This document shows, piece by piece, positions 1 through 64,000 of a DNA stretch of 64,000 nt (position 1 is the first letter of the stretch; the number at the start of each line of letters is the position of its first letter). A model generated the notes under the pieces. The model was not told where the DNA came from, did not search any database, and saw only the letters and a list, made by a program, of their open reading frames with translations. A program made the position numbers and the translations under genes. The stretch is from a phage, in the sequence record PX969468.1; one strand, 5' to 3'.

Positions 1-560
1 GACAAGTTTTTCTCCTCTTTGTCAAGTGCTGCATGAAAAATTTACAAACTGGTATGGTAGCATTTTTGCGGCCCTGTTTACATTCAGGAGTGTATGTATA
101 ACCCTTGTTGTGTGGGCGTTTAGACGTCTGGACGGTCAGAAGTCCGCAGGTTAATATCTAATCTATTGGTCGCTAACTATATCCCCCACAAATAATAAGA
201 AATGCAATTGTTATGTGCGTAAACAGTGACTCATGTTATCAATCCCTGTATGTATCGCCAGTGGTGCGCATAATGGGTATTATGTTAAATTGCCCGTAAT
301 GATAACTATTCTCACAATGATAGGTATTCTCATTCAACCCCGCAAAACAGGTTGCAAATGTTGTGCCACTGTGTGAACGGCCTCACCTATTAATCTGCCT
401 CACTGCCCCGATATTTGAGAATTGTTATAAGAATGAGAAGTATTCCCATTTCGTCCGCCTGGCAGCACTCCAGTCGCTACCGGCTCCTGACAGGGAAGCA
501 CTCCTGTTGGTCAGGTCAAAATCGTGGTATAACTGGGTCTATTCAGATATTTCTGGCTGA

Positions 561-1748
561 CTCTTCAGGTCTGTGTGGGAAAAGCCAACCCCTCCGGCGG
601 CTGGGAGGGGGTCAATTAAAAAATTTACGTGGTGTATGAAGCGCTCTTCAGGTAAGGCATGTATTATGGGATGAAACCCTCTTCAGGCAATGATATTTGT
701 AGGTGTGATATTTGCTGGAGAGCCAGATATGACGGGACTCCCGGCGGGGCAGGGGTAGTACAGACAGGGAAAATATGGGGATGTAGTTGGGTGAATTGAT
801 CAGGCAGGTAGAGTATGGAATATGTTACAAGTATGTTAAATATGGAGGGTGAATATCTGCAGGATTTGTGTGTAAAATCAAAGACTTAAGTAGTGTTGTG
901 GTATTTTCTATAAATAATTCAAGTTTAATAGGTAATATTTGTCTCTATCCACTTTGTGTGGTAAACAAATTCAAATGAGGTTGGTTTACAAGTGTATACA
1001 TAATATACAAATTAAAGATACAAGAAACCCCCCTCCCCCTTCGGCTACCATTCACCTTTTCCTCTGACTGGTACTTAAACACTTATTCAGACTCTTCAGG
1101 TTATCACCCATATACCATATGGCAGTGACTGGTGTCCTCCGGCCCCTCTTTCGTCACCCGTCCGCTTCGCCATGCTAATGCCATAGCCAAATGTTCGGTT
1201 GTTCACCCTGTTCACTCAGGTGTATCTCCATACCCCTTCAAACCGAAGAGAACAGAAAACCCGAATTACTCGGTAAAAGAAAAGAGAAGAACTTAATTTT
1301 ATCAGGATAGGCAAGAATGTCAAGGCATGACTGCTCACTAAACAAGCAAACAGTCATGTGTGGGAGGTAAGTGATTGTGGTGGTGGGAAATTTAGTTGAA
1401 AGATGGGTTATAGGTGCTTCCAGCACTTTAGCCGGGCAGCTAATTGTGTGTCAGTCCAGCGGTTCATCCTCTACTTCACTGAAATCAATGTTCATGGTCT
1501 CTTCCCAACCATCGATCTCAGCACAAGAGTGGAGTTATTTAGGGTTTACTCCCAAAGCCTCAGCAACAGAGTCTATATTTAACACCTCTGGCAGGTATGA
1601 TTCATCGAATTCAAGGTAAATCAGGCCACGAGTGTTGTCAGCTCCACCAAATATTTCTATCTTCATGAAATCTCCTCTGGAAATGAGAGTGTGAACAGGG
1701 TTTTATACGTTCCAATGCACTGGAATTATACACGTTTGCCTCTTCAGG
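561..1748 (+). repeat. Five same-orientation copies of the 9-mer CTCTTCAGG (561-569, 644-652, 679-687, 1092-1100, 1740-1748) in an ORF-poor region
   Basis: Read directly from the sequence. About 0.2 copies per strand would be expected by chance in 64 kb. Region 1-1240 has no convincing ORF with an RBS. Confidence 0.5.
1535..1666 (-). CDS. hypothetical small protein (43 aa)
   Basis: ATG preceded by AGGAGA at 4 nt spacing. Below the ORF-track size cutoff. MKIEIFGGADNTRGLIYLEF... Confidence 0.35.
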   Translation of the reverse strand: MKIEIFGGADNTRGLIYLEFDESYLPEVLNIDSVAEALGVNPK

Positions 1749-1787
1749 CCATGCTTTAGCATGAGGAATCTGTGTGGGCTCGGTGCT

Positions 1788-2201
1788 TCATAGTCTACCG
1801 CCCCTAAACTCTTCGTGCTCAGGCATAATAGAGAACCAGATATCTACGATGTCCTCCCACGTCAGGTCATCAGCCTCAGGATCTACCTGGAGCGAAGATG
1901 AAGAGTCATCAGAATCGAAGTTTTCCTCTTTCACTGGCTCAGCCAATGGACATATGGTCACTCCTTCAAATGTCTCTTCAGATACATGTGTGTTGATCAT
2001 GTTCCACCCGTGAGTATTCCGGCAACAGCCGCTATGGACGTAATGATCATCAGGATCACCACTAAAACTTCGGACAGTGTTTTCATTGTGTATTCCATAT
2101 TCTCCAAATGATGTGTGGATATTATCACCGGAGCGGCAATGTGTCAACAGAAACGCCGCGAGGGTTTGGTTAAAATCCGAGCGTATGGTGATTTGGGTCA
2201 A
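1788..2201 (-). CDS. hypothetical acidic protein; start uncertain
   Basis: Track ORF with acidic C-terminus. An alternative 33-aa hydrophobic ORF (1997..2098) overlaps it in another frame. Confidence 0.3.
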   Translation of the reverse strand: MTQITIRSDFNQTLAAFLLTHCRSGDNIHTSFGEYGIHNENTVRSFSGDPDDHYVHSGCCRNTHGWNMINTHVSEETFEGVTICPLAEPVKEENFDSDDSSSSLQVDPEADDLTWEDIVDIWFSIMPEHEEFRGGRL

Positions 2202-2359
2202 AACGGACGTGCGTTCTCGCTACGCTCGAAAAGAGAGTTGTTTGTAGGAAGCTCTTAAACGCTCTGTAATGAGATTATCTGTCCAAGGTATGCAATCGTG
2301 CACCAGATAAAGAAAAGGACGCCACAGAGCGTCCTAGGTGTCTTAAATTTGATATTTTG

Positions 2360-2659
2360 CTATACCCATGATGGCTTATCAAGGTTGGAGTAGCTGAAAG
2401 GTGTCAAAAGGTGACTGTCAAAATCTCTCAAACTATCCAGATCTTTTTCCTCGTCCTGACACCATCTGTGCCTGCATTTATTGTTGTAGTGCATAGAATG
2501 CATGGCGTTCTGCAACTTAACAGGCACAAGCGATTCAGGAGTAGATAGTATTGTTGGGTATGCCAGAACCACTTCAAACAGTGGAAACACATCGAAACTA
2601 AAATCTACCTCTGCAGAGGTTGATGGCATGTAGGAGTATTTAGCCGCCTTTGTAGACAT
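2360..2659 (-). CDS. hypothetical protein
   Basis: Track ORF; start moved to the ATG preceded by GAGGTGG. Confidence 0.5.
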   Translation of the reverse strand: MSTKAAKYSYMPSTSAEVDFSFDVFPLFEVVLAYPTILSTPESLVPVKLQNAMHSMHYNNKCRHRWCQDEEKDLDSLRDFDSHLLTPFSYSNLDKPSWV

Positions 2660-2667
2660 AATCCACC

Positions 2668-3000
2668 TCACACAGGTTTGATAATACCTTCACCGAATAA
2701 CTCTTCGTATCTAATCTTATCCGGATCCCACTCCTGGATAATTTCGAAGATAATATCCAACCCTGGGATAATCACTTCTCCGGTATCAAGCTTAGCAAGA
2801 ACAAAACCGGAAGGTTGAATGGTTTCCCAGTTACGGCGATCAGAATAAAATACTTCGAAAATATCACCAACCTCAATCCGTTTCTGTTGCTCAAGATGCT
2901 CAAGGTTCTCTTTCATACGGATGCAGCGGATTTTTCGTGCAGGCCATAGACCACCTGCATCACGTTCATTCAATTCTTTTACAGTGATCCGTATACCCAT
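2668..3000 (-). CDS. hypothetical protein
   Basis: Track ORF in the co-oriented minus-strand gene array. Confidence 0.5.
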   Translation of the reverse strand: MGIRITVKELNERDAGGLWPARKIRCIRMKENLEHLEQQKRIEVGDIFEVFYSDRRNWETIQPSGFVLAKLDTGEVIIPGLDIIFEIIQEWDPDKIRYEELFGEGIIKPV

Positions 3001-3027
3001 CTCAAATCTCCTTCATAGATAGTAAAA

Positions 3028-3047
3028 AGAGGGGCCCAAGCCCCTCT
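3028..3047 (-). terminator. rho-independent terminator-like hairpin (AGAGGGGC-CCAA-GCCCCTCT)
   Basis: Perfect 8-bp GC-rich stem with 4-nt loop, followed on the minus strand by a T-rich run, just downstream of CDS 3056..3361. Confidence 0.6.
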
Positions 3048-3055
3048 CTTTGTCA

Positions 3056-3361
3056 TTATTCTACAGAGCGTTTGAACAGAATGTCTGCCTCGGACATGTG
3101 CTCAACCTCTTCTTCGATTTTAGCTCGACGTTTTTCAGCCTCATAGCGAATATCGAACTCGGTAGCCACCAGAGATTTGATGAATTTAGGAGAATACAGG
3201 TGATCCTGCTTCTCAACGAGAATGATATCCTTAATGGCATCTTTCAGATCTTTAATCTGAAGTTGGAGTTCCACCAGTTCTTCGATTGTCTTGCGAAGGC
3301 GATCACGCTCTGCAGTGTCAGAAGGAAGGGAGGTGAACAGTTCAACTTTAGATTTAGCCAT
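3056..3361 (-). CDS. hypothetical coiled-coil protein
   Basis: Track ORF; charged heptad-like sequence. Confidence 0.5.
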   Translation of the reverse strand: MAKSKVELFTSLPSDTAERDRLRKTIEELVELQLQIKDLKDAIKDIILVEKQDHLYSPKFIKSLVATEFDIRYEAEKRRAKIEEEVEHMSEADILFKRSVE

Positions 3362-3389
3362 AGTAAGAGTCTCCTTATGTTGTTTTAAA

Positions 3390-3641
3390 TTAACGTTCTA
3401 CAAAAATACCGTTCAGCTCAATAACCAGGAATTTCTGGTCTTCACTATCGTCTCGTGCCAGCACCTCACAGACGTATCGGTCATCTCCATCATCATCGCA
3501 GTCAAATACAAGACTGAGGACTTTATCATGATAAACCTTCGCCACTACCGCCTCGTAAGTATTGCCGATTGTGAATCCAAGATAATCTCCAATGCATTTG
3601 ACAACAACATGATCGCCAGCATTCAAGTCAATCTTCGTCAT
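3390..3641 (-). CDS. hypothetical protein
   Basis: Track ORF; start moved to the internal ATG (MTKIDLN...) preceded by AAGGAG. Confidence 0.5.
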   Translation of the reverse strand: MTKIDLNAGDHVVVKCIGDYLGFTIGNTYEAVVAKVYHDKVLSLVFDCDDDGDDRYVCEVLARDDSEDQKFLVIELNGIFVER

Positions 3642-3796
3642 TACTGCGCTCCTTGGGTAATAATACTGTATGTAAAACTTTAACCAGAGATGTGAATAAC
3701 GCCCCAAAACACACTGATAGCGCTAAAACAGACAAGGCCATCATTAAAGCTTCAGTAAAATCAGTCATTCCTCACCTCTTGTTAGTCACTATACTA

Positions 3797-4060
3797 TCAT
3801 TTATCCTCGCCGTCAAGAACTTTTTTAAATCTTTCAGGTATGTCACCCGTTCTTAGATAGTTCATGACCTCACAAGGTTCCCACTTGAATTTCTTACAGA
3901 GCAGGGCGGCTGAGATTGTCTCATTGCGGAAAGAAAGGATATTAATATCCCACTCTGAGAACCCTAATTTCCGAAGAGTGGCTATAGAAATCCTCACAGC
4001 AACCCAGCAAGAGAGGCACGCAACAAACGCCACTGCTATAACCCACATCAGGATGTTCAT
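3797..4060 (-). CDS. hypothetical membrane protein (N-terminal TM helix)
   Basis: Track ORF; hydrophobic N-terminus; GAGGTG upstream of the ATG. Confidence 0.5.
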   Translation of the reverse strand: MNILMWVIAVAFVACLSCWVAVRISIATLRKLGFSEWDINILSFRNETISAALLCKKFKWEPCEVMNYLRTGDIPERFKKVLDGEDK

Positions 4061-4069
4061 ACAAGCACC

Positions 4070-4153
4070 TCACTGAAATACAAGACACAGTGTTAAGGTT
4101 ACTGACCAGCAAATAATTAACAGTGCCGTTGCAACCTTGGCAAGATTTATCAT
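4070..4153 (-). CDS. small hydrophobic peptide (27 aa)
   Basis: ATG overlaps the stop of the upstream gene (ATGA coupling). MINLAKVATALLIICWSVTLTLCLVFQ. Confidence 0.35.
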   Translation of the reverse strand: MINLAKVATALLIICWSVTLTLCLVFQ

Positions 4154-4437
4154 AGTGCCTCTAAGATTTCATATCCTTCGGGTCGGAATACAAGCCACTC
4201 CGTGGCTCCGTTTGGTCGATACGCTTTATACAGAACAACCTGATCTCGGCACATGCACATAGCTACATAGTTTTCATCCACACCTGCAGCCTGCATTGCA
4301 GCTTCTTCTCCGGCAACTGCTTTGCTTACAACCTCCTTGGTAGGCAGGTGTGCGATCAGCTCGTCACCATCATTAATTCCAAAATGGCTGAGCTCCCCAT
4401 TGGTATCTTTAATCTTAATCTTAACCAGATCTTTCAT
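4150..4437 (-). CDS. hypothetical protein
   Basis: Track ORF; tight coupling with neighbours. Confidence 0.5.
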   Translation of the reverse strand: MKDLVKIKIKDTNGELSHFGINDGDELIAHLPTKEVVSKAVAGEEAAMQAAGVDENYVAMCMCRDQVVLYKAYRPNGATEWLVFRPEGYEILEAL

Positions 4438-4766
4438 TAGTCTTCCTCCAGGTTCAAAGGCCCTAAGATTTCATATGCCAGATTAGAAGTTACCAGAGGG
4501 TCTTCTGCATCTTTAGTATTATACCACCCGTGAATAACCAGAGTCCCACTCTGTTTCATATCCAACTGGAACTGTTCTGCAGTTTCCTCATCCATCTCTA
4601 AGATCTCCATGAGGTATTTGATGTTAGGAAGGTATGCAGCTGTTACAGTTCCCTCCACCAAACCTTCGGGCCAACCTACATCTGGATGACAAGTAGGAAC
4701 CAGGTTGGTCAGCTTAATGGTGTACGCTTTTTCTGCACGAGCCTTCAGTAACGGGTCAATCTTCAT
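4437..4766 (-). CDS. hypothetical protein
   Basis: Track ORF; overlapping stop/start with neighbours. Confidence 0.5.
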   Translation of the reverse strand: MKIDPLLKARAEKAYTIKLTNLVPTCHPDVGWPEGLVEGTVTAAYLPNIKYLMEILEMDEETAEQFQLDMKQSGTLVIHGWYNTKDAEDPLVTSNLAYEILGPLNLEED

Positions 4767-5116
4767 TATTCGTCCTCCTCTTCGGTGCCTGCTTCCAGTA
4801 ATAAGTTAAGAATATCTTCTGCACAAGGCTCATAGAACTCTTGGCCTTCATTATCGATGATTTTGTAGTCATCTCCACGAATAATCAGAGGATCACTCTC
4901 AAAATTATCGAGGCCTTTAACAACGACAACACGATCGATTGCCATCATTGTAAGAACTTTATCGACATCTTCCTCTGCTACACCATACTGCAGCAGAATG
5001 TCTTTGGTAGGAGGAACAGCATCCACCACAACGCCGTTACCAAAACCTTCCGGAAGTTTAGCTAAAATATCTTCCGGAACCACATTCACATCAAAACCGG
5101 TAATTTCTACTTTCAT
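4766..5116 (-). CDS. hypothetical small acidic protein (paralog family A)
   Basis: Track ORF; MKVEITG... N-terminus and acidic C-terminus shared with other family members. Confidence 0.5.
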   Translation of the reverse strand: MKVEITGFDVNVVPEDILAKLPEGFGNGVVVDAVPPTKDILLQYGVAEEDVDKVLTMMAIDRVVVVKGLDNFESDPLIIRGDDYKIIDNEGQEFYEPCAEDILNLLLEAGTEEEDE

Positions 5117-5365
5117 TTACAGCACCTCTTCGTCAACTAATTCATAAAAATGACCAGGAATCATGATTGGATCGTCCTCTTCCCCAATGAAGAGAGTGCC
5201 GTCCATAATTAGCATAATCATTGTTGCCGCACCATCTTCTGCAAAACTATTTACCATTTCTCGGGTAGGAATTTGTGCTTCAATGATATCCCCGTTTTTA
5301 AATGGAAAATCGAAATCGATACCTTCTAAAGCGGCCTCATCAATATTCTTAAGTTTAATTTTCAT
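5117..5365 (-). CDS. hypothetical small acidic protein (paralog family A)
   Basis: Start moved to MKIKLKN..., preceded by AGGAGA. Confidence 0.5.
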   Translation of the reverse strand: MKIKLKNIDEAALEGIDFDFPFKNGDIIEAQIPTREMVNSFAEDGAATMIMLIMDGTLFIGEEDDPIMIPGHFYELVDEEVL

Positions 5366-5445
5366 TATTAAAATCTCCTGTTTTGTTAAGATGGATGTAT
5401 TATTGCACACAGGGTTGGCGTTGTCAATACCTGTGTGCAAGAAAA

Positions 5446-5841
5446 TCACTGAAACAATGCGGATAAATTACCTTCTGGTGGGAACTTATCTGCCAAAAAC
5501 GGTGTTAGCACAGTAGCCTTCTGAAGATCTGGGGTCCACTCGTTGTTCAGAACATCCCAGTAGTACGCAATGTTGCTGTGCGGGTGCCGCATTACGAACT
5601 TTTTCCCTTCGTAGTCATCTGAAACCTCTACAGAAGAAATAACAACAGAATCTTCAAGGGTTTCTTCATAGAAAGACCCGCCTTCAAATTTCCAACGAGA
5701 TGCAAGAGCCCCTGCCTTGAACGCTGCAGATAACGGACTGTCGGCAAGAACATACATTTCTTGCACTCTGTCGCTGCGATCTTTGCTTCTTACGTTGTAC
5801 ACAGTATCTGAGCTATACTCAACACGGTATAGGCTTACCAT
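5446..5841 (-). CDS. hypothetical protein (paralog family B)
   Basis: Shares the C-terminal motif FV..HP.S....YW.....WTP with CDS 7652..8050. Confidence 0.5.
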   Translation of the reverse strand: MVSLYRVEYSSDTVYNVRSKDRSDRVQEMYVLADSPLSAAFKAGALASRWKFEGGSFYEETLEDSVVISSVEVSDDYEGKKFVMRHPHSNIAYYWDVLNNEWTPDLQKATVLTPFLADKFPPEGNLSALFQ

Positions 5842-6200
5842 TACCGCACCTCCTCAATAACTTCCACATCTGAACCCACCACAAATGCAAAAGGACAGGT
5901 TTCATGAAAGACATCCGGATCGCCGCCAAGCTTGCTAACAATTTCTCCACCACTAATAAACACAAGCTCACCGATATTCATCAGATTGCTGAAATAGTAT
6001 CCATAATGATTAAAGAATGCAGCCGGGTCAGGTAAACTAGTAGCCTCAAGTTCTACATCGTTTGAGATTACTTTCCTATCATAACCTCTCGCCTTCTGAG
6101 ATGCAAGATCTGCAGAATCTTCAGGCGACCGGAGATGCACAGGAATTGTTTCACCAATAAATCGTACTTTCATATTCTCACCCAACAACCATAGCTTCAA
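5841..6200 (-). CDS. hypothetical protein (paralog family A-like, ends ...DVEVIEEVR)
   Basis: Track ORF; C-terminus resembles 8052..8306 and 8296..8523. Confidence 0.45.
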   Translation of the reverse strand: MKLWLLGENMKVRFIGETIPVHLRSPEDSADLASQKARGYDRKVISNDVELEATSLPDPAAFFNHYGYYFSNLMNIGELVFISGGEIVSKLGGDPDVFHETCPFAFVVGSDVEVIEEVR

Positions 6201-6441
6201 AAGGAGTCATGAACGAATAAACGGCATCATCATCTGCTTCAGGGAATGCTCCCAAAGACTTCATGTCTGAGCCCTTGACAAATACAAGGTTTTGATCAAA
6301 AGCTTCTTGGGGATCAATCCGATACATATCTCGTAGAATATCGCTTACCTCCTCATCAAGAGGTGAGTATGCTGTGCACGTTTTTCCGATCAAGCTTTGA
6401 GAATCAGGGTATCCACCTGAAGTTTTAAAATAAACAATCAT
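6178..6441 (-). CDS. hypothetical protein
   Basis: Track ORF; GAGGTGAT upstream of the ATG. Confidence 0.45.
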   Translation of the reverse strand: MIVYFKTSGGYPDSQSLIGKTCTAYSPLDEEVSDILRDMYRIDPQEAFDQNLVFVKGSDMKSLGAFPEADDDAVYSFMTPFEAMVVG

Positions 6442-6536
6442 ATAGTATCACCTCTGGCAAGAGATGGGGATTCCTTTCCCACAAATAATTACAAACTTTT
6501 CTTTTTATTGAGAGAAGTATGCTAATCCAAGCAGGA

Positions 6537-6806
6537 TTACTCTTCTACAATCTCATACACATCAGGAGTTACAATCAACTCTTCTCCGTTACCCGGTGCA
6601 ACAAACACCACCAAGCCTTCAGGTGTGTGCTTTTTAGCCATCTCGATAACATCTTCTCGCAGGGCTGGCTCCATCAGATCAAAGCCTTCACCCAAGGCAT
6701 CACGAACTACTTTCATGTAGTCCACTGGTTGTGCTTCAACGATCATGCCTTCAACCAGTCCACAGTTTTTGTCTGCCAGCTCAGTTTTGAATAATTTAAT
6801 TTTCAT
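6537..6806 (-). CDS. hypothetical small acidic protein (paralog family A)
   Basis: MKIKLFKTE... start and ...YEIVEE end. Confidence 0.5.
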   Translation of the reverse strand: MKIKLFKTELADKNCGLVEGMIVEAQPVDYMKVVRDALGEGFDLMEPALREDVIEMAKKHTPEGLVVFVAPGNGEELIVTPDVYEIVEE

Positions 6807-6832
6807 TTAGAGGTCTCCTCAATTATTTGATA

Positions 6833-6934
6833 TTAATAGCCGTAACCTAACATATTAACTACAACTGCGATTGCAAACATAATTTCAAAGCATGCAATCT
6901 CTACATTTGGGACTAATTTCTTAATCACTCCCAT
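6833..6934 (-). CDS. small hydrophobic peptide (33 aa)
   Basis: ATG preceded by GAGGTG at 6 nt, immediately downstream of the HPF-like gene. MGVIKKLVPNVEIACFEIMFAIAVVVNMLGYGY. Confidence 0.4.
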   Translation of the reverse strand: MGVIKKLVPNVEIACFEIMFAIAVVVNMLGYGY

Positions 6935-6943
6935 TATAGCACC

Positions 6944-7261
6944 TCATTCTCCAAAGTCAATCTTTACTTTGCCTTTCCCCTTACCTTTCTTTCCACCGCA
7001 CTTAGCCAGCTGACGTGCTGCAACATCTACCATACGGTCAGTTGCCTCGTAAGCGTCACTGCCTTTAGCTTTGGCAATAACTTCTTTTCCGGAAGTGTCA
7101 AAAATGAACGCCATGACTTCCTGGTGATCATTTTCAACTTTTACACTTACACGTGCATGATTTACAGAAGGATGTAGACGCTCCAGTTTTGACATTTTGT
7201 GGGAAATGAAAGACACCATGCCTTCAGTGATTTCTACGTTGCCAGTGATTTCAATCTGCAT
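6944..7261 (-). CDS. ribosome hibernation promoting factor / RaiA (YfiA) family protein
   Basis: 105 aa; MQIEITGNVEITEGMVSFISHKMSKLERL... and ...DAYEATDRMVDVAARQLAK align by eye with E. coli RaiA/HPF; Lys/Gly-rich tail. Confidence 0.65.
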   Translation of the reverse strand: MQIEITGNVEITEGMVSFISHKMSKLERLHPSVNHARVSVKVENDHQEVMAFIFDTSGKEVIAKAKGSDAYEATDRMVDVAARQLAKCGGKKGKGKGKVKIDFGE

Positions 7262-7343
7262 AACGTGCTCCTTTTAAAGAAGAGGGAACCAAACCCTCTT
7301 TGAAAATAATGATACTAAAGATCAAGTGTTGTGTCAACAGTTT

Positions 7344-7634
7344 TTACAGCTTGTCGTCGATAGTTTTTAAAATATCTACTGCAAGATCTGCCATTTTACG
7401 AACATACTCTGCAAACTCAACAGGATCCTTGATCAATGAGTTCACAGGGTCATACCCTAAAGCGTTTAAAATGGCTACAGCATCCACGACCTTCTCATCA
7501 TTTGCGAAGATCTCACCGTCAAACTTGTAGGTCCATTTTGAGTCAATCTTGGCATGGCAGGATTGGTCCATGCTTATTACACCATCTTTTTTAAACGATT
7601 CGGTGTTATCAGTGTCTAAAACTAAATCCATCAT
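7344..7634 (-). CDS. hypothetical protein
   Basis: Track ORF. Confidence 0.5.
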   Translation of the reverse strand: MMDLVLDTDNTESFKKDGVISMDQSCHAKIDSKWTYKFDGEIFANDEKVVDAVAILNALGYDPVNSLIKDPVEFAEYVRKMADLAVDILKTIDDKL

Positions 7635-7651
7635 GTAAGTACCCCACTATT

Positions 7652-8050
7652 TCAGCTTATCTTTTCTTCAACAACCCCATAGCTTGGGGCAGAGTCAAGA
7701 GCTTTCTGGTTTAAAAGTGGTGTAGCAGAATCTGCAAACGGTGTCCAGGTTTTTGTTCTGGCATTCCAGTAATGCTTCACTCTAGAATCAGGATGCACTA
7801 TAACAAAAACTTTTTCACTTGTCAACACATTAATTTCTTCCACACCCTTGCTGATAATTTCTCCGTCATAGCCACCAGTCTGGTATCCTTCGTACCAGGT
7901 TCTTGCATAGGCATAGCCAGCCTGCCAGCATGCAGCCTCCTCCGAGGTGGAGACTACGTAAAAGTCTTTCTCAAATTCCGGAATACGCCCCTGCTTTACG
8001 CTCCAAGCTCCGCGAATTTTCATTGTTACTTTGAAAAGCTTGTTCTTCAT
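7652..8050 (-). CDS. hypothetical protein (paralog family B)
   Basis: Paralog of 5446..5841 (HPDSRVKHYWNARTKTWTP). Confidence 0.5.
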   Translation of the reverse strand: MKNKLFKVTMKIRGAWSVKQGRIPEFEKDFYVVSTSEEAACWQAGYAYARTWYEGYQTGGYDGEIISKGVEEINVLTSEKVFVIVHPDSRVKHYWNARTKTWTPFADSATPLLNQKALDSAPSYGVVEEKIS

Positions 8051-8051
8051 A

Positions 8052-8306
8052 CTACCGCTCTACAATCTCTACATCTGTTCCTACACCGAAGGCATAGTAA
8101 TGTTCTTCCCCAAAGTAATACTTGGGGACACCCGCTTTGATCAGATCTAACCCGCGAATAAATACCACACAGTGTGATACAGTGGAATGCTTCTGACGCA
8201 CAGGATCGTTGTCAGGCAACCATTCGAAGTATACCGCAGGTACAACCTTCCCTTTAAGAAAGGATTGCCCCAAGTAGACGTTAGAATCAAGAATTTTAAC
8301 CTTCAT
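8052..8306 (-). CDS. hypothetical small protein (paralog family A)
   Basis: MKVKILDS...GLDLIKAG...GTDVEIVER. Confidence 0.5.
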   Translation of the reverse strand: MKVKILDSNVYLGQSFLKGKVVPAVYFEWLPDNDPVRQKHSTVSHCVVFIRGLDLIKAGVPKYYFGEEHYYAFGVGTDVEIVER

Positions 8307-8523
8307 GATCGTCCTCCACTATCTCTACATCCTCACCTAGGGCAAAGTTGTAGGCCCACTGGCTGTCAAAGCAGTCCTGAGATGCTCCAGCGGCAATAAG
8401 ATCTGCACCCTTTATTTTTAAAAGGTCAGGATAATCTTCGTTAGGGACAGCGGTAAACACTTTACCCACTAAAGGCTCCTGACCAATATAGAAGCTTGAA
8501 TCTAAAACTTTAACTTTCATCAA
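8296..8523 (-). CDS. hypothetical small protein (paralog family A)
   Basis: MMKVKVLDS...GADLIAAG...GEDVEIVEDD; tandem duplicate of 8052..8306. Confidence 0.5.
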   Translation of the reverse strand: MMKVKVLDSSFYIGQEPLVGKVFTAVPNEDYPDLLKIKGADLIAAGASQDCFDSQWAYNFALGEDVEIVEDDHEG

Positions 8524-8804
8524 CGGTCTCCCTCAGGTGGTTGGGGGACGTAAACACTGTTACGAATCTCATCAGCGGTGTAGTAGCAGGTTTTTCCAGC
8601 CCTGTCCCTAGCAGCAATATATTCAGCTATACCTACAAGCGCCATGGCTTTGGTAGCATATCTCCCTAATTCATCTGCTCCCCAGTAGAATTTAGACCAA
8701 TATGGGATAAGTCCAAACAAATATACCTTTTGTCTCACTTCCCAATAGGTCTCTTTACTACACACCTTGAACTCCACATCTGTATCGCAAATCTTTTTCA
8801 TCAC
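8520..8804 (-). CDS. hypothetical protein
   Basis: Track ORF trimmed to the internal ATG (MKKICDTD...) that overlaps the upstream stop as ATGA. Confidence 0.45.
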   Translation of the reverse strand: MMKKICDTDVEFKVCSKETYWEVRQKVYLFGLIPYWSKFYWGADELGRYATKAMALVGIAEYIAARDRAGKTCYYTADEIRNSVYVPQPPEGDR

Positions 8805-9097
8805 TGCCCCTCTTCTGTGGTTGGATTGGTAGTAAGATATTGTGCATTGGCCGGAGGTACACCAGACATCTTCCACACAATCATACATTTATACCCAGGA
8901 ATTCTCCTAAAAGATGCTCCTGAGGTATCCGTGCAGGAATATTTCCGTTTACCGAACCCGTTCTCAAGCATGATCCAGTATCCCGTGTCTTTATCACCTG
9001 GAATTGGTAATCCCTCATCGTCCACCCACTGAATGGACCACGGCACGATGGCTACAGCTTTATATTTAAACTTTTTAAACCACTCAAAAAGTTTCAT
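8801..9097 (-). CDS. hypothetical protein
   Basis: Track ORF. Confidence 0.45.
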   Translation of the reverse strand: MKLFEWFKKFKYKAVAIVPWSIQWVDDEGLPIPGDKDTGYWIMLENGFGKRKYSCTDTSGASFRRIPGYKCMIVWKMSGVPPANAQYLTTNPTTEEGQ

Positions 9098-9100
9098 AAT

Positions 9101-9190
9101 TCAGCCTCGCATAGACATAATCACTATAAACAGGCAAACAATGAATCCGAATGCCACGCCACCCATAAACGTTAATATTGATGCAATCAT
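9101..9190 (-). CDS. small hydrophobic peptide (29 aa)
   Basis: MIASILTFMGGVAFGFIVCLFIVIMSMRG; only a weak RBS. Confidence 0.3.
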   Translation of the reverse strand: MIASILTFMGGVAFGFIVCLFIVIMSMRG

Positions 9191-9192
9191 AG

Positions 9193-9378
9193 TCAATCAG
9201 TCTCGCTTGGCAACTCTTCCACCTTAACATGCCGAAAAGTGTTACCGTAATGGTTGATCCATGACATCAGCTCACTTTCTTGCTCTTCCTCTGGAATGAA
9301 CTCTCGAATACTGACAAGTTTTAAGAAAACCCAATCACAATCTGCACCCATTCTACCAGACAGACAATAGTGCTTCAT
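9193..9378 (-). CDS. hypothetical protein
   Basis: Track ORF. Confidence 0.4.
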   Translation of the reverse strand: MKHYCLSGRMGADCDWVFLKLVSIREFIPEEEQESELMSWINHYGNTFRHVKVEELPSETD

Positions 9379-9397
9379 AAAAACCCTCCATCCTGGT

Positions 9398-9598
9398 TTA
9401 GAATACTGCCTCTTTTAATGATCCAAGGAGCAGCAGGTGTGAAATCTGATCCACATTCATGGTAGATTCAATCTCCTCTCCTTTGAAAGGTTCTCGGCAA
9501 AACAGTACTACATTCGGGTTTTCGCTACGCACTATATAATACAGATCGTTCAAATAATTCTCATAGTAGGTATTAAATTTAAGAATTTTGTCACTCAT
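9398..9598 (-). CDS. hypothetical protein
   Basis: Track ORF. Confidence 0.45.
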   Translation of the reverse strand: MSDKILKFNTYYENYLNDLYYIVRSENPNVVLFCREPFKGEEIESTMNVDQISHLLLLGSLKEAVF

Positions 9599-9882
9599 TT
9601 TCTACTCCTCTTCTTAGATTTTTGGGGAGAAACGCTTTCTGCAATACGAGACAAACGTTCTTCTGAAGCCTTGCCTATTCCAGGTTTTTTGAGTGGATTA
9701 TCTTTATGACCACAATCCAATTGGATATCGGATACCTCTCCAACCTTGTAAGTCAATTCTAGCAAAAGGTTGTCGTCCTTGTCAAATGTTTTTACGATAA
9801 ATTTTTTATCGTCCTCCTGAACCTCATATCGGGTACCTGCAGTATACAGCATGGTGCCATCAGTATAGGATATCCAGATCAT
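9595..9882 (-). CDS. hypothetical protein (basic C-terminus)
   Basis: Track ORF; overlapping stop/start. Confidence 0.45.
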   Translation of the reverse strand: MIWISYTDGTMLYTAGTRYEVQEDDKKFIVKTFDKDDNLLLELTYKVGEVSDIQLDCGHKDNPLKKPGIGKASEERLSRIAESVSPQKSKKRSRK

Positions 9883-10226
9883 TGAGCCTCCTTCTGCTGC
9901 AACAGCATTAACTCTTTGTTAGAGATCTTTACTGCTGTTTTTATTGTTCCATCTTCACGGAACCACGACCAGAACTCTACAGTGTCACCACTATCAAGCA
10001 AAGCATGCCCATGGTAAAAATCCTTGTCCTTAGACAGTTTCTCATCTATATCTGCATCAACACATTCGTGATCCATAGCATTTTGCCTGAATGCATCGGT
10101 TATGCCAATGCATGCCTTGCTCTCAAGACTGGTATATCCGATATCTTTTAATTCAGTTTCCCAAGTCCAGTATCCTACAAAAGCTACAACAGCTGCCCAC
10201 ATTAATACCGACTTAATCTTTGGCAT
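9879..10226 (-). CDS. hypothetical membrane-anchored protein
   Basis: N-terminal TM helix (VLMWAAVVAFVGYWTW). Confidence 0.45.
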   Translation of the reverse strand: MPKIKSVLMWAAVVAFVGYWTWETELKDIGYTSLESKACIGITDAFRQNAMDHECVDADIDEKLSKDKDFYHGHALLDSGDTVEFWSWFREDGTIKTAVKISNKELMLLQQKEAQ

Positions 10227-10286
10227 TCTCTCTACCTCTTTCTTAGTTTATTTAATCATGGCACATCCTTTGTGCCTTGTTGCACA

Positions 10287-10748
10287 CTACTTGAACAACA
10301 GTTCAAGATAGTGCAAAATTAACAGAAGTTGAATTACGCCTAGCACAACGGCGAGTATGTTAATCTTAGAATCAAAAAACTTCTTAACTTTTACCCTAAA
10401 AGGCTCTTTAATGTCCTTTACGATCCTATTTATAGATGATTTCATATCCCTGATTACCATCCTAAACATTAGAGACGGATCCTCCTTCTCTGTAACAGAA
10501 TCGAAAACATACTCTCTTCGGTCATAAGGCCCTCCAGATCTGCGTATTAACCTCTCCACAGAGACCTCGTACGACACACCTGTAACGTAATCATCTATGA
10601 CAAGTAGTGACGGGTCTTTATCATCCAAGGGTATCAAAGTTATCTTTCCAGATTTTGTTAAAATTTCTCCTTTTTCAAGCAAGGTGTACCAATGCTCTCT
10701 ACCAAGGTTGTTGAGGCACGTTTTTACATATTTAACAAACATCGTCAC
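10287..10748 (-). CDS. hypothetical protein with C-terminal TM helix
   Basis: Track ORF; hydrophobic C-terminus (ILAVVLGVIQLLLILHYL). Confidence 0.45.
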   Translation of the reverse strand: MTMFVKYVKTCLNNLGREHWYTLLEKGEILTKSGKITLIPLDDKDPSLLVIDDYVTGVSYEVSVERLIRRSGGPYDRREYVFDSVTEKEDPSLMFRMVIRDMKSSINRIVKDIKEPFRVKVKKFFDSKINILAVVLGVIQLLLILHYLELLFK

Positions 10749-10948
10749 CCCTCATCACACGTCTGATATAACCATTCTATGAAATCTTGATACCACTCTC
10801 CCTCTGAGCGCTCCGTAGGCCAATAATCTTCCCCCTCTCTTGCATTAAAATCTGAGTATTCGACTTTCCACTCCTTTACCAGCTCGTGGAGAAGGTTTTC
10901 AGCCTGTTCTAAGGATTTATTTTTTGTCATTACTGTCCCCTTTTTCAA
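10745..10948 (-). CDS. hypothetical protein
   Basis: Track ORF; start could be the internal MTKNK. Confidence 0.4.
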   Translation of the reverse strand: MKKGTVMTKNKSLEQAENLLHELVKEWKVEYSDFNAREGEDYWPTERSEGEWYQDFIEWLYQTCDEG

Positions 10949-11036
10949 GATAATTATACATTAGTGCCGCACCACCCAAAATGGCTACCAGCAGTAATAC
11001 TCCGGAGAGCATTTCAATAAACATGGCTTGAAACAT
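10917..11036 (-). CDS. small hydrophobic peptide (39 aa)
   Basis: ATG preceded by GAGGGG at 8 nt. MFQAMFIEMLSGVLLLVAILGGAALMYNYLEKGDSNDKK. Confidence 0.4.
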   Translation of the reverse strand: MFQAMFIEMLSGVLLLVAILGGAALMYNYLEKGDSNDKK

Positions 11037-11150
11037 TAGAAGGTCCCCTCTAATTTCACGCACCATTTTAAATACACACTCTTTTCCCATGAAGATACTG
11101 AACTAAGGTCTGTATAGAATGCAATCTCCCTAAGAACAGTATAAACAGTT

Positions 11151-11387
11151 TCAGTCACTGTTACCATTCTTATCTGCCTCCTTCATTTTTCTGACGGTTT
11201 TACAGTGATCTACCAAGCACATAACAACAATGAAGAGAACGACAGGCCAAAAAGGTGCGGCAGTGATTATAGTTATAAAGTCGTCAAACTTAATTTTTCT
11301 ACAAGATATGATGCAAAGAGTTGCTAAAACAACCATTGTCAGAAAGGTCAATGCGCAATACCAAACCAACACAGTATCTATGGCCAT
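11151..11387 (-). CDS. small membrane protein, two TM helices, charged C-terminus (holin-like topology)
   Basis: Hydrophobicity pattern only; not adjacent to the endolysin. Confidence 0.4.
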   Translation of the reverse strand: MAIDTVLVWYCALTFLTMVVLATLCIISCRKIKFDDFITIITAAPFWPVVLFIVVMCLVDHCKTVRKMKEADKNGNSD

Positions 11388-11388
11388 A

Positions 11389-11916
11389 TTACATCTCCTG
11401 GTTCAAACTGTTAAGAAAGGATACTCTGTCTTCGCTATTTTTCTCTGTGATATACCTTCCAAACATGGAAAGAATCACATGCTTCAAGTAATCTTTTTCT
11501 GGGTCGCTTAGATGATTGCGTGGCTTTATTTCCACATCATGGTAGTCATACAATCCACAATCATGATACCCCCAGTATCGACACACCTCAATACTGATCG
11601 GGAGTTTTTTGTCACACGAAACTTTCCAACGGGTTACGTTGTTACCAGGGGATAAATCCTCGCCCACCTTCACGAATGACAAATCGTAATTCATAAACTT
11701 TTCGTACAGTTTAAGTACAAAACCCTCTACCTGTGGAGAAACACCAGCCACTAGCTGGGCGTATCTATATTTACTTTCAATAATTTTTCGGCGCTTTGCT
11801 GTAAGGTTTATTGCAGCAATTTGACTCTCTGAGTATCTCCAAGGCTTATATATAAATGCTTTCGGGTCTTTATCGCCATAAAAATCTTTCCAATCAACCA
11901 GTAGCATACCTGTCAC
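11389..11916 (-). CDS. hypothetical protein
   Basis: Track ORF. Confidence 0.5.
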   Translation of the reverse strand: MTGMLLVDWKDFYGDKDPKAFIYKPWRYSESQIAAINLTAKRRKIIESKYRYAQLVAGVSPQVEGFVLKLYEKFMNYDLSFVKVGEDLSPGNNVTRWKVSCDKKLPISIEVCRYWGYHDCGLYDYHDVEIKPRNHLSDPEKDYLKHVILSMFGRYITEKNSEDRVSFLNSLNQEM

Positions 11917-12146
11917 TCCTCCACAACTTCAAGGCCTTTGCCGCCTCGTTCTGGTAGATTACTTAAAGACAGGTAATACGTATAGTCAGGAGAGATCCTG
12001 CCAGACTCTGCACCTGCAGATAGTAAATCTTTTCCCTTAACCATGACAACATTATCGTTTGCAGATAGTCGTTTTGCTTCCACAATTTTACCAACGCAGT
12101 CAACCAAGGAAGGGTACCCTAAATCTGTAAGAAATTTAACTTTCAT
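11913..12146 (-). CDS. hypothetical small protein (paralog family A)
   Basis: MKVKFLTDL...GKDLLSAG...GLEVVEE. Confidence 0.5.
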   Translation of the reverse strand: MKVKFLTDLGYPSLVDCVGKIVEAKRLSANDNVVMVKGKDLLSAGAESGRISPDYTYYLSLSNLPERGGKGLEVVEE

Positions 12147-12185
12147 GCTACCTCCTACTTCTACCGTCCCTGGTAAGATAAATTA

Positions 12186-12584
12186 TTACTGAACAGAGCG
12201 CGGAGCTGGGAAGGATAACTCTTCTAAAGAGAAGATTTCATTCCCCACAATCCATGTTGCAGGATCATCTGGGTTGACTGGATAGATAATCATCACCTCG
12301 TCAGTGTTACATACCCGCTTTTTACCTGTGGAGTCATCAGCGACCAGCATGCGCGGTTCTTCAGAAATGCACAGGTAGCCTCCTCGGCCCACTGTTCCTT
12401 CCACAGGATCTTGTCCTTTGATCACGATGATTATCTTCTCTCCTGAGGTGATATTACCTTGCACACTCACCGTTTGACCAACTTTAGATGTGCCGAACTT
12501 GGTGGTTTCAAACATTAAATCTCGAATTACTGTTGCATAGTCTCCAGACACTTTCTTACCTTCTTTAGTGATCTCAATCTTCAT
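12186..12584 (-). CDS. hypothetical protein
   Basis: Track ORF. Confidence 0.5.
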   Translation of the reverse strand: MKIEITKEGKKVSGDYATVIRDLMFETTKFGTSKVGQTVSVQGNITSGEKIIIVIKGQDPVEGTVGRGGYLCISEEPRMLVADDSTGKKRVCNTDEVMIIYPVNPDDPATWIVGNEIFSLEELSFPAPRSVQ

Positions 12585-12847
12585 ACACTGGGCTCCTTAA
12601 ATGAATCTATGTAATCAATTAAATCCCAAGCATCCCTATGACCTGTCAGAGGGTATACTTCTCCAAGAGGGATCATAGCAATAAGTCTATCAAAAACCCA
12701 ATCTGGACGCAACATTTTATGGTGATATTCCCACTCACCTTCTACAGATTTTTTCTGAGTAATCAGGATCTCTGTGTAGTGTTTCGCCTGTCTTGAGTAA
12801 ATTGAAAATGACTTGTACATAAATGACCCCCTTGTTGAGAACAACAA
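12581..12847 (-). CDS. hypothetical protein
   Basis: Track ORF. Confidence 0.45.
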   Translation of the reverse strand: MLFSTRGSFMYKSFSIYSRQAKHYTEILITQKKSVEGEWEYHHKMLRPDWVFDRLIAMIPLGEVYPLTGHRDAWDLIDYIDSFKEPSV

Positions 12848-12854
12848 TACATAA

Positions 12855-13139
12855 CTACCAGGTTACTGTCAAGTAGGCAACCGTGTTATTTTTCTCTGGA
12901 GAGATGCCAACAACATCTACCTGCAGACCTCCTGCCCTCAAATCCCCAACAATATGCGGGAAGTAATCTGAGAGATGTGAGGGTAGATTTATCGAAAATC
13001 CGCATCCCAGAAAGCCTGCTAACGCTTTATTTTGTATCTCCCCTACAATCGCATCATAAATGGAGTTAAGCTCGTCAGGGAGCGTTACAGGACGTTTTAG
13101 CGCTAACTGGTGCAACTTGTCCTTAGCACTCATTTTCAT
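12855..13139 (-). CDS. hypothetical protein
   Basis: Start moved to MKMSAKDK..., which overlaps the upstream stop as ATGA. Confidence 0.45.
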   Translation of the reverse strand: MKMSAKDKLHQLALKRPVTLPDELNSIYDAIVGEIQNKALAGFLGCGFSINLPSHLSDYFPHIVGDLRAGGLQVDVVGISPEKNNTVAYLTVTW

Positions 13140-13669
13140 TTCAAATCTACCTCTGGTGGTGCCAACCACATAAATGGCGGCAAGTCTAGACGGTTTTTCT
13201 TGTCCCATACAAAATATGCATATGCCTGCCCATCCGTTCTACCATTGGATTGGAATGACGGGCGCTTAGATATTGTGATCACAGTGGTAGGTGCATTATC
13301 AAGCCACCATTCAAATCTGGCCTTGCTTTCCAGAAAATTAAGACGCAAAAGCATAATAACTACGTCGGCATCTTTCAACGCCTTGTCCACAAACTCACGG
13401 GCCAGGCTGTACGGCGGGTTGGTGATAATACAGTCAACATGGTTGTATTCTGTATTCAGATAGTCAACACCTTCTTGGATTTCTCCCCATGCAGATCCTA
13501 ACGGCATACGGGAGTAGAACACACCTGAGGCACTATTCCTGCAAGGCTCTAAGTAGGTCCAGTCTTCTGGGAACGGAATAAGGTCATACAGCCCTTCTGC
13601 ACACCACTCCGGTGTCACATACTCATCGTAGGCGTTACGTTGTTCATCAGGTTTTCTAGCACAAGTCAT
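13136..13669 (-). CDS. DNA N6-adenine (or N4-cytosine) methyltransferase, small phage Dam-like
   Basis: ITNPPY catalytic motif (motif IV of amino-methyltransferases). Confidence 0.55.
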   Translation of the reverse strand: MTCARKPDEQRNAYDEYVTPEWCAEGLYDLIPFPEDWTYLEPCRNSASGVFYSRMPLGSAWGEIQEGVDYLNTEYNHVDCIITNPPYSLAREFVDKALKDADVVIMLLRLNFLESKARFEWWLDNAPTTVITISKRPSFQSNGRTDGQAYAYFVWDKKNRLDLPPFMWLAPPEVDLK

Positions 13670-13720
13670 GCAAATCTCCAGATCATAAAAGCCCTCCGAA
13701 GAGGGCTTTAGAATTAATGT

Positions 13721-14770
13721 TTAAGCTTCTTCGACAATTCCTGCACCCAGGATTTTTTCATTGAGCTCTTTTGCTGTTTTAATAATATTGTCCACCAGAC
13801 GCTTGCGCGTCTTATCTTTCACCTTAACCTCTTCACCGCCGTTCAGAGTAGTCTTCAATTGAGACAGAATATCCTGAAGTTCAACGACAGAGAATCTCTG
13901 CAGATCTTCTGAAGTAATCTCACCCAGGGCAATTCTGACGGTCTCGCCACTTTCCATCTGCAGATTCAGGAACACAGTGTGAACATCACCTTTCGAACCA
14001 CCCGCTTTTGCAGATTCAACAGCATGAACTAACTCATCTAAAGATGTGCACTGGTGAATCTCCGGAAGACCTGCTTCACCTAACACGCCTTCTTCATCAC
14101 CTTTTGCCAGAAGCTTTTTCGGTTTTTGTCCGTTCTGGATGCGTTGTATGTTGCCTTCATCCAGAATAATAGCTCCAGTGCGTGCTGCCAGCTCTTCTCC
14201 GTCCAACCACACTTCGCCACCAGCTGTGATGGATGCGATCTCATCTTCTGTCAGCACCCCACCGTAGTATTTTTCGATCAGGCGTTCAAAACGTTTTTTC
14301 CAGTAGCTGACCTGAGTATTCATGTTCACACCGTTACCATAAGTGCCACCTTGATAGTAGTGGAACATAAACTCTGTGTCCGGAGCCACAGTACGTTCTT
14401 TACAACCAAGCCATAAGATTGTTCCAGCAGAGCAGCACATCCCTTCAGCATGTGCAACAACGCTTGCCTGAGACTCGCGGAATGCCTGCAGATAAGCCAT
14501 TGCAATGTGCACGCAACCTCCAGGGCTATTGATGATCACCCGAATGCTTTCTTCCGGCTGAGCCATACGGATCGTCTGCAGACGAGACATATGATCTTGT
14601 AAGTCTTCCAAATCGTCGATATAAAGAACGTGGTCAACAACAGGTGTTGGGTAGCTGTATGTTTCCATAATACCACCCGGCATACCAAACATTTTATTAC
14701 TCATAGGTTCGAAACCGTTCTGTTTTTCTTTCATGCCGTGTACCATGGTGCTGCGAGGTGTTAAATTCAT
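13721..14770 (-). CDS. ClpP/S49-fold serine protease with charged coiled-coil C-terminal extension (possible prohead protease-scaffold type)
   Basis: INSPGGCVHIAMAYLQAF and GMCCSAGTILWLGC resemble ClpP/SppA motifs; the C-terminal third is charged and helical. Confidence 0.55.
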   Translation of the reverse strand: MNLTPRSTMVHGMKEKQNGFEPMSNKMFGMPGGIMETYSYPTPVVDHVLYIDDLEDLQDHMSRLQTIRMAQPEESIRVIINSPGGCVHIAMAYLQAFRESQASVVAHAEGMCCSAGTILWLGCKERTVAPDTEFMFHYYQGGTYGNGVNMNTQVSYWKKRFERLIEKYYGGVLTEDEIASITAGGEVWLDGEELAARTGAIILDEGNIQRIQNGQKPKKLLAKGDEEGVLGEAGLPEIHQCTSLDELVHAVESAKAGGSKGDVHTVFLNLQMESGETVRIALGEITSEDLQRFSVVELQDILSQLKTTLNGGEEVKVKDKTRKRLVDNIIKTAKELNEKILGAGIVEEA

Positions 14771-14830
14771 GAGAAATCCTTAATATTGGAAGTTGAAAGC
14801 TATTTATTTAAACCTGATTCACATTTACCT

Positions 14831-15142
14831 TTATTTAGCAATCACTAGGGAATACTTACGATTGTTAGAAGCATCACAGCTCAATGATTGCCAGTCTACC
14901 ACATACCACGTATCATTGTCAACAATTACTTTATCGCCTGTTCTGTAGCAGGTACTGCTTTCAATAATCCGAGACTCGATAAAGAATCTGTGTCGGCGCT
15001 CACGTAGCAACGCTAAGTTGATTATATCACCACCACTGTCCTTGATCCACACATTCTTGGATCCTTTATTTGCCAAAATTGTCTCGCCGTTGTAGACAAA
15101 CAGGCAGTATATTTTATTCAGTCTCTCTTGTATTGTAGCCAT
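14831..15142 (-). CDS. hypothetical protein
   Basis: Track ORF; AGGAGA upstream; downstream of promoter 15173..15201. Confidence 0.5.
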   Translation of the reverse strand: MATIQERLNKIYCLFVYNGETILANKGSKNVWIKDSGGDIINLALLRERRHRFFIESRIIESSTCYRTGDKVIVDNDTWYVVDWQSLSCDASNNRKYSLVIAK

Positions 15143-15172
15143 ACTATCTCCTTCTACTTGTCTTGTCCGATA

Positions 15173-15201
15173 ATAATATCTAAAGCTTACCTGTTTGTCA
15201 A
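15173..15201 (-). promoter_or_regulatory. sigma70-like promoter (TTGACA-17-TATTAT)
   Basis: Consensus hexamers at 17-bp spacing on the minus strand upstream of CDS 14831..15142. Confidence 0.5.
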
Positions 15202-15245
15202 CAACTGTTTTAGATATTTAAGGGTGGAATAACCACCCTTCTATA

Positions 15246-16034
15246 TTACTCGGAAACAGGGGTCCAAATATGATTTGCACGATCCTCGATAAGATTGAGT
15301 GCAATCTGACGACCCAACCCGGAACGAACGACATCATCTGGACTATCAAAGCTGATCATTCCAACCTCAGGATCTGGATGGCGAGTAAAGAAATCCGTCA
15401 CCCATGCAAGGCCAGATTTACCAGGGATGTCACGTTGGCTATTATCACCCATAATTACAAGAGTGGCTTGATCAGAGATCCTTGTGATAATTGACAACAT
15501 TTCTTCAGGGTTAGTTTGCTGTGCCTCGTCAATCAGGACAAAGCATCGCTCATCGAAACTACGACCACGAATGCTTTCAACTTCACAAATCTCTATACGA
15601 CTGTTCTGACCGTCTCCCAGCATTGCGGCAAAAGCACCTTTGCCAACACGGCGACAAATCGTGTCCATCATGCTTCGAAGATAGGGCCACAGTTTCTGCA
15701 TTGCATTTCCAGGTTTAAATCCTGAAGTCTTTCCTGTCTGAACGTAAGGGCGTGCAACAATGATCTTATCAATCTCGTTCTTACGCAGAAGATCACCTGC
15801 ATATGCAGATGCCATGAACGTCTTACCGGATCCAAACACACCGTTTACAATGATAATCTTACGCGACCCTAGATAATCAAGATACTTTTGCTGCTTTTTA
15901 TTCATTGGTCGGAGAGCTGGAGCGGTGTGCTCTCGTTCGTCAGCAAATTTTTCAGCAGCCTTACGCAGGCGATCAGATTTGCGAGCCTCTCTAGCTTCAT
16001 CACGCATGCGTTTTGTTTCTTTAGCTCGACCCAT
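15246..16034 (-). CDS. phoH: PhoH-like ATPase
   Basis: Walker A GVFGSGKTFMA, Walker B VLIDEAQ, and overall PhoH-like sequence. Confidence 0.75.
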   Translation of the reverse strand: MGRAKETKRMRDEAREARKSDRLRKAAEKFADEREHTAPALRPMNKKQQKYLDYLGSRKIIIVNGVFGSGKTFMASAYAGDLLRKNEIDKIIVARPYVQTGKTSGFKPGNAMQKLWPYLRSMMDTICRRVGKGAFAAMLGDGQNSRIEICEVESIRGRSFDERCFVLIDEAQQTNPEEMLSIITRISDQATLVIMGDNSQRDIPGKSGLAWVTDFFTRHPDPEVGMISFDSPDDVVRSGLGRQIALNLIEDRANHIWTPVSE

Positions 16035-16072
16035 GTTGGGACTCCTTTCAGATTGAGATGTGTCAAGTGCTT

Positions 16073-16423
16073 TTACTGCAATAGTTTTTCAATAGCCGCT
16101 TCCATACTGCTTGCAACAGCCTGAACTCGGATATTCATCTCTTCTTGGTGGATCAGCTCCTTAAGCTCTTTAATGGTAAATTCTTTAGAGAAACCTTCCA
16201 CCATAATCTTGTGTAAGGCTTCTTGCGTGTCTACCTGCAAGAACTTTTCCAGTTTGTTGGCAGAGGCTTCTAAATCAGCCCGAATGCGAGGGTCATCTGT
16301 GCGATTCAGCATTAGGCGTAAGCCATCAAGATTAGTAGAAATAGCGTCTGCATGTTGAGTAACTAACCGTGGCAAAATGAGATCTACAAACTTATTAGCC
16401 AAATCGATACGTTCTTGTGTCAC
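16073..16423 (-). CDS. hypothetical protein
   Basis: Track ORF; GTG start overlaps the stop of the upstream peptide gene. Confidence 0.45.
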   Translation of the reverse strand: MTQERIDLANKFVDLILPRLVTQHADAISTNLDGLRLMLNRTDDPRIRADLEASANKLEKFLQVDTQEALHKIMVEGFSKEFTIKELKELIHQEEMNIRVQAVASSMEAAIEKLLQ

Positions 16424-16533
16424 TGTTGCACCCCCTCTTCATCTTCATGATGTTTCTTTTCACGCTTGTGTTTTTTCTTAAGCTCAAGCGCAATCTCTTT
16501 CTTGTACGCCTTCTTCAAGGCTTTTTTAGCCAT
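16420..16533 (-). CDS. small Lys-rich basic peptide (37 aa)
   Basis: GGAGG RBS; MAKKALKKAYKKEIALELKKKHKREKKHHEDEEGVQQ. Confidence 0.45.
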   Translation of the reverse strand: MAKKALKKAYKKEIALELKKKHKREKKHHEDEEGVQQ

Positions 16534-16597
16534 TTGGCACCTCCTCTGCTTTCATTTTACGATAATTATACCTATCTAAACAAAGCTTTGTCAACAA

Positions 16598-17071
16598 CTA
16601 GTCTACCTGGACCCAACCGCCTGCTACTTTTTTAAACATTCTTTGGTTATCGCTACCTCGGAACGGTTTCTTGGTTGGTAAATCTTTTACATACTTACCG
16701 TCAATGATGATATCAGCCAGTTTAAGAACATCACTAGAGATATGGTCAAATGTGAACCCAGTATATACAAGAATAGTTTTCTTGTCACCAAATTTTTCCT
16801 TAATTTTCTCCATCAGGCTAATAATATCTGGCTCATTATAGTATGCTAAGGGTTCTCCACCCAGCAGAGAGATACCGCACACAGACGGGTTATCTAAATC
16901 TGACAAGATTTTTTGCAAGTCTTCTTCAGTGAACTCTCTTCCCTTATCTTTTGACCAAAATGCCTGATTAAAGCAACCAGGGCAAGCGTGTGGGCACCCA
17001 GATACCCACAAGGCAGTTCTAATACCTGGCCCTTCGGTATAAGATATTTCTGTGTATCCGGCAATGTTCAT
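16598..17071 (-). CDS. nrdG: anaerobic ribonucleotide reductase activating protein (radical SAM)
   Basis: CxxxCxxC-type cluster (GCPHACPGC), GGEPL motif, NrdG size, adjacent to nrdD. Confidence 0.8.
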   Translation of the reverse strand: MNIAGYTEISYTEGPGIRTALWVSGCPHACPGCFNQAFWSKDKGREFTEEDLQKILSDLDNPSVCGISLLGGEPLAYYNEPDIISLMEKIKEKFGDKKTILVYTGFTFDHISSDVLKLADIIIDGKYVKDLPTKKPFRGSDNQRMFKKVAGGWVQVD

Positions 17072-17193
17072 AGATACTCCGCATCACATTCAGGACAATG
17101 CCAAATAAAATCATCAAGTGCCTTGCACCAACGAAGATTGCACTTACAACCGCAGTGTTTACAAATTTTTACTTTAAAGCCACCAGATGACAT
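17068..17193 (-). CDS. small Cys-rich zinc-ribbon-like protein (41 aa)
   Basis: AAGGAG RBS at 5 nt; seven Cys (CKHCGCKC...C...CPEC); stop overlaps the nrdG start. Confidence 0.5.
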   Translation of the reverse strand: MSSGGFKVKICKHCGCKCNLRWCKALDDFIWHCPECDAEYL

Positions 17194-17254
17194 AACAACT
17201 CCTTAATTTACAACGGACTGAAGGGCTAGAATAAAGCTGGCCCTTTGTGTGTTA

Positions 17255-18415
17255 TTATTTATTAGCAAATTTCTTCAAATGTTCTTCTACTAGCTCGAAT
17301 ACCTCCGGTCTGTAGTAGAAGAACTCTCGACAGCCATCAAACTTCTCTGTGAAGTTGATTTTGTATTGGCTCAAGGCTTGGTGCATAGCTTTTTCTAAAG
17401 TTTGCATGTCGTCTGTTGTTCCTTCCCAAGTTTTTATAACATGTAGATCAGAGAATCTAGCACCAGCTTTTTTAGCTCTTTTTAACACATCTTTTCTTCG
17501 TTCATCTACCCGGACACTCACACCAATTTTCATCATAGTTGGTACTTCCAGATCGTCAACCATGATATAAAGGCTACCATGTTCATGAGATAAGAAGCCG
17601 ACTTTAGCACATTTTTGACAGCCAGCTTTTTGGTTGATGTGGACAAACGGTTTTTGTGTGAACTCCCCGTGAATCGGACAGATGATAGTGACCTCTGTCT
17701 CCCTATTAACATATTCCACCCCGGAATAATCGTATTTATCTTTATGGATAGCTCTGGCTCTTGCCTCAAACCTTTTAGCCACCTCAGATGCTTTCTTTCT
17801 CTGCGTCTTCCTACTAACCTCGGCCACCTTCTTCTTCCCGCACTCGGGGCAACCTTTTCCACTTGGTGCATGGTCATGAGGTCTTTGTGGGAAGTGAGCA
17901 CCACATGTATTACAGATTATCTCCACTTTATCATTACCGGTTTTATAATTTACAAGAGAGTAATCATACTTATCGCCATGAAGCGCTTTTGCCTCAGCGA
18001 TCCACTCTTCAGTAGTCTTTCTCTCAGTTCCTCCACACTTACGGCAACCCCCCTCGCGGAGATGGTTATCAGGCTTTTGCTCAAACTCGCCGTGAACAGG
18101 ACAAACAATCACAACTTTAGTTTTAGCATTTACATACTCTACCTTAGAGTAATCATATTTATAATTATACTTAGCCTCGGCCTCCGCTTTAAATTTTTCA
18201 GCAGAAGCCGCTCTTTCTGCTTCAATCTGACATTTTGGGCAACCCTGTTTTTTACGGAGGTGATCTCCAAGAGTTTTCTTAAATTCTCCATGCTCAGGGC
18301 ATATAATTACAACCTTGGTGTGTGCACCCACATATTTGACTTTGGAATAATCATATTTATCACCATGAACTGCTTTCGCCCCCTCTATAAAATCTTCGGT
18401 TGTAAGTTTTCTCAC
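17255..18415 (-). CDS. repeat protein: four tandem ~60-aa zinc-ribbon-like modules plus C-terminal T5orf172/GIY-YIG-like domain (possible mobile endonuclease-like protein)
   Basis: Four repeats of YDYSKV.YV...TKVVIICPxHGEF...HL...GCxKC; C-terminus LYIM...MKIGVS...R...DLHVIK...REFF. Family assignment is from memory. Confidence 0.45.
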   Translation of the reverse strand: MRKLTTEDFIEGAKAVHGDKYDYSKVKYVGAHTKVVIICPEHGEFKKTLGDHLRKKQGCPKCQIEAERAASAEKFKAEAEAKYNYKYDYSKVEYVNAKTKVVIVCPVHGEFEQKPDNHLREGGCRKCGGTERKTTEEWIAEAKALHGDKYDYSLVNYKTGNDKVEIICNTCGAHFPQRPHDHAPSGKGCPECGKKKVAEVSRKTQRKKASEVAKRFEARARAIHKDKYDYSGVEYVNRETEVTIICPIHGEFTQKPFVHINQKAGCQKCAKVGFLSHEHGSLYIMVDDLEVPTMMKIGVSVRVDERRKDVLKRAKKAGARFSDLHVIKTWEGTTDDMQTLEKAMHQALSQYKINFTEKFDGCREFFYYRPEVFELVEEHLKKFANK

Positions 18416-18481
18416 TGCTGAATCCTCTTAGTTCTCGTCTTTGAACTAAGGGTGCCACATCCTTGTGGCTTTTGTCAAGTA

Positions 18482-19744
18482 TCAGCAACCACAACTTCCG
18501 TAGTGCTTAACTCGCTCGATAACTTCCGCTTGCTTACCTTTATTGTAAGGACGGGAGTTAGGACTGGAAAGGTATCCAGATACACGCCTGATCACACTGA
18601 TCGTACCTTCCTCATGGTTTCCACAACAAGGGCATATAAAACCTCTTGGAGAGGCTTTAAATTCTCCCTGGAAACCGCACTTGAAGCATTGGTCAACAGG
18701 CTGGTTTATACCGAAGTACATAATGTGTTTATACCCGAAGTCAACAAGAGCCTCTAAAGCATCCAGGTTGTTTTTCAGGTTAGGTGTTTCTACGTATCCG
18801 ATGTTGCCACCAGAGGAGATCATAGCAAAACCTTCCTCATACTCCCACTTATCAAAAGGAGAGCTATTTATCCATACTGGCTGATGGAAACTGTTGGTGA
18901 GATATTCATGCTCGTGCTTCAACACTTCCGGATATTCACGATCCAGACAGGTTGCAGCTTTATAGCATAGACTCTCAGAAGGAGTGCCGTACAAGCTAAA
19001 TGCTAGTCTACTTTCCTTCTTGTATCGCTCACAAGCATCTCTCATGTGCTGAAGGATTTCAAGAGCTAAAGCCTTGTCACCCTCTCTACCCAAAATCTGA
19101 CAGGTTTCATACACACCGATATACCCAATACTGATGGAAGCGTACCCGTCATAGAAGAGTTTATCAATACTCTCTTCAGGATCCAGGCGAGCAAGAGCGC
19201 CTTCACACCACATGATGGGGTTCTGCCCTGCCTTTGTTCCTTTTAGACGATTAACCCTTACAAGGTGAGCCTCGTATGCAAGATCCAAGTATTCGTCAAG
19301 AACTGCAAAGAAATCAACACCTTCCGTCTTGGCTTTTGCCGCAATCATTGGCAGGTTAAGGCTAACAACACCTAAGTTAAATCTACCAAGGTATTTCTCC
19401 TCGCCTGTTTCCAAGTCATTGTATTTGCTAAGAAAACTCCGGCAACCCATGCTCGTTACTTTGCCATCTGTCGAGCCTGTCACTTTTCTATTTAGTGGTA
19501 CAGATACGAAGTCAGGGTAGATACGTTCTGCACAGCATTCCAGAGCTAATCGTTTCAAATCATAGTTAGGATCCCCAGGGTTCATGTTGACACCCTCTTC
19601 CAGGAAGAACAGCACTTTAGGGAACACAGGTGTGATACGTTCTTCACCAAGACCCATTTTGTGGACTTTCAAGTAGTTTTTGGTAATCATTCTACCAAAG
19701 ACCGAGGTATCCAGTCCTAAACTTAATGTGATGAATGGAGTCTG
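18482..19744 (-). CDS. nrdD: anaerobic ribonucleoside-triphosphate reductase, exon 2
   Basis: In-frame extension upstream of the track ATG reads QTPFITLSLGLDTSVFGRM..., continuing T4 NrdD-like sequence; glycyl-radical motif RVSGYL and CxxC pairs at the C-terminus. Confidence 0.7.
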   Translation of the reverse strand, partial: QTPFITLSLGLDTSVFGRMITKNYLKVHKMGLGEERITPVFPKVLFFLEEGVNMNPGDPNYDLKRLALECCAERIYPDFVSVPLNRKVTGSTDGKVTSMGCRSFLSKYNDLETGEEKYLGRFNLGVVSLNLPMIAAKAKTEGVDFFAVLDEYLDLAYEAHLVRVNRLKGTKAGQNPIMWCEGALARLDPEESIDKLFYDGYASISIGYIGVYETCQILGREGDKALALEILQHMRDACERYKKESRLAFSLYGTPSESLCYKAATCLDREYPEVLKHEHEYLTNSFHQPVWINSSPFDKWEYEEGFAMISSGGNIGYVETPNLKNNLDALEALVDFGYKHIMYFGINQPVDQCFKCGFQGEFKASPRGFICPCCGNHEEGTISVIRRVSGYLSSPNSRPYNKGKQAEVIERVKHYGSCGC

Positions 19745-20541
19745 CTGTCTCCTCTCTGTGTTTCCACAGGGCCAGACTATCTCTTACTCTACTTCAATAA
19801 GATAATAACCCTTTATTGTGAGATGCTTACCTTCGGCATTTCCTTCGATAGCCCTATGAACGTTACCTACGTTCAAATTTAAGGCTTTTGCACAGGCATA
19901 AAGTGAAGGATATTCACCCACCAAGGTTTTCCCTTTATATGCCTGCACTTTCCTATAGCACTTACCTGGACAAAGTCCTGTTCGGAAAGCATGTCTCTTA
20001 TTATCTTCCGGCAAAACCCACTCTAGGTTAGACGGATGATCATTCAATGTATTGCCATCTTTATGATTCACTTCCCAGTTTTCAGGATCTTCTGGGACAT
20101 CTGGCAAACAATACAAGGCAACAATCCTTGAGGTTTGGATTCGAATCTTTTTACCTTTGTGGTTGAAAGAGTACATATAACGGCGTTTAACATGCTTGTT
20201 ACCTTTTCCATAACCTCCCCACAATATTGGGTGTAGCATTCCACGTTTTCCGTATACGTTTCCAACCTCATCAATCACATAGTTTGATTCTTCACCATTA
20301 AGAATGATCTTTTTCATAGAGCCTCTCCATTTCGAAGTTAGTATTTCAACTAACCCCTACACTACTTGGTTCAGAAATGTTTGTCAAGCATCTCTGCCTT
20401 TCGTTAGTCGTTACAACCGTTCCAACTCCTGTAAGAACTAGTCACGGGATTGGCATAGCTTTCGCCTTAGCGTTCCCCGTTAGCCGGATTTACCGACCCC
20501 TCTTATGAGGTTAGGAGAGTTTTACAACGGCCAGTTTGTTA
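19745..20541 (-). mobile_element. putative group I intron interrupting nrdD (about 797 nt) carrying an HNH endonuclease ORF
   Basis: Exon 1 ends ...TSVNG on a U; exon 2 resumes at QTPF after a G; the interval holds 224 nt non-coding, an HNH ORF, and 39 nt. T4 nrdD is known to carry a group I intron. Confidence 0.65.
19784..20317 (-). CDS. HNH homing endonuclease (intron-encoded)
   Basis: HNH motif VNHKDGNTLNDHPSNLEWVLPEDNKRHA. Confidence 0.65.
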   Translation of the reverse strand: MKKIILNGEESNYVIDEVGNVYGKRGMLHPILWGGYGKGNKHVKRRYMYSFNHKGKKIRIQTSRIVALYCLPDVPEDPENWEVNHKDGNTLNDHPSNLEWVLPEDNKRHAFRTGLCPGKCYRKVQAYKGKTLVGEYPSLYACAKALNLNVGNVHRAIEGNAEGKHLTIKGYYLIEVE

Positions 20542-21402
20542 ACCGTTGACAGAAGTTAACGTATTGATTTGGTAGAGCAAAGTCTGCATACTATCAAACA
20601 CGTCTTTATCTGTCATTTGCATTGCAACAGTCTCAGCATCTGGCAACCAATGTTCCTGACAAAATTTAAGGTTCTTCTCGTAGGTTGCTTCAGCATACTG
20701 TGCCAGATAATGATCAATATGGCTCATGGTCTGACCACCATATTGAGCACTAGCTACTGCACTAGAGATTTGGCTAAGGATTGTTGTTGCAACCCCTATT
20801 GACTTCGGCTTACTGACATGGGCGTTGCCAATGTTGAATCCGTTTTCCAGCATATCCGGATAATTTACCAAACAACAGTTTGTTAACGGACTGATCAGGT
20901 AGTCAAGATCATGCACATGGATGAAGCCTTTGTTGTGCTCTTCGGAGACACGGTCTGGCAGGATCTGTGTTGATGCAAGATGTTTGCTAAGGATGCCTGC
21001 AAGCAGGTCACGATGAGTATGAACATGATTAGTAGGCTTATTTGCGTTTTCTTTTGTAAATTCATCACAAGTTCGATCCAAGAAGCCACTAATATCTGCA
21101 AGCAGTTTTCCACCTGCCTCTCTGTTATTATCTCTTGTCTGTCTGTACTGGATGTATTCTCTGGCTGCACATTTTAAACCCATATCCATAAGAGCATCTT
21201 CAACAAGGATATGGATATTTTTTACAGAGATCGTGCACTGATCGGTTGGTAGATTGTTAGCAACAACTTCATTAACCGCACAGGCGATCCGGTAAGCTTC
21301 TTCTTCAGTATGTCCAGACTCAAGTAAGGCGGACTCTGCCGCCTTGATCACCTTAATTCCGTTATAGAACTCTTCTCTACCGTCCCGTTTTACAACTTTC
21401 AC
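20542..21402 (-). CDS. nrdD: anaerobic ribonucleoside-triphosphate reductase, exon 1
   Basis: ATP-cone N-terminus (KVVKRDGREEFYNGIKVIKA); ...KGFIHVHDLDY...GFNIGNAHVSKPKSIGVATTI... matches T4 NrdD from memory; ends at an in-frame stop inside the intron. Confidence 0.7.
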
Positions 21403-21677
21403 TTTTTCTCTCCAAAACCATTCTTAACAAAAGAGATGAAATCGTCGGCACCGCCTATATGGACACTGTCAAGATCGCTTTCTAAGAAGATCTGCGGCAA
21501 CGTTCTGGGGACGATTGGACTACACTTCTCAATAAGCTCTTCTTTTGTGTAGCCCTCGCCAAGTGTCTTATATACAAAAGGCAGACCTTTACTGACTGCA
21601 AATTCTTTTGCTCTTACACAATGTGGGCAGTTATCTTTACCGTAAATAATAAAGAAAAAAGATTTTTCACAGCTCAT
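21399..21677 (-). CDS. glutaredoxin/thioredoxin-like protein
   Basis: CPHC active-site motif after a beta-strand start (FFFIIYGKDNCPHC). Confidence 0.6.
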   Translation of the reverse strand: MSCEKSFFFIIYGKDNCPHCVRAKEFAVSKGLPFVYKTLGEGYTKEELIEKCSPIVPRTLPQIFLESDLDSVHIGGADDFISFVKNGFGEKK

Positions 21678-21680
21678 GTA

Positions 21681-22769
21681 TTAAAACTCCCAAATTTCTT
21701 CTTCAGCGTCATTAACAGTTGTGTTGACGCGGTAGTCAGTGTTCGACATTTCTTGGTTCGCCGTCTGTTGCAATGAAGGTTTCATCCACACCTGCATAAA
21801 CGGTAGAGGGTCCTTTGTTGGCGGCACAAAGTCTTTGTCGATGCCGTAGTAATCATAAATCGGTGAGCAGTTATAGTCAACCCATTCTTTAAGCAACGGT
21901 GAGTTAAGACCTATAATCGCTCTTCCTTCGCTGAAAATATAGTCACTCCAACCGTACTCTTTGGTTCGTACTTCATCAAGAATCTCTTTTAACTCCCCTT
22001 TTATCTCAAGGAAGCTTTTCTCCCATGCCGGATCATTAAGCAGGATATCAATGATGGCAAAATCACCTTTCGAATGTAGCATTTCGTCAAGCATGATTTT
22101 TTGAACAAGCTGCGCCACCTGAACAAAAATACCCTGTTCAGCTACTGCGAAAGTGCATGCAAAACTTGCAATAAACTCAATACTTTCCAGGGCTAAAAGT
22201 GCAAAAAGCGCTCTAAGAATGCATTTCCGCACAATATCTTCTTCAACACTAGAAGGATCCAGTCGGTATTTTGCACCAATAACCTCAAGCTCTTGCATGT
22301 ATTTGACAATAACGCCAGATCTGCTCAGAACGTTTTGGTTTTCCTGAATCTCTTCTATAATCTCACGGGCATTGGGGAGGCATTGTCTAACAATCTCTGA
22401 GTAAGTTAGTGCGTGAAGAACTTCAATCTCTGACTGTTTCATCAATAGAGTGAAAAGCTCACTATTAGTGATGAATGGTGAAAAGAGGCAGATGATCGAT
22501 CTTGCCGCAACGCTATCAGCCTCCCATTGCCACATCAAGGTCTGCACCATCACATCATAAGTTGACTTGGAGCATGTTACAAAATCTGAAATAGATTGCG
22601 ACAAATCCACTTCATCCTCTGCCCAGTCTTGTTCTTTTTGTTTTTTGTACAGTTCGAACAGTTGTGGATATTTTTTGTTGATAGAGTCGTACATACCCAT
22701 TTGCTGTCCCAGAAACAGCGGATAGTCACCAGTTTTATGAGCGGTGTTCTCAGCATTAAATACAGCCAT
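21681..22769 (-). CDS. nrdB: ribonucleotide reductase class I small subunit
   Basis: Ferritin-like iron-ligand pattern and R2 length; start moved to the ATG (MAVFNAEN...) with an AGAGGT RBS. Confidence 0.7.
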   Translation of the reverse strand: MAVFNAENTAHKTGDYPLFLGQQMGMYDSINKKYPQLFELYKKQKEQDWAEDEVDLSQSISDFVTCSKSTYDVMVQTLMWQWEADSVAARSIICLFSPFITNSELFTLLMKQSEIEVLHALTYSEIVRQCLPNAREIIEEIQENQNVLSRSGVIVKYMQELEVIGAKYRLDPSSVEEDIVRKCILRALFALLALESIEFIASFACTFAVAEQGIFVQVAQLVQKIMLDEMLHSKGDFAIIDILLNDPAWEKSFLEIKGELKEILDEVRTKEYGWSDYIFSEGRAIIGLNSPLLKEWVDYNCSPIYDYYGIDKDFVPPTKDPLPFMQVWMKPSLQQTANQEMSNTDYRVNTTVNDAEEEIWEF

Positions 22770-22807
22770 TATTCTACCTCTAAAATGGGGCCGAAGCCCC
22801 TTTAAAA

Positions 22808-25123
22808 TTATAGTGCACAGCTTTCGCAATACGGATCTTCAACTGAACTATCTGCAATCAAAGGGTAGTTCTTTCTGGTTTCATCTTCAGCCTGTTTCTT
22901 GGCATGAAGTTCCTCTGCCAAGGAGTCACCAGCACCAACCCTAGAGTTTAAATAATACCATGTCTTCATCCCGAATTTAGTGGCACGGATAAGGTACCCT
23001 AGCTGCTCCTTCATTGAAATTTTACCATCTTTCAACTTGGTGTAGTCTATGTATAAATCCGCGCTGATTGCCTGACCTGTGAATTTTTGAATCACAGCAT
23101 ACATATCGATCATGTCGTTAGTATCAACGTCCCAAGCCGAAGTGTAATACTCTTTCAACTCATCATAGTCAGGAACGATAAACAGCACCTGCCCTTGTGG
23201 CGACTTTTTAAAGATAATGTGCTCACGGACAGGATAAACCCCGTTAGTGGTGTTTGTTGCCAGCGAAGAGCTTTCATTAGGCATATATGCTTCAAGAACG
23301 CTATTACGTAGCCCACCATTTTCAATGATTTCTTTACGTAACCCTTCCCAATCCTGTTTAAGAGAAGGATCTTTCACCACGCTATCGACCTCTTTGTTAT
23401 AGGTGTCGATTGGTAACCAACCTTCTGGATATTTTGTTTTATGCATCCACTCGCAGACACCACGCTCTTTTGCCAACCGTAAACTTGCCTTATGCAAGCT
23501 GTAGCTGTGAAGTTCTGCAAGATCGTGAACAAGCTGTTTACTTTCAGGAGATCCGTAAGTAATCTTGTGGCTGGCAATAAAATGTGCAACGTTGGTAAGG
23601 CCAACCCCGATGGATCTGCGTTTTTTAACAGTGCTCTCCATATTTTCATACGGATATGTCATGATTTCCATAACATTGTCAATCATAAGCACCGTGTAGT
23701 ATGCAACATCCTCATACTCTTCTGGAGTAACCCTTCCAGCTACAAGGGATGACAGGAAGCACAATGCAACTTCGCCGTCATCAACATCGTGCTTGAAGAT
23801 ATTACGCATATCTGAATAGCCTTTTGTCGGGAGGGCTATTTCTGCACACAGGTTACTTGAATAGATCACATCTTTAAAAGGTGTATGTCTATTCATCTCG
23901 TCTGTCCAGTATACGTACAGCCTTCCAACCTCAGTACGCTGCGTGATCAGCTCAACAGCAAGATCTCTAGCTCGGATCCATGTTTTAGGAATACTATCAT
24001 CTTTAGCTATACGATCAACCTCTGCATCAAACTCCTCCATAGACATGGTGAAGATACCTTCATGCAGTTGAGGCGCGTGCTTATAAGAAACAAGCATCCA
24101 ATCTAAATTCTTAGCCACACGGTTGATAAACGACCTATTAATACCTATAGAGTAGTCCATGGTGTTGATTCTTTTTGAAGCAACAGTCATAGGGTTTCTC
24201 AAACGGATTAGCTCATCAATCTGCGGGTCTAGTGCAAGAAATGATACTGTTGCAGAACCGCCACGTGATTGTTGTCTGTTCTCCTTAACCCCAGCATCAA
24301 TACCTCGATAATATGGAATCTTACCCATGTGTTTAATAGTGTTACCACGAACACCATCGCCTGCAGATCTTGATGATAAATAGTAGCCGATACCTGCTTG
24401 GTTAACCGTCATTGTGTACGCAACTTCACGTGCCACACCAATAGATTTTGCTGTATCGTCAGCTTTTATTACACAACAAGATGCATACCCTGTCTTACCT
24501 GTGCGCAGCCCGTTTAAGTACGGTGTCGGGGCATTGATCTTTAAGTCGGACAGATAAGTGTATAATTTTACAACATCGTTGATACGACGTTCTTTCGGCA
24601 TATTCTTCATGACAGCCATTGCTATCCCCATAAACATCATCTGGGGAGATTCAAACAAGGTGTCTTTAAGAGTATCCTTGATCCCGTATTTGTCGCGAAA
24701 CTGTTTAAGGACTGCATAGCCATAACCGAGATCTTTACTGTGGTCAATAACAGCGTCTAAAGTGTTTAGCTCGGTAAAGCTATAGCCCATATCCTCCCAA
24801 TACCCTTTCTCAACCATGGTATTGTAAAATGATGGTAAGGAAGGGATCTTTGTAAACCCTCCAAAAGCCTCTTTATAAATCTGACCAATAAGAACACGAC
24901 CAGCCATACGGGAATGTGCTTCGTCTTTACGGCTAACACAGGAGTCTATGATAGCTTGGTTAACTTCTTTGGTTGTACATCCATCATACAGTCGTTTGTA
25001 TGCATCCAGTGCAATGTGTGACCAATTGCCGTTACCGTCGTCACCGAAAATAGCTGCCTTATTTAAACGTTCTGGATCGAATGCCACTTCACATCCGTTG
25101 CTTTTAATTACCTTGGTGATCAA
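22808..25123 (-). CDS. nrdA: ribonucleotide reductase class I large subunit
   Basis: 771 aa; N-terminal ATP-cone; C-terminal Cys pair (YCESCAL); immediately upstream of nrdB. Confidence 0.8.
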   Translation of the reverse strand: MITKVIKSNGCEVAFDPERLNKAAIFGDDGNGNWSHIALDAYKRLYDGCTTKEVNQAIIDSCVSRKDEAHSRMAGRVLIGQIYKEAFGGFTKIPSLPSFYNTMVEKGYWEDMGYSFTELNTLDAVIDHSKDLGYGYAVLKQFRDKYGIKDTLKDTLFESPQMMFMGIAMAVMKNMPKERRINDVVKLYTYLSDLKINAPTPYLNGLRTGKTGYASCCVIKADDTAKSIGVAREVAYTMTVNQAGIGYYLSSRSAGDGVRGNTIKHMGKIPYYRGIDAGVKENRQQSRGGSATVSFLALDPQIDELIRLRNPMTVASKRINTMDYSIGINRSFINRVAKNLDWMLVSYKHAPQLHEGIFTMSMEEFDAEVDRIAKDDSIPKTWIRARDLAVELITQRTEVGRLYVYWTDEMNRHTPFKDVIYSSNLCAEIALPTKGYSDMRNIFKHDVDDGEVALCFLSSLVAGRVTPEEYEDVAYYTVLMIDNVMEIMTYPYENMESTVKKRRSIGVGLTNVAHFIASHKITYGSPESKQLVHDLAELHSYSLHKASLRLAKERGVCEWMHKTKYPEGWLPIDTYNKEVDSVVKDPSLKQDWEGLRKEIIENGGLRNSVLEAYMPNESSSLATNTTNGVYPVREHIIFKKSPQGQVLFIVPDYDELKEYYTSAWDVDTNDMIDMYAVIQKFTGQAISADLYIDYTKLKDGKISMKEQLGYLIRATKFGMKTWYYLNSRVGAGDSLAEELHAKKQAEDETRKNYPLIADSSVEDPYCESCAL

Positions 25124-25350
25124 TTTGCTTCCTCCACTTCACTAACGTATTTATCAAGGCAGGTATCAGTATCTTGCTGGATAAAAGTATCCTCTTCTAC
25201 AGAGATATTTATAATTTTACCTGTATACTCGTCATAATAGACATCATCATACATTTTAATATCGTTTGTCAGGCCATTGAACCAAAGCCAACCAACATAC
25301 TCTGCCCGACTTGCAAAACCAAGATCCTTCCACTTGGAGTTATGACTCAT
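25120..25350 (-). CDS. hypothetical protein
   Basis: Start moved to MSHNSKWK..., preceded by AAGGTGGTG. Confidence 0.45.
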   Translation of the reverse strand: MSHNSKWKDLGFASRAEYVGWLWFNGLTNDIKMYDDVYYDEYTGKIINISVEEDTFIQQDTDTCLDKYVSEVEEAN

Positions 25351-25360
25351 CTTCACCACC

Positions 25361-25822
25361 TTAGCTTTCAATACCGAATAATTTTTCCAGGCGATGCAGA
25401 TCTTCAAAATTGAAAGGTTCATCAACAATATGAATATCTTCAGCCTTTTCAGATTGTTTTGTATACTTTCTTACATTAACACGATCCTCTACAGGGATAT
25501 CATACGGAAGATCTTGAACAAGCATTGCCTCACCGGGTGCTTTATCTACATCTAAAATATCTACACCGTTATACATTTGCGGGTATCTAAAGTCTGCACG
25601 CATGACACCAGCAAATACATCTGCCTTTCGATAATGTGTTGGCTTATTTTTGCATCGAACATTTTTTCCACGAAGAACATCAATACTTTTTAAATCAAAA
25701 CCTACGGCAAAGAGTGCAGCTCGGAGACCGTTTCGTGTGCGAACGTTAAACCCGGGAACGGTAGATAGGAAATCCAAAGTAACTGAAATAAATGTCTTTT
25801 TAGGAATCATAACATTACTCAT
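25361..25822 (-). CDS. hypothetical protein
   Basis: Start moved to MSNVMIPKK... (GGAGA RBS) because the track ATG lies inside the -10 element of promoter 25863..25891. Confidence 0.45.
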   Translation of the reverse strand: MSNVMIPKKTFISVTLDFLSTVPGFNVRTRNGLRAALFAVGFDLKSIDVLRGKNVRCKNKPTHYRKADVFAGVMRADFRYPQMYNGVDILDVDKAPGEAMLVQDLPYDIPVEDRVNVRKYTKQSEKAEDIHIVDEPFNFEDLHRLEKLFGIES

Positions 25823-25862
25823 ATCTGTCTCCATTTCTGGCTCACTAACAAAGTGAGCCATT

Positions 25863-25891
25863 ATTATAGATTATCTAATACTATTAGTCAA
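25863..25891 (-). promoter_or_regulatory. sigma70 consensus promoter (TTGACT-17-TATAAT)
   Basis: Perfect -10 and near-perfect -35 at 17-bp spacing on the minus strand, between thyX and the downstream gene. Confidence 0.55.
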
Positions 25892-25920
25892 CACAAAAGT
25901 TACCTATCGCTGTGATAGGA

Positions 25921-26904
25921 TTAACCTTTCACGAAGTGGTTATTAAGCAGCTGTCTGTGCTGAACCCACCCACAAAAGTTGGCAGACCAGAATTTACCAT
26001 CACGGTCTTGATGGGTTACACCTTCCTGCCAAGTACTAATGTCTTGTGTGATTTCACATGAAGACAGGTAGTAGTTTAAACGTTCCATTGCGTTATCATG
26101 ATCCATAGGTGTTGCCTGGTGTTCGTAAGGGCTTGCATGAATACGATCCCCACCAATCAACTTTTTAGCCACACTGTCTGCCTTTTCAAACGTACTGTCA
26201 ATATTTCGATAAGATACTTGTGCACAGCAACTAGCACTAATAGACAGAGCTTCTTTAGTATCAAGAATGCAGAGCTTTCCTTCTGTGTCACGTACAGCGT
26301 AGTTAAACTCTCCGTCCAAATAAACGTGCTCTACGTATGGAGTGTGCCATTGACCTGGTTTAAGGATTTCAGGAGTGCTATTCACAAGAGCTTCCCACAT
26401 ACAATTAGCCAACATCTGAATCGTAGGATCCGCATCGTGCCAGCAACGGAGATGGAAAAAATTATTCCACTCTGTGCTTGTTACAACTGTTTTCATGCGC
26501 TGAAACGGCTCCACTAAGCGGTTACATACTTGTTTATGGTAACCAGCAAGGGCGAACTTCTCTGCATGCCAAGCGGCGTTTTTTGCAGCTTCTTTCCAAA
26601 ACTCTTCAGGGGTTAGCTCCATGTCAGTGTACTCTACACGGATCTTTTGATCGTGTTCCCCACCATCTTCCATCCCTCGCTTATTTACACCGAAGCGAAC
26701 TGGCATTGCCGGATTCTCCACAATCTGTTGCAGCATCTTGCCGACAGGCACTGCACGGGAAGACATGGCGTTTCGGCTGAACACTCGGTGCGTCATAAGC
26801 TCTGAGTGAATAATTCGAGGATACTCTAGTTCAAAAGTGGTGATACGCTTACCTTTCTCGGAAATGCTGTCAGCAATGATCTTTGCAGTGCACAGTTTTA
26901 GCAT
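25921..26904 (-). CDS. thyX: flavin-dependent thymidylate synthase (ThyX-like)
   Basis: THRVFSRNAMSSRAV resembles the ThyX RHRxxxxxxxSxR signature; nucleotide-metabolism context. Confidence 0.5.
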   Translation of the reverse strand: MLKLCTAKIIADSISEKGKRITTFELEYPRIIHSELMTHRVFSRNAMSSRAVPVGKMLQQIVENPAMPVRFGVNKRGMEDGGEHDQKIRVEYTDMELTPEEFWKEAAKNAAWHAEKFALAGYHKQVCNRLVEPFQRMKTVVTSTEWNNFFHLRCWHDADPTIQMLANCMWEALVNSTPEILKPGQWHTPYVEHVYLDGEFNYAVRDTEGKLCILDTKEALSISASCCAQVSYRNIDSTFEKADSVAKKLIGGDRIHASPYEHQATPMDHDNAMERLNYYLSSCEITQDISTWQEGVTHQDRDGKFWSANFCGWVQHRQLLNNHFVKG

Positions 26905-27104
26905 TATTTAGCTCTCCTTGTTTTAATTTTGGAAATTTCGTCTGGGTTTATGTTAGCCTTAAATGCAAGGTATCTGTTGAACATATCGGAGCACATGTCT
27001 TGGGTGATCCTGGAGGCATACACCAGCTTACCTCCCAGATCATACACCTCTAGCCAGTCACCGTATCTGACTACAGGATCGCCACCTTTAGAACATCTGC
27101 CCAT
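26904..27104 (-). CDS. hypothetical protein
   Basis: Track ORF. Confidence 0.45.
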   Translation of the reverse strand: MGRCSKGGDPVVRYGDWLEVYDLGGKLVYASRITQDMCSDMFNRYLAFKANINPDEISKIKTRRAK

Positions 27105-27105
27105 T

Positions 27106-27699
27106 TCAAATACCTTCTAAAAACTTTCCTATTTTATACCAGCTATCAGCGGTATAGTCAACACTGACCTTTAACTCCTCAAATTGCTCATAAGGCGTAT
27201 CTTTTAAGATTTTAATAACTTCAGGTCGTGAAGCGAATTGGTTCAGGTATTCATGCCTGTCGTCAATTATAACATCTACAGCCACATTTCCTTTAAAATG
27301 TGTGGCGTAGAATCCGTGGCCCTGGGTGTGATCGTCCAGATCCATAAACTCACTTGTCCAACGCTTTAAGAACCTTGATTTAGATGCAAGGTGACCTTTC
27401 TTGCATACCGAGATAAATGCAAGCTTGTGACCACGAGCCACCAAATCTTTCATAACCTCAATAGCCCCCTCTTCAGGCTTAAGGAAGTCGTAGAGGAACG
27501 GATCACTCCAGAAATCAAAAGGTCCTATGATGTTTTCTTTGGGGCGATCAGGCCAATACTTTGACAGATCGTAATACATCAGCCCATTAGAAGGTTTAAC
27601 GACTGTCTTACTGGCTGGACCATACAAACGCTCCAACCACTCCCACCATGCTGTTCCTGAATCTACCAGTGTCAAATCTACATCAATTCCGATTAACAT
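27106..27699 (-). CDS. HAD-superfamily hydrolase, 5'(3')-deoxyribonucleotidase-like
   Basis: N-terminal DxDxT motif (IGIDVDLTLVDS); about 190 aa. Confidence 0.5.
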   Translation of the reverse strand: MLIGIDVDLTLVDSGTAWWEWLERLYGPASKTVVKPSNGLMYYDLSKYWPDRPKENIIGPFDFWSDPFLYDFLKPEEGAIEVMKDLVARGHKLAFISVCKKGHLASKSRFLKRWTSEFMDLDDHTQGHGFYATHFKGNVAVDVIIDDRHEYLNQFASRPEVIKILKDTPYEQFEELKVSVDYTADSWYKIGKFLEGI

Positions 27700-28310
27700 T
27701 CTTCTTGGGCCTCTTTAGCATCAATATACTTGCACACAATCTCCGATGCACATCCCCAAGGTGCACCTTCAGGATTTACAACATCGAACTCAATCCCTTT
27801 TATTCCATTCTTTTCCAGACTTAGATAGGTTCTGGAATCATTTCCCCAGTCATATCCAACACGGTGAATACGGAACAACAACAGATCTCCACCTGTGCTG
27901 TATGCGTACTCACTAAGGCATGCCAGCTCCTCTTTGAATCCACCATCGGAGTAAACAACAACCCCTTTACCTTTAGGGAAATCTTTCTTCAAGGATGTGA
28001 CTGCGGCCTTACCGAAAGCATCTTCACCAAAGATAGGTTTAATCAGATTTTCACTACAATGGATCATCCACTCTCGCGGAGAAACATGCTTACCGTCTAT
28101 CATTAAGAAAGGGCAAGGCTCTTCTTTGTAGTGGCGGTCATAAAGTGCATTCCAGAGTTGAGGAGTTACACCAGCTGCCTTAATTGCCACGCTGAAGAGC
28201 ATCTCCTTAACCTCACGATGGTGTGAGTTAGGAATAGCTTCCAACAAGAGATCTGCAATGTGATCCTTACCACTACTAGGTGGGGCGTTAAGAACAATAA
28301 TATCCATCAA
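27693..28310 (-). CDS. deoxynucleoside monophosphate kinase-like P-loop kinase
   Basis: P-loop NAPPSSGKDHIADLL resembles the T4 gene 1 dNMP kinase N-terminus. Confidence 0.5.
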   Translation of the reverse strand: MMDIIVLNAPPSSGKDHIADLLLEAIPNSHHREVKEMLFSVAIKAAGVTPQLWNALYDRHYKEEPCPFLMIDGKHVSPREWMIHCSENLIKPIFGEDAFGKAAVTSLKKDFPKGKGVVVYSDGGFKEELACLSEYAYSTGGDLLLFRIHRVGYDWGNDSRTYLSLEKNGIKGIEFDVVNPEGAPWGCASEIVCKYIDAKEAQEEC

Positions 28311-28510
28311 AAACCTCCGTGGTATTCTTCAACTGCATCAATAATACTTTTACACTCATCTACCAGCTCGTTAGCCACTACAGCATCGTCTTCCCAAACA
28401 GCCTCTTCAATCTGATCAAGCAATGATCGCATCTTATCCATCATTTCTGGGATAAAGTTTTCTGAAAAGCTGTCTGGAACTGTTAACTTTAGTGTCATTG
28501 CGGTCTCCAA
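28307..28510 (-). CDS. hypothetical protein
   Basis: Track ORF. Confidence 0.45.
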   Translation of the reverse strand: METAMTLKLTVPDSFSENFIPEMMDKMRSLLDQIEEAVWEDDAVVANELVDECKSIIDAVEEYHGGF

Positions 28511-28525
28511 TCATACTATGCGTTA

Positions 28526-28984
28526 TTAGAAGTTTGTTTTTACACGTCCCTTTTCATCTACCTCATTGTTAGCTAAAAGCGTTACAAAGTCTGTGAAACG
28601 GACATGAAGAACTCTTTTCTTGTCAAGGTATCCTAAAGCCACCCCTGAAAAATTTAGCATCAAGGGGGCTAAAGAAGCTCTAGCACTGAAATGCTGTTGT
28701 TCTACTCTTCCTACACCCTTAGTGTAGGATGGGTTAAGATTGTAAGTTCTGAATCCCAGTTTTGTTGGAGCTTTAGAATTAAAAACAACTTTATAGCGTT
28801 TCTTACTCAACTTATGCTCCAGGATAAGAATTCCCTTATCACCCTTGATAAGTTGAAAATCTGTAAAGTGCTCTTTTAAGACGAAAGGTAGTGCCAGTCC
28901 CATAGCCTGGCCTCTTTGTACCGCTGTCTCACCAAAAGCTTTTGCATCAGTAAGTTCTTTGGTCAAGTCTATGCTTTTGATCAT
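28526..28984 (-). CDS. hypothetical protein (downstream of methyltransferase)
   Basis: Track ORF overlapping the 3' end of the methyltransferase gene. Confidence 0.45.
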   Translation of the reverse strand: MIKSIDLTKELTDAKAFGETAVQRGQAMGLALPFVLKEHFTDFQLIKGDKGILILEHKLSKKRYKVVFNSKAPTKLGFRTYNLNPSYTKGVGRVEQQHFSARASLAPLMLNFSGVALGYLDKKRVLHVRFTDFVTLLANNEVDEKGRVKTNF

Positions 28985-29765
28985 ACCGGGTCTCCAAAAT
29001 GTATTGTAGTTCTTTCTTGCCTATACTCTTCATTCCAGCAGTCTTACCTGCTTCTTCTTGAAAAGAAGAATAGCATTCAGCAAACACTCTGTCAACACCG
29101 TCAACTAAAGATTTTATGAAATATGTAGATTCTTCAGATTTTGGATCATCATCACCCAATACTTTTCCAGCGTTATACCCAACACGTCTTACACAGAAGT
29201 CGTAGTCATCCGGTGTGCCAAAAGAAAATAACTTATTCTCTCCAATCTCTACAGGATCCCTATTGCACGCCTTTTTCTCCCAAATTTGGAAAACACATGG
29301 CACGTCATAAGGTTTGCCATTAAGTAAAAACGAGTTCTTAGGGCACCTTTCGCTGTAGACAAGGTGCATAGACATGTCCAGCCTGTTTGAAAAAAATATT
29401 TTTTCAAATGTCCGTGGCAAGATGAAGGCTATAGCCCCGCCAAGCTCTAGCAATGATGCACAATGGTTAAAGAATTTGCAAGCTAAAGATGAATTCTTAC
29501 CAAACGGTGGGTTACCTATGAAGACATCTGCCTTGGGGTGCACCTCCAAGAAGTTTGCCTGAATGCACGGTGTTGGTCCTTCAAATTCAGGATCTGGTAC
29601 TAAATCGTACGACAGTATCTCTGAAAATAGTTTTGAAAAAGAACCTCTTCCAGCAGAAGGCTCAACGTATGCACAATTCCCATACTTATCTTTTACTTTA
29701 CCAACAAGATATTCTGCATACTCAGGGTTTGTGTAATATTTGTCGTTGGACTCTTTCTTACTCAA
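28947..29765 (-). CDS. DNA N6-adenine methyltransferase
   Basis: Motif I-like VEPSAGRGSF and motif IV FIGNPPFG; probable TTG start preceded by GGAGG. Confidence 0.6.
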   Translation of the reverse strand: MSKKESNDKYYTNPEYAEYLVGKVKDKYGNCAYVEPSAGRGSFSKLFSEILSYDLVPDPEFEGPTPCIQANFLEVHPKADVFIGNPPFGKNSSLACKFFNHCASLLELGGAIAFILPRTFEKIFFSNRLDMSMHLVYSERCPKNSFLLNGKPYDVPCVFQIWEKKACNRDPVEIGENKLFSFGTPDDYDFCVRRVGYNAGKVLGDDDPKSEESTYFIKSLVDGVDRVFAECYSSFQEEAGKTAGMKSIGKKELQYILETRYDQKHRLDQRTY

Positions 29766-29770
29766 AGTGC

Positions 29771-29802
29771 CTCCAAAAGGAAAAGGGAGGCGCAAGCCTC
29801 CC
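29771..29802 (-). terminator. rho-independent terminator (GGGAGGC-GCAA-GCCTCCC plus T-run)
   Basis: 7-bp GC stem with GNRA loop, followed on the minus strand by TTTTCCTTTT; lies between the exonuclease and methyltransferase genes. Confidence 0.6.
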
Positions 29803-29810
29803 TATACTTG

Positions 29811-30794
29811 TTAGATTATCTGAATCAGGGTGTTTTTCATCTCTTCTCGGGTACGGATGTTGTTACGATCACGAACAACAGATCCACAACCTTCGCAGCG
29901 GTATGTTTTAAATGCACTCAGCTGAGTATATGCCAAAGCTTCTTCCTCGTGAAGGTGTTCTCCACCACAGCGTGGGCAACGAACCTTTGGCTCCTCGTCC
30001 TGGTAATACAATGACATGTTTGGGTGTTGCTTAGCAAACGGGCGAGCCAGCAAATACAGTCCTTCCAGAGACAGGATATCACCAACATTATACTCCCGCA
30101 TCTGCTTAAATGCCTCAAGATCACCATGGACACACTTGATCCACATTTCAAATGTGTGATCAATCAGTTTCTGTCGGGCCAGTTGGAAGTATTTGCATGC
30201 ATACTCCAAAGTGTTTGCATTCAAACGGAATGCCTTCTTGATCATTTTAAGGGTGTCAACCTCTTTGTAGGGGCTTGTTGGAGGCAACCCGTGAAATGCA
30301 AATCGTTGGTTGGCCCACCCGCAGTCAAAACCTGAATTGTGGGCTACTGCGACATCGCATTTATCCAGATAATACCACAAATCCTGAATCAATTCGAGAT
30401 CATTGTGAATATCTTCATCCCACATTTTGTAATCTGGAAGAGCGCAGTCAACTACACTAGGGCTGTCTAACCACTTACCTGCGAAAGTTAGCATATAGGG
30501 CATAACTTCAATACCACAGGTTTGAATGTTGGTCTTATAGTGCCCAAAGAACCAGCCGTTTGTTGGGGATGTCTCTGTATCATACACCCAAACTTTAGCA
30601 CCTTTGTGCTCTTCAAGGAAGCGCTCCGTTGCTTCTCCTACAATCTCTGACATATTCTCTTGTGCACGTTTAAGCTGTAGTCGGATCCAGCTCTCACGTG
30701 ACTCACGGCCTAAAAATTCACGAGCAATTTGTCTATTAGTGTATCCCTGTTGCTTTAGTGTTAAAATTTGCTCAAGAGTTAACTTTGTCATCAT
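29811..30794 (-). CDS. DnaQ-like (DEDDy) 3'-5' exonuclease with N-terminal HTH and C-terminal zinc ribbon
   Basis: Exo motifs VWVYDTETSP, AHNSGFDCGW and YNVGDILSLE; C-terminal CPRCG...CEGCG. Confidence 0.55.
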   Translation of the reverse strand: MMTKLTLEQILTLKQQGYTNRQIAREFLGRESRESWIRLQLKRAQENMSEIVGEATERFLEEHKGAKVWVYDTETSPTNGWFFGHYKTNIQTCGIEVMPYMLTFAGKWLDSPSVVDCALPDYKMWDEDIHNDLELIQDLWYYLDKCDVAVAHNSGFDCGWANQRFAFHGLPPTSPYKEVDTLKMIKKAFRLNANTLEYACKYFQLARQKLIDHTFEMWIKCVHGDLEAFKQMREYNVGDILSLEGLYLLARPFAKQHPNMSLYYQDEEPKVRCPRCGGEHLHEEEALAYTQLSAFKTYRCEGCGSVVRDRNNIRTREEMKNTLIQII

Positions 30795-30806
30795 CGTTAA
30801 GATTCC

Positions 30807-31028
30807 TTAGTAAAACTGAAGAATGTCTTTTAAAGCGAAGTCACGATATTCGCCCTTGTCTACATCGAAGGCACGCATCAACCACTGCTCTTCTTTATGA
30901 TACTCTGTAGAGCCAAACCATAAATTAGGCTCAGTAACGCAGCGATCTGCAACAACACCTTTCCAGTTACGGTATTTCATCCTGATCAGGACTGAGTCGC
31001 AAGGATTGAATACCTTTTTCATCCCCAT
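30807..31028 (-). CDS. hypothetical protein
   Basis: Track ORF; overlaps the 3' end of the upstream gene. Confidence 0.4.
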   Translation of the reverse strand: MGMKKVFNPCDSVLIRMKYRNWKGVVADRCVTEPNLWFGSTEYHKEEQWLMRAFDVDKGEYRDFALKDILQFY

Positions 31029-31572
31029 AGAAATCTCTCTCCTCAGTTTTCTTTATAAACTCTTGCATGTAGAACTCAATAGCCTCATGCTTGGTGCACT
31101 CCGGATCAATGACAAGATTGAGATCTGATTCTGCTCGTGCAATAATCGTAGCTTTAGAGCATCTCCTCAAGAACTTTGTCATATCATCTCTGTAGTTTTT
31201 GTGGAGCGGGAAGTCGCTGTAGTCTTTCTCCAAATAGTCAGCCATCCGGCGCAACGCCTCTGATAAACTGCAATCTGTATACTCGTTACAGTATTTCATC
31301 CAGTATTTAAGCACATACCCCTCAAAGGTATTAGTGCATTGAGACAAAACACCCCTGCAACGACCAGTCAGATGATCATGATCTAAACAAGGCTTACGAA
31401 GTGGCTCGCACAAGATCGGATCAAGACCATCCTGCTCCTCTGACAATTCTTTTCGAAAGTTGGCTATGTCCTTAGAATCTTTTAACCACCCGTTATGAAC
31501 GGGGGCTTTGACAGCTTTCTTTCTTATTTTACGCTTTGCGATAATCCCTCCAGATGCGCCCTGCCTATCCAA
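30967..31572 (-). CDS. endonuclease VII-like (T4 gp49-type) junction-resolving nuclease; start uncertain
   Basis: CLDHDHLTGRCRGVLSQCTN matches the EndoVII DHDHxxGxxRGxLCxxCN core. Confidence 0.5.
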   Translation of the reverse strand: MDRQGASGGIIAKRKIRKKAVKAPVHNGWLKDSKDIANFRKELSEEQDGLDPILCEPLRKPCLDHDHLTGRCRGVLSQCTNTFEGYVLKYWMKYCNEYTDCSLSEALRRMADYLEKDYSDFPLHKNYRDDMTKFLRRCSKATIIARAESDLNLVIDPECTKHEAIEFYMQEFIKKTEERDFYGDEKGIQSLRLSPDQDEIP

Positions 31573-32153
31573 TAAGCATCTGCGAGATCGGCCTTACCTT
31601 GTACCAAATTGATCCCATCTAGGAACCCAGGTTCAGATACTTCGCAGGCCTTAACCATCAACTTTTTATCCATTGTAACAGGTTTCTTCACAGTATGCTC
31701 TTTACCTGTCTTTTTGTCAAGCTTTTTCTTCTCCTCGAAAGCAAGTTCCTCAGGAAGATGACTACGAGCAAACTTTTTGGCAGTTGTTGGTGTCACTGTG
31801 TGGACCTTAAACAGGCCGTCATTTTCACAATCAGCTAAGGCATCCCAAAGCATAACTTCAAGACCGTAAAACAACCCAGCCAGTTCACGTGTGGCATCCC
31901 CGCGTGATCCAAAGGAAAGCCCTTCCATAACTACGGTGTCAACGCCGTGCGTGTGGATATAATATCTGACCTGTTTGCAGATCCAGTCAATACGCTCAGC
32001 AGCTGTTGCAAAAGAAACCGTCCCTGGTTTCTTCTCTTTTGCAGATGAGCTTTGAGTTCGTAACACAACCTTATGAACAGGCTTTCCATCGTCCCATACA
32101 ACGCAAGCTGTGTGTGTCAACGACTGGTCTATGGATAATAGACGCTCTCTCAT
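31524..32153 (-). CDS. RuvC-like Holliday junction resolvase (RNase H fold)
   Basis: N-terminal LLSIDQSLTHTACVV and VVMEGLSFG resemble RuvC/YqgF catalytic strands. Confidence 0.45.
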   Translation of the reverse strand: MRERLLSIDQSLTHTACVVWDDGKPVHKVVLRTQSSSAKEKKPGTVSFATAAERIDWICKQVRYYIHTHGVDTVVMEGLSFGSRGDATRELAGLFYGLEVMLWDALADCENDGLFKVHTVTPTTAKKFARSHLPEELAFEEKKKLDKKTGKEHTVKKPVTMDKKLMVKACEVSEPGFLDGINLVQGKADLADAYWIGRAHLEGLSQSVK

Positions 32154-32485
32154 GCTTCCTCATCCTCCTCTCCTTCATCAGGAGCATAAGCCTTATCTTT
32201 GAACAAGACGAGAGAGCAAAGCTTAACATCTGTTTCCACACTGGTGAACATGCATAACCGCTCGCCCTCAATCAGCTCACAATCCTCTTTTAAAACAGCA
32301 GACCATACACGGTCATCTGCGTAATCATCCGTGTACAGGATGTATGAAATGGTGTCATCTTCATACAACCGCCACATACCTGTGGCAACAACGAATGTGT
32401 TTTTTGTTTTAAGTGTCCCTGTTGTATGATCATCCTCAAAAACAGCTTCCATAATTGCGTTATCTACAGCATTTTTAGTCATCAA
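32150..32485 (-). CDS. hypothetical acidic protein
   Basis: Track ORF. Confidence 0.45.
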   Translation of the reverse strand: MMTKNAVDNAIMEAVFEDDHTTGTLKTKNTFVVATGMWRLYEDDTISYILYTDDYADDRVWSAVLKEDCELIEGERLCMFTSVETDVKLCSLVLFKDKAYAPDEGEEDEEA

Positions 32486-33621
32486 ATTGCTCCAACATTT
32501 CTAAGAACATTAACAAGTTTTGTTTGATCATTGAATGTTCGCTTCATATACAAACAGTCAAAAATTATACTCATCCATTGACCTACGGAAATTCTGCGAT
32601 CAATACCATTGAAGTCAGTATACTTAACAACACCTTTCGGGAACCACTTCTTGTACTGATCAATAATAGCCACCCACATCTCCTTTGGAGTGCTGCACTG
32701 AGACAGTAGGTAGAATGCTGAGGCATCCCCGAACTTACCCTTACCGATAAGTCCTTGATACGGCTTGATATTGTCAGCAGAGTCACCACACAGCATTTGG
32801 TATCCGAAGAACAGCATCCCGTAACCACCAACCTCTCCATTAGGCTTCATGAAGATGTTCCCCATACCGTTATCGATCAGCATAGGGGTTTCCCTTACAA
32901 AATCTCCCTTATCGTTTCGCATGGGATCGAACACAAGCCCCGGTAGTGTTCTTTGGTCCTTATCAATAGAGATAATAAACTTGTTGAACTTACCTGTTTT
33001 TTGGTAGTGGTTCCAACCTTCAAATTGCTGGATAGCTAACCAGTCGTCAGCCTCGATACCGTTGATCACTTGAGCATTATACTGCTTTTGGAGATACTGT
33101 CTTGCATCTCCAAGCAGCAGTGGTCGAAGAGTATTGTTACGGTTGGCTTTATATCTTTCCGGCATGGGAAGATCTAGTCTGAAATTACCTGTGCCTCCAA
33201 GTACCCCTACGCACCGATCTTCCGGAATACCGAGATAATTAAGGACTGCATTAGCTTTACACTTAATTGTGTGCAAGCAGTTCTCTACAGGATCAGGGGT
33301 TTGGATATCCAAGACATCGAAATCTTCTCGTGTCCACGGAATAAACTCCTTGCCAGCCTTTTTACATGCAGCTTCACGGTTGGTATTCTCAGCTTTTAAC
33401 CAACCACCAACGGTGTTCTTCTGCCGCCCCCAGAACTCTGTTCGTGTTTTAAACATCTTCTTACGTCCGGAGGCTTTGTGTGTTACCTCAATTGTCCTTT
33501 TTTCACAACTTGCTGCAGCTTGATATGCAACCTGATCGAAGTCATAATAAACTATAGCGTCAGGTTCAAGAAGATCAGCCAGACAATCTATGGACTCAAT
33601 AAGTGGATATTCTCTACTCAA
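32482..33621 (-). CDS. 5'-3' exonuclease / flap endonuclease (RNase H-like)
   Basis: GIEADDWLAIQQ matches the GxEADD motif of 5' nucleases. Confidence 0.6.
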   Translation of the reverse strand: MSREYPLIESIDCLADLLEPDAIVYYDFDQVAYQAAASCEKRTIEVTHKASGRKKMFKTRTEFWGRQKNTVGGWLKAENTNREAACKKAGKEFIPWTREDFDVLDIQTPDPVENCLHTIKCKANAVLNYLGIPEDRCVGVLGGTGNFRLDLPMPERYKANRNNTLRPLLLGDARQYLQKQYNAQVINGIEADDWLAIQQFEGWNHYQKTGKFNKFIISIDKDQRTLPGLVFDPMRNDKGDFVRETPMLIDNGMGNIFMKPNGEVGGYGMLFFGYQMLCGDSADNIKPYQGLIGKGKFGDASAFYLLSQCSTPKEMWVAIIDQYKKWFPKGVVKYTDFNGIDRRISVGQWMSIIFDCLYMKRTFNDQTKLVNVLRNVGAI

Positions 33622-33922
33622 AGACCCTCCTGTTAGTTATTCTGCAAGATGGTTGGATGCTGTAATGGAATGCATCATCACTCTCTGCAATAAGTGACTC
33701 AACATCCCAATACTTTTCAAAAAGGAACGGATTAGACCCCCAGTGGTGGGTTATTTTCATCAAGGAGTCTGGTATCATATAACCACAGATCTTAATTACA
33801 TCGCCAGGTTGAATTGTGTTTTCATGAAGGTTGCTTGCCTTCTTCAGAATCATACCTTTATGATTCTCGTTTGCATACAACTGGACAATATCTTTATCTT
33901 CAACAATAAAAATTTTAAGCAT
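33614..33922 (-). CDS. hypothetical protein
   Basis: Track ORF. Confidence 0.45.
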   Translation of the reverse strand: MLKIFIVEDKDIVQLYANENHKGMILKKASNLHENTIQPGDVIKICGYMIPDSLMKITHHWGSNPFLFEKYWDVESLIAESDDAFHYSIQPSCRITNRRVFE

Positions 33923-33981
33923 ATCTAGTTCTCCTAGTTTATAGATATCTGACCGATAATATCAGATTAATAACACTTTTG

Positions 33982-34275
33982 TCAAGACTTTTTAGTCTTT
34001 CTTGGAGAGCTTTTTGTTGATCTTTTCCTTTTGTGGTAGATTCCAAGTGCAGCGTTTTCTTGGGCGCACGTTTTAACAGTTCTCAGACAAGAACTTTCAG
34101 CTTTAGGCAGGTTTAACTCCCACCAACCAAGCCAGTAAAGTTCTGATTCAGACAACTGCTCAGATTCAGCCTTCCGATACAAGGCTTGCATACCTCTGAT
34201 GATATCGTCCAGAGGTGTATCGAATACAAAAGCTGTCTTATCGAATTTCTCTTTTACAGGTCTCTTAGCCATCAA
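33982..34275 (-). CDS. hypothetical protein (basic C-terminus)
   Basis: Track ORF. Confidence 0.45.
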   Translation of the reverse strand: MMAKRPVKEKFDKTAFVFDTPLDDIIRGMQALYRKAESEQLSESELYWLGWWELNLPKAESSCLRTVKTCAQENAALGIYHKRKRSTKSSPRKTKKS

Positions 34276-34729
34276 GGTAACCCTCTATCCACGAAAAGTC
34301 AGTCTTCCATTCTGGAACTTTACTAAGCTCACGCCACTCTGCAAAGCAGTCTCTGTAATACGCCTCTGCCATACCTTTGGTGATCTTATTCACCTTAGCC
34401 AACTGATTAACTGCCTGAGCATACTTTCCACGGATATTTGCTAACCCAGGATGCACCGATGTGTGACAATCTGGGCACAACGCTATCAGTCCGACAAGCC
34501 GGATCACTCCATCTTCGAAAGTGTAAAGTTCATGACACTCCACTGGGTGTTTGCTGCCTTTACCGCCGCACACCTCACAGGTGTAGTTGGCTTCTCTATA
34601 GCACTTCTTGCGGATCTTATCCCACTCACTCTTCTTTACAGCGTTTCGGAGGTTATTATACCAAGCTGTTTCTGGGATCAGTTGCACAATAAGCCTGCGT
34701 TCAGACTTCATTAAACGTCCGTCTTCCAC
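34265..34729 (-). CDS. HNH-like zinc-finger nuclease family protein
   Basis: CEVCGG...HPVECHELY...LCPDCH pattern. Confidence 0.4.
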   Translation of the reverse strand: MEDGRLMKSERRLIVQLIPETAWYNNLRNAVKKSEWDKIRKKCYREANYTCEVCGGKGSKHPVECHELYTFEDGVIRLVGLIALCPDCHTSVHPGLANIRGKYAQAVNQLAKVNKITKGMAEAYYRDCFAEWRELSKVPEWKTDFSWIEGYLDG

Positions 34730-34738
34730 GTATTCTCC

Positions 34739-34945
34739 TCATTCAAAGAAATGGGTGCGAGGACAAGATCCAGCCTCGCCTTGTTTCACAAGCTCGTAGA
34801 GCTCACCTTGACTTGTCTCATAAAGGCAAATACGTTTACCATTGTCCCGGTATACATCGACAAGATACGCTGTTTCACCTGCAAACACGACACCACAGGC
34901 CAGACATGCTGCCATGAACAAAATTGCCAACAGAAAATCTTTCAT
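34739..34945 (-). CDS. small secreted protein or lipoprotein (signal peptide)
   Basis: N-terminal hydrophobic signal (MKDFLLAILFMAACLACGVVFAG). Confidence 0.45.
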   Translation of the reverse strand: MKDFLLAILFMAACLACGVVFAGETAYLVDVYRDNGKRICLYETSQGELYELVKQGEAGSCPRTHFFE

Positions 34946-35008
34946 GGTTAAACCCTCCTAAACATTTTATGAGGTAACAATACCACGTCCGTGTGGTTAT
35001 GTCAATGA

Positions 35009-35770
35009 TCAATCCTTAACACAAGGTCTTGGATAGCCTCTGGATAACTTCCACTCAGTTAGTGACATCTCTCCGTAGAGACAGTTTACTTCCCAAGACT
35101 TTCTTGCACAAACTGCCTCCCACCACGGATTTAGCCACTTCCTGTCGTTGAAGCACCTTAAGTTTCTTCCTTTGTTATCTCGTGCCCTCCAACAGGTATC
35201 TTTCTTAGACCAATCAATACCGGGCAGGATATTATTCTTGTGCGGGTTTGGAACTATCTTTAAAGCCTCTTCCGGGTTGGCTATCGACCATTCAATCCTA
35301 GATTTAGCCTCTTCGAAAGTGTCAAAATCTCCCAACCTAACATTTACCCTATTTATCCTTCTACTTGCCCTCCACTTACCCTCTCTTTTCAGCCATACCA
35401 CACCAGTCACTGTAGAGGTATTATTGCTTTGTACATTTTCCAAGGCTCTCTTACAGTAGTTATCCCATGGCTTCAACATTTGAAGGTTTTCTATCTTGTC
35501 TACAGGCACTCCGTTAGTAGAATTTTTCTTAGATACGATATGATCGATATGCCAAGTATCTGTGACACATCCGTAAAACATGTCAAAAATTTCCCTATGT
35601 CTGCCACGTTTAACATTTGTCAGCTTATTGTACACTTGGAAATATCCAGTCTTTTTGTTGTAGTGTCCAGCCCTATTTCCATTCCTACTGTAGCCAGGTT
35701 TCCAAAAGATTAGATCACCATCCTTGTACCAATAAGGGTAATGATCATTAAAAAAGAAATGTATCTTCAT
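35009..35770 (-). CDS. free-standing HNH homing endonuclease with AP2-like DNA-binding domain
   Basis: HNH motif HIDHIVSKKNSTNGVPVDKIENLQML; AP2-like VTGVVWLKREGKWRASRRINRVNVRLGDFDTFEEA. Confidence 0.65.
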   Translation of the reverse strand: MKIHFFFNDHYPYWYKDGDLIFWKPGYSRNGNRAGHYNKKTGYFQVYNKLTNVKRGRHREIFDMFYGCVTDTWHIDHIVSKKNSTNGVPVDKIENLQMLKPWDNYCKRALENVQSNNTSTVTGVVWLKREGKWRASRRINRVNVRLGDFDTFEEAKSRIEWSIANPEEALKIVPNPHKNNILPGIDWSKKDTCWRARDNKGRNLRCFNDRKWLNPWWEAVCARKSWEVNCLYGEMSLTEWKLSRGYPRPCVKD

Positions 35771-35824
35771 ATCTCAACACACCTCTGGTGTAGAAAGGTA
35801 GGCGAGTGGCCTACCTTTTGATCA

Positions 35825-36322
35825 TTAATCCAGAACAACACCTCCAAACTCTACAAATTTCTTAAGCAACTTGTCAATGGTTTTTGGATTTTGGTCGTAC
35901 TGGTTGTATGGGAACGAAGCCCAAATATTTGAGGTCTTACGTATAGCAGATTTAATATGACCGTTATCTATGTCTTCAAGTGCTTTACGTTCCCTGATCA
36001 ACTGGATTGCCCACTTATCCTGGCTATCTGGTCCAAAATCCGGCAACTTAAGCTGTTTTTTGTAGTGTTCCCAGTATTTGACAAGAAATTGATATTTACC
36101 GCAGGCTGTAGTTCTTTGCCCTTTTGAGTTAAACACTTTACCAGGGCGACCGTTTGCAAAAGGGTGTGTAGAAAAATCTGTAAAGATTTCAGGTTTTCCG
36201 TCCATCCCGTATGCTACAACATCGTATCCTCCACATTTGGTGGCAGGGTGGGTTGTTGTTCCCTCTGCCCAGCCAATAAGATCCAAGAAAGCTTTTCGTT
36301 GAATATTTTTATCAAGTTTCAT
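35825..36322 (-). CDS. endolysin, lambda R-like lytic transglycosylase
   Basis: NIQRKAFLDLIGWAEGT... aligns by eye with lambda R (NNQRKAFLDMLAWSEGT), including the catalytic Glu context; 165 aa. Confidence 0.8.
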   Translation of the reverse strand: MKLDKNIQRKAFLDLIGWAEGTTTHPATKCGGYDVVAYGMDGKPEIFTDFSTHPFANGRPGKVFNSKGQRTTACGKYQFLVKYWEHYKKQLKLPDFGPDSQDKWAIQLIRERKALEDIDNGHIKSAIRKTSNIWASFPYNQYDQNPKTIDKLLKKFVEFGGVVLD

Positions 36323-36464
36323 TTTTCATACTCTCCAGTTCACTCATAACGAGCCCCGATCAGCACCACTGTGTGGTGTGGCTAGGTTGCCCAGTTCATA
36401 CATCAGGGCATATGTAGGTGCAAATTGAAAACACTTATTCAATTGGCTACTAAACATACCTAAA

Positions 36465-37748
36465 TTATTCCAGCACCTCCCAAGTGTCTGGGTTAACATT
36501 TCGGACGCAGATACCGACAGGGAATTGGTAGTTATTGTCTTCTGTCCTTGCTTGATATTTGAAGGTGACAAACTTGCCGATCATTTCCTGCATTCTGTCA
36601 TAGCTACGCTCCTCGTGCGTACCTTTCATCTTCATTTTAACAACAATACCTTCCTTGTCAACACAGATAAGAACACCTTCATCATTCTTATCTTTCTCAA
36701 CGTCAATAACTTTCACCTCTGCGTCGTTGAACTTTTTCCATTTCAATGCTTCAGATGTTCGCTGACCGTACTCGTATTTACCGCAGAAATTACGCATGAT
36801 AGTACCTTCATATCCTTCGGACATGAATATACCAACAGATTCTTCGCAATGATCAACTGTGTACGCAAGCTCTGCGTCAACAACCTTGATATGGTCAAGC
36901 ATCAGAGTGGTAACGGTATCCTCTGCATCCATAAGATCCTTGCAGCGTCCAGACTCTGTTTCTGGATCCCACCACACCTTGTCGCTAGGAATATCAAAAA
37001 TGTGATACTCCAGATCGTAGCTACAGTACCCACCGTAACGCAAATCATCACGAACAGGCTCAACATCGACAGGAATATCTACCTTGTTGAAGTTTTTGTA
37101 TGTTGATAAGCCTGCCTTAATTGCGGCATGACGGCGTTTTTTATCTGCCTCATAGTCTTTATCGATCTCGGCCTGAATCTCTTCCTGTGTGCGCCACCGT
37201 TTAGCAAGAGACACTATTTTCTGCAAAGGAAGACCATGAATGTATAGTTCCCCATCAAGTTGTTTAATCCCAGTGGTAGAATGGAAAGAACGAAGTTGCT
37301 CTAAAAGCTTTCCTTGAATAGGGTAGGACTTATTACCACGGGAAATAAATTTAGGCTCACCGTTTTGGAAAACAACTAGTAGACGAAGGCCATCTAACTT
37401 ACGCAAGATCCAGCAAGGTAATTTAAGTGCCTTTCCACGCTTCAGGTAGTCATGCACCAGCATGGGTAAAAGGTCAACACCCTGCTCGCAATCTTCCATA
37501 TTTTCAACATACCCCAGACGGACTTGTTTTTCCCACTTACTGATCGCTTCCAGCTCAGCCTGTTGCTCAGCTGTAGTTTCATTGGCACGACCCACGTTCT
37601 TAGGTGTGCAGATCGTCTCTTTGTATTGCAGTTTACCATCAAGCTTGCCAAACTCTACGATAACCTTATCACCATCCGTGAATACTTTCCACTGTTGGTA
37701 GCTGCCATCTTTATTCAGTGCGTACAGTGTTGTTTTGATTTGATGCAT
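36465..37748 (-). CDS. ATP-dependent DNA ligase
   Basis: Nucleotidyltransferase motifs KLDGLR (I), DGELY (III), EGYEGTIMR (IV), LKWKK (V). Confidence 0.65.
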   Translation of the reverse strand: MHQIKTTLYALNKDGSYQQWKVFTDGDKVIVEFGKLDGKLQYKETICTPKNVGRANETTAEQQAELEAISKWEKQVRLGYVENMEDCEQGVDLLPMLVHDYLKRGKALKLPCWILRKLDGLRLLVVFQNGEPKFISRGNKSYPIQGKLLEQLRSFHSTTGIKQLDGELYIHGLPLQKIVSLAKRWRTQEEIQAEIDKDYEADKKRRHAAIKAGLSTYKNFNKVDIPVDVEPVRDDLRYGGYCSYDLEYHIFDIPSDKVWWDPETESGRCKDLMDAEDTVTTLMLDHIKVVDAELAYTVDHCEESVGIFMSEGYEGTIMRNFCGKYEYGQRTSEALKWKKFNDAEVKVIDVEKDKNDEGVLICVDKEGIVVKMKMKGTHEERSYDRMQEMIGKFVTFKYQARTEDNNYQFPVGICVRNVNPDTWEVLE

Positions 37749-38017
37749 TACTCGGCCTCTTCCTTAAAAATTTTAAACATCTCTTCTTTACTCATTACCA
37801 ACCAGTCTCCCATAAAGTCAACTAACCAATCTCCCTGGTACAAGACTAGGTTACCAAACGGCTCTACAAGCTCACACATGCGACGAAGATCTCTGGTCCG
37901 AACAGGTGACGATGTAAACACACCTGTATCAATCCACCGTTGCAGATCAGATACTGATGAAGAGCTTCCGTCAAACTGGTGTGCTTCTACAGGTTTAGCA
38001 AGATTAAATAACGGCAT
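37748..38017 (-). CDS. hypothetical protein
   Basis: Track ORF. Confidence 0.45.
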   Translation of the reverse strand: MPLFNLAKPVEAHQFDGSSSSVSDLQRWIDTGVFTSSPVRTRDLRRMCELVEPFGNLVLYQGDWLVDFMGDWLVMSKEEMFKIFKEEAE

Positions 38018-38312
38018 TACAGTCCTCCTTATCTAATAGGTCTTTTATCGGGTAAACAAGCAGGTGTGGATCGTAATAATTTATAGTTTTATTCTGCCAC
38101 ACTATGAACTTAATTACAACTAAATTTACCACATCTTTATCTCCATGTAGTCCAACACACAGATTTGTCCATATTTTGTGGTTGAATACTTTGCTGTCGA
38201 TGTAGATCTTAGTGTCAAACTTATCCTCTATCCTGCCTATGAGTTTAACCAACTCTTTCATCTGATCCCCAAACACAGCATCGTTTTCAAGATCTCTAGA
38301 GTGCTTGTACAT
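38004..38312 (-). CDS. hypothetical protein
   Basis: Track ORF. Confidence 0.45.
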   Translation of the reverse strand: MYKHSRDLENDAVFGDQMKELVKLIGRIEDKFDTKIYIDSKVFNHKIWTNLCVGLHGDKDVVNLVVIKFIVWQNKTINYYDPHLLVYPIKDLLDKEDCNAVI

Positions 38313-38376
38313 AACTTTCTACCTCACTTGCATACTTTCCTAAACAAGTAAAGCCGGGATCGCCCCGGCTATGTTA

Positions 38377-39090
38377 TTAAATATATTCTGTTACATCCTT
38401 GAAGCTTGAAGGCTTCATAATCTTACCTTTACTGTCGAGGAATATGATAACTTTATTTCCGTTGTAGAATTCTTCTTTAGCAACAAAACCTTCATAGCGA
38501 CCATCAAAGCGTCGCTCAAGATCTTTAATCTCCAACTCGATGAGTTGTTCAACAGGCATATCTGCACTGGCACCGTGTGAATACCGCAGATGGTTGACGC
38601 GTGCAAACTTGCTGTCATTAGATTTTAGAACCTTCCGCATCATCCCGCACACATCACCGCGAAGCTGGAACAGCAAAGCTGTTGACAACTCTGCTAAGCG
38701 GTAAGCAGACGCTCTTTGCTTAGAGGTATTTTTCGCAGCGATCAGTGTATCATAAAATTCACCGATCTTAAACTTAAGACCTCGCGGATTATCAAACAGG
38801 TTTGACCACTTTTCATGGTTATCGTTAACAAGATAAGCGGCATAACTTGTGACAACATGAAGATCGCAGGCCTCTTTTAGGAGATGATCCCCACCATCAC
38901 CTTTCTCCAACTCTTCCAAAACCTCATTGAACTCTTCCTCAATGAAACTCAGCTGAAGTTCGAATGGTGTGTATGATTTTTTCACTTTAGCTGCTACACG
39001 GTTCCAGTTTTCCACCCAGTTGGCAGACCAAAGGTAGTTTTCAGGCTGGGACAGTTTTTCCAGGTTGTCGATCAGTTTAGTATTCAGCAT
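38377..39090 (-). CDS. hypothetical protein (possible MazG-like NTP pyrophosphohydrolase)
   Basis: Acidic helical EE..E pattern (FIEEEFNEVLEELEKGDGGDHLLKEACDL); weak. Confidence 0.35.
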   Translation of the reverse strand: MLNTKLIDNLEKLSQPENYLWSANWVENWNRVAAKVKKSYTPFELQLSFIEEEFNEVLEELEKGDGGDHLLKEACDLHVVTSYAAYLVNDNHEKWSNLFDNPRGLKFKIGEFYDTLIAAKNTSKQRASAYRLAELSTALLFQLRGDVCGMMRKVLKSNDSKFARVNHLRYSHGASADMPVEQLIELEIKDLERRFDGRYEGFVAKEEFYNGNKVIIFLDSKGKIMKPSSFKDVTEYI

Positions 39091-39104
39091 TAAAAGGCCT
39101 CCGC

Positions 39105-39866
39105 TTACAGTTCCATAAAGTTTTCTACGATGTCAATAAATGTTTTATCAGAGAAAGCGTCAACCGCCCCGTTAAACCAAACTGGGATGCCGCGATCCTC
39201 ATATTGATAAAGGTCGCTACGTGAAATGCCGCTTCCATCTGCACTCTGCGAATCATACTTGTTTACAATCAGTAGTTTTGTGCCTTTACAAGTAGCAGGA
39301 AACAATTCCCAGTTAAAATTAATAACTGTGTTAGAACAACCCACCAGAATCACCATATCATTGCTGGTAAGAGATGTCAATAGGTCATACATGTCTGTAT
39401 ACTTAGGAGCAACCTCACCGAAGAACACCACATTGGGCTTAACCCAAGTATACTTGCCTGTATCTACCTCCGTGTATCCGATATTTTTAATTACATCATT
39501 ACCTTCAGCATCTTCGTAGGTGATTTCAGGCAAATACCCGTGGACATGTAAGATATCTTCATGTTTAACACCAGCACGCTCCAGCAAATCATCTATATTG
39601 GTTGTCAGGTTGATCACACGACCAGACCAACGTGAATACCACTCAGCGATCCGGAGATGTGCAAGGTTAGGATCAACACTGCCCAGAGCTACACGCCGTG
39701 CATTGTAAAAGTCATGCACCTTATAGTAGTTCTTGGCAAAGGTGTGGATGTTACACACCTCATCGATGCTGAAATTCTCCCACATTGCAGTTTGACCAGA
39801 ACGAAAAGTTGGGATCCCAGATTCTGCGCTCAAGCCAGCACCAGAAATAACAATAAGTCGTCGCAT
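39105..39866 (-). CDS. Sir2-family NAD-dependent enzyme
   Basis: ISGAGLSAESGIPTFRSG NAD-binding signature; 253 aa. Confidence 0.65.
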   Translation of the reverse strand: MRRLIVISGAGLSAESGIPTFRSGQTAMWENFSIDEVCNIHTFAKNYYKVHDFYNARRVALGSVDPNLAHLRIAEWYSRWSGRVINLTTNIDDLLERAGVKHEDILHVHGYLPEITYEDAEGNDVIKNIGYTEVDTGKYTWVKPNVVFFGEVAPKYTDMYDLLTSLTSNDMVILVGCSNTVINFNWELFPATCKGTKLLIVNKYDSQSADGSGISRSDLYQYEDRGIPVWFNGAVDAFSDKTFIDIVENFMEL

Positions 39867-39874
39867 AAATGTCC

Positions 39875-40225
39875 TTAGTAGATGTTTTGGTTGATCTCTA
39901 TTCCAAACTTCTTGAATGAGTCAGCAGCAAGCATAAATTTACGAGCCGCTGATGGGTTAGAAGTATGCACGAAAATCTTCACGTTGTCAACTACAGGAGG
40001 CTTACCAAATACAAATTTTTCCTCCAACATAGATAGGCAATCGTACCCTTCAAATACCTCTCCAAGATCGTTGTCCATGTGCCACTCAGAAACGCGCCTG
40101 TAGAGCTTTCCCTTATCGTTAATAAAATCCATAAACTCAGAGGAATTCTTTAGCCAAATAGCATCGGGGATCCCATAATTTGACGGATCTCTCAAGTCAT
40201 CCAGCCACACGATCAACTTCTTCAT
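39875..40225 (-). CDS. hypothetical protein
   Basis: Track ORF between the Sir2-like and RNA ligase genes. Confidence 0.45.
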   Translation of the reverse strand: MKKLIVWLDDLRDPSNYGIPDAIWLKNSSEFMDFINDKGKLYRRVSEWHMDNDLGEVFEGYDCLSMLEEKFVFGKPPVVDNVKIFVHTSNPSAARKFMLAADSFKKFGIEINQNIY

Positions 40226-41157
40226 TGCATATAGTCCTCGTTGTGGAAATAGCAGTCAAGTATCTCACGGCGTTCCTGCTCTAGGAGGCAGTTCCACACA
40301 TCTTCTGTGTAATTGTTACGAATGAAGTTTACCATGCCGTAAAACTCTTCGTCAATACGTTTAAAGATATCATCATCCCAAATCTTCCAAGCTTTACCCC
40401 TCATTACGGCCTTCCGTGCCAAATAGTATGGAGACTTGATCTTCAGCTGCAGATCATAAGGGTAGTAAGGCTTACGAATCATATACCCTTCACCTCTTGT
40501 TTCTGCAGCTAATTCTTTTGCATAGCTGAACGGAATTTCACGCACAGTGTGAGGACGTTTTGCACCAAGGTATTTGGCAATCCCATCTAAAGCTGCTTCT
40601 GGTAGCATTATTCCAGAATCATTATATCTGCAACCTATCAAATATGCGCCATGATCTTCCTGAACAATATGCGGATCTGAAGGGTGACAAATTTCAAACA
40701 TGAATGTCATGTTTTCATGGCCCATAACCTTCTTGATAAGATCTAAATTACCACATTGCTCCTGGATGGTTTCCTTTGCAAGGTTACAATATGGAGAATC
40801 AAGAGACCCGGTTGTTGAAAACAATAGTTCACCTTTATGAGATGATACCACACCAAGGAATCCGTTCTTTTTCTCTACCGCCGTCACAAGTTTATTGTCA
40901 GGCAGGTTGGTGGAGTTTTCTCCCAAATTAAACACTTTTGTGAAGGGCCATGCCACAACATTTCCTTCATTACCGACAACAATGCCTCGGCACTCTAGTA
41001 AACGCGGAGACAAATGCCATAAATTGTTGTAGAATACTTTTCTGGCATATTTGTAGATCTTTAATCCAAGATCTGGGTAATATCTGCTGGTTACAAGACC
41101 TTTGTCAACCAGGTCGTCTGCATTAAAATACTTCATCATACATTCCTCATTTGTCAT
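40222..41157 (-). CDS. RNA ligase-like nucleotidyltransferase
   Basis: Putative adenylylation motif VEKKNGFLGVV (KxxG); sits next to a polynucleotide kinase and separately from the DNA ligase. Confidence 0.45.
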   Translation of the reverse strand: MTNEECMMKYFNADDLVDKGLVTSRYYPDLGLKIYKYARKVFYNNLWHLSPRLLECRGIVVGNEGNVVAWPFTKVFNLGENSTNLPDNKLVTAVEKKNGFLGVVSSHKGELLFSTTGSLDSPYCNLAKETIQEQCGNLDLIKKVMGHENMTFMFEICHPSDPHIVQEDHGAYLIGCRYNDSGIMLPEAALDGIAKYLGAKRPHTVREIPFSYAKELAAETRGEGYMIRKPYYPYDLQLKIKSPYYLARKAVMRGKAWKIWDDDIFKRIDEEFYGMVNFIRNNYTEDVWNCLLEQERREILDCYFHNEDYMQ

Positions 41158-41200
41158 TTTGTCCCTTTATTCTGCCACACAAATAACCTGGTGTCAACAC

Positions 41201-41229
41201 TTGAAATTAACAAAACAGTTAGGTATACT
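41201..41229 (+). promoter_or_regulatory. sigma70-like promoter (TTGAAA-17-TATACT)
   Basis: Hexamers at 17-bp spacing, about 30 nt upstream of the first plus-strand gene. Confidence 0.5.
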
Positions 41230-41257
41230 CTCATTAAAATTAAAACGGAGAGTTACT

Positions 41258-41668
41258 ATGTCTAAAATGCTATATATCGTGCGTGGTCTACCAGGGTCTG
41301 GCAAATCAACACTGGCAAATGCGCTATCTTTAGAAGGTCTGTATCCACATTTTGAGAACGATATGTTCTGGTACGACGATGACGGCAATTACAATTGGGA
41401 TGCAAGTAAAGTAACACTTGCAGCAAAATGGTGCAAAGATAACGTAGAAGATATGATGCGTATGGGCTACGACCGTATCGTGGTAAGTAATACGTTTACA
41501 AAAGAAAAATATGTGCAAGAATATATTGACATGGCGATCAGTCATGGATATAGTTATACCGTGATCGTGGTTGAAAACCGCCATGGTAATAAAAGCATTC
41601 ATGATGTTCCAGACAGGGTTGTGGATCGTATGGAACGCCAGCTTAAAAACTGCATTAAACTTAAATGA
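41258..41668 (+). CDS. polynucleotide kinase-like P-loop kinase (Pnk kinase domain)
   Basis: LYIVRGLPGSGKSTLANAL resembles the T4 Pnkp kinase N-terminus; GGAGAG RBS. Confidence 0.55.
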   Translation: MSKMLYIVRGLPGSGKSTLANALSLEGLYPHFENDMFWYDDDGNYNWDASKVTLAAKWCKDNVEDMMRMGYDRIVVSNTFTKEKYVQEYIDMAISHGYSYTVIVVENRHGNKSIHDVPDRVVDRMERQLKNCIKLK

Positions 41669-41675
41669 GGAATGT

Positions 41676-42230
41676 ATGAAATACTTTGTAACAAGCGACA
41701 CACACTTTCTCCACCAGCGGGTAATGGAGTTCGACTCATGTCAAAAACACAGATCTCAGTATGATCACAATCTTGACAGTATGAATGCGGGAATCATCAC
41801 CAAGTGGAACTCTGTTGTGTCACCTGCAGACACTGTGTTTCACTTGGGGGATATTGCGTGCACTAATGATAAGAATATCAACAAATTGCTTCCAGATGTT
41901 CTAAATATGTTGAACGGACATATTATTCTTGTTCGTGGTAACCATGACACAAGGACGACTGTCAGAATTATGAAAGAGTTCGGTCATGAGGTTGTAGATT
42001 ATTACGAGCTTCGCCACAACAAGAATTTGATCTGTATGAGCCATTACCAGTTTGCAAAGTGGAACAGAAAGCCTCACGGATCAGTCCAACTGTTCGGTCA
42101 TGCTCACGGAACCACACAGCAGTTGTTTGGCAGGCAGTTTGATGTCGGTTGGGATGTGTGGGGGAGACTCTTACCATTAGAAGAGGCATACCGTATTGCA
42201 ATGAGTCTTGCTATTGACAGCGGGGAGTAA
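41676..42230 (+). CDS. calcineurin-like metallophosphoesterase
   Basis: Motifs DTHF, GDI and GNHD; GAGGAA RBS. Confidence 0.6.
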   Translation: MKYFVTSDTHFLHQRVMEFDSCQKHRSQYDHNLDSMNAGIITKWNSVVSPADTVFHLGDIACTNDKNINKLLPDVLNMLNGHIILVRGNHDTRTTVRIMKEFGHEVVDYYELRHNKNLICMSHYQFAKWNRKPHGSVQLFGHAHGTTQQLFGRQFDVGWDVWGRLLPLEEAYRIAMSLAIDSGE

Positions 42231-42277
42231 TCCCTGCTATTTTAAAGAAAATTGCCACACAAGGAGAATCAGGAGAT

Positions 42278-42628
42278 ATGAAAGATGAGGATAAGCTGCT
42301 ATATCTTAAAGTCCCCCTTGAAATACTGTCTATGTCAAAAGTTTTGAATGGCACAACTGGGGAGGTTGTTGTTCTTGACTTATATGACAAGATCGTATAC
42401 TGCTACCTGCACAACTGGTATAAGCTTGGAGAAAATTCACGCTTCACACCCAGCACCAGGAAAATTGCAGCAGATGTTGGGATAAAGAAAACAAAAGCAG
42501 CAGCGTGCGTTAAAACTTTAGAATGTGCAGGAGTGGTTGAAATATCCACACAAGGGAGAGGTAAAAGATGCACATTTTCCAAAGTTTTGCCACCAGAAGA
42601 AGTTATTCGAATGTCAACAACTGGTTAG
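42278..42628 (+). CDS. helix-turn-helix DNA-binding protein (putative regulator or initiator)
   Basis: HTH-like segment RKIAADVGIKKTKAAACVKTLECAGVV; directly upstream of the iteron array. Confidence 0.45.
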   Translation: MKDEDKLLYLKVPLEILSMSKVLNGTTGEVVVLDLYDKIVYCYLHNWYKLGENSRFTPSTRKIAADVGIKKTKAAACVKTLECAGVVEISTQGRGKRCTFSKVLPPEEVIRMSTTG

Positions 42629-42700
42629 ACCAGTAAAAACTTAAACATCTGTACTATAAGGATTTGTATGTTTTATGTTCACTCTGGAGCAGAAGTTAGT

Positions 42701-42785
42701 AACTGTCCGTGATACGGACACTACTGTCCGTCACGCGGACACATCTGCCCGTAATACGGACACTAACTGTCCGTGATACGGACAC
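42701..42785 (+). repeat. Four tandem 21-bp direct repeats, each with a 15-bp palindrome GTCCGT-N3-ACGGAC (iteron/operator array)
   Basis: Repeat cores at 42705-42719, 42726-42740, 42747-42761 and 42769-42783; 21-bp period. Confidence 0.7.
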
Positions 42786-42925
42786 ATAAAGAATATAACT
42801 AAAATAACTAAATAATAAAAAATAAAAGATCTAGTACTTATGGTACTAAAGTACATATACTTAACTTATGTAGAATATACTAGATCCTAAGTACCATGTT
42901 TTAAATTTATTACTTATTATGGGTA
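42786..42925 (+). other. AT-rich block with a 9-bp inverted repeat (GATCTAGTA ... TACTAGATC); possible DNA-unwinding element
   Basis: Strongly AT-rich by eye, directly after the iterons. Confidence 0.5.
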
Positions 42926-43160
42926 GTGTCGGCCCTTCATTGGCACTCGCCTACGAGGGGCGAGATGCCGGGCCTCCATAGTGCACACAATAACAGAAGT
43001 GCATACATGCAGGACTGTTAACATGTGTGGGAACGAAGCGATAGCGCAGGCCAAAGGCCGAGCACTAATGTGGACCACCGACGAAAGCTTGCCAGCGCCG
43101 GAAGGAGTCGGTTGAGAGCCTCCCGCGCGAGTTCGGATAAAGTTTATGTGTGGAAACTGA
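42926..43160 (+). other. GC-rich ORF-free segment; candidate structured non-coding RNA
   Basis: No ORF of 60 aa or more in any frame between 42628 and 43290; abrupt rise in GC; multiple stem-forming segments. Confidence 0.35.
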
Positions 43161-43289
43161 CAAGAAGGACCCTAAATCGCTCCACAGCTATATAAACTAT
43201 ACCAAGTAAGGCAATCGCACCAGTTTGATAGAAAAGCTCGTTACAAAGCGATACAGTGAGTTTTTCTATAACTTGAAGAGGAGGCTGCT

Positions 43290-43868
43290 ATGAGTTCACG
43301 CAAAGATGCCAGTGAAAAGATTGCAAAACGTTATCAGAATGAAGAACAGATGGAGAAAACTTTCAAGTGGAAGCCAGGTTTCCAGCGTAATCATTCTAAC
43401 GCTCGTGATCGTAAGCATCCTGATAAGTGGCTAACACCGCCAAATGATGGCATGCAGGTTGGTGATGAGAAGGAGCTATCACCTGGAAAAGATGGCAACT
43501 ACATTCGCACTAAGGACGCTAGTCCAAAGGATGACAGCTATCTTGTAGATAAGGTTCTTAATGGTATTGATGTAGATGTTGACACTACACGGAACTTTTT
43601 TCTTGGGTGGTATCGCACAGGTTTTTTCGACATCAAGGCCATTCGTCGTGTTTGTGATATTAAAAAGTCTGCATATGATGACGACTCGTTACATCGCACA
43701 CTGAGACAATATTCAGAAAGATATGGTCATCCGGTTATCACTCTTGACGATGTTAACGAAGTGATGTATCATGCAGAGGTTGTTGCAGGCAGATTTGGTG
43801 ATGCATATCTTGATATCCTTTCTGCAAACGATGAGGTAATGTTGAATAAGATTTACTACGAACGTTGA
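43290..43868 (+). CDS. hypothetical protein
   Basis: Track ORF; GAGGAGG RBS. Confidence 0.55.
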   Translation: MSSRKDASEKIAKRYQNEEQMEKTFKWKPGFQRNHSNARDRKHPDKWLTPPNDGMQVGDEKELSPGKDGNYIRTKDASPKDDSYLVDKVLNGIDVDVDTTRNFFLGWYRTGFFDIKAIRRVCDIKKSAYDDDSLHRTLRQYSERYGHPVITLDDVNEVMYHAEVVAGRFGDAYLDILSANDEVMLNKIYYER

Positions 43869-43878
43869 GGAGAGCTTA

Positions 43879-44067
43879 ATGAACAATCCGGTAGCAAAGA
43901 ATTGTAATAAGTTCAACAAGTCTGCAATTCACACTGACAGGAAAAAGAGCTGGTCACCGGACATTGACGAGGAGCTGGAGAATTACTTTGAAGATCTGGT
44001 TACCAATGCAGGCGAGGTTGCGATTAAAGAATACGCAGACAGGAGGGATAAGGCCGGAATCTGTTGA
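43879..44067 (+). CDS. hypothetical protein
   Basis: Track ORF; GAGGAG RBS. Confidence 0.45.
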   Translation: MNNPVAKNCNKFNKSAIHTDRKKSWSPDIDEELENYFEDLVTNAGEVAIKEYADRRDKAGIC

Positions 44068-44143
44068 CAAAAATAATGTTACCTGATAAGATCTGCAATA
44101 TGATGTGATACAATTTTAACTTACGAGGTCTACAGGTAATGCT

Positions 44144-44386
44144 ATGTTTAAGGTTAAGCTCGTTTTCCGTTCCATGAATGAGGATTATTTAGAAGATGAA
44201 GGTGAATTTCGTGCACTAGATGATGCAATAGATTTTGCCAACGACTTAGCTTGTATGAATACGGGTTATGGTTTATGTTGTTGGGATGGTGGTGTTCAGA
44301 TTGGTGATAGCAAGATCTTCTACTTCTACCCTGAGCCCGATAACAAACAAATTAAGTATGTTTTATTTATTTGTGCTTTACAATGA
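44144..44386 (+). CDS. hypothetical protein
   Basis: Track ORF. Confidence 0.45.
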   Translation: MFKVKLVFRSMNEDYLEDEGEFRALDDAIDFANDLACMNTGYGLCCWDGGVQIGDSKIFYFYPEPDNKQIKYVLFICALQ

Positions 44387-44399
44387 GGTTGTTTTCGTG

Positions 44400-44720
44400 T
44401 ATCATGATGAATATCCAATTTAAAGATGAGTTTGATGGCTTTATCTCCGGATGCTTTGAAACAGGGTTCGGAGAAGGCTGAGTTACCCTTAGAGGGCTTG
44501 ATAGTGCACCACACTTAAAATGGTAGGGGCAGCCAGCACATGACGATGTGACCCCAGCCAACCTGTAATAAGGTCGAGCCAGAGCGCGGTAATGGGTATC
44601 TGGTAACCCACTCGTTGGGTCTTGTTGGTCCAGGACGCTGGGCAAGTCGCAGGGAACACCACCCTGCGGCGAACTTGACAATCAGTATTTGCCGTGATAA
44701 AATCCACCTATCACGTGATA
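44400..44720 (+). other. GC-rich segment upstream of the tRNA cluster; candidate stable structured RNA
   Basis: Only mutually overlapping ORFs on both strands; GC-rich with hairpins such as CAGGG-aacaccac-CCCTG. Confidence 0.35.
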
Positions 44721-44731
44721 ATGGAGGAAAC

Positions 44732-45070
44732 ATGGCGGATACAACTAAAAAGCGTCGCCGTAGAGGCAGACCTCTGAAAGAGGAGTCCAACGCCATTCAG
44801 CTAGAGAAGAACATTCTTGATATGAAGGAATCTTTTATAGCGATGGTTCCAGAAGCTCACAAAGTTTTAAGAGAGCTGATGTTGGATCCGAAAACCAAGC
44901 AAAATATTCGTCAAAGCATTGCAGAGTATGTCCTTGATAAGGCAGACCGAATGCAGGAAGAATATGATGAGATGTTTGGTGAAGAGGAAGAGGTGGTAGT
45001 AGAAGAGGCTGAAAAACCAGCACCTTTTATGCCATTTACCACAGAGATACAGCCTGTTGGCAATAGTTAA
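44732..45070 (+). CDS. small basic protein with AT-hook-like KKRRRRGRP segment
   Basis: Start moved to the ATG preceded by GGAGG. Confidence 0.5.
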   Translation: MADTTKKRRRRGRPLKEESNAIQLEKNILDMKESFIAMVPEAHKVLRELMLDPKTKQNIRQSIAEYVLDKADRMQEEYDEMFGEEEEVVVEEAEKPAPFMPFTTEIQPVGNS

Positions 45071-45079
45071 AATATTTTC

Positions 45080-45108
45080 TTGACAAACTTTGCTTAACAG
45101 TGTAATAT
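45080..45108 (+). promoter_or_regulatory. sigma70 consensus promoter upstream of the tRNA cluster (TTGACA-17-TAATAT)
   Basis: Perfect -35, 17-bp spacer, near-consensus -10; about 60 nt before the first tRNA. Confidence 0.6.
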
Positions 45109-45166
45109 TATAAACATGGTCTCCCACCTTTTCTGGCGGCTCAGGTGTAAAAGAAAGCCACCCAGT

Positions 45167-45241
45167 GCCCTGTTAGCTTAGTGGATAAAGCAGCGGCCTT
45201 CTAAGCCGTTGACACTGGTTCGAGTCCAGTACGGGGTGCCA
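45167..45241 (+). tRNA. tRNA-Arg (anticodon TCT)
   Basis: Cloverleaf folded by eye: 7-bp acceptor stem, D-arm GCTT/AAGC, anticodon loop CTTCTAA, T-arm ACTGG-TTCGAGT-CCAGT, encoded CCA. Confidence 0.75.
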
Positions 45242-45245
45242 AATT

Positions 45246-45332
45246 GGGGAGTTATCCCGTAGAGGTAGCGGTGTAGACTGTAAATCTATTGTCATTGCGA
45301 CTCGGGTGGTTCGACTCCACCACTCCCCACCA
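45246..45332 (+). tRNA. tRNA-Tyr (anticodon GTA), type II with long variable arm
   Basis: Acceptor GGGGAGT/ACTCCCC, anticodon loop CTGTAAA, T-arm GGTGG-TTCGACT-CCACC, CCA. Confidence 0.75.
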
Positions 45333-45446
45333 AATTTATATTTTTAAATGCATAAATCATACAGATAATGACATTGATATTTATCGTCGTTTATACTAGT
45401 CACTAACTGCTCGAAAATCAGTGTCATTATCAGTGTAATTTATAAA

Positions 45447-45537
45447 GGAGGGTAGGGAGCAATGGTGCTCAAGCGGTCTTGAAAACCGTCCCGTTGAGGA
45501 TGACTCGATGATGGTTCGATTCCATTACTCTCCGCCA
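45447..45537 (+). tRNA. tRNA-Ser (anticodon TGA), type II
   Basis: Acceptor GGAGGGT/ACTCTCC, anticodon loop CTTGAAA, long variable arm, T-loop TTCGATT, CCA. Confidence 0.65.
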
Positions 45538-45635
45538 CATTGTTGACCTTGTAATTAAGCGAAAGCCGGAAGCAGAACCGGATTATCAAATGTTACAGTC
45601 GTCATCGCCGACTAGCCACATGGTCAACATATTGC

Positions 45636-45734
45636 GCTAGGTAAGCCCTTTGGCAAGGGCGAGGATTTTTAATCCTGAAAATAGACGAGGTAGTCGTTGA
45701 ATACATAGGTGGTTCGATTCCATCACCTAGCACC
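45636..45734 (+). tRNA. atypical tRNA-like gene (about 99 nt; Lys TTT-like anticodon loop; about 29-nt extra region); possible pseudogene
   Basis: Perfect 7-bp acceptor (GCTAGGT/ACCTAGC), D-arm, T-arm GGTGG-TTCGATT-CCATC, anticodon loop TTTTTAA with a 4-bp stem; insertion too long for a canonical type I tRNA; no full CCA. Confidence 0.35.
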
Positions 45735-45738
45735 TTTT

Positions 45739-45814
45739 GCTGATGTAGCACAATTGGCAGTGCAATTGATTTGTAATCAATAGGTTGCAGGTTCAAGTCC
45801 TGCCATCAGCACCA
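45739..45814 (+). tRNA. tRNA-Thr (anticodon TGT)
   Basis: Acceptor GCTGATG/CATCAGC, D-arm GCAC/GTGC, anticodon stem ATTGA/TCAAT, loop TTTGTAA, T-arm GCAGG-TTCAAGT-CCTGC, CCA. Confidence 0.8.
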
Positions 45815-45815
45815 T

Positions 45816-45890
45816 GGCCCTGTAGCTGGAAGGTTCAAGCAAGCGACTCATAATCGCCAGACGGTGGTTCAATTCCACCCAGGGCCACCA
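45816..45890 (+). tRNA. tRNA-Met or Ile2 (anticodon CAT)
   Basis: Acceptor GGCCCTG/CAGGGCC, anticodon loop CTCATAA, T-arm GGTGG-TTCAATT-CCACC, CCA; G1-C72 argues against initiator. Confidence 0.7.
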
Positions 45891-45901
45891 AATAATAAAT
45901 A

Positions 45902-45978
45902 CTCCGCGTAGCTCAGCTTGGTAGAGCGCCTGATTTGGGATCAGGAGGTCGAGTGTTCGAATCACTCCGTGGAGACCA
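45902..45978 (+). tRNA. tRNA-Pro (anticodon TGG)
   Basis: C1-G72 acceptor, D-arm GCTCAGCTTGGTAGAGC, anticodon stem CCTGA/TCAGG, loop TTTGGGA, T-arm GAGTG-TTCGAAT-CACTC, CCA. Confidence 0.8.
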
Positions 45979-46024
45979 CCTTTAGTTATACTTTAAATAT
46001 ATACACACAAAAGGAACCTTTAAA

Positions 46025-46294
46025 ATGTATACACTTAAAATTGTAGAACGTGTAAATCCAACCCATACTTTAGATCTTCGTGACGATTTCAACCCTCTTG
46101 CTGTAAATCTTCGAGAGTCGTATCATGAACTAAGCTGCGATGCAGTTGTGGTCTTCTTTGAAGACAACTCTGAAGGGGCAGTAGCTTGTGTTGTTGATAG
46201 CGAGCAGAAGTTTTATATTTACAGAGATGTGGATGCTTACTTGATGAATGAGAATGCGGTTACTGTCAGAATCATCCACCGAGTGCCTCGATAA
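46025..46294 (+). CDS. hypothetical protein
   Basis: Track ORF; AAGGAA RBS. Confidence 0.5.
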   Translation: MYTLKIVERVNPTHTLDLRDDFNPLAVNLRESYHELSCDAVVVFFEDNSEGAVACVVDSEQKFYIYRDVDAYLMNENAVTVRIIHRVPR

Positions 46295-46347
46295 GTATTA
46301 GTCTCCTTTTAGTTAGTTTCGATCTATTTAGGTTACTCAATTTTAAC

Positions 46348-46382
46348 CCGCCCCGTTAGCTGTATAGCTGCGGGGTTTTTTC
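46348..46382 (+). terminator. rho-independent terminator (GC hairpin plus TTTTTT)
   Basis: CCCCG...CGGGG stem followed by a T6 run downstream of CDS 46025..46294. Confidence 0.55.
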
Positions 46383-46399
46383 GTTTCTGGAGCCTTAAA

Positions 46400-46798
46400 A
46401 TGATTTCAGTCTTAACATTGATGAGTAAATACAGAGGGATCATAAAAGGTTTAGTTTTTGCAGCGGCTATAGGCATGGCTTATCTTGGGGCCGTGTATTG
46501 GTTTAACTCTAAGCTCAATGATGCTTATCAGGAAGGTGTGTCAGCAACAGAGTTAAAGTGGGAACGGATCCTTGACCAACAACAAAAGCAGGCCGACAAA
46601 ATTAAAATGGGCCACGCAGAGGAGGTTAAAAACCTTGAAAAATCTCTTTCTGATCTACAGGATAAATTAAATATGGCTGAGAAGGCAGGTAAAGAAAAGC
46701 AGATTATCTACCTCCAATCTCCTGAAGGTAAGAAGTCAACACTTCCTGATCAGCTAATAGATATTTATAATGAGAGTATCAATCAGGAGGTTCGATGA
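46400..46798 (+). CDS. i-spanin (Rz-like): N-terminal TM helix plus periplasmic coiled coil
   Basis: TM segment GLVFAAAIGMAYLGAVYWF then charged coiled-coil; immediately followed by a lipoprotein gene. Confidence 0.6.
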   Translation: MISVLTLMSKYRGIIKGLVFAAAIGMAYLGAVYWFNSKLNDAYQEGVSATELKWERILDQQQKQADKIKMGHAEEVKNLEKSLSDLQDKLNMAEKAGKEKQIIYLQSPEGKKSTLPDQLIDIYNESINQEVR

Positions 46799-47082
46799 GA
46801 GTTACTGCACTGGTTGTTTTGTGCTTGTTATTGTGTGGGTGTGCAACCAGCGTTGAGAGAGAATACAAGATTGACCCTCCGGATGTAGGAAGGTTGATTG
46901 TTAAACCTCCCGAGGGTGCTATGAAACCACCTGCTAAAGCTATCCCTTTGAAGAAAGGTGCGCCAGATGCGGTGAATTCTGGCATTATGAGGGATAATAA
47001 CCTGTCTTGTAGTAATGATAGAGCTAAATTGATCATTTTGCAAGACTATATAAGAACACTGTTTCCAAAGGAGAGAGGTTAA
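46795..47082 (+). CDS. o-spanin (Rz1-like) outer-membrane lipoprotein
   Basis: Signal peptide with lipobox-like LLCGC, proline-rich mature region; start overlaps the i-spanin stop (separate architecture). Confidence 0.6.
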   Translation: MRVTALVVLCLLLCGCATSVEREYKIDPPDVGRLIVKPPEGAMKPPAKAIPLKKGAPDAVNSGIMRDNNLSCSNDRAKLIILQDYIRTLFPKERG

Positions 47083-47507
47083 TGTCTAAGATTTACGGAC
47101 CGTGTTCTGAAAAGCAGAAGATGATCCTAGAGAACGATGCAGATATTTTGGTGATCGGAGGTGCAGCTGGGTCTGGAAAGTCGTTCCTCTTGCAGCTAAT
47201 GCCACTTAAAATTATTGATGACCCACACAGCTCTGTGGTTATGTTCCGAAGAACAACTCCACAGTTGGAAGGTGAGGGTGGGCTATGGCCTAAAGCAGTA
47301 GCTATTTACAGTGATCTGCCTGAAAACATTAAACCAAAGTTCAGAGAGAAGGATCATAAGTTTATTTTTCCACGGTTTGATCCGAGCACTGGCAAGTGGG
47401 ACAGGAGCAAAAAAGGGGCCGTTGTAAAATACTGCCACATGGAGTATGTCCAAGATAAGCTTAACCATCAAGGCCTTGAGTACACCATGGTTTGCTTCGA
47501 TGAGGGT
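47082..47507 (+). CDS. terminase large subunit, exon 1 (ATPase N-terminal part)
   Basis: Walker A GGAAGSGKS, Walker B-like MVCFDEG; reading frame stops right after the Walker B region. Confidence 0.65.
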
Positions 47508-47557
47508 TAATTTGTAGCTCTCGTAAAACCTCCCTAATTGCGGGGAAATCTTTATTA

Positions 47558-47586
47558 TTGACACCACCAACCTGTTATGGTAACAT
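47558..47586 (+). promoter_or_regulatory. sigma70-like promoter inside the intron (TTGACA-17-TAACAT)
   Basis: Hexamers at 17-bp spacing about 140 nt upstream of the endonuclease ORF. Confidence 0.4.
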
Positions 47587-47725
47587 GATAGAGGCTTCGA
47601 AGAGAGATCGAAGGTATGGTAACAGTGTGTTGATTTAGATAATCCGCAGCGAAGCATCCGAGAGGATGAACGTTCAACGACTAGTCGAAAGACGTAGAAT
47701 CAAGCGATTCGAAACGGGAGGGTGA

Positions 47726-48316
47726 ATGTGTAATACTAAAAAATGTATGGATTGCCAAAGAGTTCTACCTCTTGATGATTTCTTTTTATCATCTAAGAGC
47801 CAGGATGGATACTCAGGTACATGCAAGGAATGCTATATGTACTACAGGAAGAATGGATCTCGTAGAAACAAAAATATGGTTAAGAGAGATGATGCAGCAT
47901 CTTTTATTCAAGACTTACTGAAGAAAGGTGAGCTTTTTGAATGTAAATCTTGTCATGAAAGTATGCTTGCTGATAGTTTTTACACAAAACGCGACTATGG
48001 TAAAGTGTATCTAGTCACGAACAGGTGTAAGATGTGTGAAAAGTTTTATCAGATTGAGAAGAAATTTCACATAACAAAAGATGAATACTATCGTCTACTC
48101 TCAGATCAAGATCATAAGTGTGCAATCTGTAGAATATCTCTTGATGAGTATAAGACTCAAGGATATAGAGATTTCTTTTGTGTTGATCATGACCATAAAA
48201 CTGGTGCTGTAAGAGGGTTGCTTTGTGATAAATGCAACAGGGCTTTAGGTTTCTTCCAAGAGGATGAGGAAACCATTCTTAGAGCGGCAGAGTATTTACA
48301 CATTCATAAGATATAG
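47726..48316 (+). CDS. endonuclease VII-like / HNH-family zinc-finger homing endonuclease (intron-encoded)
   Basis: CVDHDHKTGAVRGLLCDKCNRALGF matches the EndoVII core; several upstream CxxC pairs. Confidence 0.6.
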   Translation: MCNTKKCMDCQRVLPLDDFFLSSKSQDGYSGTCKECYMYYRKNGSRRNKNMVKRDDAASFIQDLLKKGELFECKSCHESMLADSFYTKRDYGKVYLVTNRCKMCEKFYQIEKKFHITKDEYYRLLSDQDHKCAICRISLDEYKTQGYRDFFCVDHDHKTGAVRGLLCDKCNRALGFFQEDEETILRAAEYLHIHKI

Positions 48317-48390
48317 TCTGGTCTGCATGGAGACATGCAGCTGCCTGAAAATGGCGGGGCAAGACTAGCGACCTTGCCCGAACATAAACG

Positions 48391-49512
48391 ACGCAATTCG
48401 AATGGGAGCAGATAGACTATTTGATGTCTCGTCTGCGATCTCAGTCAAAGTATCCATCAAGAATGGTTATCAGCTGTAACCCCGACTCAGAACACATGCT
48501 TGCCAAACTGGTTAGGTGGTGGTTGGACGATGAAGGGTATCCAGATCCGGAGAAATGCGGTAAGAAAAGATATTTTATCCGACGCGACGGGGAATTTATC
48601 TGGGGAGATTCTAAAGAAGAGTTGATAGAGAAATACACCACGGTTAACGGACTTGGCGTAGAGATCAAGCCAAGACCGTTGTCATTCTCGTTCATAGGCG
48701 CAACAATATTCGATAATCCTGTCTGTTTGAGAGACAACCCAGAATACCTTGCTTTCCTCGAAGGTCTACCAGAGCTGGAAAAAGCTCAGCTTCTCCATGG
48801 TAACTGGTTTGCAAAGCCTGAGGGTGCAAACTATTTTCAAAGATCTTTCCTTCGTGATGCCGATAGAGTACCTCTTGGGTCAGTATCTTGCAGGGCATGG
48901 GATAAGGCAGGAACCGAGAGAACTTCCGGTAATAAATTTCCTGACTTTACTGCCAGTATTAAGGTAAGTAAAGATAGCGACGGATTTTATTACCTGTCCG
49001 GTGATTATTGTCCTGAGAACGTGGATGACGGGAGGTATTCCACAGGTCTGGAAGGCAAGTTCTGTAAAAAGGCTGGTGAACGAGATGTGATCATCAGGAA
49101 ACAGGCGCAGTTCGATGGTGATGATTGCATAATCGTCTTCTCTGTGGACCCAGGGCAGGCAGGTAAGAGTGAGTTCTTAACCTCCTCCAGATCCTTGCTT
49201 GCCGAAGGGTTCAGGGTTGAAGAAGACCCAATGCCTTCCAACAAGTCTAAACTGACAAGGTTCTCACCTTTTGCCAATCTTGCCCAACAAGGAATGGTGA
49301 GGATTGTAAAATCCAGTTTCCATCCTGATACTCTGGAAGCATTTCTGACTGAACTTGAAAAATTCAACGGGGAAAGATCAACATTTAACAGAAAAGACGA
49401 CTGGGCCGACTGCGTAGCTTCTGCGATTAATTTCCTGGAGAAAGAGGAGGTAGCACTTCCTTGTGTGATTCCATCAATCTCATCACCTTCTATGTTCAAG
49501 CGTTTTATCTAA
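48391..49512 (+). CDS. terminase large subunit, exon 2 (ATPase motif C plus nuclease domain)
   Basis: In-frame region upstream of the track start reads TQFEWEQIDYLMSRLRS...; ISCNPD coupling motif; nuclease Asp contexts RAWDKAGT, IVFSVDPGQ, DDWADCVASA. Confidence 0.65.
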   Translation, partial: TQFEWEQIDYLMSRLRSQSKYPSRMVISCNPDSEHMLAKLVRWWLDDEGYPDPEKCGKKRYFIRRDGEFIWGDSKEELIEKYTTVNGLGVEIKPRPLSFSFIGATIFDNPVCLRDNPEYLAFLEGLPELEKAQLLHGNWFAKPEGANYFQRSFLRDADRVPLGSVSCRAWDKAGTERTSGNKFPDFTASIKVSKDSDGFYYLSGDYCPENVDDGRYSTGLEGKFCKKAGERDVIIRKQAQFDGDDCIIVFSVDPGQAGKSEFLTSSRSLLAEGFRVEEDPMPSNKSKLTRFSPFANLAQQGMVRIVKSSFHPDTLEAFLTELEKFNGERSTFNRKDDWADCVASAINFLEKEEVALPCVIPSISSPSMFKRFI

Positions 49513-49562
49513 GTGTTGCCAATCTTAATTAGATGTGGTACAATAAAGTAATTGGAGATACT

Positions 49563-49588
49563 AGCCCTCTGACGAGGGCTATTTTGTT
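49563..49588 (+). terminator. terminator-like hairpin (AGCCCTC-TGAC-GAGGGCT plus T-rich tail)
   Basis: 7-bp stem then ATTTTGTT, after the terminase gene. Confidence 0.45.
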
Positions 49589-49612
49589 ATACTGTTTTGA
49601 GGGGTAAAGCTT

Positions 49613-51169
49613 GTGTCCAAAAAGAACCGCAGGAAACACAACGCCACAGCCAAAACTGTGAATAAATCTGGGAACGCAGGCGCACCAACTCATAATGTTC
49701 GTATGAGTGAGATCGGTTCTGGCGCACTTTCCCAAATTATGGCAGAATCGCAATCTATGATGGTTGAGGAATTGCGTTGGCCTCAGCTGATTGCCACAGT
49801 GGAGACTATGAAATGTGATTCCACAGTTGCTACTGCCTTAGATACAAAATATGTTTTCATCACGAAAGCATTCAATGATTTTAAGATCCTTTATAATGTT
49901 AAAAGTGAAGACTCTAAGAAAGCTGCCGAGCTTATAGAGTATTCTTTGCGTAATTTGGCAAACCAACAAACTCTTCGAGATATTGCAAGAAGCGCAGCTA
50001 CCTTTAACGAGTATGGTTTTTCACTGTTTGAGAAAGTATACCGCAGAGAGAAAGAAGGTAAATACGCCGGGATGCTTCTTATTGATAAAATTGCATTCCG
50101 ACCTCAGGCCAGTTTGTCCAGATCAGAGCCGTTTGTCTTTGACAAGAATAGTAGAACACTGACAGGTATTTATCAATCACCTAATGCATTTCTAAACACG
50201 CAGAATGCACGCTGGGCTGGTCCTCTTGCTGCAATGCCTTCAAAAGGCTTTAATGAGCCTGAAATTTTCATCCCTGCTAAAAAGCTTATGCTCATGACTC
50301 TGTCAGGAACAGAATCTAACCCTGCAGGTGTGTCACCAATGATAGGTTGCTACAGATCTTTCCGTGAGAAAGTCTTGATTGAAAACCTTGAGGTAGTTGG
50401 CTGCTCCAAAGACCTTGGTGGTGTGCTTGAGCTGAAAATTCCTTCCAATATTCTGAACAAGGCCAGCATTGACCCGAATTCAATGGAAGGGAGAATGGTT
50501 GCAGATCTTATGCTTGACGCAGCAAATGCCCATAGTGGGGAGCAAAGTTTCTTTATACTTCCGTCTGATAGAGATAAGTCTGGTAAAGAGCTTTACTCCA
50601 TGACCCTGAAGGGGGTTGATGGTATGGGCAAGCAGTATTCGACTAAAGATTTGATTGATGCCCGTAAGAAGGCGATTCTTGACCGTTTCGGTGCTGGCTT
50701 TATTAACCTCGGTAACGATAACGTTGGATCCTTCTCTCTGTCTGAGTCAAAACAGTCTATCCATGGTCATTTTGTTCAGCGTGATATAGATATTATCACT
50801 GAAGCCTTCAATAAGGATCTTATTCCACAGCTTCTGGCATTGAATGGTATCATCCTTGAAGATGATGATATGCCTAAACTGAAACCTGGTCTGATTGAAG
50901 AGGTGGACATGGAGAGCTTCTCCAAATTTGTCCAGAGGATCGGTGCTGTAGGTTACTTGCCAAAAACTCCTGCAGTAATTAATAAGATTCTTGAAGTAGG
51001 CGGGTTTGATGAAAGATTTGACGAGGACATGGATCAGGAAGAGCTGATGAAGCTCTTGGGCCAGGATATCAGTAGGGCTGGTGATGGAATGGCTGCAGGA
51101 TCCACTGGTAACGGCACTTCTAAGATGTCATCAACCAGAGATAATTCCATATCCAACATGGAAAATTAA
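49613..51169 (+). CDS. portal protein (putative)
   Basis: 518 aa immediately after the terminase; GTG start with GAGGGG RBS; position and size only. Confidence 0.5.
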   Translation: MSKKNRRKHNATAKTVNKSGNAGAPTHNVRMSEIGSGALSQIMAESQSMMVEELRWPQLIATVETMKCDSTVATALDTKYVFITKAFNDFKILYNVKSEDSKKAAELIEYSLRNLANQQTLRDIARSAATFNEYGFSLFEKVYRREKEGKYAGMLLIDKIAFRPQASLSRSEPFVFDKNSRTLTGIYQSPNAFLNTQNARWAGPLAAMPSKGFNEPEIFIPAKKLMLMTLSGTESNPAGVSPMIGCYRSFREKVLIENLEVVGCSKDLGGVLELKIPSNILNKASIDPNSMEGRMVADLMLDAANAHSGEQSFFILPSDRDKSGKELYSMTLKGVDGMGKQYSTKDLIDARKKAILDRFGAGFINLGNDNVGSFSLSESKQSIHGHFVQRDIDIITEAFNKDLIPQLLALNGIILEDDDMPKLKPGLIEEVDMESFSKFVQRIGAVGYLPKTPAVINKILEVGGFDERFDEDMDQEELMKLLGQDISRAGDGMAAGSTGNGTSKMSSTRDNSISNMEN

Positions 51170-51236
51170 AAATTATCAACACAGGGGGTTGCAAAACCTC
51201 CTTTGGCGTGATAAAATAATCCACATGGGGAATAAG

Positions 51237-51656
51237 ATGCCACAGGAAGAAATGATTTCCTACGAAATCATCTACGAGCCTGACACTAAAGATGCTCACG
51301 GTGAGTGGATGAGTAAAGACACCATCAAAAAGGCTAAAGATAACTGGGACGCAGCATACGCCGCAGGCCTAGTTTCTGAAAACCTTTTTCACTTGACCTC
51401 TACAGATGCTTTCACTATTGAAAAGACGTGGATTCAAGAAGAGTTTGATGTTGTAGTAATTGGCACTGAGCAGGTCATCAAGGCTGGCTCTTGGGTTGCT
51501 AAAGTTAAATACAATAATCCTGAACTATGGGAAGCTAAGAAGGCTGGCATTGTTGGTGGCCTAAGCATTCAGGCAACAGGTAATGTTGATGAAGAAACTG
51601 GTGAAATTACCAACGTAAACTTCGGGATCAGTGTTGTAGAAGAGGGCAATGAATAA
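51237..51656 (+). CDS. hypothetical head-module protein; start uncertain
   Basis: Track ORF between portal and scaffold. Confidence 0.4.
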   Translation: MPQEEMISYEIIYEPDTKDAHGEWMSKDTIKKAKDNWDAAYAAGLVSENLFHLTSTDAFTIEKTWIQEEFDVVVIGTEQVIKAGSWVAKVKYNNPELWEAKKAGIVGGLSIQATGNVDEETGEITNVNFGISVVEEGNE

Positions 51657-52633
51657 TGTCTGAAAAAACGATTACTATTAAAGAGAAGGGGATTGCCCTG
51701 TGCCATAAGGCGCAAGGCTATAGCGCTAACAACAGACCTGTATCTCTTTTGATGAAGAGTGATCTTAAGCCTGAGCAGTTAACAGACGACATTGTTAAGG
51801 CACTTCGCCAAGTTACTGTGGAGCTTAGTTTTGAAGAATACCTGCGTCGTTTCTTCGATATGTGGTATGATGATGCTAAAGCACTTGCACACATGCTTGG
51901 TTTTGAGATTGAAGAGGAGGCTTGGGCTAAAGAGCATCCTGATTGGGAATGGGCGCAAGCTGACGCAGAGTCTTGTATTGCATGGCTGGAAGAGCGTTGT
52001 GATAACGTGACCATTCATAAAGCTGCAAAAGAAGGCAAACAGCTTAGTGTGGTAGATCAATACAGCCTGTTAAAAACACAACAGATTTTTGAACAAGTAA
52101 CCGCTGATCTCTTCGATAAAGAAGGGAACCTGATCAAGGCGGTACAGGAACCTGCTGAGGTGGATAAAACTACCGAGGTGGATGATGTTGCAAAATCCGC
52201 AAATACCGAGGAGAATCCGGTGGACGTAACCAAAACTAAAGAGTATCTGGATCTGCTGAAGCAAGTAGAAGAGCTGAAAGCAACCCAGAGTAAAGCTGAA
52301 GAAATCATCAAGGCCCAGGTTGAAGTTGAAAAAGCTAAAATGCTGACTAAGGCTCAAGCTTTAAGCTTTGTTGGTGAAGAAGATCACGCAACCCTGGTTG
52401 ACTTCATGCTGGAAAAAGCTAACGAACCTATCGTAGCTATGCTGGAGAAAGCTCAAGCAAAAATTGAAGAGCTGGAAGCAGAGGTGCATAAAACTAAAGA
52501 AGAGTTTGCCACCACTGAACATGGTAATGATGGCGAACCTGTTGTGGATGATATTGCAAAATCCGCAGAAGAAATTCTTGCTGAAAACGTTGCAAAAGCA
52601 CTTGCTCGTGCACGTGCAGAATCTGCCAAATAA
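51656..52633 (+). CDS. scaffolding protein (putative)
   Basis: Long charged helical region (KAEEIIKAQVEVEKAKMLTKAQALS...) upstream of the capsid genes. Confidence 0.5.
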   Translation: MSEKTITIKEKGIALCHKAQGYSANNRPVSLLMKSDLKPEQLTDDIVKALRQVTVELSFEEYLRRFFDMWYDDAKALAHMLGFEIEEEAWAKEHPDWEWAQADAESCIAWLEERCDNVTIHKAAKEGKQLSVVDQYSLLKTQQIFEQVTADLFDKEGNLIKAVQEPAEVDKTTEVDDVAKSANTEENPVDVTKTKEYLDLLKQVEELKATQSKAEEIIKAQVEVEKAKMLTKAQALSFVGEEDHATLVDFMLEKANEPIVAMLEKAQAKIEELEAEVHKTKEEFATTEHGNDGEPVVDDIAKSAEEILAENVAKALARARAESAK

Positions 52634-52653
52634 GACATTAACGGGGGAAATAA

Positions 52654-53043
52654 ATGATTACCGCTCAATATTCTGATATCGTGCTCGGCAAAGTTGATTC
52701 TAGCGATGCTGGCTACAATTTTAAAGAGATGGAAATTACACTGACAGAGCACCATCATGCTGGTACTGTTGTAACAAAAACTGGCACTATCGCTAACGAT
52801 GATGGCTCAGACGTTTATGGTGTTCTCGTAGACCGAGCTCTGGTAAAAGATGCAGGAAAAGTTCATCTCGCTGAGCCTCTGCAAACAGGTCAGAAATATA
52901 AACTGGTTGTTGCAGTTCACGGTGTTACCTTTGCAAAAGATAAGCTGCTGGGGTCTAACGGTGAAGCAGCTAAGCAGGCTGTTCTTGAAAAGCTGGAAGC
53001 TCTGGGTAACAAAGTTCACGTCCAGACTCTTGGTGAAGAGTAA
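52654..53043 (+). CDS. head decoration or minor capsid protein (putative)
   Basis: 129 aa directly before the major capsid gene; codon use typical of highly expressed genes. Confidence 0.4.
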   Translation: MITAQYSDIVLGKVDSSDAGYNFKEMEITLTEHHHAGTVVTKTGTIANDDGSDVYGVLVDRALVKDAGKVHLAEPLQTGQKYKLVVAVHGVTFAKDKLLGSNGEAAKQAVLEKLEALGNKVHVQTLGEE

Positions 53044-53091
53044 GCCCTAAATTGTTCGGGAAAATATTTAAGTTTTACTTTGGAGAAATAA

Positions 53092-54102
53092 ATGATTACT
53101 CGTAAAGATGAATTTGGCATTGTCGATTTAGGTGCTACTCTGGACCTTGTTCCGCGTCAATTTCGCCTGATTACCGGTATGGATCTGTTCGAAACTCGTC
53201 TCGGCACCTCAACAATTGCTCAGATTGAACGTGTTGATGAAGTTGTAACCGACATTCCGGCACGCCGTCGTGGTGGTGAGCGTAACTACGTGGGTAGTGA
53301 ACGTGCTCAGGTTAAAAACCTGAACATCCCGTTCTTCCCTCTGGACAAAGGCATCACCGCAGCAGATGTTCAGAACTTCCGTCGTTACTTCACCCCTGAT
53401 GCTCCGAAAACTGTTCAGGACGTAGTAACCCGCGTTGTTCGCCGTATCCGTGTTTCTCATGAAGCACTGCGTGAGAAAGCACTGTTCCAGGCTATTCTGG
53501 GTAAATCCTATGCGCCTGGTGACACAACCTGTCAGTATGACTACTACACTCTGTGGGGTGTGTCTCAGAAGTCTGTTGAGATTGACCCTGCAAAAGCAGA
53601 TCAGGATCCGATGGAGGTTCTGGAAGAAGCTCGTCTGCACATCGCGCTGCAAGCTGGCGATAACGCAGCTGGCTATCGTATTGTAGCCCTGTGCTCACCA
53701 GAGTTCTTCAGTGCTATTACCCATCACCCTCTGGTAGAACTGGCATACACCTATTACGGCTCTGCTCAGGAACCTCTGCGTCGCCGTCTGGGTGCTGGCG
53801 GTCAAGACAGCGTATACCGTGTGTTTGAGCATAAAGGTATCACCTTTATCGAAGATATCTCTGGCAATATTCCTAAGAAAGAAGCTCGCATTCTGCCGAT
53901 GGGTATTGATCAGATGTTCCAGCTGCACTTTGCTCCGGCAGACGATGTTAACGAAGCAAACACCCCAGCACAGGAACTGTACATGTGGTATAAACACTCT
54001 GCATACCTGCGTGAAGAGAAGATTGAATCTGAAACTTCTATGCTGGCAGTTAACACCCGTCCAGAGCTGGTTGTTAAAGTAACTCTGAAAAACGGTGACT
54101 AA
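53092..54102 (+). CDS. major capsid protein (putative)
   Basis: 336 aa after scaffold and decoration genes; strong codon bias; followed by the strongest terminator in the window. Confidence 0.55.
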   Translation: MITRKDEFGIVDLGATLDLVPRQFRLITGMDLFETRLGTSTIAQIERVDEVVTDIPARRRGGERNYVGSERAQVKNLNIPFFPLDKGITAADVQNFRRYFTPDAPKTVQDVVTRVVRRIRVSHEALREKALFQAILGKSYAPGDTTCQYDYYTLWGVSQKSVEIDPAKADQDPMEVLEEARLHIALQAGDNAAGYRIVALCSPEFFSAITHHPLVELAYTYYGSAQEPLRRRLGAGGQDSVYRVFEHKGITFIEDISGNIPKKEARILPMGIDQMFQLHFAPADDVNEANTPAQELYMWYKHSAYLREEKIESETSMLAVNTRPELVVKVTLKNGD

Positions 54103-54126
54103 TCACTAAGGTGATTCATCCCATAC

Positions 54127-54160
54127 GGGGAGGGGGTTCTCCCCTCCCCTTTTTATTTAT
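54127..54160 (+). terminator. rho-independent terminator (GGGGAGGGG-TTCT-CCCCTCCCC plus TTTTTATTT)
   Basis: 9-bp G/C stem and T-run immediately after the capsid gene. Confidence 0.8.
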
Positions 54161-54182
54161 TAGGGTTTAACAGGAGTGTCCC

Positions 54183-55010
54183 GTGAAGAGAGCCGTATAT
54201 CCAGTTGAGTATGATCCTCTATTAAGAGTTTTCAACAATCAGTTAAGTTTTTATCAATTTTTAGCACAATATAACCCAGAAATCAATGTTGGTTTATCAG
54301 CCCTGCTGCCACCAACAGAATTCGTTATTGGCAGTGTTCACTATCCATGCAGAACGATTGTAGACTTCTTCGAGAAGATTGCAAAACATACAGGCCTGCC
54401 AATTGATACTGGTATTTCAACTATCCGTATGGGTGTTATTCTTCTGTTCTTCACAGAAAACCTTGATGAAAGCACTTTAACACTGCAAAGCGGGGATGTC
54501 AATATCACACTCACTCCGTCAGTGTTTAAAGAGGTAGATGCTGCTTTCCAAGTTTCCGTGGCAGAGGGCCATTTATGGGACCCTGTAGGGATGCCTAAAA
54601 AAGTGACCATAAACGATGAGCAATGCAACATTGTTTATGAAGAAGATACCCAAACTTTCACCATTGAGTGGCCTAAGAAACGTTCTCAGGTTGTAAATCT
54701 TGGACTGGTCTCTACGATAGCTCCACCTCCTGAACCAGAGCCGGAGCCGCCTGTAGGTCCTACTGAACCTAGTGGTGACGGTGAAGTTACTGTAGCAGAT
54801 CCGCAAGATGTGACTGTATCATCTTCCTCATTTGTAGCCATTGAGAATAAGGATGAAATCCTTAAACAGGCCGCAGCTCTTAACAACGAAGATGACAAAA
54901 GTGGTTCAAAAGATGCACTCCAAACCTTCGCTAAAGAGTACGGTGTTACCTTAAGTAAGGCAAAAACTTTCCAAAATATGATGAAAGATTTTGAGGCTGC
55001 ACTGGCATAA
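54183..55010 (+). CDS. hypothetical structural protein with Pro/Glu-rich linker
   Basis: GTG start with AGGAG RBS; linker PPPEPEPEPPVGPTEPSGDGE. Confidence 0.5.
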   Translation: MKRAVYPVEYDPLLRVFNNQLSFYQFLAQYNPEINVGLSALLPPTEFVIGSVHYPCRTIVDFFEKIAKHTGLPIDTGISTIRMGVILLFFTENLDESTLTLQSGDVNITLTPSVFKEVDAAFQVSVAEGHLWDPVGMPKKVTINDEQCNIVYEEDTQTFTIEWPKKRSQVVNLGLVSTIAPPPEPEPEPPVGPTEPSGDGEVTVADPQDVTVSSSSFVAIENKDEILKQAAALNNEDDKSGSKDALQTFAKEYGVTLSKAKTFQNMMKDFEAALA

Positions 55011-55019
55011 TTTTGTTAA

Positions 55020-55055
55020 GGCCCCTTCCAAATCAGGAATGGGGCTTTATTTTTA
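55020..55055 (+). terminator. terminator-like hairpin plus T-run
   Basis: GCCCCTTCC...GGAATGGGGC followed by TTTATTTTT. Confidence 0.5.
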
Positions 55056-55069
55056 CGAGGTATTTTCAA

Positions 55070-55690
55070 ATGGCATGGTATGAAGATGAAGAGATTATCC
55101 CGTCACCGCCTAACCATGATGGTGTAGTCGATACCCCAGAAGAGCCACCAAAAGAAGATCCTGTACCTCCAGAACCTGATCCAGACCAACCTCTTATTAA
55201 TATTATGAGGTTGTTGCTCGGCAATGTTGATGAGGAAACTCTCCCTGATGAGGTAATTAAAACATTCCTTGACATGGAGAAGTTGAAACTAAATTATCCG
55301 GCAGATCCTGATAAGCTACCTCTACTTAAATACAATGTGCTTGTGCAACTTGTGCGGTGGCTGATGATGCAGGAAGTGTCCAGCGGTAATGCAAGTATAA
55401 CTTCCCGTCTGGAAAAAATAGGTGATGAGACTATAGAGATTCGTGGTGGGTCTTCCTACGCTCAATGGAAAGATTTCCTTGATTGGCTGCTGGCACACCC
55501 CGACTATGTAGATTCTGAGCTAGATGCTTACAGCAGAATGATTATCATTGGTGGTGTTCGTGTAGATGAAGGAATTCGGGTTAAATTTAATGAAAACAGC
55601 AACGGGCCGTTCGATGTCCAGGGTATTACACCTATCAGTGGTCTAAATAACCAACCTCCTCGCCACCCAAGACGCAAACGCAGTTTTTAA
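55070..55690 (+). CDS. hypothetical head-tail joining region protein
   Basis: Start moved to MAWYEDEE... downstream of the terminator hairpin. Confidence 0.5.
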   Translation: MAWYEDEEIIPSPPNHDGVVDTPEEPPKEDPVPPEPDPDQPLINIMRLLLGNVDEETLPDEVIKTFLDMEKLKLNYPADPDKLPLLKYNVLVQLVRWLMMQEVSSGNASITSRLEKIGDETIEIRGGSSYAQWKDFLDWLLAHPDYVDSELDAYSRMIIIGGVRVDEGIRVKFNENSNGPFDVQGITPISGLNNQPPRHPRRKRSF

Positions 55691-55696
55691 AAATTG

Positions 55697-55725
55697 TTGC
55701 TTTTGATGTATCTTTGTGGTAAAAT
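55697..55725 (+). promoter_or_regulatory. sigma70-like promoter with extended -10 (TTGCTT-17-TGgTAAAAT)
   Basis: Shares the tGGTAAAATAC motif with the promoter at 59218..59246. Confidence 0.5.
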
Positions 55726-55743
55726 ACATTAGTGAGGGATATA

Positions 55744-56202
55744 ATGCTAAAGGTTAAATGTCAAACAAGGTTCAACCTAAAGCGTTTAGATCGCTTCTAC
55801 AAAGAACTTGTGAGACTTGAAAGTAAAACAATAACCTACGGCTTTTATGACGAACCTCACCCGTCAGGCTTAAATATGGCAACATTGGCAGCCATTCACA
55901 ACTTCGGTTGGAACGGGCTGCCTGTTCGCAATTTCATGGAGACAGCCTTTGCATTTCACAGCACTCAACTACAGACCTTGACAGAAAAATTGTTGAGAGC
56001 TATGGCTAGAGGATCAAGTGCAGAGGCTATTCTTAAGCAGATGGGGGACACAGGGGCCAAAGCTATCCAGTTTGTTATTGAGGCTGGTCAGTTTAGTAAC
56101 CCTACTGTTAGTGAGCAGTGGGCACAAGAAAAGGGCTTCAACGAGGCTATGCGGCATTACGATGTGCTGCTTGAATCTGCAACCTTTAAAATTGGACAGT
56201 AA
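55744..56202 (+). CDS. hypothetical structural protein (neck/tail completion region)
   Basis: ATG preceded by GAGGGA. Confidence 0.5.
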   Translation: MLKVKCQTRFNLKRLDRFYKELVRLESKTITYGFYDEPHPSGLNMATLAAIHNFGWNGLPVRNFMETAFAFHSTQLQTLTEKLLRAMARGSSAEAILKQMGDTGAKAIQFVIEAGQFSNPTVSEQWAQEKGFNEAMRHYDVLLESATFKIGQ

Positions 56203-56217
56203 AAATAAGGGGGTTGA

Positions 56218-56643
56218 GTGGCAGCAGGTTATAAGCTGATAGGAAAGAACAGGCTAATACCTCGTAAAACATTCAAAGGTCGCCACAGAGTGTATAACAA
56301 AACAGTTGGTGGTCCTTTTGCTAACGAGGGGTTAGAACTTAAGTATGAAGAGTTTGATGTCTTAGAGTGTGTTGTGCAGCCGTTGACAGGAAGGGCAGCC
56401 AAAGATTACTCCTCTCAAATAAACCCTGAAGGTGACAGACAGTACGAGGCTTTTACAGTTTACTCCTCAACCAAGTTGTATAGTCCGGATGAAGGAACAT
56501 ATGCAATGGCTGACCAAATTCAGCTGCCCGACATCCGTGGTGACTTGAAATGGTTTACTGTTTTAAAATGCGATGCATATGTTACCTCTGGTGGTGGGAG
56601 ATATAGATTTTTTGTGGTAGAAGAGCCTGAAGGAGAAAACTGA
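56218..56643 (+). CDS. hypothetical structural protein
   Basis: GTG start with GGGGG RBS. Confidence 0.5.
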   Translation: MAAGYKLIGKNRLIPRKTFKGRHRVYNKTVGGPFANEGLELKYEEFDVLECVVQPLTGRAAKDYSSQINPEGDRQYEAFTVYSSTKLYSPDEGTYAMADQIQLPDIRGDLKWFTVLKCDAYVTSGGGRYRFFVVEEPEGEN

Positions 56644-57194
56644 TGGAAGCTTTCGAAAAAGTTTTTTCTGATCTTGAAACAACCATTGCTAAGCTCGTCA
56701 AGGTTGCCACAGGAAGAACTGTAGTTCTGGCAGAAAGCTCTACCATACCTAAGCCGGAAGGTGAGTTTGTACTTTTACAAACCTTGGCGATCAATCCAAC
56801 CACTTGGGAAGATAATGAGTTTCAAGACGCGGAGGGTAATGCCTACGTCACCCACAGTTACACTGTTACTTATCTGTTAACAGCTTATCGTGGCAGGGCA
56901 TATGCTGCACTTAGCAGAGTATTGCAAGCAATAAACCTTCCGATGTTTTATGACAAGTATTTCCCTCTGGGATCGTGCTTTGCCTACTCTAACAATTCAA
57001 CAATCTCACCTCAAAGAGTGCCGTTGAATAAGCAGACGTATGAAAATAGAGCCACTGTGATGCTGACATTTAACGTAAGGTTTGTTGAAACAGACATTGG
57101 GGCTTTTGAGGATCTTGAGGGAATTAAGGCTGAAATAACCACACACTTCCCTTCACCCAATTCTGGTAAAGCGGTTACAGACAGTGGTCAGTAA
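56643..57194 (+). CDS. hypothetical structural protein
   Basis: Translationally coupled (ATGA overlap). Confidence 0.5.
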   Translation: MEAFEKVFSDLETTIAKLVKVATGRTVVLAESSTIPKPEGEFVLLQTLAINPTTWEDNEFQDAEGNAYVTHSYTVTYLLTAYRGRAYAALSRVLQAINLPMFYDKYFPLGSCFAYSNNSTISPQRVPLNKQTYENRATVMLTFNVRFVETDIGAFEDLEGIKAEITTHFPSPNSGKAVTDSGQ

Positions 57195-57266
57195 TCGTTA
57201 TAATTGTGTAGTGTAATGATTACACTGCGTGTTTGATATCCGTGCACAGATATTAAGAGGAAACAA

Positions 57267-58643
57267 ATGCCATATTTAGATAAAGTGGTAGATGTTACAG
57301 TTAACCTCGGAACCCAGCCTATTGACACTGTAGGTTTCGAAACTCCCCTGTTCATCGCTATCCACAACAACTTTACTGAGCGAGCTCGCGTATATGCAGA
57401 GCTGGATCAGATGGTGGAAGATGGTTTCGCACAAGGCTCTGCAGCGTATGAGTTTGCAGCAAAAGCTTTTGGTGGTGTATTCCCTCCACAATACGTTATG
57501 ATCGGTAGACAGGCCAAAGAAAAGACCACTGTAGATTTTAAAGGTATTGCTGCCGCAGCTGATACCGATGTCGTAATGACTATTGCAAAAGGTAGCTACA
57601 ATACCTCTTTGATAGTCCCTATCTCTGGTGGAACAGCTGCAACTCAGATTGCAGAATCAATGAAGACTAAAATCGAAGCAGATGATAACTTGGACGATAT
57701 CACTGTAGAGGCTGCTGATGGTGTTATCACCATCACTGGTGACTGTACTGTTGGTTACCATACTGGTAACTATACAATCAAAAATATCGCCAATGCTGAA
57801 AAACCTTCTACAGTAGTTGATAAGATCAATGCTGAGCGTGACAATTGGTACTTCCTGTGCCATGAAGACCACACCGACATTGAAGCATGTGCTAAGTGGG
57901 CTCAGGCTAACTACAAGCTGCATGTCTACTCTACGGCAGAAGATGTGACTGGTAAAGATAATAACATCGCCACCAAACTGAAAGCTGCACAATATGACAG
58001 TGTCGGCATGTACGATCCTCGCGCAGATAAGGACTTCCCAGAGGGTGGTATCGTAGGCGCTATGGCATCCAACGATCCGTCTTACGGTGACAGCTTGCAT
58101 TTAAAACAGATGCCGGGTGTGATTGCACCATCTATGACTTTAACTCAGCGTATGGCGATTTGGGAAAACCACGTTAACTTCTACAGAATGATTAACGGTG
58201 TTGGTGCTTTCTGGGAAGGCAAGTGTGCTTCAGGTCAGTATGCAGACGCTATTCGTTTTGCACACTGGATCAAGTTCAGATCTGAAGAATCTATGTTTGG
58301 GTACATGCATCGTCGCTCCAACATGGGTTTAAGCATGAAGATGTCTGATGATGATCTTCCGGTTATCAAGTCTGTCCTGATGAACAACCCAATCAACACT
58401 GGCATTAAGAATGGTGCGATCCTGACAGGTTTTGACGAAGACAACAATGTGTTCTACGACCCGATCATCACAGTTCCTAAACGTGCAGAGATTCCAACCA
58501 ATCAGTTGGCTGCTCGTGTTCTGGAAGGTGTGAAAGTAGAACTGGTGTATAACAACGCCCTGCACTTCGTTCGTATCCGGATCAACGTCCTTCTGGACAA
58601 AGTTGGTTCTAAATCCACCAATGCTGTTGCAATGACTGAATAA
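57267..58643 (+). CDS. tail sheath protein (putative)
   Basis: 458 aa immediately followed by a 157-aa tube-sized protein, chaperone and tape measure (contractile-tail gene order); strong codon bias. Confidence 0.5.
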   Translation: MPYLDKVVDVTVNLGTQPIDTVGFETPLFIAIHNNFTERARVYAELDQMVEDGFAQGSAAYEFAAKAFGGVFPPQYVMIGRQAKEKTTVDFKGIAAAADTDVVMTIAKGSYNTSLIVPISGGTAATQIAESMKTKIEADDNLDDITVEAADGVITITGDCTVGYHTGNYTIKNIANAEKPSTVVDKINAERDNWYFLCHEDHTDIEACAKWAQANYKLHVYSTAEDVTGKDNNIATKLKAAQYDSVGMYDPRADKDFPEGGIVGAMASNDPSYGDSLHLKQMPGVIAPSMTLTQRMAIWENHVNFYRMINGVGAFWEGKCASGQYADAIRFAHWIKFRSEESMFGYMHRRSNMGLSMKMSDDDLPVIKSVLMNNPINTGIKNGAILTGFDEDNNVFYDPIITVPKRAEIPTNQLAARVLEGVKVELVYNNALHFVRIRINVLLDKVGSKSTNAVAMTE

Positions 58644-58653
58644 GGAAGACTAG

Positions 58654-59127
58654 ATGGAAACTCAAATTTTAACTCCTTATGCTTATGATCCTAAAAAGGT
58701 CAAACTGTATCTGATGCAGCAGCGTGTCACTGGCTTCGCTGCTGACACCAAGATCGTTGTTTCAAGAAACGAAGACAACATCTACCCTCACGTTGGTGTG
58801 GATGGCGAAATGTCTGCTGCCCTGTCTCGTAACCAATCTGGTGTTATGACTGTATCTTTGCAGAACACTTCTGTATGGAACGCTTACCTTTCTGACTGGC
58901 AGAAACAGGCATCGATTACTGGCCTGGTATTCTTCCCGGTTCTGCTGGAAGGTAGCCAGGGCCCTGGTATTTCCACAATTGGTTGGATCCAGAAACAGCC
59001 TGACCTGACTTACGGAACCGAAGTAGGTCAGCTGGACTGGGATATCGGTATTCTGGATGCATGGCTCAACCGTGATAACATCACTGGTGCTCTTACTGGC
59101 CTCGCAGGTCTTGCAGGTATTATCTAA
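58654..59127 (+). CDS. tail tube protein (putative)
   Basis: 157 aa between sheath and chaperone genes. Confidence 0.5.
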   Translation: METQILTPYAYDPKKVKLYLMQQRVTGFAADTKIVVSRNEDNIYPHVGVDGEMSAALSRNQSGVMTVSLQNTSVWNAYLSDWQKQASITGLVFFPVLLEGSQGPGISTIGWIQKQPDLTYGTEVGQLDWDIGILDAWLNRDNITGALTGLAGLAGII

Positions 59128-59145
59128 GGGCACACTTTAGCATAA

Positions 59146-59170
59146 GCCTCACCTTCGGGTGGGGCTTTTT
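59146..59170 (+). terminator. rho-independent terminator (8-bp stem, TTCG loop, T5)
   Basis: GCCTCACC-TTCG-GGTGGGGC followed by TTTTT. Confidence 0.7.
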
Positions 59171-59217
59171 GCTTTTATGGTTTTGACACACGTTCTTGAA
59201 TTGCTTGAAAGGTTAAA

Positions 59218-59246
59218 TTGACAATGCACCATAATCATGGTAAAAT
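59218..59246 (+). promoter_or_regulatory. sigma70-like promoter (TTGACA-17-TGgTAAAAT)
   Basis: Consensus -35 and extended -10 upstream of the chaperone gene. Confidence 0.55.
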
Positions 59247-59289
59247 ACACAAATATGGTGCACAACATGACTAATAAGGATGCTATAAA

Positions 59290-59763
59290 ATGGCTATAAA
59301 CTTTAGACCTACAACAGAGATTGATTTAGCAGGGCACAACTTTGTGATCACCCACTGGGGACCGATGAAAGCAATGAAAAACATGCCTAAAATCGGTAAG
59401 ATTGTGGCTGTCCCGCTAGGTGCTATCGGTGGATCTATTATCTCAGGCGGTCAGAACATGGCAGAGGTCCTTCCTACAGCTCTGGCTTACCTGTTCCAAG
59501 AACTTGATGATAACTCTATTGAAGAGCTATTTAAAATCTTGTTCGAAGATATTACCGTAGATGGTGTGGATAAGCTTAACCCGGATGTTGTGTTTGCAGG
59601 GCATCTGCTGGAGATGATTAAGCTGGCAGGTAAGGTTCTGGAGGTTAACTACGGCTGTTTTTTCACACAAGACGGTTTAGGAAGCCTTCTGGAGATGTTA
59701 CAGCAGATGGGTATGATTCAGCAGGTGAACAACCTGGATCAGACTCCGGAAGAGCAGGAATAA
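59290..59763 (+). CDS. tail assembly chaperone (short form)
   Basis: Located between tube and tape measure genes; contains a slippery heptamer and an overlapping -1 frame ORF. Confidence 0.6.
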   Translation: MAINFRPTTEIDLAGHNFVITHWGPMKAMKNMPKIGKIVAVPLGAIGGSIISGGQNMAEVLPTALAYLFQELDDNSIEELFKILFEDITVDGVDKLNPDVVFAGHLLEMIKLAGKVLEVNYGCFFTQDGLGSLLEMLQQMGMIQQVNNLDQTPEEQE

Positions 59764-60023
59764 GCAAGGTTGTTGTGAGGGCCAGTGAGTGGGCAGCCAA
59801 GAACAGTTCACTCAACTGGTTCGACTTTCTTTGGTGCAGGGTGCTCAAGAATTTCAAAGGGGAAAATTTTGAATCGCTAAATCTTGCAGATATGGCGTAT
59901 TTCCTGAAGCTCTGTGAGTATCTTGATATCGAAGAATTCCTAGATACCGTCCAAAACAGGGAAATGGAGCGGGAGCAGAAGGCTGCCGCAGCTGCTGCGA
60001 AAGCTAAGCGCAGGAGAGGATAA
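59290..60023 (+). CDS. tail assembly chaperone, predicted -1 frameshift-extended form (about 244 aa)
   Basis: Slippery T TTT TTC at 59658-59664; the -1 frame is open from 59649 to 60023 and covers track ORF 59775..60023. Confidence 0.5.
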
Positions 60024-60027
60024 TCTA

Positions 60028-60066
60028 AGGGCCGGATTCCTTTTCTGGGATCTGGCCCTTTTTATT
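60028..60066 (+). terminator. terminator-like hairpin plus T-run
   Basis: AGGGCCGGA...TCTGGCCCT followed by TTTTTATT. Confidence 0.5.
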
Positions 60067-60077
60067 ATGAGGAAACC

Positions 60078-62411
60078 ATGGCTACAAACAAAATAGTTGC
60101 CACAACAGTCAACAAGATTGGCTTTGAGATAGAGAACTCCTCCTACAAAAAAGCTGTAGAGAAAATTCGCAGTATTGGGAGGGAGTTCAGGAAACTGGGC
60201 GAGGATTTTAACTCAGCCAACCCCATGAGTAGATGGCAGGCGGTAGCTGTTAAAACCCAGCAGACAATGCAGAGGGTTGCCAGACAGCAATCTCAGGCAA
60301 ATGCTAAACTGCACAGAGAGAGCGTAGCACAGGCCAAGAAAGAGGCTGCAGTAAGGGCTGCAATAGAACGTAGGGAGAATGCGAGACGTAAACAAGCTGT
60401 AGGTAATCTTACCGCTAAAAATCCAGAAATGGCTAGGATGCGTAAGTTCTACCAGCAGCAAGCTAAAGAGGCCAAAAAGGCTGCCAAATCTGCACCAGTG
60501 TCTTACGGCGGTTATAAGCCACCTAAGGCAAGAGTTCTGGCTAATGCTAAAGCTTTCAAATATATCCCCGGTAACCCTAATATGGGTGGTGTGGCTTCCG
60601 ACCCTAATCTTGTGAAAGCTCAGACAGCTGCTATGAATCGTTATCATAGACAGCTAAGAAGGGACGGTAAAGCTGGTATGGATAATAGGCTTATGTCGGA
60701 TCGTGAGGCAAGAAGAACCCACCTCTACAACTCCGCGATAAGACTTTCTGCCAAGTATGGTGCCGGATTCCGTGGAAGCTTGCCAGGATACTCAGAGTTA
60801 GAGTCCAGGTTTGCTCGCGGGGAGATGAAAAAGTCAACCTTTAACGCCCACCTGTCAGCGCTGCAGTCTGGATTTAAAAGTGCCACCAGCCAAACGCTTA
60901 CACTAGGCGATGCCATGAGAGACTTACGTAGATCTGTTATTAATGCAACAGCTGCGTATACAGCTTTTTCTGGATTTGCTGCGGTTAACAGATCCGGTCA
61001 CATGATGGAGGGGGCAAGTGCTGCTCTTACTGCTGTTACTGGAGATCCAAACAAAGCCAACAGTGAGGTTGCGTTTGTCCAGCAAGAGGCTATGCGTCTT
61101 GGTTTTGATCTCAAATCTGGTCTTCAAGGTTACGCCCAAATGTCGGTAAACGCCAAAAACCAGATGACAAACCAGGAAGTGCATGAGCTGTTTTCTGCAT
61201 ATTCCCAGTATGCTGCTGCTTATGGTGCTGATGAGGTAAAATACCAGCGCGGTATTATGGCAATCCAACAGATGCTCGGTAAGGGACAAGTAATGTCCGA
61301 AGAGCTGAAGCAACAACTCGCTGAAGCATTGCCTGGTGCATATGAACCTTTTATCAAGGCCACCAAAGAGGCTTTTGGTCTTTCTGAACTCTCCATGGAT
61401 CAGTTCATGGACATGATGAAGAAAGGTGAGGTTAAAACAGCCAAGATCATGAAGTATGTAGCTAAGTACATGAACGAGGCATCTGCAGCTGGTTATGAAA
61501 GAATGCAGAAGTCTAACGTGCTGGCAGAAAACAGACTGAAAACCTTCATCGAACTGACTCGTCAGAAACTGTTCACCCGTTGGTCTGACGAACTAACAGA
61601 GTTCTATTATACACTAATCCGCACTGGTGAGACTCTGCAATTTGTGTGGGATGCCTCTGGTGATTTTGTTAGCGGGTTTGTGAGAGGCCTTAACTGGGTA
61701 GTTGGTGAACTAAACAATACTATAGTTAAGATCCGCATGTTTTTCCTTGAATGGGGTATTAAATGGGGATTCATAACAGCTAAGACGAAGGAATATTCTG
61801 AAGAGCTTCATGACACCTTTAGCTATGCTAAATGGGCAGGGTTTGCTGCTGCCATCATGCTGGTCGTCAACGCCCTAACAAAAGGTTTTGTCATGGCATC
61901 TATGCTTGTAAAAACCTTTAAATTCCTTAATTCTCTAAGAGGTGCAGCTGGAGCAGCAGGTGCAGCTACTGCAGAAGGATCTGGTGGTGGCGCGGCAGGA
62001 AAAGGTGGAGGTGGCCTCAAGACACCTGGTGGTAAAGTTGGTCTGCTTGGCAAGCTGGGCATTATCGGTACAATATTAAGCGCCGGGGAATTATTTAATG
62101 ACCGTTTCAACCCGCTGAGTGAAAGAAATCAGCAACTGGATACTATCAGCGATATGATTCGCAAAGATATCATATCGGGAGGTAACGGGTTTGTTAATCC
62201 TTTGGACACCTTGCCGGGTGGGACTCTTCCGTTGCCAGGTGGTCCTGGTTTTGCTTCTCAATTAAGAACTATGGAAATGCTACCTTTAGAGATCAGTGAT
62301 GGGAAAATCACGCTTTCCATAGATGAGGGCGAGTTTAGCAAAATACTTGATGCAAAACTTGAGTGGGAGAACAGTAAAGATATCAACTTCATGTCTACCG
62401 ACCTTTGGTAG
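60078..62411 (+). CDS. tail tape measure protein
   Basis: 777 aa, Ala/Gln-rich helical N-terminus, Gly-rich tract (GAAGAAGAATAEGSGGGAAGKGGGG), directly after the chaperone pair. Confidence 0.7.
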   Translation: MATNKIVATTVNKIGFEIENSSYKKAVEKIRSIGREFRKLGEDFNSANPMSRWQAVAVKTQQTMQRVARQQSQANAKLHRESVAQAKKEAAVRAAIERRENARRKQAVGNLTAKNPEMARMRKFYQQQAKEAKKAAKSAPVSYGGYKPPKARVLANAKAFKYIPGNPNMGGVASDPNLVKAQTAAMNRYHRQLRRDGKAGMDNRLMSDREARRTHLYNSAIRLSAKYGAGFRGSLPGYSELESRFARGEMKKSTFNAHLSALQSGFKSATSQTLTLGDAMRDLRRSVINATAAYTAFSGFAAVNRSGHMMEGASAALTAVTGDPNKANSEVAFVQQEAMRLGFDLKSGLQGYAQMSVNAKNQMTNQEVHELFSAYSQYAAAYGADEVKYQRGIMAIQQMLGKGQVMSEELKQQLAEALPGAYEPFIKATKEAFGLSELSMDQFMDMMKKGEVKTAKIMKYVAKYMNEASAAGYERMQKSNVLAENRLKTFIELTRQKLFTRWSDELTEFYYTLIRTGETLQFVWDASGDFVSGFVRGLNWVVGELNNTIVKIRMFFLEWGIKWGFITAKTKEYSEELHDTFSYAKWAGFAAAIMLVVNALTKGFVMASMLVKTFKFLNSLRGAAGAAGAATAEGSGGGAAGKGGGGLKTPGGKVGLLGKLGIIGTILSAGELFNDRFNPLSERNQQLDTISDMIRKDIISGGNGFVNPLDTLPGGTLPLPGGPGFASQLRTMEMLPLEISDGKITLSIDEGEFSKILDAKLEWENSKDINFMSTDLW

Positions 62412-62421
62412 TAAACTGTGT

Positions 62422-62447
62422 AGGGGGCTCTGGCCCCCTTTATTTTA
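62422..62447 (+). terminator. rho-independent terminator (AGGGGGC-TCTG-GCCCCCT plus T-rich)
   Basis: 7-bp stem followed by TTATTTTAT. Confidence 0.6.
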
Positions 62448-62515
62448 TCAGTGTTGTAAAAACGGCTATTTTATGATACAATATTTAGATGGTATCGGAG
62501 TGTCCTGGAGAGGTT

Positions 62516-63400
62516 ATGCAAAGTAATATAGTTGATGAAAAAGACCTGTACAAGCCTCAAGAGGTTAAATCTCCAAAGGCTGAAAAGGCAGAGCAGCAAA
62601 CCGAAAGCGATGTAAAGTACACTATGTTTGTCAGCGGTCTTAACTATGGCGGTCGCAACATAGAAATGAAGGGTAAAAACTTTACTAACGATCTTGCCAT
62701 TATCTTCGATCAGGTTGAGAATTACTCTTTCAAACATTCTGTTGATAAGACGGGGTTTGCGGTGGAAGATAAATCTACCCTGTCAGACCACGCTGTAATT
62801 AAAGATGGTGTATTTTCTTTTACCGGTAGGGTAAATACATCTCCACATATAATCTATGAGCAAAACTACATCGATAGGAATACTGACTCTAAAAACCCTG
62901 CAGCATCTATGCGACCAAGTGCTGCACTGGAGGCTTTGACTGAGATCATTAACAAGCGACAGTTGGTTTCTTTGGTTACCGAGGAGAGACTTCTTGAGAA
63001 CTACATCATAACCAGCCTTTCTGCCAGCAAGTCTGTTGGTGAAGGTGCTGCAATGGTTTTTGATGTAGAACTTACAGAGTTCCGCACATTCTACTTGAAC
63101 AAAGTTGTTAATGCAACTGTATACAGCAATCCTAAGAAAGTAGGCAAGACCCAACAAAAAGGTGCTGTCAACGACTGTAAGAATGGTAGTAACGTAGGTA
63201 ACAAGAGGGACACAGGAGCATTCGCAGACACCGCATCCACAAATGCTGCAGAGGAGTGGCAGCCATATAAATCTATGATGTGGACAGATGAAAACGGTGT
63301 TACCCAATCGGCTGCGGATTGGTATTACCAGGAATATGGAAGACCTTCTACCATAGTCCCATCTGAGCAGGGAAACTACGACAAAGTTAACGGGAAATAA
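62516..63400 (+). CDS. hypothetical tail/baseplate-region protein
   Basis: Start moved to MQSNIVDEK... (GGAGAGG RBS) downstream of a TTGTAA/TACAAT promoter-like element; start coordinate may be off by 1. Confidence 0.5.
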   Translation: MQSNIVDEKDLYKPQEVKSPKAEKAEQQTESDVKYTMFVSGLNYGGRNIEMKGKNFTNDLAIIFDQVENYSFKHSVDKTGFAVEDKSTLSDHAVIKDGVFSFTGRVNTSPHIIYEQNYIDRNTDSKNPAASMRPSAALEALTEIINKRQLVSLVTEERLLENYIITSLSASKSVGEGAAMVFDVELTEFRTFYLNKVVNATVYSNPKKVGKTQQKGAVNDCKNGSNVGNKRDTGAFADTASTNAAEEWQPYKSMMWTDENGVTQSAADWYYQEYGRPSTIVPSEQGNYDKVNGK

Positions 63401-63412
63401 GGGGAGCGTATA

Positions 63413-63793
63413 ATGGAGCTTAAAGATTGGTGCATAATCACCTTTGTGTGGGACATTGACGGCTTTCCTGATCAAACCATGCGTGTTGTTTTAGACAATG
63501 AAACGTATGAAATGCGTATGCAATGGAATGAGAGGGATGAGTCCTGGTGGTTATCTCTTGGTCCAGTAGGTGACAGCCCTTTAGTAACCAGAAAAGTAAC
63601 AGCTTGTCAAGATATTTTAGACGGACTGCATTACAGAGATGATTTACCAAAAGGTAGACTGATGGCGCTGTCGTTTAAAGACGATCAATATTGGGGTAGG
63701 GTTGGAAGATATAACCTTGGGGCGAGATCTGAGCTACAGCTTGTATACGGCACCCCGGTTGATCTTTACAAGGAACAGCAAGGGTTAGAATAA
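63413..63793 (+). CDS. hypothetical tail/baseplate-region protein
   Basis: Track ORF; GGGGAG RBS. Confidence 0.5.
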   Translation: MELKDWCIITFVWDIDGFPDQTMRVVLDNETYEMRMQWNERDESWWLSLGPVGDSPLVTRKVTACQDILDGLHYRDDLPKGRLMALSFKDDQYWGRVGRYNLGARSELQLVYGTPVDLYKEQQGLE

Positions 63794-64000
63794 TGGCAGA
63801 GTACAGACGTAGAACATGGCGATTATTGTTTGGTCGTCCGGTAGAGCATGGGGGTAAATCAAAAACCAATATCCCAAAATCTGTTGAAAAGAAAGGGGAT
63901 AGTGATTCCGGAGTTTATGAAGTTAGCTCAGACACTGGTGCTGCCAATATAGAGTTTGACATACAAAAGGACAATACCAAAGAGCCGAACAAAGGTTATG
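63793..64000 (+). CDS. hypothetical protein, 5' partial (runs off the window)
   Basis: ATG overlaps the upstream stop; open to the window end. Confidence 0.4.
   Translation, partial: MAEYRRRTWRLLFGRPVEHGGKSKTNIPKSVEKKGDSDSGVYEVSSDTGAANIEFDIQKDNTKEPNKGY

What the first reader, a model, noticed from the sequence alone, without database searches (positions are those of the whole stretch)
6944..7261. Phage-encoded ribosome hibernation factor (HPF/RaiA) homologue
The protein aligns by eye with E. coli RaiA/HPF at both conserved ends. A phage copy could alter host ribosome dimerisation or translation during infection.
Basis: partly seen in the sequence, partly recalled or inferred. Interest (0 to 1): 0.65.

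Follow-up and report, generated by a model that had tools for sequence, protein, structure and literature searches.

The report
Known phage copy of ribosome hibernation factor
This E. coli phage gene really does encode a relative of the bacterial proteins that park idle ribosomes, but it was annotated in 2008 and tested in 2019, so what remains open is what the phage uses it for.

Summary
Window 6944..7261 (minus strand) is a 105-aa ORF that passes the curated thresholds of Pfam Ribosomal_S30AE (50.2 bits against 23.7) and TIGR00741. It aligns along its length with E. coli HPF (40% identity; 21% to RaiA), and its model matches solved short HPFs (TM 0.8-0.9).

The window is a Vequintavirus (rV5-like E. 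coli myovirus) and the gene is rV5 ORF144/gp139. GenBank records call it RaiA, HPF or sigma-54 modulation factor. Mizuno et al. 2019 listed it and expressed it in E. coli. They found it in cell extract but not in ribosomes washed with 0.5 M NH4Cl, and saw no effect on 100S.

New here:
- Every complete Vequintavirus record carrying this region has the gene, and so does a syntenic uncultured sister lineage (64% identity).
- Purifying selection is strong (dN/dS about 0.00-0.07).
- It is not a recent capture. It is about as far from cellular short HPFs (median 31%) as the paralogue RaiA is (34%).
- It lacks two of the five strictly conserved basic ribosome contacts (K80, K89) and the C-terminal histidine.
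- It carries a disordered Lys/Gly tail, 10 residues longer than E. coli HPF.

Best reading: a phage-supplied, weakly binding ribosome-parking or protecting factor. This is inferred, not shown. Novelty: already known. Interest: low to moderate.

The parts
6944..7261 (-). Complete CDS (105 aa plus TGA stop) of the phage S30AE/HPF-family protein. It is the orthologue of rV5 ORF144/gp139.
   Evidence: ORF listing and translation. Pfam, NCBIfam and PHROG hits. Identical at 100% aa to phages DrSchubert and Mangalyan and 97% to rV5.
6995..7261 (-). Folded core, residues 1-89: beta1 2-7, alpha1 13-29, beta2 33-42, beta3 47-55, beta4 60-67, alpha2 70-89.
   Evidence: AlphaFold2 model with core pLDDT about 90. 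Foldseek against PDB: V. cholerae HPF 4hei TM 0.80/0.91 at rmsd 1.1 A; also E. coli HPF 2rql and the ribosome-bound 6h4n_x. dN/dS is 0.00-0.065 over codons 1-88.
6947..6994 (-). C-terminal tail, residues 90-105 (GKKGKGKGKVKIDFGE). It is Lys/Gly-rich, predicted disordered, and makes the protein 10 residues longer than E. coli HPF. It ends in a K-[I/W]-D-[F/Y] motif that the divergent sister lineage also has.
   Evidence: pLDDT below 50 for 90-95, 97-100 and 102-105. Alignments. Frameshift-truncated in the Murica and APCEc02 records.
7268..7273 (-). Shine-Dalgarno sequence AAGGAG, 6 nt upstream of the ATG.
   Evidence: Read directly from the sequence. Conserved as AAGGAG or AAGGAA in the Vequintavirus orthologues.
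7309..7337 (-). Sigma-70-type promoter-like site, TTGACA-17 nt-TATCAT (11 of 12 matches). It corresponds to promoter P144 annotated in rV5. The -35 box with its upstream bases (AAACTGTTGACACA) is invariant in both phage lineages.
   Evidence: Consensus scan, rV5 annotation, upstream alignment. No transcription data are available, so function is inferred.

Best explanation
The gene encodes a real, expressed and selectively maintained short member of the S30AE (HPF/RaiA) family. It is a core gene of Vequintavirus. Host RNA polymerase probably transcribes it early, from a near-consensus sigma-70 promoter inside the block of small early genes. Most likely it works as its whole family does: the beta-alpha-beta-beta-beta-alpha core sits in the tRNA/mRNA channel of the 30S subunit of ribosomes that are not translating. 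It would be anchored by the retained Arg83 (m4C1402 contact), Lys87, Asp75, Lys22/Lys25/Arg28 and Glu60, with the flexible poly-lysine tail lying along the mRNA path. The proposed benefit runs as follows. The phage halts host gene expression, so the host can no longer induce its own hibernation factors. The phage then supplies a factor that parks and shields idle ribosomes from degradation in slow-growing or starved infected cells, preserving translation capacity for the phage. Because several peripheral contacts are lost, binding is probably weaker or more reversible than for host HPF. Shown here: family membership, fold, gene conservation, purifying selection and the pattern of retained and lost contact residues. 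Inferred: ribosome binding, timing of expression and the benefit to the phage.
For: Family and fold. Every top structural match with E<=2e-5 is a ribosome-bound or free HPF, RaiA or pY, so no other function of this fold appears among the matches. The gene is present in about 118 of 121 Vequintavirus records, and those lacking it that were listed are 3-kb fragments. It sits at the same position in a syntenic sister lineage at 64% identity. dN/dS is 0.00-0.065 at dS 0.18-0.75, against about 0.21-0.27 for the upstream neighbour. GC content is 43.1% against 42.8% for the window, so the gene is fully ameliorated. The contact residues R83, K87, K91, D75, K25/R28 and E60 are retained (with contacts taken from bioRxiv 10.1101/2025.10.07.680626 and 10.1101/382572). 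Promoter and SD. Host HPF, RaiA and RMF protect 16S rRNA from YbeY and RNase R (PMC7913689). The protein is produced stably in E. coli, ribosome profiles were unchanged, and no harm to the cells is mentioned in the passages read, which argues against a strong shut-off toxin.
Against: The only experiment found no phage HPF peptides in salt-washed 70S or 100S ribosomes and no change in 100S. Two of the five 'strictly conserved' basic alpha2 residues are replaced in both phage lineages (K80 to V/T, K89 to G/S). Other contacts are also lost: Y30 to L, R33 to S/T, T53 to F/R, H55, and the C-terminal His95 that stacks on G693. Only 24 of 50 columns that are at least 90% conserved in the sampled cellular short HPFs are kept. 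The score is well below the HPF equivalog cut-off, 57.5 against 125 bits. There are no expression, infection or knockout data. One isolate record (YP-6) carries a stop at codon 4, so the gene may be dispensable in the laboratory.
Confidence: 0.5

Rival explanations
1. Anti-hibernation factor that behaves like RaiA. The protein binds the HPF/RaiA site, but its 16-residue basic tail runs on into the RMF and anti-Shine-Dalgarno region, as the RaiA tail does. This would exclude RMF and host HPF and so prevent or dissolve 100S dimers. Ribosomes would stay as easily re-activated 70S monomers for phage mRNAs.
For: The tail makes the protein 10 residues longer than E. coli HPF, and it is basic and disordered. 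[quoted passage not shown] Mizuno et al. proposed competition with the cellular homologues. The phage clade is as far from canonical HPFs as RaiA is: median 31% against 34%. A conserved terminal K-[I/W]-D-[F/Y] motif suggests a specific docking point.
Against: The tail shares no sequence similarity with the RaiA tail, and the RaiA equivalog scores only 20.3 bits. Two database records have frameshift-truncated tails, which may be sequencing errors. Expression in E. coli produced no change in the small 100S fraction. Any occupant of the A/P site must still be evicted before translation can start.
Confidence: 0.2
2. Neofunctionalised fold. The protein keeps the S30AE scaffold but no longer works on the ribosome decoding site. 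It would bind another RNA or a host protein instead, for example a tRNA, an mRNA element or a defence component.
For: It was absent from purified ribosomes. Many substitutions are specific to the phage clade, shared by both phage lineages, and fall at positions that are at least 90% conserved in cellular HPFs, including contact residues. It sits on a long isolated branch: only one other cluster reaches E<1e-10 among 1.84 billion representatives. It fails the HPF and RaiA equivalog thresholds.
Against: Arg83, the single essential contact to m4C1402, is retained, together with K87, D75 and the alpha1 lysines. The net character is basic and RNA-binding (pI 8.7). All significant structural neighbours are ribosome hibernation factors. 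The only other weak match, T7 Gp1.2, has TM of about 0.5 and E=7e-4. The negative experiment used conditions that strip loosely bound factors.
Confidence: 0.2
3. Host translation shut-off factor. Early, abundant expression blocks free 30S and 70S ribosomes to suppress host protein synthesis.
For: A near-consensus sigma-70 promoter and a strong SD suggest early, high expression. Family members occlude the mRNA and the A- and P-site tRNA positions.
Against: Such a block would hit phage mRNAs equally. Overnight arabinose-induced expression in E. coli left ribosome profiles unchanged, and no growth defect is mentioned in the passages read. Family members bind only vacant ribosomes.
Confidence: 0.07
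4. Decaying passenger gene with no function.
For: One record has a premature stop (YP-6) and two have tail frameshifts.
Against: dN/dS is 0.00-0.065. The gene is retained in essentially all complete genomes and in a sister lineage whose synonymous sites are saturated.
Confidence: 0.03

Closest known systems
Escherichia phage rV5 ORF144 / gp139 (YP_002003641, ABI79209), called 'HPF' in Mizuno et al. 2019 (Nat Commun 10:752)
   Same: The same gene: 97% amino-acid identity, the same position, the same upstream sigma-70 promoter (P144), the same length and the same tail.
   Different: Three substitutions only (V33A, H35Y, T56N relative to rV5). The window phage is about 91% identical to rV5 in nucleotides across this region and closest to ECML-10 and JES2013.
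E. coli HPF (YhbH; PDB 2rql, 4v8h, 6h4n)
   Same: The closest protein of known structure. Identity is 40%, collinear over residues 1-89, with the same fold (TM about 0.8, rmsd 1.2-1.6 A). It shares the MQ..ITG N-terminus, K22/K25, E43, D69-x-Y71, D75, D79, R83-Q84-L85 and K87.
   Different: The phage protein scores below the equivalog cut-off (57.5 against 125 bits). It lacks K80, K89, Y30, R33, T53, H55 and the terminal H95. Helix alpha2 is interrupted by Cys-Gly-Gly and followed by a disordered Lys/Gly tail. pI is 8.7 against 6.5. No RMF-dependent 100S effect was seen.
E. coli RaiA (YfiA, protein Y; PDB 1n3g, 4v8i)
   Same: Same fold and same family. Both have an extension beyond alpha2 that is longer than in HPF, and the proximal part of each extension is basic.
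   Different: Only 21% identity, and the RaiA equivalog scores 20.3 against 158 bits. The tails are unrelated in sequence: the RaiA tail ends in acidic residues, the phage tail in K-I-D-F-G-E.
Other phage S30AE proteins (Cronobacter phage GAP32 AFC21633; Xanthomonas jumbo phage XaC1; PHROG 8990)
   Same: Phage-encoded members of the same Pfam family.
   Different: These are separate PHROGs (12469 against 8990, the latter at E=9e-7) and probably independent acquisitions. They occur in jumbo phages, whereas the Vequintavirus clade accounts for about 118 of the 130 phage records with an HPF-like match.

Membership tests
Pfam PF02482 Ribosomal_S30AE / TIGR00741 HPF-YfiA family | Profile score above the curated threshold over the whole domain | tested here: met
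   PF02482 50.2 bits against 23.7, model positions 1-83 of 88. TIGR00741 50 bits against 40.9.
Pfam PF02482 Ribosomal_S30AE / TIGR00741 HPF-YfiA family | [quoted passage not shown] | tested here: met
   AF2 secondary structure E2-7, H13-29, E33-42, E47-55, E60-67, H70-89. Foldseek TM 0.76-0.81 (query) and 0.83-0.93 (target) to solved short HPFs.
Pfam PF02482 Ribosomal_S30AE / TIGR00741 HPF-YfiA family | Conserved basic surface of helix alpha2 that contacts 16S rRNA (E. coli K80, R83, K87, K89, K91) | tested here: inconclusive
   R83, K87 and K91 are kept. K80 becomes V (T in the sister lineage) and K89 becomes G (S). Extra lysines at 92, 94, 96, 98 and 100 may compensate.
Pfam PF02482 Ribosomal_S30AE / TIGR00741 HPF-YfiA family | Binding in the A/P-site channel of the 30S subunit | not testable with these tools
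   The published test on the rV5 orthologue found it absent from ribosomes washed in 0.5 M NH4Cl. It has not been tested at low salt or during infection.
Gammaproteobacterial short HPF, equivalog NF007780 (E. coli YhbH type) | Equivalog-level profile score | tested here: not met
   57.5 bits against a cut-off of 125. Median identity to 120 cellular short HPFs is 31%, against 54% for E. coli HPF.
Gammaproteobacterial short HPF, equivalog NF007780 (E. coli YhbH type) | K-H-K-[ED]-K end of alpha2 and a C-terminal His that stacks on G693 | tested here: not met
   Replaced by K-C-G-G-K-K-G-K..., with no terminal His.
Gammaproteobacterial short HPF, equivalog NF007780 (E. coli YhbH type) | Promotes RMF-dependent conversion of 90S to 100S ribosome dimers | not testable with these tools
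   Mizuno et al. saw no discernible effect on 100S, in cells harvested at the end of exponential phase.
RaiA / YfiA, equivalog NF007654 | Equivalog-level profile score | tested here: not met
   20.3 bits against a cut-off of 158; 21% identity.
RaiA / YfiA, equivalog NF007654 | C-terminal extension that overlaps the RMF site and blocks 100S formation | tested here: inconclusive
   A 16-residue disordered extension exists, but it is unrelated in sequence. Whether it reaches the RMF site is inference only.
Long HPF (Gram-positive, Thermus or cyanobacterial type) | C-terminal dimerisation domain after a linker (protein of about 180-190 aa) | tested here: not met
   The protein is 105 aa, with a single Pfam domain and no second domain.

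The most novel reading that the evidence does not exclude
The Vequintavirus protein would be a third functional class of short S30AE factor, alongside HPF and RaiA. Its remodelled contact surface and poly-lysine tail would give it a phage-specific activity on the ribosome. One possibility is shielding the decoding centre or the 16S 3' end of infected-cell ribosomes from ribosome-targeting defence or stress nucleases. Another is keeping ribosomes in a rapidly reversible parked state that favours phage mRNAs. Either way it would not simply copy host hibernation.
Probability: 0.12. Interest if true: 0.7.

Novelty: already known. Interest (0 to 1): 0.3.

Why it matters
Phage genes that touch the translation machinery are rare, and how phages deal with hibernating ribosomes in slow-growing gut bacteria is poorly understood. 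Among cultured phages this is the main HPF family: about 118 of the 130 phage records with an HPF-like match. It is a core gene under strong constraint in a genus widely used in phage therapy and biocontrol. So it does something useful, yet the single published experiment did not find it on ribosomes. Resolving that conflict would show whether phages promote, prevent or repurpose ribosome hibernation. As a genome-scan finding, though, it is a re-discovery of an annotated and published gene.

Tried and rejected
1. Recent capture from the host. Mizuno et al. inferred a relatively recent transfer. Rejected: the best cellular-type match among 1.84 billion representatives is 44% identical (E=8e-8). 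Identity to E. coli HPF is 40%. GC equals the phage average. A 64%-identical syntenic orthologue exists in a sister lineage.

2. A structured 5' UTR element. A 7-bp hairpin (7300..7280) lies between the promoter and the SD, but its energy is ordinary (z = -0.45). It is altered in V18 and absent from the sister lineage, and no Rfam family matches. Not claimed.

3. P0006, a 1160-aa protein that scored E=3e-9 with 9 matched stretches. It is a PPC-domain repeat protein and the hit is spurious.

4. A second S30AE gene downstream. Several records annotate 'sigma 54 modulation factor' twice. The 89-aa ORF at 6537..6806 has no Pfam hit and belongs to an unrelated PHROG, so this is an annotation slip copied from APCEc02.

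5. Neighbouring genes as functional partners. Nine neighbours have no Pfam match and only unknown-function PHROGs.

6. IMG/VR scan for more orthologues. It returned only 2 loci.

7. Literature searches for expression timing, knockouts or any later functional work on Vequintavirus HPF. Nothing was found beyond Mizuno 2019 and Mathieu 2020.

8. T7 Gp1.2 as an alternative structural analogue. The match is too weak (TM about 0.5, E=7e-4) to build on.

Full report
**Observation**

Window 6944..7261 holds a minus-strand ORF: ATG at 7261, TGA at 6946-6944, 105 aa. The coordinates in the finding match the ORF exactly, stop codon included.

The protein passes curated family thresholds.
- Pfam PF02482 Ribosomal_S30AE: E=4.4e-13, 50.2 bits against a gathering score of 23.7.
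- TIGR00741 (HPF/YfiA family): 50 bits against 40.9.
- It stays below the equivalog cut-offs for E. coli-type HPF (NF007780, 57.5 against 125) and RaiA (NF007654, 20.3 against 158).

Against PDB sequences the best matches are E. coli HPF entries 2rql, 4v8h and 6h4n at E about 1e-12, collinear over residues 1-89. Identity is 40% to E. coli HPF and 21% to RaiA; my E. coli HPF sequence was checked against 2rql.

An AlphaFold2 model (mean pLDDT 82.9, core about 90) gives the beta-alpha-beta-beta-beta-alpha order, with residues 90-105 disordered. Foldseek places it on V. cholerae HPF (4hei, TM 0.80/0.91, rmsd 1.1 A), on E. coli HPF, and on HPF bound to the hibernating ribosome (6h4n_x).

**Identity of the sequence and prior knowledge**

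The 3.5 kb around the gene is about 94% identical to Vequintavirus genomes, the rV5-like E. coli myoviruses such as ECML-10 and JES2013. The protein is 100% identical to those of phages DrSchubert and Mangalyan and 97% identical to rV5 gp139.

GenBank records name this gene 'sigma 54 modulation factor', 'hpf', 'ribosome hibernation factor' or 'RaiA'. In rV5 it is ORF144, with an annotated sigma-70 promoter P144.

Mizuno et al. 2019 (PMC6375957) listed HPF in rV5, FV3, JES-2013, typing phage 14 and FFH2. They expressed the rV5 gene from pBAD24 in E. coli NM522 and detected four peptides in crude extract. They found none in 70S or 100S ribosomes purified through 0.5 M NH4Cl, and no effect on 100S. 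Mathieu et al. 2020 (PMC6969025) list it as an auxiliary gene of five gut rV5 isolates.

I found no later functional work. The finding is a re-discovery.

**Gene anatomy**

Upstream, on the minus strand, lie:
- a promoter-like site TTGACA (7337-7332), 17 nt, TATCAT (7314-7309), matching 11 of 12 positions;
- a Shine-Dalgarno sequence AAGGAG (7273-7268), 6 nt before the ATG.

The -35 box with its upstream bases (AAACTGTTGACACA) is invariant across Vequintavirus and a divergent sister lineage.

A small hairpin between promoter and SD is not statistically unusual (z = -0.45) and is not conserved, so I do not claim it. No Rfam family matches nearby.

The gene sits in the long block of small same-strand genes of unknown function that the rV5 paper describes (PMC3606486). 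None of the nine neighbours has a Pfam hit.

**Distribution and selection**

About 118 of the 121 phage records that share this region carry the gene. The non-carriers listed are 3-kb fragments, and no record outside the rV5-like set matches, even in the sensitive DNA mode.

A second, uncultured lineage (contigs of about 125-137 kb) has a 103-aa orthologue at 64% identity, in the same position. Its neighbouring genes are 28-67% identical.

Nei-Gojobori dN/dS over codons 1-88 between the window and 12 Vequintavirus orthologues is 0.00-0.065, at dS 0.18-0.75. The upstream neighbour gives about 0.21-0.27. Against the sister lineage, synonymous sites are saturated while dN is 0.24. The gene is therefore functional and tightly constrained.

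Exceptions among database records:
- a one-codon Asn insertion or deletion at residue 8;
- frameshifts in the Lys/Gly tail of Murica and APCEc02;
- a stop at codon 4 in YP-6.

**How far it is from cellular HPFs**

An exhaustive phmmer search of 1.84 billion cluster representatives found only 41 hits at E<1e-3. Only the sister-lineage protein fell below 1e-10. The best cellular-type hit is 44% identical.

| Protein | Median identity to 120 gammaproteobacterial short HPFs |
|---|---|
| Phage protein | 31% |
| E. coli HPF | 54% |
| E. coli RaiA | 34% |

The two phage lineages form one long branch in a quick NJ tree. GC content equals the phage average. This argues against the 'relatively recent' transfer suggested in 2019. 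It also means the phage protein cannot be assumed to do what HPF does.

**Ribosome-contact residues**

Contacts were taken from cryo-EM work on E. coli and Enterobacter HPF (bioRxiv 10.1101/2025.10.07.680626 and 10.1101/382572).

- Retained: K25 (Ec K26), R28 (Q29), E43, E60, I62, D75, R83 (the m4C1402 contact), K87 and K91.
- Replaced: Y30 to L, R33 to S, T53 to F, H55, K80 to V, K89 to G.
- Missing: the C-terminal His95 that stacks on G693.

Helix alpha2 ends at Cys88-Gly89-Gly90 and is followed by GKKGKGKGKVKIDFGE.

Most of these departures are shared by the 64%-identical sister lineage, as is a terminal K-[I/W]-D-[F/Y] motif. They are therefore conserved features of the phage clade and not decay.

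Only 24 of the 50 columns that are at least 90% conserved in the sampled cellular HPFs are kept. That sample consists of the best profile matches, so it overstates cellular conservation.

**Mechanism**

Every significant structural neighbour is a hibernation factor that occupies the 30S A/P channel. The central anchors are kept and the protein is basic (pI 8.7).

I therefore think ribosome binding remains the most likely activity. It is probably weaker or more salt-sensitive than for host HPF, with the poly-lysine tail adding non-specific affinity along the mRNA path.

The 2019 negative result does not exclude this. It used a 0.5 M NH4Cl cushion and uninfected cells harvested at the end of exponential phase. 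High-salt washing is the standard way to strip ribosome-associated factors (PMC4889938).

[quoted passage not shown] The most economical rationale follows the logic of auxiliary metabolic genes: the phage supplies a parking and protecting factor once host gene expression is shut down.

The main rival is a RaiA-like anti-dimerisation role through the extended tail, since the RaiA tail reaches the RMF site. A second rival is loss of ribosome binding altogether. A shut-off toxin is unlikely, because induced expression left ribosome profiles unchanged and no growth defect is mentioned in the passages read. A functionless passenger is excluded by the selection data.

**Verdict**

The homology is confirmed and the function is unresolved. 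The gene is already known. The analysis adds five points:
- it is a core gene of the genus;
- it is under strong constraint;
- the capture is ancient, not recent;
- two canonical basic contacts and the terminal histidine are lost;
- the tail is conserved and specific to the phage clade.

Interest is low to moderate. It rests mainly on the clear, testable conflict between strong selection and the one negative binding experiment.

Noticed in passing
window 6537..6806 (-): Several GenBank records (APCEc02, nomo, naswa, magaca and others, shown as 'sigma 54 modulation factor (x2)') label this 89-aa downstream ORF 'sigma 54 modulation factor'. It has no S30AE or other Pfam match and belongs to the unknown-function PHROG 11868. 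In APCEc02 the true HPF gene is called 'hypothetical', so the label appears to have slipped by one gene and then been copied. Other records label the HPF gene itself 'ATP-dependent protease La type I'.
   Followed up: yes
L010 (phage YP-6) 401-412; L011 (Murica) and L012 (APCEc02) tail codons: In YP-6 the HPF reading frame has a stop at codon 4, and the record annotates a 91-aa product starting at Met15. Murica and APCEc02 have frameshifts in the GGGGAAAGG run of the Lys/Gly tail, giving 99-aa and 101-aa products. These could be real variants or homopolymer sequencing errors.
   Followed up: partly
window 7238..7240 region (codon 8); L009, L011, L016: There is a one-codon Asn insertion or deletion among Vequintaviruses: TGNVEIT against TGNNVEIT. 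The longer form restores the spacing seen in E. coli HPF (TGNNVEIT).
   Followed up: partly
window 6933..6960 (-) and 6833..6934 (-): A second strong promoter-like site, TTGACT-16-TATAAT with a TG extended -10 (11 of 12), overlaps the last codons of the HPF gene. Its -10 box overlaps the ATG of a conserved 33-aa hydrophobic ORF (PHROG 15151), so a transcript starting there would skip that ORF's start.
   Followed up: no
window 5446..5841, 7652..8050, 8052..8306, 8296..8523, 6178..6441 (all -): The HPF gene is embedded among duplicated small genes. There are two PHROG 7379 paralogues (131 and 132 aa). There are two or three PHROG 5009 paralogues, which share an MKVK.LDS N-terminus and a D-V-E-I-V-E C-terminus. 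All are of unknown function.
   Followed up: partly
window 45167..45978 (+): A cluster of 7 tRNA genes (Arg-TCT, Tyr, Ser, Thr, Met, Pro). It includes a 97-99-nt tRNA-like gene at 45636..45734 for which ARAGORN calls a four-base anticodon (atcc). That gene passes the Rfam tRNA threshold only modestly (35.5 bits).
   Followed up: partly
phage collection hits H6-H10, H20-H21; L015: Eighteen records named 'Campylobacter phage' (marked UNVERIFIED, host C. jejuni) are 90-94% identical to E. coli Vequintaviruses across this region and are classified as Vequintavirus. The host labels look doubtful.
   Followed up: no
window 7262..7634 against 6944..7261, compared with L013 (FV3): There is a mosaic boundary at the HPF promoter. 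The upstream gene is nearly identical to FV3 (dS 0.055), while the HPF gene differs from FV3 at dS 0.63. This suggests recombination between Vequintavirus lineages at or near the intergenic region.
   Followed up: partly
L003-L006 (Logan and ENA contigs of about 15-126 kb): An uncultured lineage related to Vequintavirus has the same gene order around HPF, but its proteins are only 28-67% identical in this block (up to about 89% a little further upstream). It has no match in the 50,697-record phage collection, and one copy is filed under an E. coli assembly at NCBI.
   Followed up: partly

Follow-up and report, generated by a model that had tools for sequence, protein, structure and literature searches.

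Two overlapping genes of a large phage, encoding a DNA methylase (MT2) and a 152-aa protein (ORF152), are on balance best seen as an exapted restriction-modification (R-M) cassette whose restriction partner no longer cleaves. They lie in a 64,000-nucleotide stretch of phage DNA (sequence record PX969468.1), the whole of which is called the window here, and they appear to form one conserved two-gene module descended from a Type II R-M cassette. MT2, with every SAM-binding and catalytic motif, would most likely methylate adenine at a short specific site during phage DNA replication, and ORF152 would derive from the small PD-(D/E)XK restriction endonuclease (REase) of the cassette, would most likely no longer cleave DNA, and would probably be kept as a DNA-binding protein working together with MT2. 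A second methylase of the window (MT1) appears to be a stand-alone minimal enzyme.

Phage and setting of the genes

The window is 99.3–99.7% identical to the genome of Escherichia phage JES2013 and, judged by its sequence, the source phage is an rV5-like Vequintavirus infecting E. coli. The three ORFs listed by a first-pass annotation of this DNA are all present on the minus strand, and all are annotated in JES2013: MT1 as ORF115 ('DNA methyltransferase'), MT2 as ORF94 ('putative DNA N6-adenine methyltransferase') and ORF152 as ORF95 ('hypothetical protein'). The two methylases themselves are routine and were annotated before, and their assignment as DNA amino-methyltransferases holds, through a full-length Type II MTase match for MT2 and M.TaqI as the best profile match for MT1. 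The two genes are not adjacent, since the span 13136..29765 also holds about 15 kb of unrelated genes, and both are located within the replication and nucleotide-metabolism region of the phage.

MT2 and its overlap with ORF152

The features of this locus, in order of coordinates, are the following:

28526..28984, minus strand: ORF152, 152 aa, ATG start (phrog_9938)
28947..28984, minus strand: overlap of the MT2 3' end and the ORF152 5' end, 38 nt, out of frame
28947..29765, minus strand: MT2, NPPF methylase, 272 aa, TTG start at 29765, contains ...FIGNPPFGKNSS...
28995-28991, minus strand: putative ORF152 ribosome-binding site GGAGA, 6 nt upstream of the ATG
29067..29095, minus strand: sigma-70-like site TTGACA-17-TG-TATTCT, within MT2, some 80 nt ahead of the ORF152 ATG
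29774-29770, minus strand: putative MT2 ribosome-binding site GGAGG, 4 nt ahead of the TTG start
29784..29803, minus strand: intrinsic-terminator-like hairpin, 8 pairs of which 6 are G-C, T-rich tail

The hairpin stands directly upstream of MT2, after the gene for a DNA polymerase exonuclease subunit. A longer, 282-aa version of MT2 from the TTG at 29795 was rejected, as this start falls inside the hairpin and the homologues, which begin MSKK..., lend it no support.

MT2 carries motif X (YYTNP), motif I (VEPSAGRGSF) and motif IV (GNPPFG). Motif IV (G84-N85-P86-P87-F88-G89) is invariant in 45 homologues, together with E35, P36, S37, G39, G41 and D54; NPPF is preceded by motif X (Y11-T12), motif I (E35-P36-S37-x-G39-x-G41-x-F43) and D54, all invariant or nearly so. 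Residues 8–253 match the PADLOC Type II MTase model PDLC03255 (E 2e-33), and MT2 shares its fold with characterised DNA methylases and resembles them along its whole length; no Pfam DNA-methylase model reaches threshold on MT2 or MT1. The C-terminal domain of about 100 aa (residues ~170–272) is strongly conserved family-wide (RRVG..AGK, TAG.RS.S..E) and may serve as a separate target-recognition domain. By these sequence features MT2 is a homologue of gamma-type N6-adenine DNA methyltransferases, of a Type II R-M family, for which a methylation activity and a target site are predicted.

The overlap of a 152-aa ORF with the 3' end of the second methylase gene, noted in the first-pass annotation, was confirmed as the last 38 nt of MT2, and it is real because the N-terminus of ORF152 is conserved in homologues; in phages HMD-6 and ECP2309 it measures 26 nt. 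The sigma-70-like site inside MT2 could be an internal promoter, the count of such sites in the region being within chance expectation.

ORF152 as a neighbour of the methylase family

Relatives of ORF152 are found in only 5 representative clusters among 1.84 billion proteins, to which a profile search adds 2, and each relative recovered abuts an MT2-family gene (about 11 distinct loci, in both gene orders), which makes ORF152 an obligate neighbour of the family. The ORF152-type gene usually lies upstream of the methylase, with overlaps of 1–8 nt, the Vequintavirus order being reversed, and the adjacency holds in marine, gut and wastewater contigs and in Phapecoctavirus. ORF152 is under strong purifying selection, with dN/dS values of 0.02–0.07 vs 0.04–0.13 for MT2. 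A gene labelled 'hypothetical' throughout, in all rV5-like and phAPEC8-like phages, can now be placed as a methylase partner and likely a nuclease-dead REase descendant; among the phages concerned are candidates for therapy and reference phages of the BASEL collection.

MT2-family neighbourhoods were surveyed at the best 80 viral and best 80 bacterial loci. An REase-like gene abuts the methylase gene at 24 of the viral and 25 of the bacterial loci, either of 'cluster 2' (PADLOC REase_II PDLC03460, E 2e-13) or of the PDLC03550 type (E 3e-14 to 3e-7), and no recognisable partner is seen at 52 and 54 of them, respectively. Across phages, giant viruses and bacteria, this compact methylase family is hence accompanied by small endonucleases from at least two unrelated families. 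In bacteria, relatives of the PDLC03550 type accompany MT2-type methylases at L104, L110 and L172, and the carriers of cutting-type ORF152 relatives are mostly alphaproteobacterial MAGs.

ORF152 and the restriction endonuclease family

ORF152 itself has no match in Pfam, PADLOC, NCBIfam or the PDB, and its link to REases is an indirect one, via a diverged subgroup of a ~160-aa family whose members match the PADLOC model REase_II PDLC03550 at the E-values given above. The ORF152 core clade aligns with this subgroup in hhalign (91.8%, E 7.5e-7, 102 columns), and BLAST links reach 1e-7 (L003 vs L050). P85, S86, G90 and R93 are common to the ORF152 clade and the REase-type subgroup, and the P85-S86...G90-x-G92-R93 motif is kept in the ORF152 of the window. 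In its secondary structure (alpha, three beta, alpha, beta) the AF2 model, which is of low confidence, agrees with a PD-(D/E)XK core. ORF152 thus looks like a diverged, distant homologue of a Type II REase family.

Residues were compared between 11 members of the ORF152 clade and 7 REase-type relatives, in alignments at 16–30% identity in which the D54 column differs by one between MAFFT and hhalign. All 7 relatives retain E33, D54 and (D/E/Q)65-x-(K/R)67, vs P33 (10 of 11), I/V/L54 and K/R65-x-hydrophobic67 in the ORF152 clade, and P33, I54 and K65-V-V67 in the window; the clade has no invariant acidic residue, and it has acquired strictly conserved basic residues. Given the replacements at all metal-binding and catalytic positions and the lack of an invariant acidic residue, cleavage has most likely been lost. 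Throughout the clade position 57 is D or H, and position 56 is often E or Q (R-H at 56-57 in L012), and the active site may therefore conceivably have been rearranged. The function of the 152-aa ORF, given as unknown in the first-pass annotation, can be narrowed to that of an obligate methylase neighbour and probable diverged REase homologue without catalytic residues.

MT1 and the ORF behind it

The features of the MT1 locus are the following:

12855..13139, minus strand: 94-aa ORF downstream of MT1 (phrog_12158), ATGA overlap with MT1
13136..13669, minus strand: MT1, NPPY methylase, 177 aa, ATG start, contains ...DCIITNPPYS...
13679-13676, minus strand: putative MT1 ribosome-binding site GGAG
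13688..13709, minus strand: terminator-like hairpin (AAAGCCCTC-ttcg-GAGGGCTTT, then T), from direct sequence reading

This hairpin, which the automatic terminator scan did not list, sits between a ClpP-like protease gene and MT1. MT1 carries motifs X (YVTP), I (LEPCRNSASG) and IV (TNPPY), of which Y17-x-T19-P20 and T83-N84-P85-P86-Y87 are conserved in the family and the glycine loop of motif I is atypical (EPCRNSASG). It is without a target-recognition domain and holds only the catalytic core of the fold present in MT2. MT1 matches phrog_799 'DNA methyltransferase' (E 8e-67), the MT1 family profile has M.TaqI as its top match in the PDB (E 4.5e-5), and the MT1 family aligns with the core of the MT2 family in hhalign (98.1% over 181 columns). 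Matches in Pfam (EcoRI_methylase and Dam) and in NCBIfam stay under threshold, those to the phage Dam family scoring 19.2 bits for PF05869 (cut-off 28.1) and 16.1 for TIGR01712 (cut-off 97.05), and PF05869 is matched weakly by 5 of 12 family members. By homology, MT1 is probably a minimal gamma-type N6-adenine DNA methyltransferase, and it belongs to a family of 170–205-aa proteins found across many phage groups.

The 94-aa ORF, which follows MT1 only in close Vequintavirinae relatives and has no match in PADLOC, is, from its ATGA overlap, translationally coupled to MT1. The earlier description of one methylase followed by an overlapping unknown gene is therefore right for MT2 and ORF152, but not as the sole case.

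Alternative explanations

Could the pair still be a working phage Type II R-M system, in which ORF152 cuts unmethylated host or competing-phage DNA and MT2 protects the phage? Position and coupling are those of R-M-like pairs of the same methylase family, and homology to REases, strong purifying selection, the residues at positions 56 and 57 and weak methylase starts suggestive of tuned expression (TTG here, ATT in L199) would all fit; yet none of the E, D and (D/E/Q)xK residues of the cutting-type relatives survives in a clade that lacks an invariant acidic residue and includes the R-H of L012, the REase model gives no direct match to ORF152, and we consider active restriction quite unlikely. 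Loss of the catalytic residues with retention of the shared motif would also suit an anti-restriction protein, a nuclease-dead copy of a host-type REase that covers the recognition sites, or pairs with the host enzyme into inactive heterodimers, as long as the phage DNA is not yet methylated by MT2, all the more as the homologous REase family accompanies MT2-type methylases in bacteria and ORF152 would be co-expressed with the matching methylase. This role is doubtful, however, as MT2/ORF152-like DNA is absent from 5,426 complete E. coli genomes, the hosts of cutting-type relatives are mostly those alphaproteobacterial MAGs, and a protein made only after DNA entry comes too late for the incoming genome.

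The view of the first-pass annotation, with both enzymes as ordinary orphan anti-restriction methylases and ORF152 as an unrelated neighbour, draws on the frequency of such methylases in phages, the existing annotation of MT1 and MT2 as such, a GATC content of the window that is not depleted (O/E 1.03) and ClaI digests of the related Certrevirus CB7 that pointed to Dam-type methylation (PMC7344957). It is improbable, as an unrelated gene would not be expected solely beside MT2-family genes, at every recovered locus and in both orders, and as the BASEL Vequintavirinae, whose members share 90%-identity clusters with the window phage for MT2 and ORF152, were reported to be "exceptionally susceptible" to six RM systems. 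This sensitivity speaks against a broad effect of the proposed anti-restriction methylation of the phage genome, which finds little support, though a narrow, site-specific protection may still operate; a literature search found no paper reporting a Vequintavirus methylome. Least of all would we expect MT2 to be an rRNA or tRNA m6A methyltransferase of the METTL5/COG2263 type, with ORF152 as a TRMT112-like activating subunit: METTL5/COG2263 matches span only ~150 residues of MT2 vs 229–251 for DNA methylases, Type II MTase models are matched over the full length, MT2 relatives adjoin restriction-enzyme-like genes in R-M contexts, and ORF152 has no similarity to TRMT112.

In the exapted cassette that is preferred here, ORF152 is predicted to have lost cleavage, to bind DNA and possibly to cooperate with MT2, perhaps by recognising or covering the MT2 site while this is unmethylated. 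Bacterial Type II methylases function without their endonuclease, and MT2 would therefore have no evident need for a partner. A bolder version, which we rate as rather unlikely, is a 'mark and read' pair domesticated in large lytic phages, in which MT2 would mark phage DNA and the nuclease-dead partner would bind the unmarked site; its carriers may comprise Vequintavirus, Phapecoctavirus and several uncultured marine and gut myovirus-like phages. If true, a phage could distinguish its own modified DNA from that of the host, or from DNA not yet replicated, without cutting anything, with possible uses in host shut-off, the recruitment of other nucleases, or the control of replication and packaging.

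Comparison with known systems

Like phage Dam methylases (PF05869, TIGR01712; T1/P1-like), MT1 is small and stand-alone, has a (D/N)PPY motif and shows weak similarity to them (E 1e-3 and 6e-3), but it scores far under the curated cut-offs and follows the gamma-class order, in which motifs X and I come before motif IV. MT2, at 272 aa, is far smaller than M.TaqI, M.BseCI, CamA or the methylase domain of MmeI (421–585 aa), and its C-terminal domain is conserved across the family instead of variable as in gamma-class Type II methylases, from which MT1 differs in having no recognition domain at all.

ORF152 resembles the small PD-(D/E)XK REases of the PDLC03550 type (~160 aa) in its size, its coupling to an adjacent gamma-class methylase, its P-S...G-x-G-R motif and its distant homology to the model-matching subgroup. 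R.PvuII, at 157 aa, is also close in size. Unlike these REases, ORF152 has P, I/V/L and K-x-hydrophobic in place of E, D and (D/E/Q)xK, and it has no direct match to the model, its predicted fold being of low confidence.

In bacterial comparative genomics, orphan methyltransferases are regarded as remnants of decayed R-M systems. As in such remnants, an R-M-derived methylase predicted to be active stays while the adjacent nuclease activity has apparently been lost; in contrast to them, ORF152 is no decaying pseudogene, since it is intact, highly constrained and stays beside the methylase across unrelated phage lineages, whichever gene comes first. If confirmed, the pair would clearly exemplify a restriction enzyme that, once cleavage was lost, was exapted instead of decaying, and would offer a handle on why very RM-sensitive phages retain two methylases and on the purpose of this methylation, if it is not general anti-restriction.

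Gene layout, phage identity and annotation

The three ORFs called by the first-pass annotation are present on the minus strand of the window as described, while its account of gene starts and neighbours had to be corrected at two points: the NPPF methyltransferase MT2 (272 aa) starts at a TTG, and the NPPY methyltransferase MT1 (177 aa) also has a coupled follower. The features are as follows:

12855..13139, minus strand, 94-aa ORF (phrog_12158), ATGA overlap with the MT1 stop
13136..13669, minus strand, MT1
13709..13688, minus strand, terminator-like hairpin directly 5' of MT1
27693..28310, minus strand, dNMP-kinase-like gene (phrog_139), directly downstream of ORF152 with the next ORF
28307..28510, minus strand, 67-aa ORF (phrog_7393)
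28526..28984, minus strand, ORF152 (152 aa), ATG at 28984, GGAGA 6 nt upstream
28947..29765, minus strand, MT2, TTG at 29765, GGAGG 4 nt upstream
29803..29784, minus strand, strong terminator-like hairpin immediately 5' of MT2

A longer MT2 ORF of 282 aa begins within the upstream hairpin, and its start is unsupported since the homologues all begin MSKK. MT2 and ORF152 overlap by 38 nt in the window; in two phages of 92% identity the overlap measures 26 nt. With a DNA polymerase exonuclease subunit upstream, the two downstream ORFs, and ThyX and RNR further on, the MT2/ORF152 module thus sits among nucleotide-metabolism and replication genes. The 94-aa ORF 3' of MT1 was set aside as an MT1 partner, being conserved no further than close relatives among the Vequintavirinae (at identities down to 40%) and having no family match, PADLOC included.

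Hairpins precede both methylase genes, MT2 starts with TTG, and an MT2 homologue (locus L199) has an ATT start after AGGAGG, which together suggests that methylase expression is deliberately low. Within MT2, some 80 nt before ORF152 begins, there is a sigma-70-like sequence (TTGACA-17-TG-TATTCT; 29067..29095, minus strand) that could serve as an internal promoter; the region has no more sites of this kind than expected by chance.

About 120 Vequintavirus (rV5-like) genomes match both regions at 90–99.7% identity, the best match being Escherichia phage JES2013 / O157 typing phage 4 (99.3% and 99.7%). The counterparts there are ORF115 for MT1 ('DNA methyltransferase', 534 nt), ORF94 for MT2 ('putative DNA N6-adenine methyltransferase', 819 nt) and, overlapping ORF94, ORF95 for ORF152 ('hypothetical protein', 459 nt). 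Exact copies of the ORF152 and MT1 proteins exist in public collections, and their 90%-identity clusters hold 141–147 members each, those of ORF152 being named 'hypothetical' or 'uncharacterized' throughout. Some 20 GenBank records labelled 'UNVERIFIED: Campylobacter phage' (MG0656xx, e.g., L196; host Campylobacter jejuni) are 96–99% identical to E. coli Vequintavirus genomes and are classed as Vequintavirus by NCBI itself; their host labels look unreliable.

MT1 and MT2 as adenine-methylase homologues

The NPPY/NPPF motif is common to protein and RNA methylases too, and neither MT1 nor MT2 passed a family threshold in Pfam or NCBIfam, so that the assignment to DNA amino-methyltransferases, as the first-pass annotation had it, required further evidence. 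The HMM searches it had proposed as a check, below threshold in these two collections, did succeed for MT2 with the PADLOC Type II methylase model PDLC03255 (residues 8–253, E 2e-33). Among 794 MT2 homologues, an alignment of 45 shows motif X (Y11-T12), motif I (E35-P-S-x-G-x-G-x-F43), D54 and G84-N-P-P-F-G89 to be invariant or nearly so, and AF2 models MT2 with confidence (pLDDT 92.8). MT2 carries an extra, strongly conserved C-terminal domain of about 100 residues. A BFVD fold search with MT2 returned no characterised viral methylase indicating specificity.

For MT1, a profile was built from 12 diverse phage homologues, all stand-alone and of 170–205 aa, which come from P2-like, KVP40-like, Twort-like, Campylobacter and rhizobial phages. 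The profile's top match is M.TaqI (E 4.5e-5), and hhalign shows homology to the MT2 family (98.1%) over 181 columns; MT1 is thus the catalytic core alone. From these comparisons we conclude that both are probably gamma-type N6-adenine DNA methylase homologues, MT2 with more certainty than MT1. The MT1 motif I (13540..13566, residues ~40–50) reads LEPCRNSASG in Vequintavirus and EPCR--ASG in relatives, in place of the EPxxGxG of more distant family members, making its SAM-binding glycine loop atypical.

MT2-family genes are frequent in giant-virus MAGs as well (L036, L039, L041 and other GVMAG loci). For some members (e.g., the gene at 4001..4792 of L013), precomputed matches exist to the methylase-like domain of plant EDM2 (Pfam PF26055, 'Mtase_EDM2'), a hint of a virus–eukaryote connection for the fold.

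ORF152 as a constant neighbour of MT2-type genes

Searched with a word index, ORF152 had only relatives at 80% identity or above. Only three distant ones came from scanning 1.84 billion representatives exhaustively with HMMER, and two more from a profile search. All five have an MT2-like gene immediately 3', with an overlap of 8 nt or similar, and this gene is 38–41% identical to MT2 or has its N-terminal motifs. Immediately upstream of the MT2 homologues P0012 and P0017 lie small genes that belong to the ORF152 family (hhalign 99.5% and 98.8%), and an HMM run on the best 80 viral MT2 loci placed members in L016, L017 and L028, besides the Vequintavirus locus L015. In Phapecoctavirus ESCO13, the order is primase/helicase, a 143-aa ORF152 member, an MT2 homologue and DNA polymerase I. 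Altogether, about 11 distinct loci, sampled from marine, gut and wastewater sources, have the two genes side by side. The Vequintavirus gene order is inverted relative to the other loci, and more distant Vequintavirus-like contigs keep this MT2-then-ORF152 order. No DNA-level copy of the module was found in complete E. coli genomes. On one 146-kb JGI viral-like contig (L007), such a pair is accompanied by genes for an IS605 OrfB/TnpB-like protein and a Gad2-family protein (3597..4697 and 1..250).

Among Vequintavirus relatives, the dN/dS of ORF152 is 0.02–0.07, with dS up to ~1.3–2.8, and that of MT2 0.04–0.13; purifying selection on ORF152 is therefore strong, at least as much so as on MT2, and marks it as a functional protein and not a decaying remnant.

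A real ORF152–MT2 fusion would have been strong evidence of physical cooperation. A 395-aa candidate (P0025) joins an ORF152-type domain to MT2, and more than 10 database proteins of 385–399 aa in its cluster are of this kind (locus L199, 30..1217). The junction holds an in-frame TAG translated as Q, followed by AGGAGG and an ATT start. The fused proteins are thus a gene-calling artefact of alternative-code prediction, there are two genes, and the 'fusion' was discarded as evidence.

Partner families and ancestry of ORF152

ORFs abutting MT2-family genes cluster into two partner families. The first (cluster 2) consists of proteins of 180–215 aa with an invariant D...S-x-K, matching the PADLOC restriction-enzyme model REase_II PDLC03460 (E 2e-13) and nothing in PDB or Pfam; it was rejected as an ORF152 homologue (hhalign probability 0.2%). 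The second comprises ORF152 and a diverged subgroup (L019/L020, L022, L025, L030, L045 and L050, with the bacterial L104, L110 and L172), members of which match REase_II PDLC03550, a Type II restriction-enzyme model of ~160 aa, at E 3e-14 to 3e-7. Of the best 80 viral loci, 16 have a cluster 2 partner, eight a PDLC03550-type partner, four an ORF152-type partner and 52 none detected; for the best 80 bacterial loci, the corresponding numbers are 22 (20 of them downstream), three, one and 54, the sole ORF152-type locus being an 18.6-kb MAG contig that resembles the phage loci. This census identifies the MT2 family as a genuine Type II R-M methylase family, whose partners come from at least two small endonuclease families unrelated to each other.

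ORF152 itself, searched by sequence and profile in Pfam, NCBIfam, PADLOC and PDB, gave nothing usable, and its clade has no direct match to PDLC03550. The clade is tied to the diverged subgroup by BLAST (down to 1e-7) and hhalign (91.8%, E 7.5e-7, 102 columns). In ORF152 numbering, all seven REase-type members have E33, D54 and, at 65–67, (D/E/Q)-x-(K/R). This is a canonical PD-(D/E)XK layout, in which about ten residues separate the D from the (D/E/Q). For the 11 members of the ORF152 clade, position 33 is instead P (10 of 11), position 54 is I, V or L and position 65 is K or R, while position 67 carries a hydrophobic residue or another non-basic one; none of their acidic residues is invariant. 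P85-S86, G90, R93 and, in most members, G92 are common to both groups. The hhalign and combined alignments agree at positions 33, 65 and 67, with the D one column off. A local E56-H-K58 of ORF152, considered as an ExK, was rejected because relatives vary there, having Q, R or V at position 56 and S, G or I at position 58.

Descent of ORF152 from a restriction enzyme is well supported by sequence and context, and we strongly infer that it no longer cleaves; its fold may be PD-(D/E)XK. The gene of 'unknown function' of the first-pass annotation can thus be placed as a probable MT2-family partner and restriction-enzyme relative devoid of the catalytic residues.

Proposed anti-restriction methylation

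The methylases had been proposed to protect the phage genome from restriction. The literature yielded no methylome of a Vequintavirus and no functional study of these genes. BASEL phages such as DrSchubert, HeinrichReichert and MaxBurger fall in the same 90%-identity clusters as MT2 and ORF152, and the BASEL Vequintavirinae were 'exceptionally susceptible' to RM, seemingly without effective protection, the systems tried being EcoKI, EcoCFT_I, EcoRI, EcoRV, EcoCFT_II and EcoP1_I (PMC8594841). This argues against broad protection; against other specificities the methylases may still protect. In the related Certrevirus CB7, ClaI digests were taken as Dam-type methylation, host Dam not being excluded there (PMC7344957).

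Under a maximal-order Markov model of the whole window (1..64000), GATC is not depleted (352 observed, 340 expected, O/E 1.03), depletion among 4-mer palindromes is strongest for GTAC (95 against 204, O/E 0.47), and CTAG has an O/E of 0.58. These statistics revealed no target, and neither GATC nor GTAC can be linked to MT1, MT2 or ORF152.

A proposed exapted restriction–modification cassette

Taking methylation, lost cleavage and joint action together, we lean modestly towards MT2 and ORF152 being an exapted R-M cassette. The module would be expressed alongside the replication genes, the methylase gene being terminator-shielded and weakly translated from its TTG, and MT2 would modify phage DNA during replication, methylating a specific site that contains adenine. 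ORF152 would have lost cleavage, retained the PS...G.GR element and gained invariant basic residues (K65, K89); most likely, it would still bind DNA and act with MT2. It may read unmethylated sites, regulate the methylase or interfere with a related host enzyme.

That MT1 and MT2 are plain orphan methylases, with ORF152 an unrelated neighbour, is a reading that must accommodate the recurrent adjacency of ORF152-type and MT2-family genes and that we regard as unlikely. ORF152 acting as a dominant-negative or site-occluding anti-restriction protein would agree with an enzyme relative devoid of catalytic residues and sits less easily with the lack of a DNA-level copy of the module in complete E. 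coli genomes; we think it rather unlikely. The restriction-enzyme matches of the diverged subgroup could recall an active, though unusual, R-M system, which is improbable for a clade with the catalytic positions replaced and no invariant acidic residue. That MT2 is an RNA methylase with ORF152 as its activator subunit is permitted by the NPPF motif, and very improbable given the Type II methylase match.

Both methylases are already known and annotated, and the first-pass finding as written is ordinary. What appears to be undescribed, no paper on the placement of ORF152 having been found, is that a 'hypothetical' 152-aa gene would be the constant partner of the MT2 family and a restriction-enzyme relative without catalytic residues; judged by sequence, ORF152 and MT2 would form a module derived from an R-M system.

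Follow-up and report, generated by a model that had tools for sequence, protein, structure and literature searches.

The gene at positions 13721..14770 (- strand) of the 64,000-nt stretch of phage record PX969468.1 analysed here (the window) encodes a ClpP-like serine peptidase of 349 aa. The protein is probably a phage-specific peptidase of the ClpP superfamily, predicted to be competent and to have its site of action in the infected cell, not the procapsid, and it is probably not the prohead maturation protease. The window genome is that of a Vequintavirus (rV5-like), and the gene corresponds to rV5 gp122 and to JES2013 ORF114, whose product was found by tblastn to be 100% identical. The gene is already known: rV5 gp122 has been named "ClpP protease subunit" since 2013, and a ClpP-like protease annotation has been carried in >100 rV5-like genomes since that year. 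A preliminary description of the same DNA had regarded the product as either a displaced prohead protease or a protease with a different role, and it is the second of these suggestions that survives, with the catalytic Ser and His predicted from the alignments to be intact.

Fold and active site of the ClpP-like protein

The reading frame begins with an ATG preceded by an AAGGA ribosome-binding site. A later start was considered, since residue 24 is the first to be covered by the PHROG match, and rejected; ATG 14770 was kept because the ribosome-binding site is present and the N-terminal extension is common to close homologues. The protein was matched by phrog_5410 over the full length (E 5e-155, 516.6 bits), by phrog_1827 (E 3e-40, 138.9 bits), and, at residues 59-168, by the Pfam family CLP_protease (PF00574; 47.7 bits versus a gathering score of 20.2, E 2e-12). 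The fold had been described as ClpP/S49. The ClpP half of that assignment was borne out by the Pfam score and by structural comparison (TM about 0.7 over about 170 residues), while the S49 half was not, since Peptidase_S49 (PF01343) gave no match at E <= 1 in the Pfam scan. The general-base position of ClpP is occupied by a His, rather than by an S49-type Ser-Lys dyad. The HMM comparison thus places the protein with the S14/ClpP-type peptidases, and the S78_2 match falls on a gene of the head operon (see below).

The ClpP-fold core, residues 45-215 (14126..14638, - strand), was modeled by AlphaFold2 with a pLDDT of about 85-92 and includes a long handle helix at residues 147-169. In a Foldseek comparison of this core with the PDB, the top 50 matches were all ClpP, with target-normalised TM values of 0.64-0.74 over 157-187 columns. 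The PDB sequence matches were likewise ClpP, with the catalytic Ser and His aligned. These residues are Ser114 (codon 14429-14431) and His137 (codon 14360-14362), and the position equivalent to Asp171 is taken by Glu186 (codon 14213-14215), all on the - strand. An alignment of nine divergent phage homologues, which are ~25% identical, showed S114, H137, and G84/G85 to be invariant. At the position of Asp171, seven of the nine have E or D and the other two have Q; the proteins of ICP1 and the T5-type proteins carry Asp there, and those of Seunavirus and Barbavirus carry Gln. Sequence and model together point to a phage-specific member of the ClpP (S14-like) superfamily that is predicted to be catalytically competent.

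It is extremely improbable that the protein is instead a non-proteolytic member of the ClpP/crotonase fold, that is, some other enzyme or a protein without activity that has a structural or regulatory role. The Gln at the third triad position in some relatives would fit such a protein, as would a match to the enoyl-CoA hydratase family, which is very weak (E 0.003, 16.9 bits versus a cut-off of 330). However, the strong structure and sequence matches are all to ClpP peptidases, and the Ser, the His, and the oxyanion-loop glycines are unchanged even at the low identity of the homologues. Because the catalytic pair of Ser and His does not vary, the protein was judged not to be a crotonase-like non-protease.

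Cellular ClpP (E. coli 1TYF/6WR2; MEROPS S14) has the same fold with a handle helix, superimposes with a TM of about 0.7, and has an equivalent Ser and His, but it shares only ~20% identity with the phage protein, in which the Asp is replaced by Glu (Gln in relatives) and which carries an extra ~40 residues at the N-terminus and a C-terminal extension of about 135. The TIGR00493 ClpP equivalog model gave 33.2 bits, below its cut-off of 308.6. These differences bear on the possibility that the protein acts as a substitute ClpP subunit, forming rings that dock host ClpX or ClpA, or mix with host ClpP, and so redirect ATP-dependent proteolysis. The ClpP fold is complete in the modeled core, with the handle helix present, and a conserved N-terminal segment (N25, Y40, P41, and D46) lies at the site of the ClpP axial loops; both features would suit such a role, which is also implied by the database name "ATP-dependent protease subunit". 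The C-terminus of ClpP emerges apically, near the pockets at which unfoldases dock, and seven C-terminal extensions of 150 residues could hinder docking. The low identity and the low equivalog score also argue against substitution, and no ClpX or ClpA gene of the phage was seen nearby. Iyer et al. suggested the host as the target of phage ClpP genes that have a patchy distribution, which favors a substitute subunit. Taken together, a substitute ClpP subunit seems rather unlikely, and a phage-specific peptidase is preferred.

The core is followed by a linker (residues 216-243; 14042..14125, - strand) that is predicted to be disordered and varies in length among relatives; its residues 223-239 have pLDDT values < 50 and fall in gapped, variable alignment columns. 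The linker leads to a family-specific C-terminal domain (residues 244-342; 13745..14041, - strand) with a helix, beta-hairpin, helix-extended-helix arrangement, which was modeled as a compact beta-hairpin plus three helices, with a core pLDDT > 90, and not as an extended coiled coil. This region had been described as a scaffold-like tail, helical and charged. Charged residues do make up 31% of it, but a disordered linker and a compact domain do not fit a scaffold-like helix. The domain, of ~100 residues, was found only in the phrog_5410 branch (Vequintavirus, Seunavirus, Certrevirus, and relatives), and the tail of phrog_1827 members is absent, short, or unrelated. A Pfam scan of ten C-terminal domains gave no significant match, with HeH/LEM appearing in one of the ten at E 0.079; the domain may resemble Rho-N, SAP, or HeH motifs, and we treat this resemblance as a lead only. 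A profile search with the domain met no fusions to other protein types, and domain shuffling therefore yields no functional hint.

The head operon and its XkdF-type protease

The ClpP-like gene and the portal gene are on opposite strands and 34.8 kb apart, close to the earlier estimate (about 35 kb). The accompanying claim, that the head block has no recognisable protease, did not hold. The head operon is preceded by a late-promoter motif (rV5 "P064"; 49534..49559, + strand) that exactly matches the published rV5 late promoter. The portal protein gene (49613..51169, + strand; Pfam Portal_Mu, phrog_113), whose rV5 homologue gp64 was detected in virions, is directly followed by an XkdF-type protease gene (51081..51656, + strand), which matched Peptidase_S78_2 (PF14550) at 64.6 bits versus a cut-off of 24 and phrog_3017, "head maturation protease". 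The probable start of this ORF is ATG 51225 or 51237. Residues D23, H25, H56, D75, and S114 of its product are invariant in four distant homologues, and annotations of curated relatives (AlexBoehm, ICP1) give the gene as a "prohead protease" or "capsid protease". RefSeq labels it "DNA methyltransferase", a propagated mis-annotation that hid the "missing" head protease within the head operon.

The next gene encodes the scaffold protein (rV5 gp62 equivalent; 51656..52633, + strand; phrog_2970), for which the rV5 table gives an ICP1 protein as homologue; ICP1 gp124, which occupies the same position, was experimentally shown to be the scaffold. It is followed by the genes for the head decoration protein (52654..53043, + strand; phrog_2680), with its rV5 counterpart gp61 at 85% MS coverage, and for a major capsid protein of the lambda gpE type (53092..54102, + strand; Pfam Phage_cap_E, E 1.5e-39). 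The operon ends at a terminator (rV5 "t060"; 54127..54150, + strand) that differs from the published sequence at 3 positions, and its synteny is that of ICP1 gp127-122.

The window ORF is thus a member of the XkdF-type proteases (PBSX XkdF, ICP1 gp125, CB7_5, and W70_136), with the post-portal slot and the invariant His and Ser, and has no relationship to the ClpP-like protein in either sequence or fold. In the window phage, the XkdF-type protease domain forms a separate short protein. The homologues CB7_5 and W70_136 were detected in CB7 and W70 virions, respectively, and Iyer et al. described the phyletic pattern of XkdF peptidases as complementary to that of the S77 prohead protease. Experimental proof of scaffold, portal, or capsid cleavage by the XkdF family was not found in the literature consulted, and the Pfam name reads "putative". 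The XkdF-type protein is likely the true, if putative, prohead protease, and homology and published proteomics point to a head-module protease other than the ClpP-like protein. The capsid protein itself gave no sign of N-terminal processing: a peptide covering residues 5-22 of rV5 gp60 (capsid) occurs in virions, indicating that this protein is not trimmed at its N-terminus.

If the ClpP-like protein were a displaced prohead protease, its C-terminal tail would bring it into procapsids, in the manner of lambda gpC/Nu3, to digest the scaffold, and some other task would fall to the XkdF-like gene. Its catalytic domain is related to those of ClpP-related head proteases (NF045542; phrog_1684, 94, 2976, and 133). 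PHROG "head maturation protease" families matched it at E 1e-22 to 1e-14, and its best NCBIfam match, ahead of the cellular ClpP models, was NF045542 (Clp_rel_HeadMat), which places the clade evolutionarily near the head proteases. However, the score of 60.4 bits is below the cut-off of 120 for that family. The order of protease, linker, and C-terminal domain is like that of protease-scaffold fusions, and in lambda gpC/Nu3 the protease is likewise followed by a C-terminal extension, but the compact domain found here has no similarity to scaffolds and is not a scaffold-like coiled coil. That proteolysis by XkdF is itself just "putative" speaks for a displaced protease, whereas the occupation of the canonical head-operon slot by a gene with an invariant His and Ser, and the presence of its homologues in CB7 and W70 virions, speak against it.

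Prohead proteases often disappear from mature virions, and absence from a virion proteome is therefore weak evidence. With this limit, the published lists also tell against a displaced prohead protease: gp122 was not among the 19 proteins found by MS in rV5 virions, and no Clp protein appears in the CB7 and W70 lists, so that the ClpP-like protein is missing from three Vequintavirinae virion proteomes. Purified BF23 virions, in contrast, held traces of a Clp protease, the T5-type homologue.

Transcription unit and non-head relatives

ClpP-type head-maturation proteases sit between the portal and capsid genes, whereas the ClpP-like gene does not, and its promoter is of a different class. A sigma70-type promoter (rV5 "P121"; TTGACA-17-TATTAT; 15173..15201, - strand) was found by a scan with 11/12 consensus matches, and the same element is in the list of the rV5 authors. 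Between P121 and the ClpP-like gene lies a 103-aa ORF (rV5 gp121 equivalent; 14831..15142, - strand; phrog_5456) that had no Pfam match. An intrinsic terminator (rV5 "t122"; 13685..13706, - strand), identical to the published rV5 sequence, is located 14 nt past the stop codon. The two genes are predicted to form a separate, co-transcribed two-gene unit, the expression timing of which is predicted from the promoter motifs and from ICP1. In ICP1, the capsid cluster gp122-126 is late, and some of the genes in the range gp176-211 reach their peak at 12 min; the timing of gp211 was read from this one statement on a subset. The surroundings of the ClpP-like gene, with PhoH, nrd, and thyX-type genes of replication and nucleotide metabolism, agree with its earlier placement among early-type genes. 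The sigma70-type promoter, the gene's own terminator, and its location in the replication block all argue against a displaced prohead protease.

The clade to which the protein belongs consists of phrog_5410 (Vequintavirinae) and phrog_1827 (T5.042-type proteins, ICP1 gp211, and PAK_P4 gp168). An HMM scan of reference members showed that phrog_1827 takes in ICP1 gp211, the T5-type Slocum_060, and PAK_P4 gp168, all of which sit amid nrd, dnk, ligase, and dCMP-deaminase genes. Clade members share with the ClpP-like protein the ClpP core, the same invariant residues, an early/middle location among nucleotide-metabolism genes, and the company of a separate head protease. A clade gene outside the head module together with a separate head-module peptidase was found in the window, ICP1, T5-like phages, Barbavirus, and Curvibacter phage P26059A, and homologues thus co-occur with the validated T5-type prohead protease. 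With the clade HMM, members scored at E <= 1e-46, and the weak matches (E 1e-15 to 1e-20) were true ClpP-type head proteases arranged as TerL-portal-ClpP-MCP (L038, L039, L041, L042, and L044). The true ClpP-type head proteases are set apart by both score and context, and the clade is clearly distinct from the head-maturation proteases. Given the XkdF-type head protease, the separate promoter and terminator, the absence from virion proteomes, and the coexistence of homologues with other head proteases, a displaced prohead protease is very unlikely, and that proposal of the preliminary description is not supported.

PhoH linkage and possible function

As a phage-specific peptidase of the infected cell, the ClpP-like protein may assemble into ClpP-like rings, and it would degrade host or phage proteins in the middle phase of infection, in host takeover, recycling, or quality control. 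The Vequintavirinae-specific C-terminal domain, held on a flexible linker, could be a targeting or partner-binding module. For every member of the clade, the substrates, the oligomeric state, and activity as a protease are predictions. In the literature on phage ClpP-like or T5.042-type proteins, only the phrase "function currently unknown" and generic statements on auxiliary genes were found.

A lead to function may come from the neighboring gene for a PhoH-like P-loop ATPase (15246..16034, - strand; Pfam PhoH, E 4e-47; phrog_170; PDB 3b85, E 3e-27), which lies 475 nt upstream of the ClpP-like gene on the same strand, with one ORF between; the two proteins may serve the same process. When the clade was dereplicated at 60% identity, a PhoH-like gene was found upstream and on the same strand in 10 of 16 lineages, and an adjoining PhoH gene was found downstream or on the opposite strand in none of the 16. 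UNO-G1W1 and KIL1 show an 8-nt overlap of the two ORFs, and P26059A has 9 nt between them; such an overlap or a gap of 3-9 nt occurs in several lineages. The order of PhoH followed by ClpP-like gene is kept across at least seven distinct flanking contexts, and PhoH is the only flanking family that is widely common to the lineages. None of the eight weak-scoring, head-type ClpP genes had PhoH nearby.

One reading of this linkage is that PhoH and the ClpP-like peptidase form a dedicated phage-encoded degradation module; in its strongest form, PhoH would assemble into a hexameric ring that binds the ring of the ClpP-like protein, giving a new two-component, ATP-dependent degradation complex. The same-strand order with overlaps or short gaps, its recurrence in different contexts, and its absence from head-type ClpP genes are consistent with such a machine. 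PhoH domains have also been described as ATPases that form hexameric rings and pass substrate on to a degradative partner, a PIN domain or YbeY. Against it, the PhoH family is known for RNA helicases/ATPases that partner RNases, and not for protein unfoldases. In the PAK_P lineage, the gene order around the ClpP-like gene is retained, but PhoH is missing from that position, and in Pseudomonas phage records, ClpP-like matches (184) outnumber PhoH matches (124). The two genes are ~30 kb apart in T5-like phages, and one to three unrelated genes intervene in the window and in ICP1. Across phage records, 3057 carry PhoH and 945 carry ClpP-like matches, indicating that most PhoH genes have no ClpP partner. 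We regard a dedicated module as an outside chance, and the docked-ring machine likewise as improbable on this evidence; the linkage could be partly inherited synteny. An LGF-like motif of PhoH was considered as a mimic of the ClpX IGF loop and rejected: it reads SGF in the window PhoH, and it is conserved in cellular PhoH proteins that have no ClpP partner.

No discussion of a PhoH-ClpP pairing was found in the literature, and the PAK_P genomics paper mentions neither the ClpP-like gene nor PhoH. The PhoH linkage of the clade is accordingly reported as a new observation and a modest lead, beside the preferred reading of a phage-specific peptidase acting in the infected cell. A whole clade of ClpP-like proteins in virulent phages (T5-like, ICP1, PAK_P-like, and Vequintavirinae) is without an assigned function, and phoH, a widely used phage marker gene, is likewise unassigned. 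If the two proteins act together, knockouts or co-purification in the BASEL rV5-like phages or in ICP1 could address both functions. A PhoH-ClpP pair, if real, would be an unrecognised class of chambered ATP-dependent protease or a coupled RNA-protein degradation machine; the Vequintavirinae C-terminal domain would then be a tether to PhoH or to substrates, and the phoH "marker gene" would gain a concrete partner and function.

A phage-specific ClpP clade

The ORF at 13721..14770 (-), which starts with an ATG preceded by AAGGA, encodes a 349-aa ClpP-family peptidase that is already known and annotated. The product is 100% identical to ORF114 of phage JES2013, called 'ATP-dependent protease' or 'putative ClpP ATP-dependent protease subunit', and its rV5 counterpart is gp122, a 'ClpP (ATP-dependent) protease subunit' in the annotation of the 2013 rV5 paper. 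More than 100 Vequintavirus (rV5-like) coliphage genomes match the surrounding 3-kb stretch at 98-99% identity. Positions 13000..16000 are also matched by 19 'Campylobacter phage' records (GenBank MG065647-MG065690; host Campylobacter jejuni) that share 98-99% identity with E. coli rV5-like phages; this host label looks doubtful, and may reflect contamination or mislabelling. The GC skew flips sign near 41-42 kb. The minus-strand block containing the gene also carries PhoH, nrdAB, nrdDG, thyX, ligase, and polymerase genes, with the structural genes on the plus strand. In Vequintavirus, Seunavirus, Certrevirus, and the unrelated Barbavirus alike, the ClpP-like gene is immediately followed by a DNA (adenine) methyltransferase gene (13136..13669 (-) in the window; comparison loci L006:4954-5634, L008:4376-4888, and L010:4274-5086).

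Pfam, ClpP alignments, AlphaFold2, and Foldseek bore out the core of the preliminary description: the gene, distant from the head genes, encodes a ClpP-fold protease extended at its C-terminus. The Pfam CLP_protease score exceeded the gathering cut-off, and alignment to solved ClpP sequences (E ~1e-7) matched the catalytic Ser ('CCSAG') and His ('MFHYYQGG'). In an AlphaFold2 model built with 12 homologues as input, residues 45-215 form a ClpP core predicted with confidence, in which the long handle helix is present; residues 223-239 are a disordered linker, and residues 244-342 a separate C-terminal domain. The top Foldseek matches in the PDB were ClpP chains only (target-normalised TM 0.64-0.74, identity ~20%), and no S49 match was seen, which left the suggested S49 fold unsupported. 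The tail, 31% charged, had been described as scaffold-like and helical, but modeled by itself it formed a compact helix, beta-hairpin, helix-extended-helix domain (core pLDDT >90), in which four residues are invariant among homologues. In nine clade members (~25% identity), S114, H137, G84/G85, E177, and E193 are invariant, and the Asp171-equivalent position is Glu/Asp in seven and Gln in two. This conservation argues for an active peptidase.

The best PHROG match was phrog_5410 (E 5e-155, full length), followed by phrog_1827 (3e-40); both are named 'ATP-dependent protease' and categorized as 'other', and the head-maturation PHROGs ranked below them, at 1e-22 or weaker. The Seunavirus protein belongs to phrog_5410, and phrog_1827 includes ICP1 gp211, the T5.042-type protein of Serratia phage Slocum, and PAK_P4 gp168. 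The ICP1 gene adjoins nrdAB and PhoH, the T5-type gene adjoins dnk, and the PAK_P4 gene lies beside small early genes that precede dCMP deaminase and ligase; none of these clade members is encoded in a head module. Among NCBIfam models, the ClpP-related head-maturation domain ranked first with 60 bits against a cut-off of 120, and cellular ClpP models gave 33 against 308, thus placing the protein outside both curated families, in a third, phage-specific clade. HMMs built for this analysis were used to scan 45 loci and the window, and 37 IMG/VR loci were fetched with an alignment of phrog_1827-type proteins. Clade members scored at E <= 1e-46, and a second group at 1e-15 to 1e-20. All five weak-scoring loci checked show TerL, portal, ClpP-like, and major head protein genes in that order, and these five encode genuine ClpP-type head proteases. 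The score gap and gene order indicate that the clade is distinct in both sequence and context.

The probable protease of the head operon

The head block had been thought to contain no recognisable protease, which proved wrong: an XkdF-type gene at 51081..51656 (+) lies between the portal and capsid genes. Its product matches Peptidase_S78_2 (64.6 bits; cut-off 24) and phrog_3017, 'head maturation protease'. Three genes separate the portal (49613..51169; Portal_Mu, phrog_113) from the capsid gene (53092..54102; Phage_cap_E), namely the XkdF-type gene, a scaffold homologue encoding a 325-aa acidic protein (51656..52633 (+); phrog_2970), and a decoration protein gene. The last 40 residues of the scaffold homologue match a 'tail fiber' PHROG, phrog_35194. 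The longest XkdF ORF begins at GTG 51081 and shares 89 nt with the 3' end of the portal gene; a late-promoter-like TGATAAAATA at 51209..51218 stands just before ATG 51225 and ATG 51237, and a start at either ATG, giving 139-143 aa instead of 191 aa, looks more plausible.

The same gene order is found in ICP1 (portal gp127, gp126, capsid protease gp125, scaffold gp124, decoration gp123, coat gp122), where the scaffold role was demonstrated experimentally and gp125, part of a late-expressed cluster, is viewed as its maturation protease. A Lactococcus siphovirus and a Curvibacter phage likewise carry XkdF-domain genes in the interval from portal to capsid, and D23, H25, H56, D75, and S114 are invariant in four distant members. 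Iyer et al. reported that XkdF peptidases replace the S77 prohead protease, with a complementary phyletic pattern. Curated names include 'prohead protease' (BASEL phage AlexBoehm), 'peptidase', and 'capsid protease' (ICP1). The label 'DNA methyltransferase', carried in RefSeq JES2013 (ORF61), HMD-6, ESCO13, anhysbys, and Lactococcus phage 56701, apparently arose because the best PHROG, phrog_1530, bears that name; it is a propagated mis-annotation that conceals the head protease, also in comparison locus L049 (2860-3909).

Upstream, an HNH-type zinc-finger ORF (47726..48316) lies between two fragments of the large terminase gene (47082..47510 and 48421..49512 (+)); the corresponding site in JES2013 carries an 'endonuclease VII' gene, and the rV5 paper described introns in the terminase gene.

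Virion content and predicted timing

XkdF homologues were found by mass spectrometry in Vequintavirinae virions of CB7 (CB7_5) and W70 (W70_136, phrog_1530), and neither virion list contains a Clp protein. The rV5 virion table of 19 proteins lacks both gp122 and gp63 (XkdF) and includes gp62 (scaffold) with two peptides; the scaffold homologue (phrog_2970) is abundant in W70 virions (913 spectra, named 'capsid protein'). By homology and these published proteomics, the head-module protease is probably the XkdF-type protein, an identification that the preliminary description had itself named as refuting its proposal of a displaced ClpP-like prohead protease; that proposal is not supported. The rV5 virion capsid protein keeps its N-terminal tryptic peptide (residues 5-22), indicating that the protease does not act by removing an N-terminal delta domain from this protein. 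In purified virions of the T5-like phage BF23, the T5-type clade homologue ORF45 was detected at low intensity beside the true prohead protease (PMC10644984); the clade may therefore show low-copy virion association.

Judged by predicted motifs, the two proteases would belong to different regulatory classes. A near-consensus sigma70-type promoter (TTGACA-17-TATTAT; 15201..15173 (-)) lies upstream of a 103-aa ORF (14831..15142 (-); phrog_5456) and the ClpP-like gene, and an intrinsic terminator (13685..13706) lies 14 nt past the ClpP-like stop codon; the rV5 authors had predicted the identical elements as 'P121' and 't122'. A distinct rV5 'late' motif (49534..49559) stands before the head operon, which ends at terminator 't060' (54127..54150). 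In ICP1, a subset of gp176-gp211 genes peaks at 12 min and capsid genes at 16 min, with the ClpP-like gp211 forming the boundary of that range. The 103-aa ORF is predicted to be co-transcribed with the ClpP-like gene; its slot in ICP1, Seunavirus, and Certrevirus holds genes non-homologous to it.

Linkage to PhoH

After dereplication at 60% identity, a PhoH-like gene was found upstream on the same strand in nine of 15 strong lineages, never downstream or on the opposite strand, and in none of eight head-type lineages. Curvibacter phage P26059A, which also carries an XkdF gene (ORF10) in its head module, adds a tenth lineage (10/16); 9 nt separate its PhoH (ORF117) from the ClpP (ORF116) that follows. 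UNO-G1W1 and KIL1 show an 8-nt overlap of the two ORFs, which abut in Barba7A and several metagenomic contigs and are separated by 1-3 non-conserved genes in the window (PhoH-like ATPase gene, 15246..16034 (-)), Seunavirus, Certrevirus, and ICP1; PhoH-like genes were located in loci L003, L006-L018, L020-L027, L035, and L052. All-against-all comparison of flanking ORFs revealed PhoH as the sole widely common family besides the ClpP-like gene (10/16 representatives), the next occurring in six lineages, mostly of one related group.

The members of that group (PAK_P4, UNO-G1W1, L012, and L027) have broad synteny in common, PAK_P4 lacking exactly the PhoH slot, and part of the adjacency may be inherited synteny. 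In T5-like phages PhoH is ~30 kb from the Clp gene, and 3057 phage records contain PhoH compared with 945 with ClpP-like matches. Together, these counts indicate that the linkage is frequent and directional, and not obligatory. Papers that list the pair regard each as an auxiliary gene in its own right, with no comment on their being adjacent; the linkage is a new observation. Functional coupling is plausible by analogy, since PhoH-domain proteins are described as hexameric ring ATPases that pair with degradative modules, either a PIN domain (PhoH2) or YbeY (YbeZ). The ClpP-like protease may be fed by host ClpX or ClpA or by phage PhoH, or may work without a partner. On balance, we favor, with some reserve, a self-compartmentalising peptidase of the middle phase that is not a virion component, has cytoplasmic proteins as its substrates, and is genetically coupled to PhoH. 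The PhoH-ClpP pairing offers a modest, testable lead.
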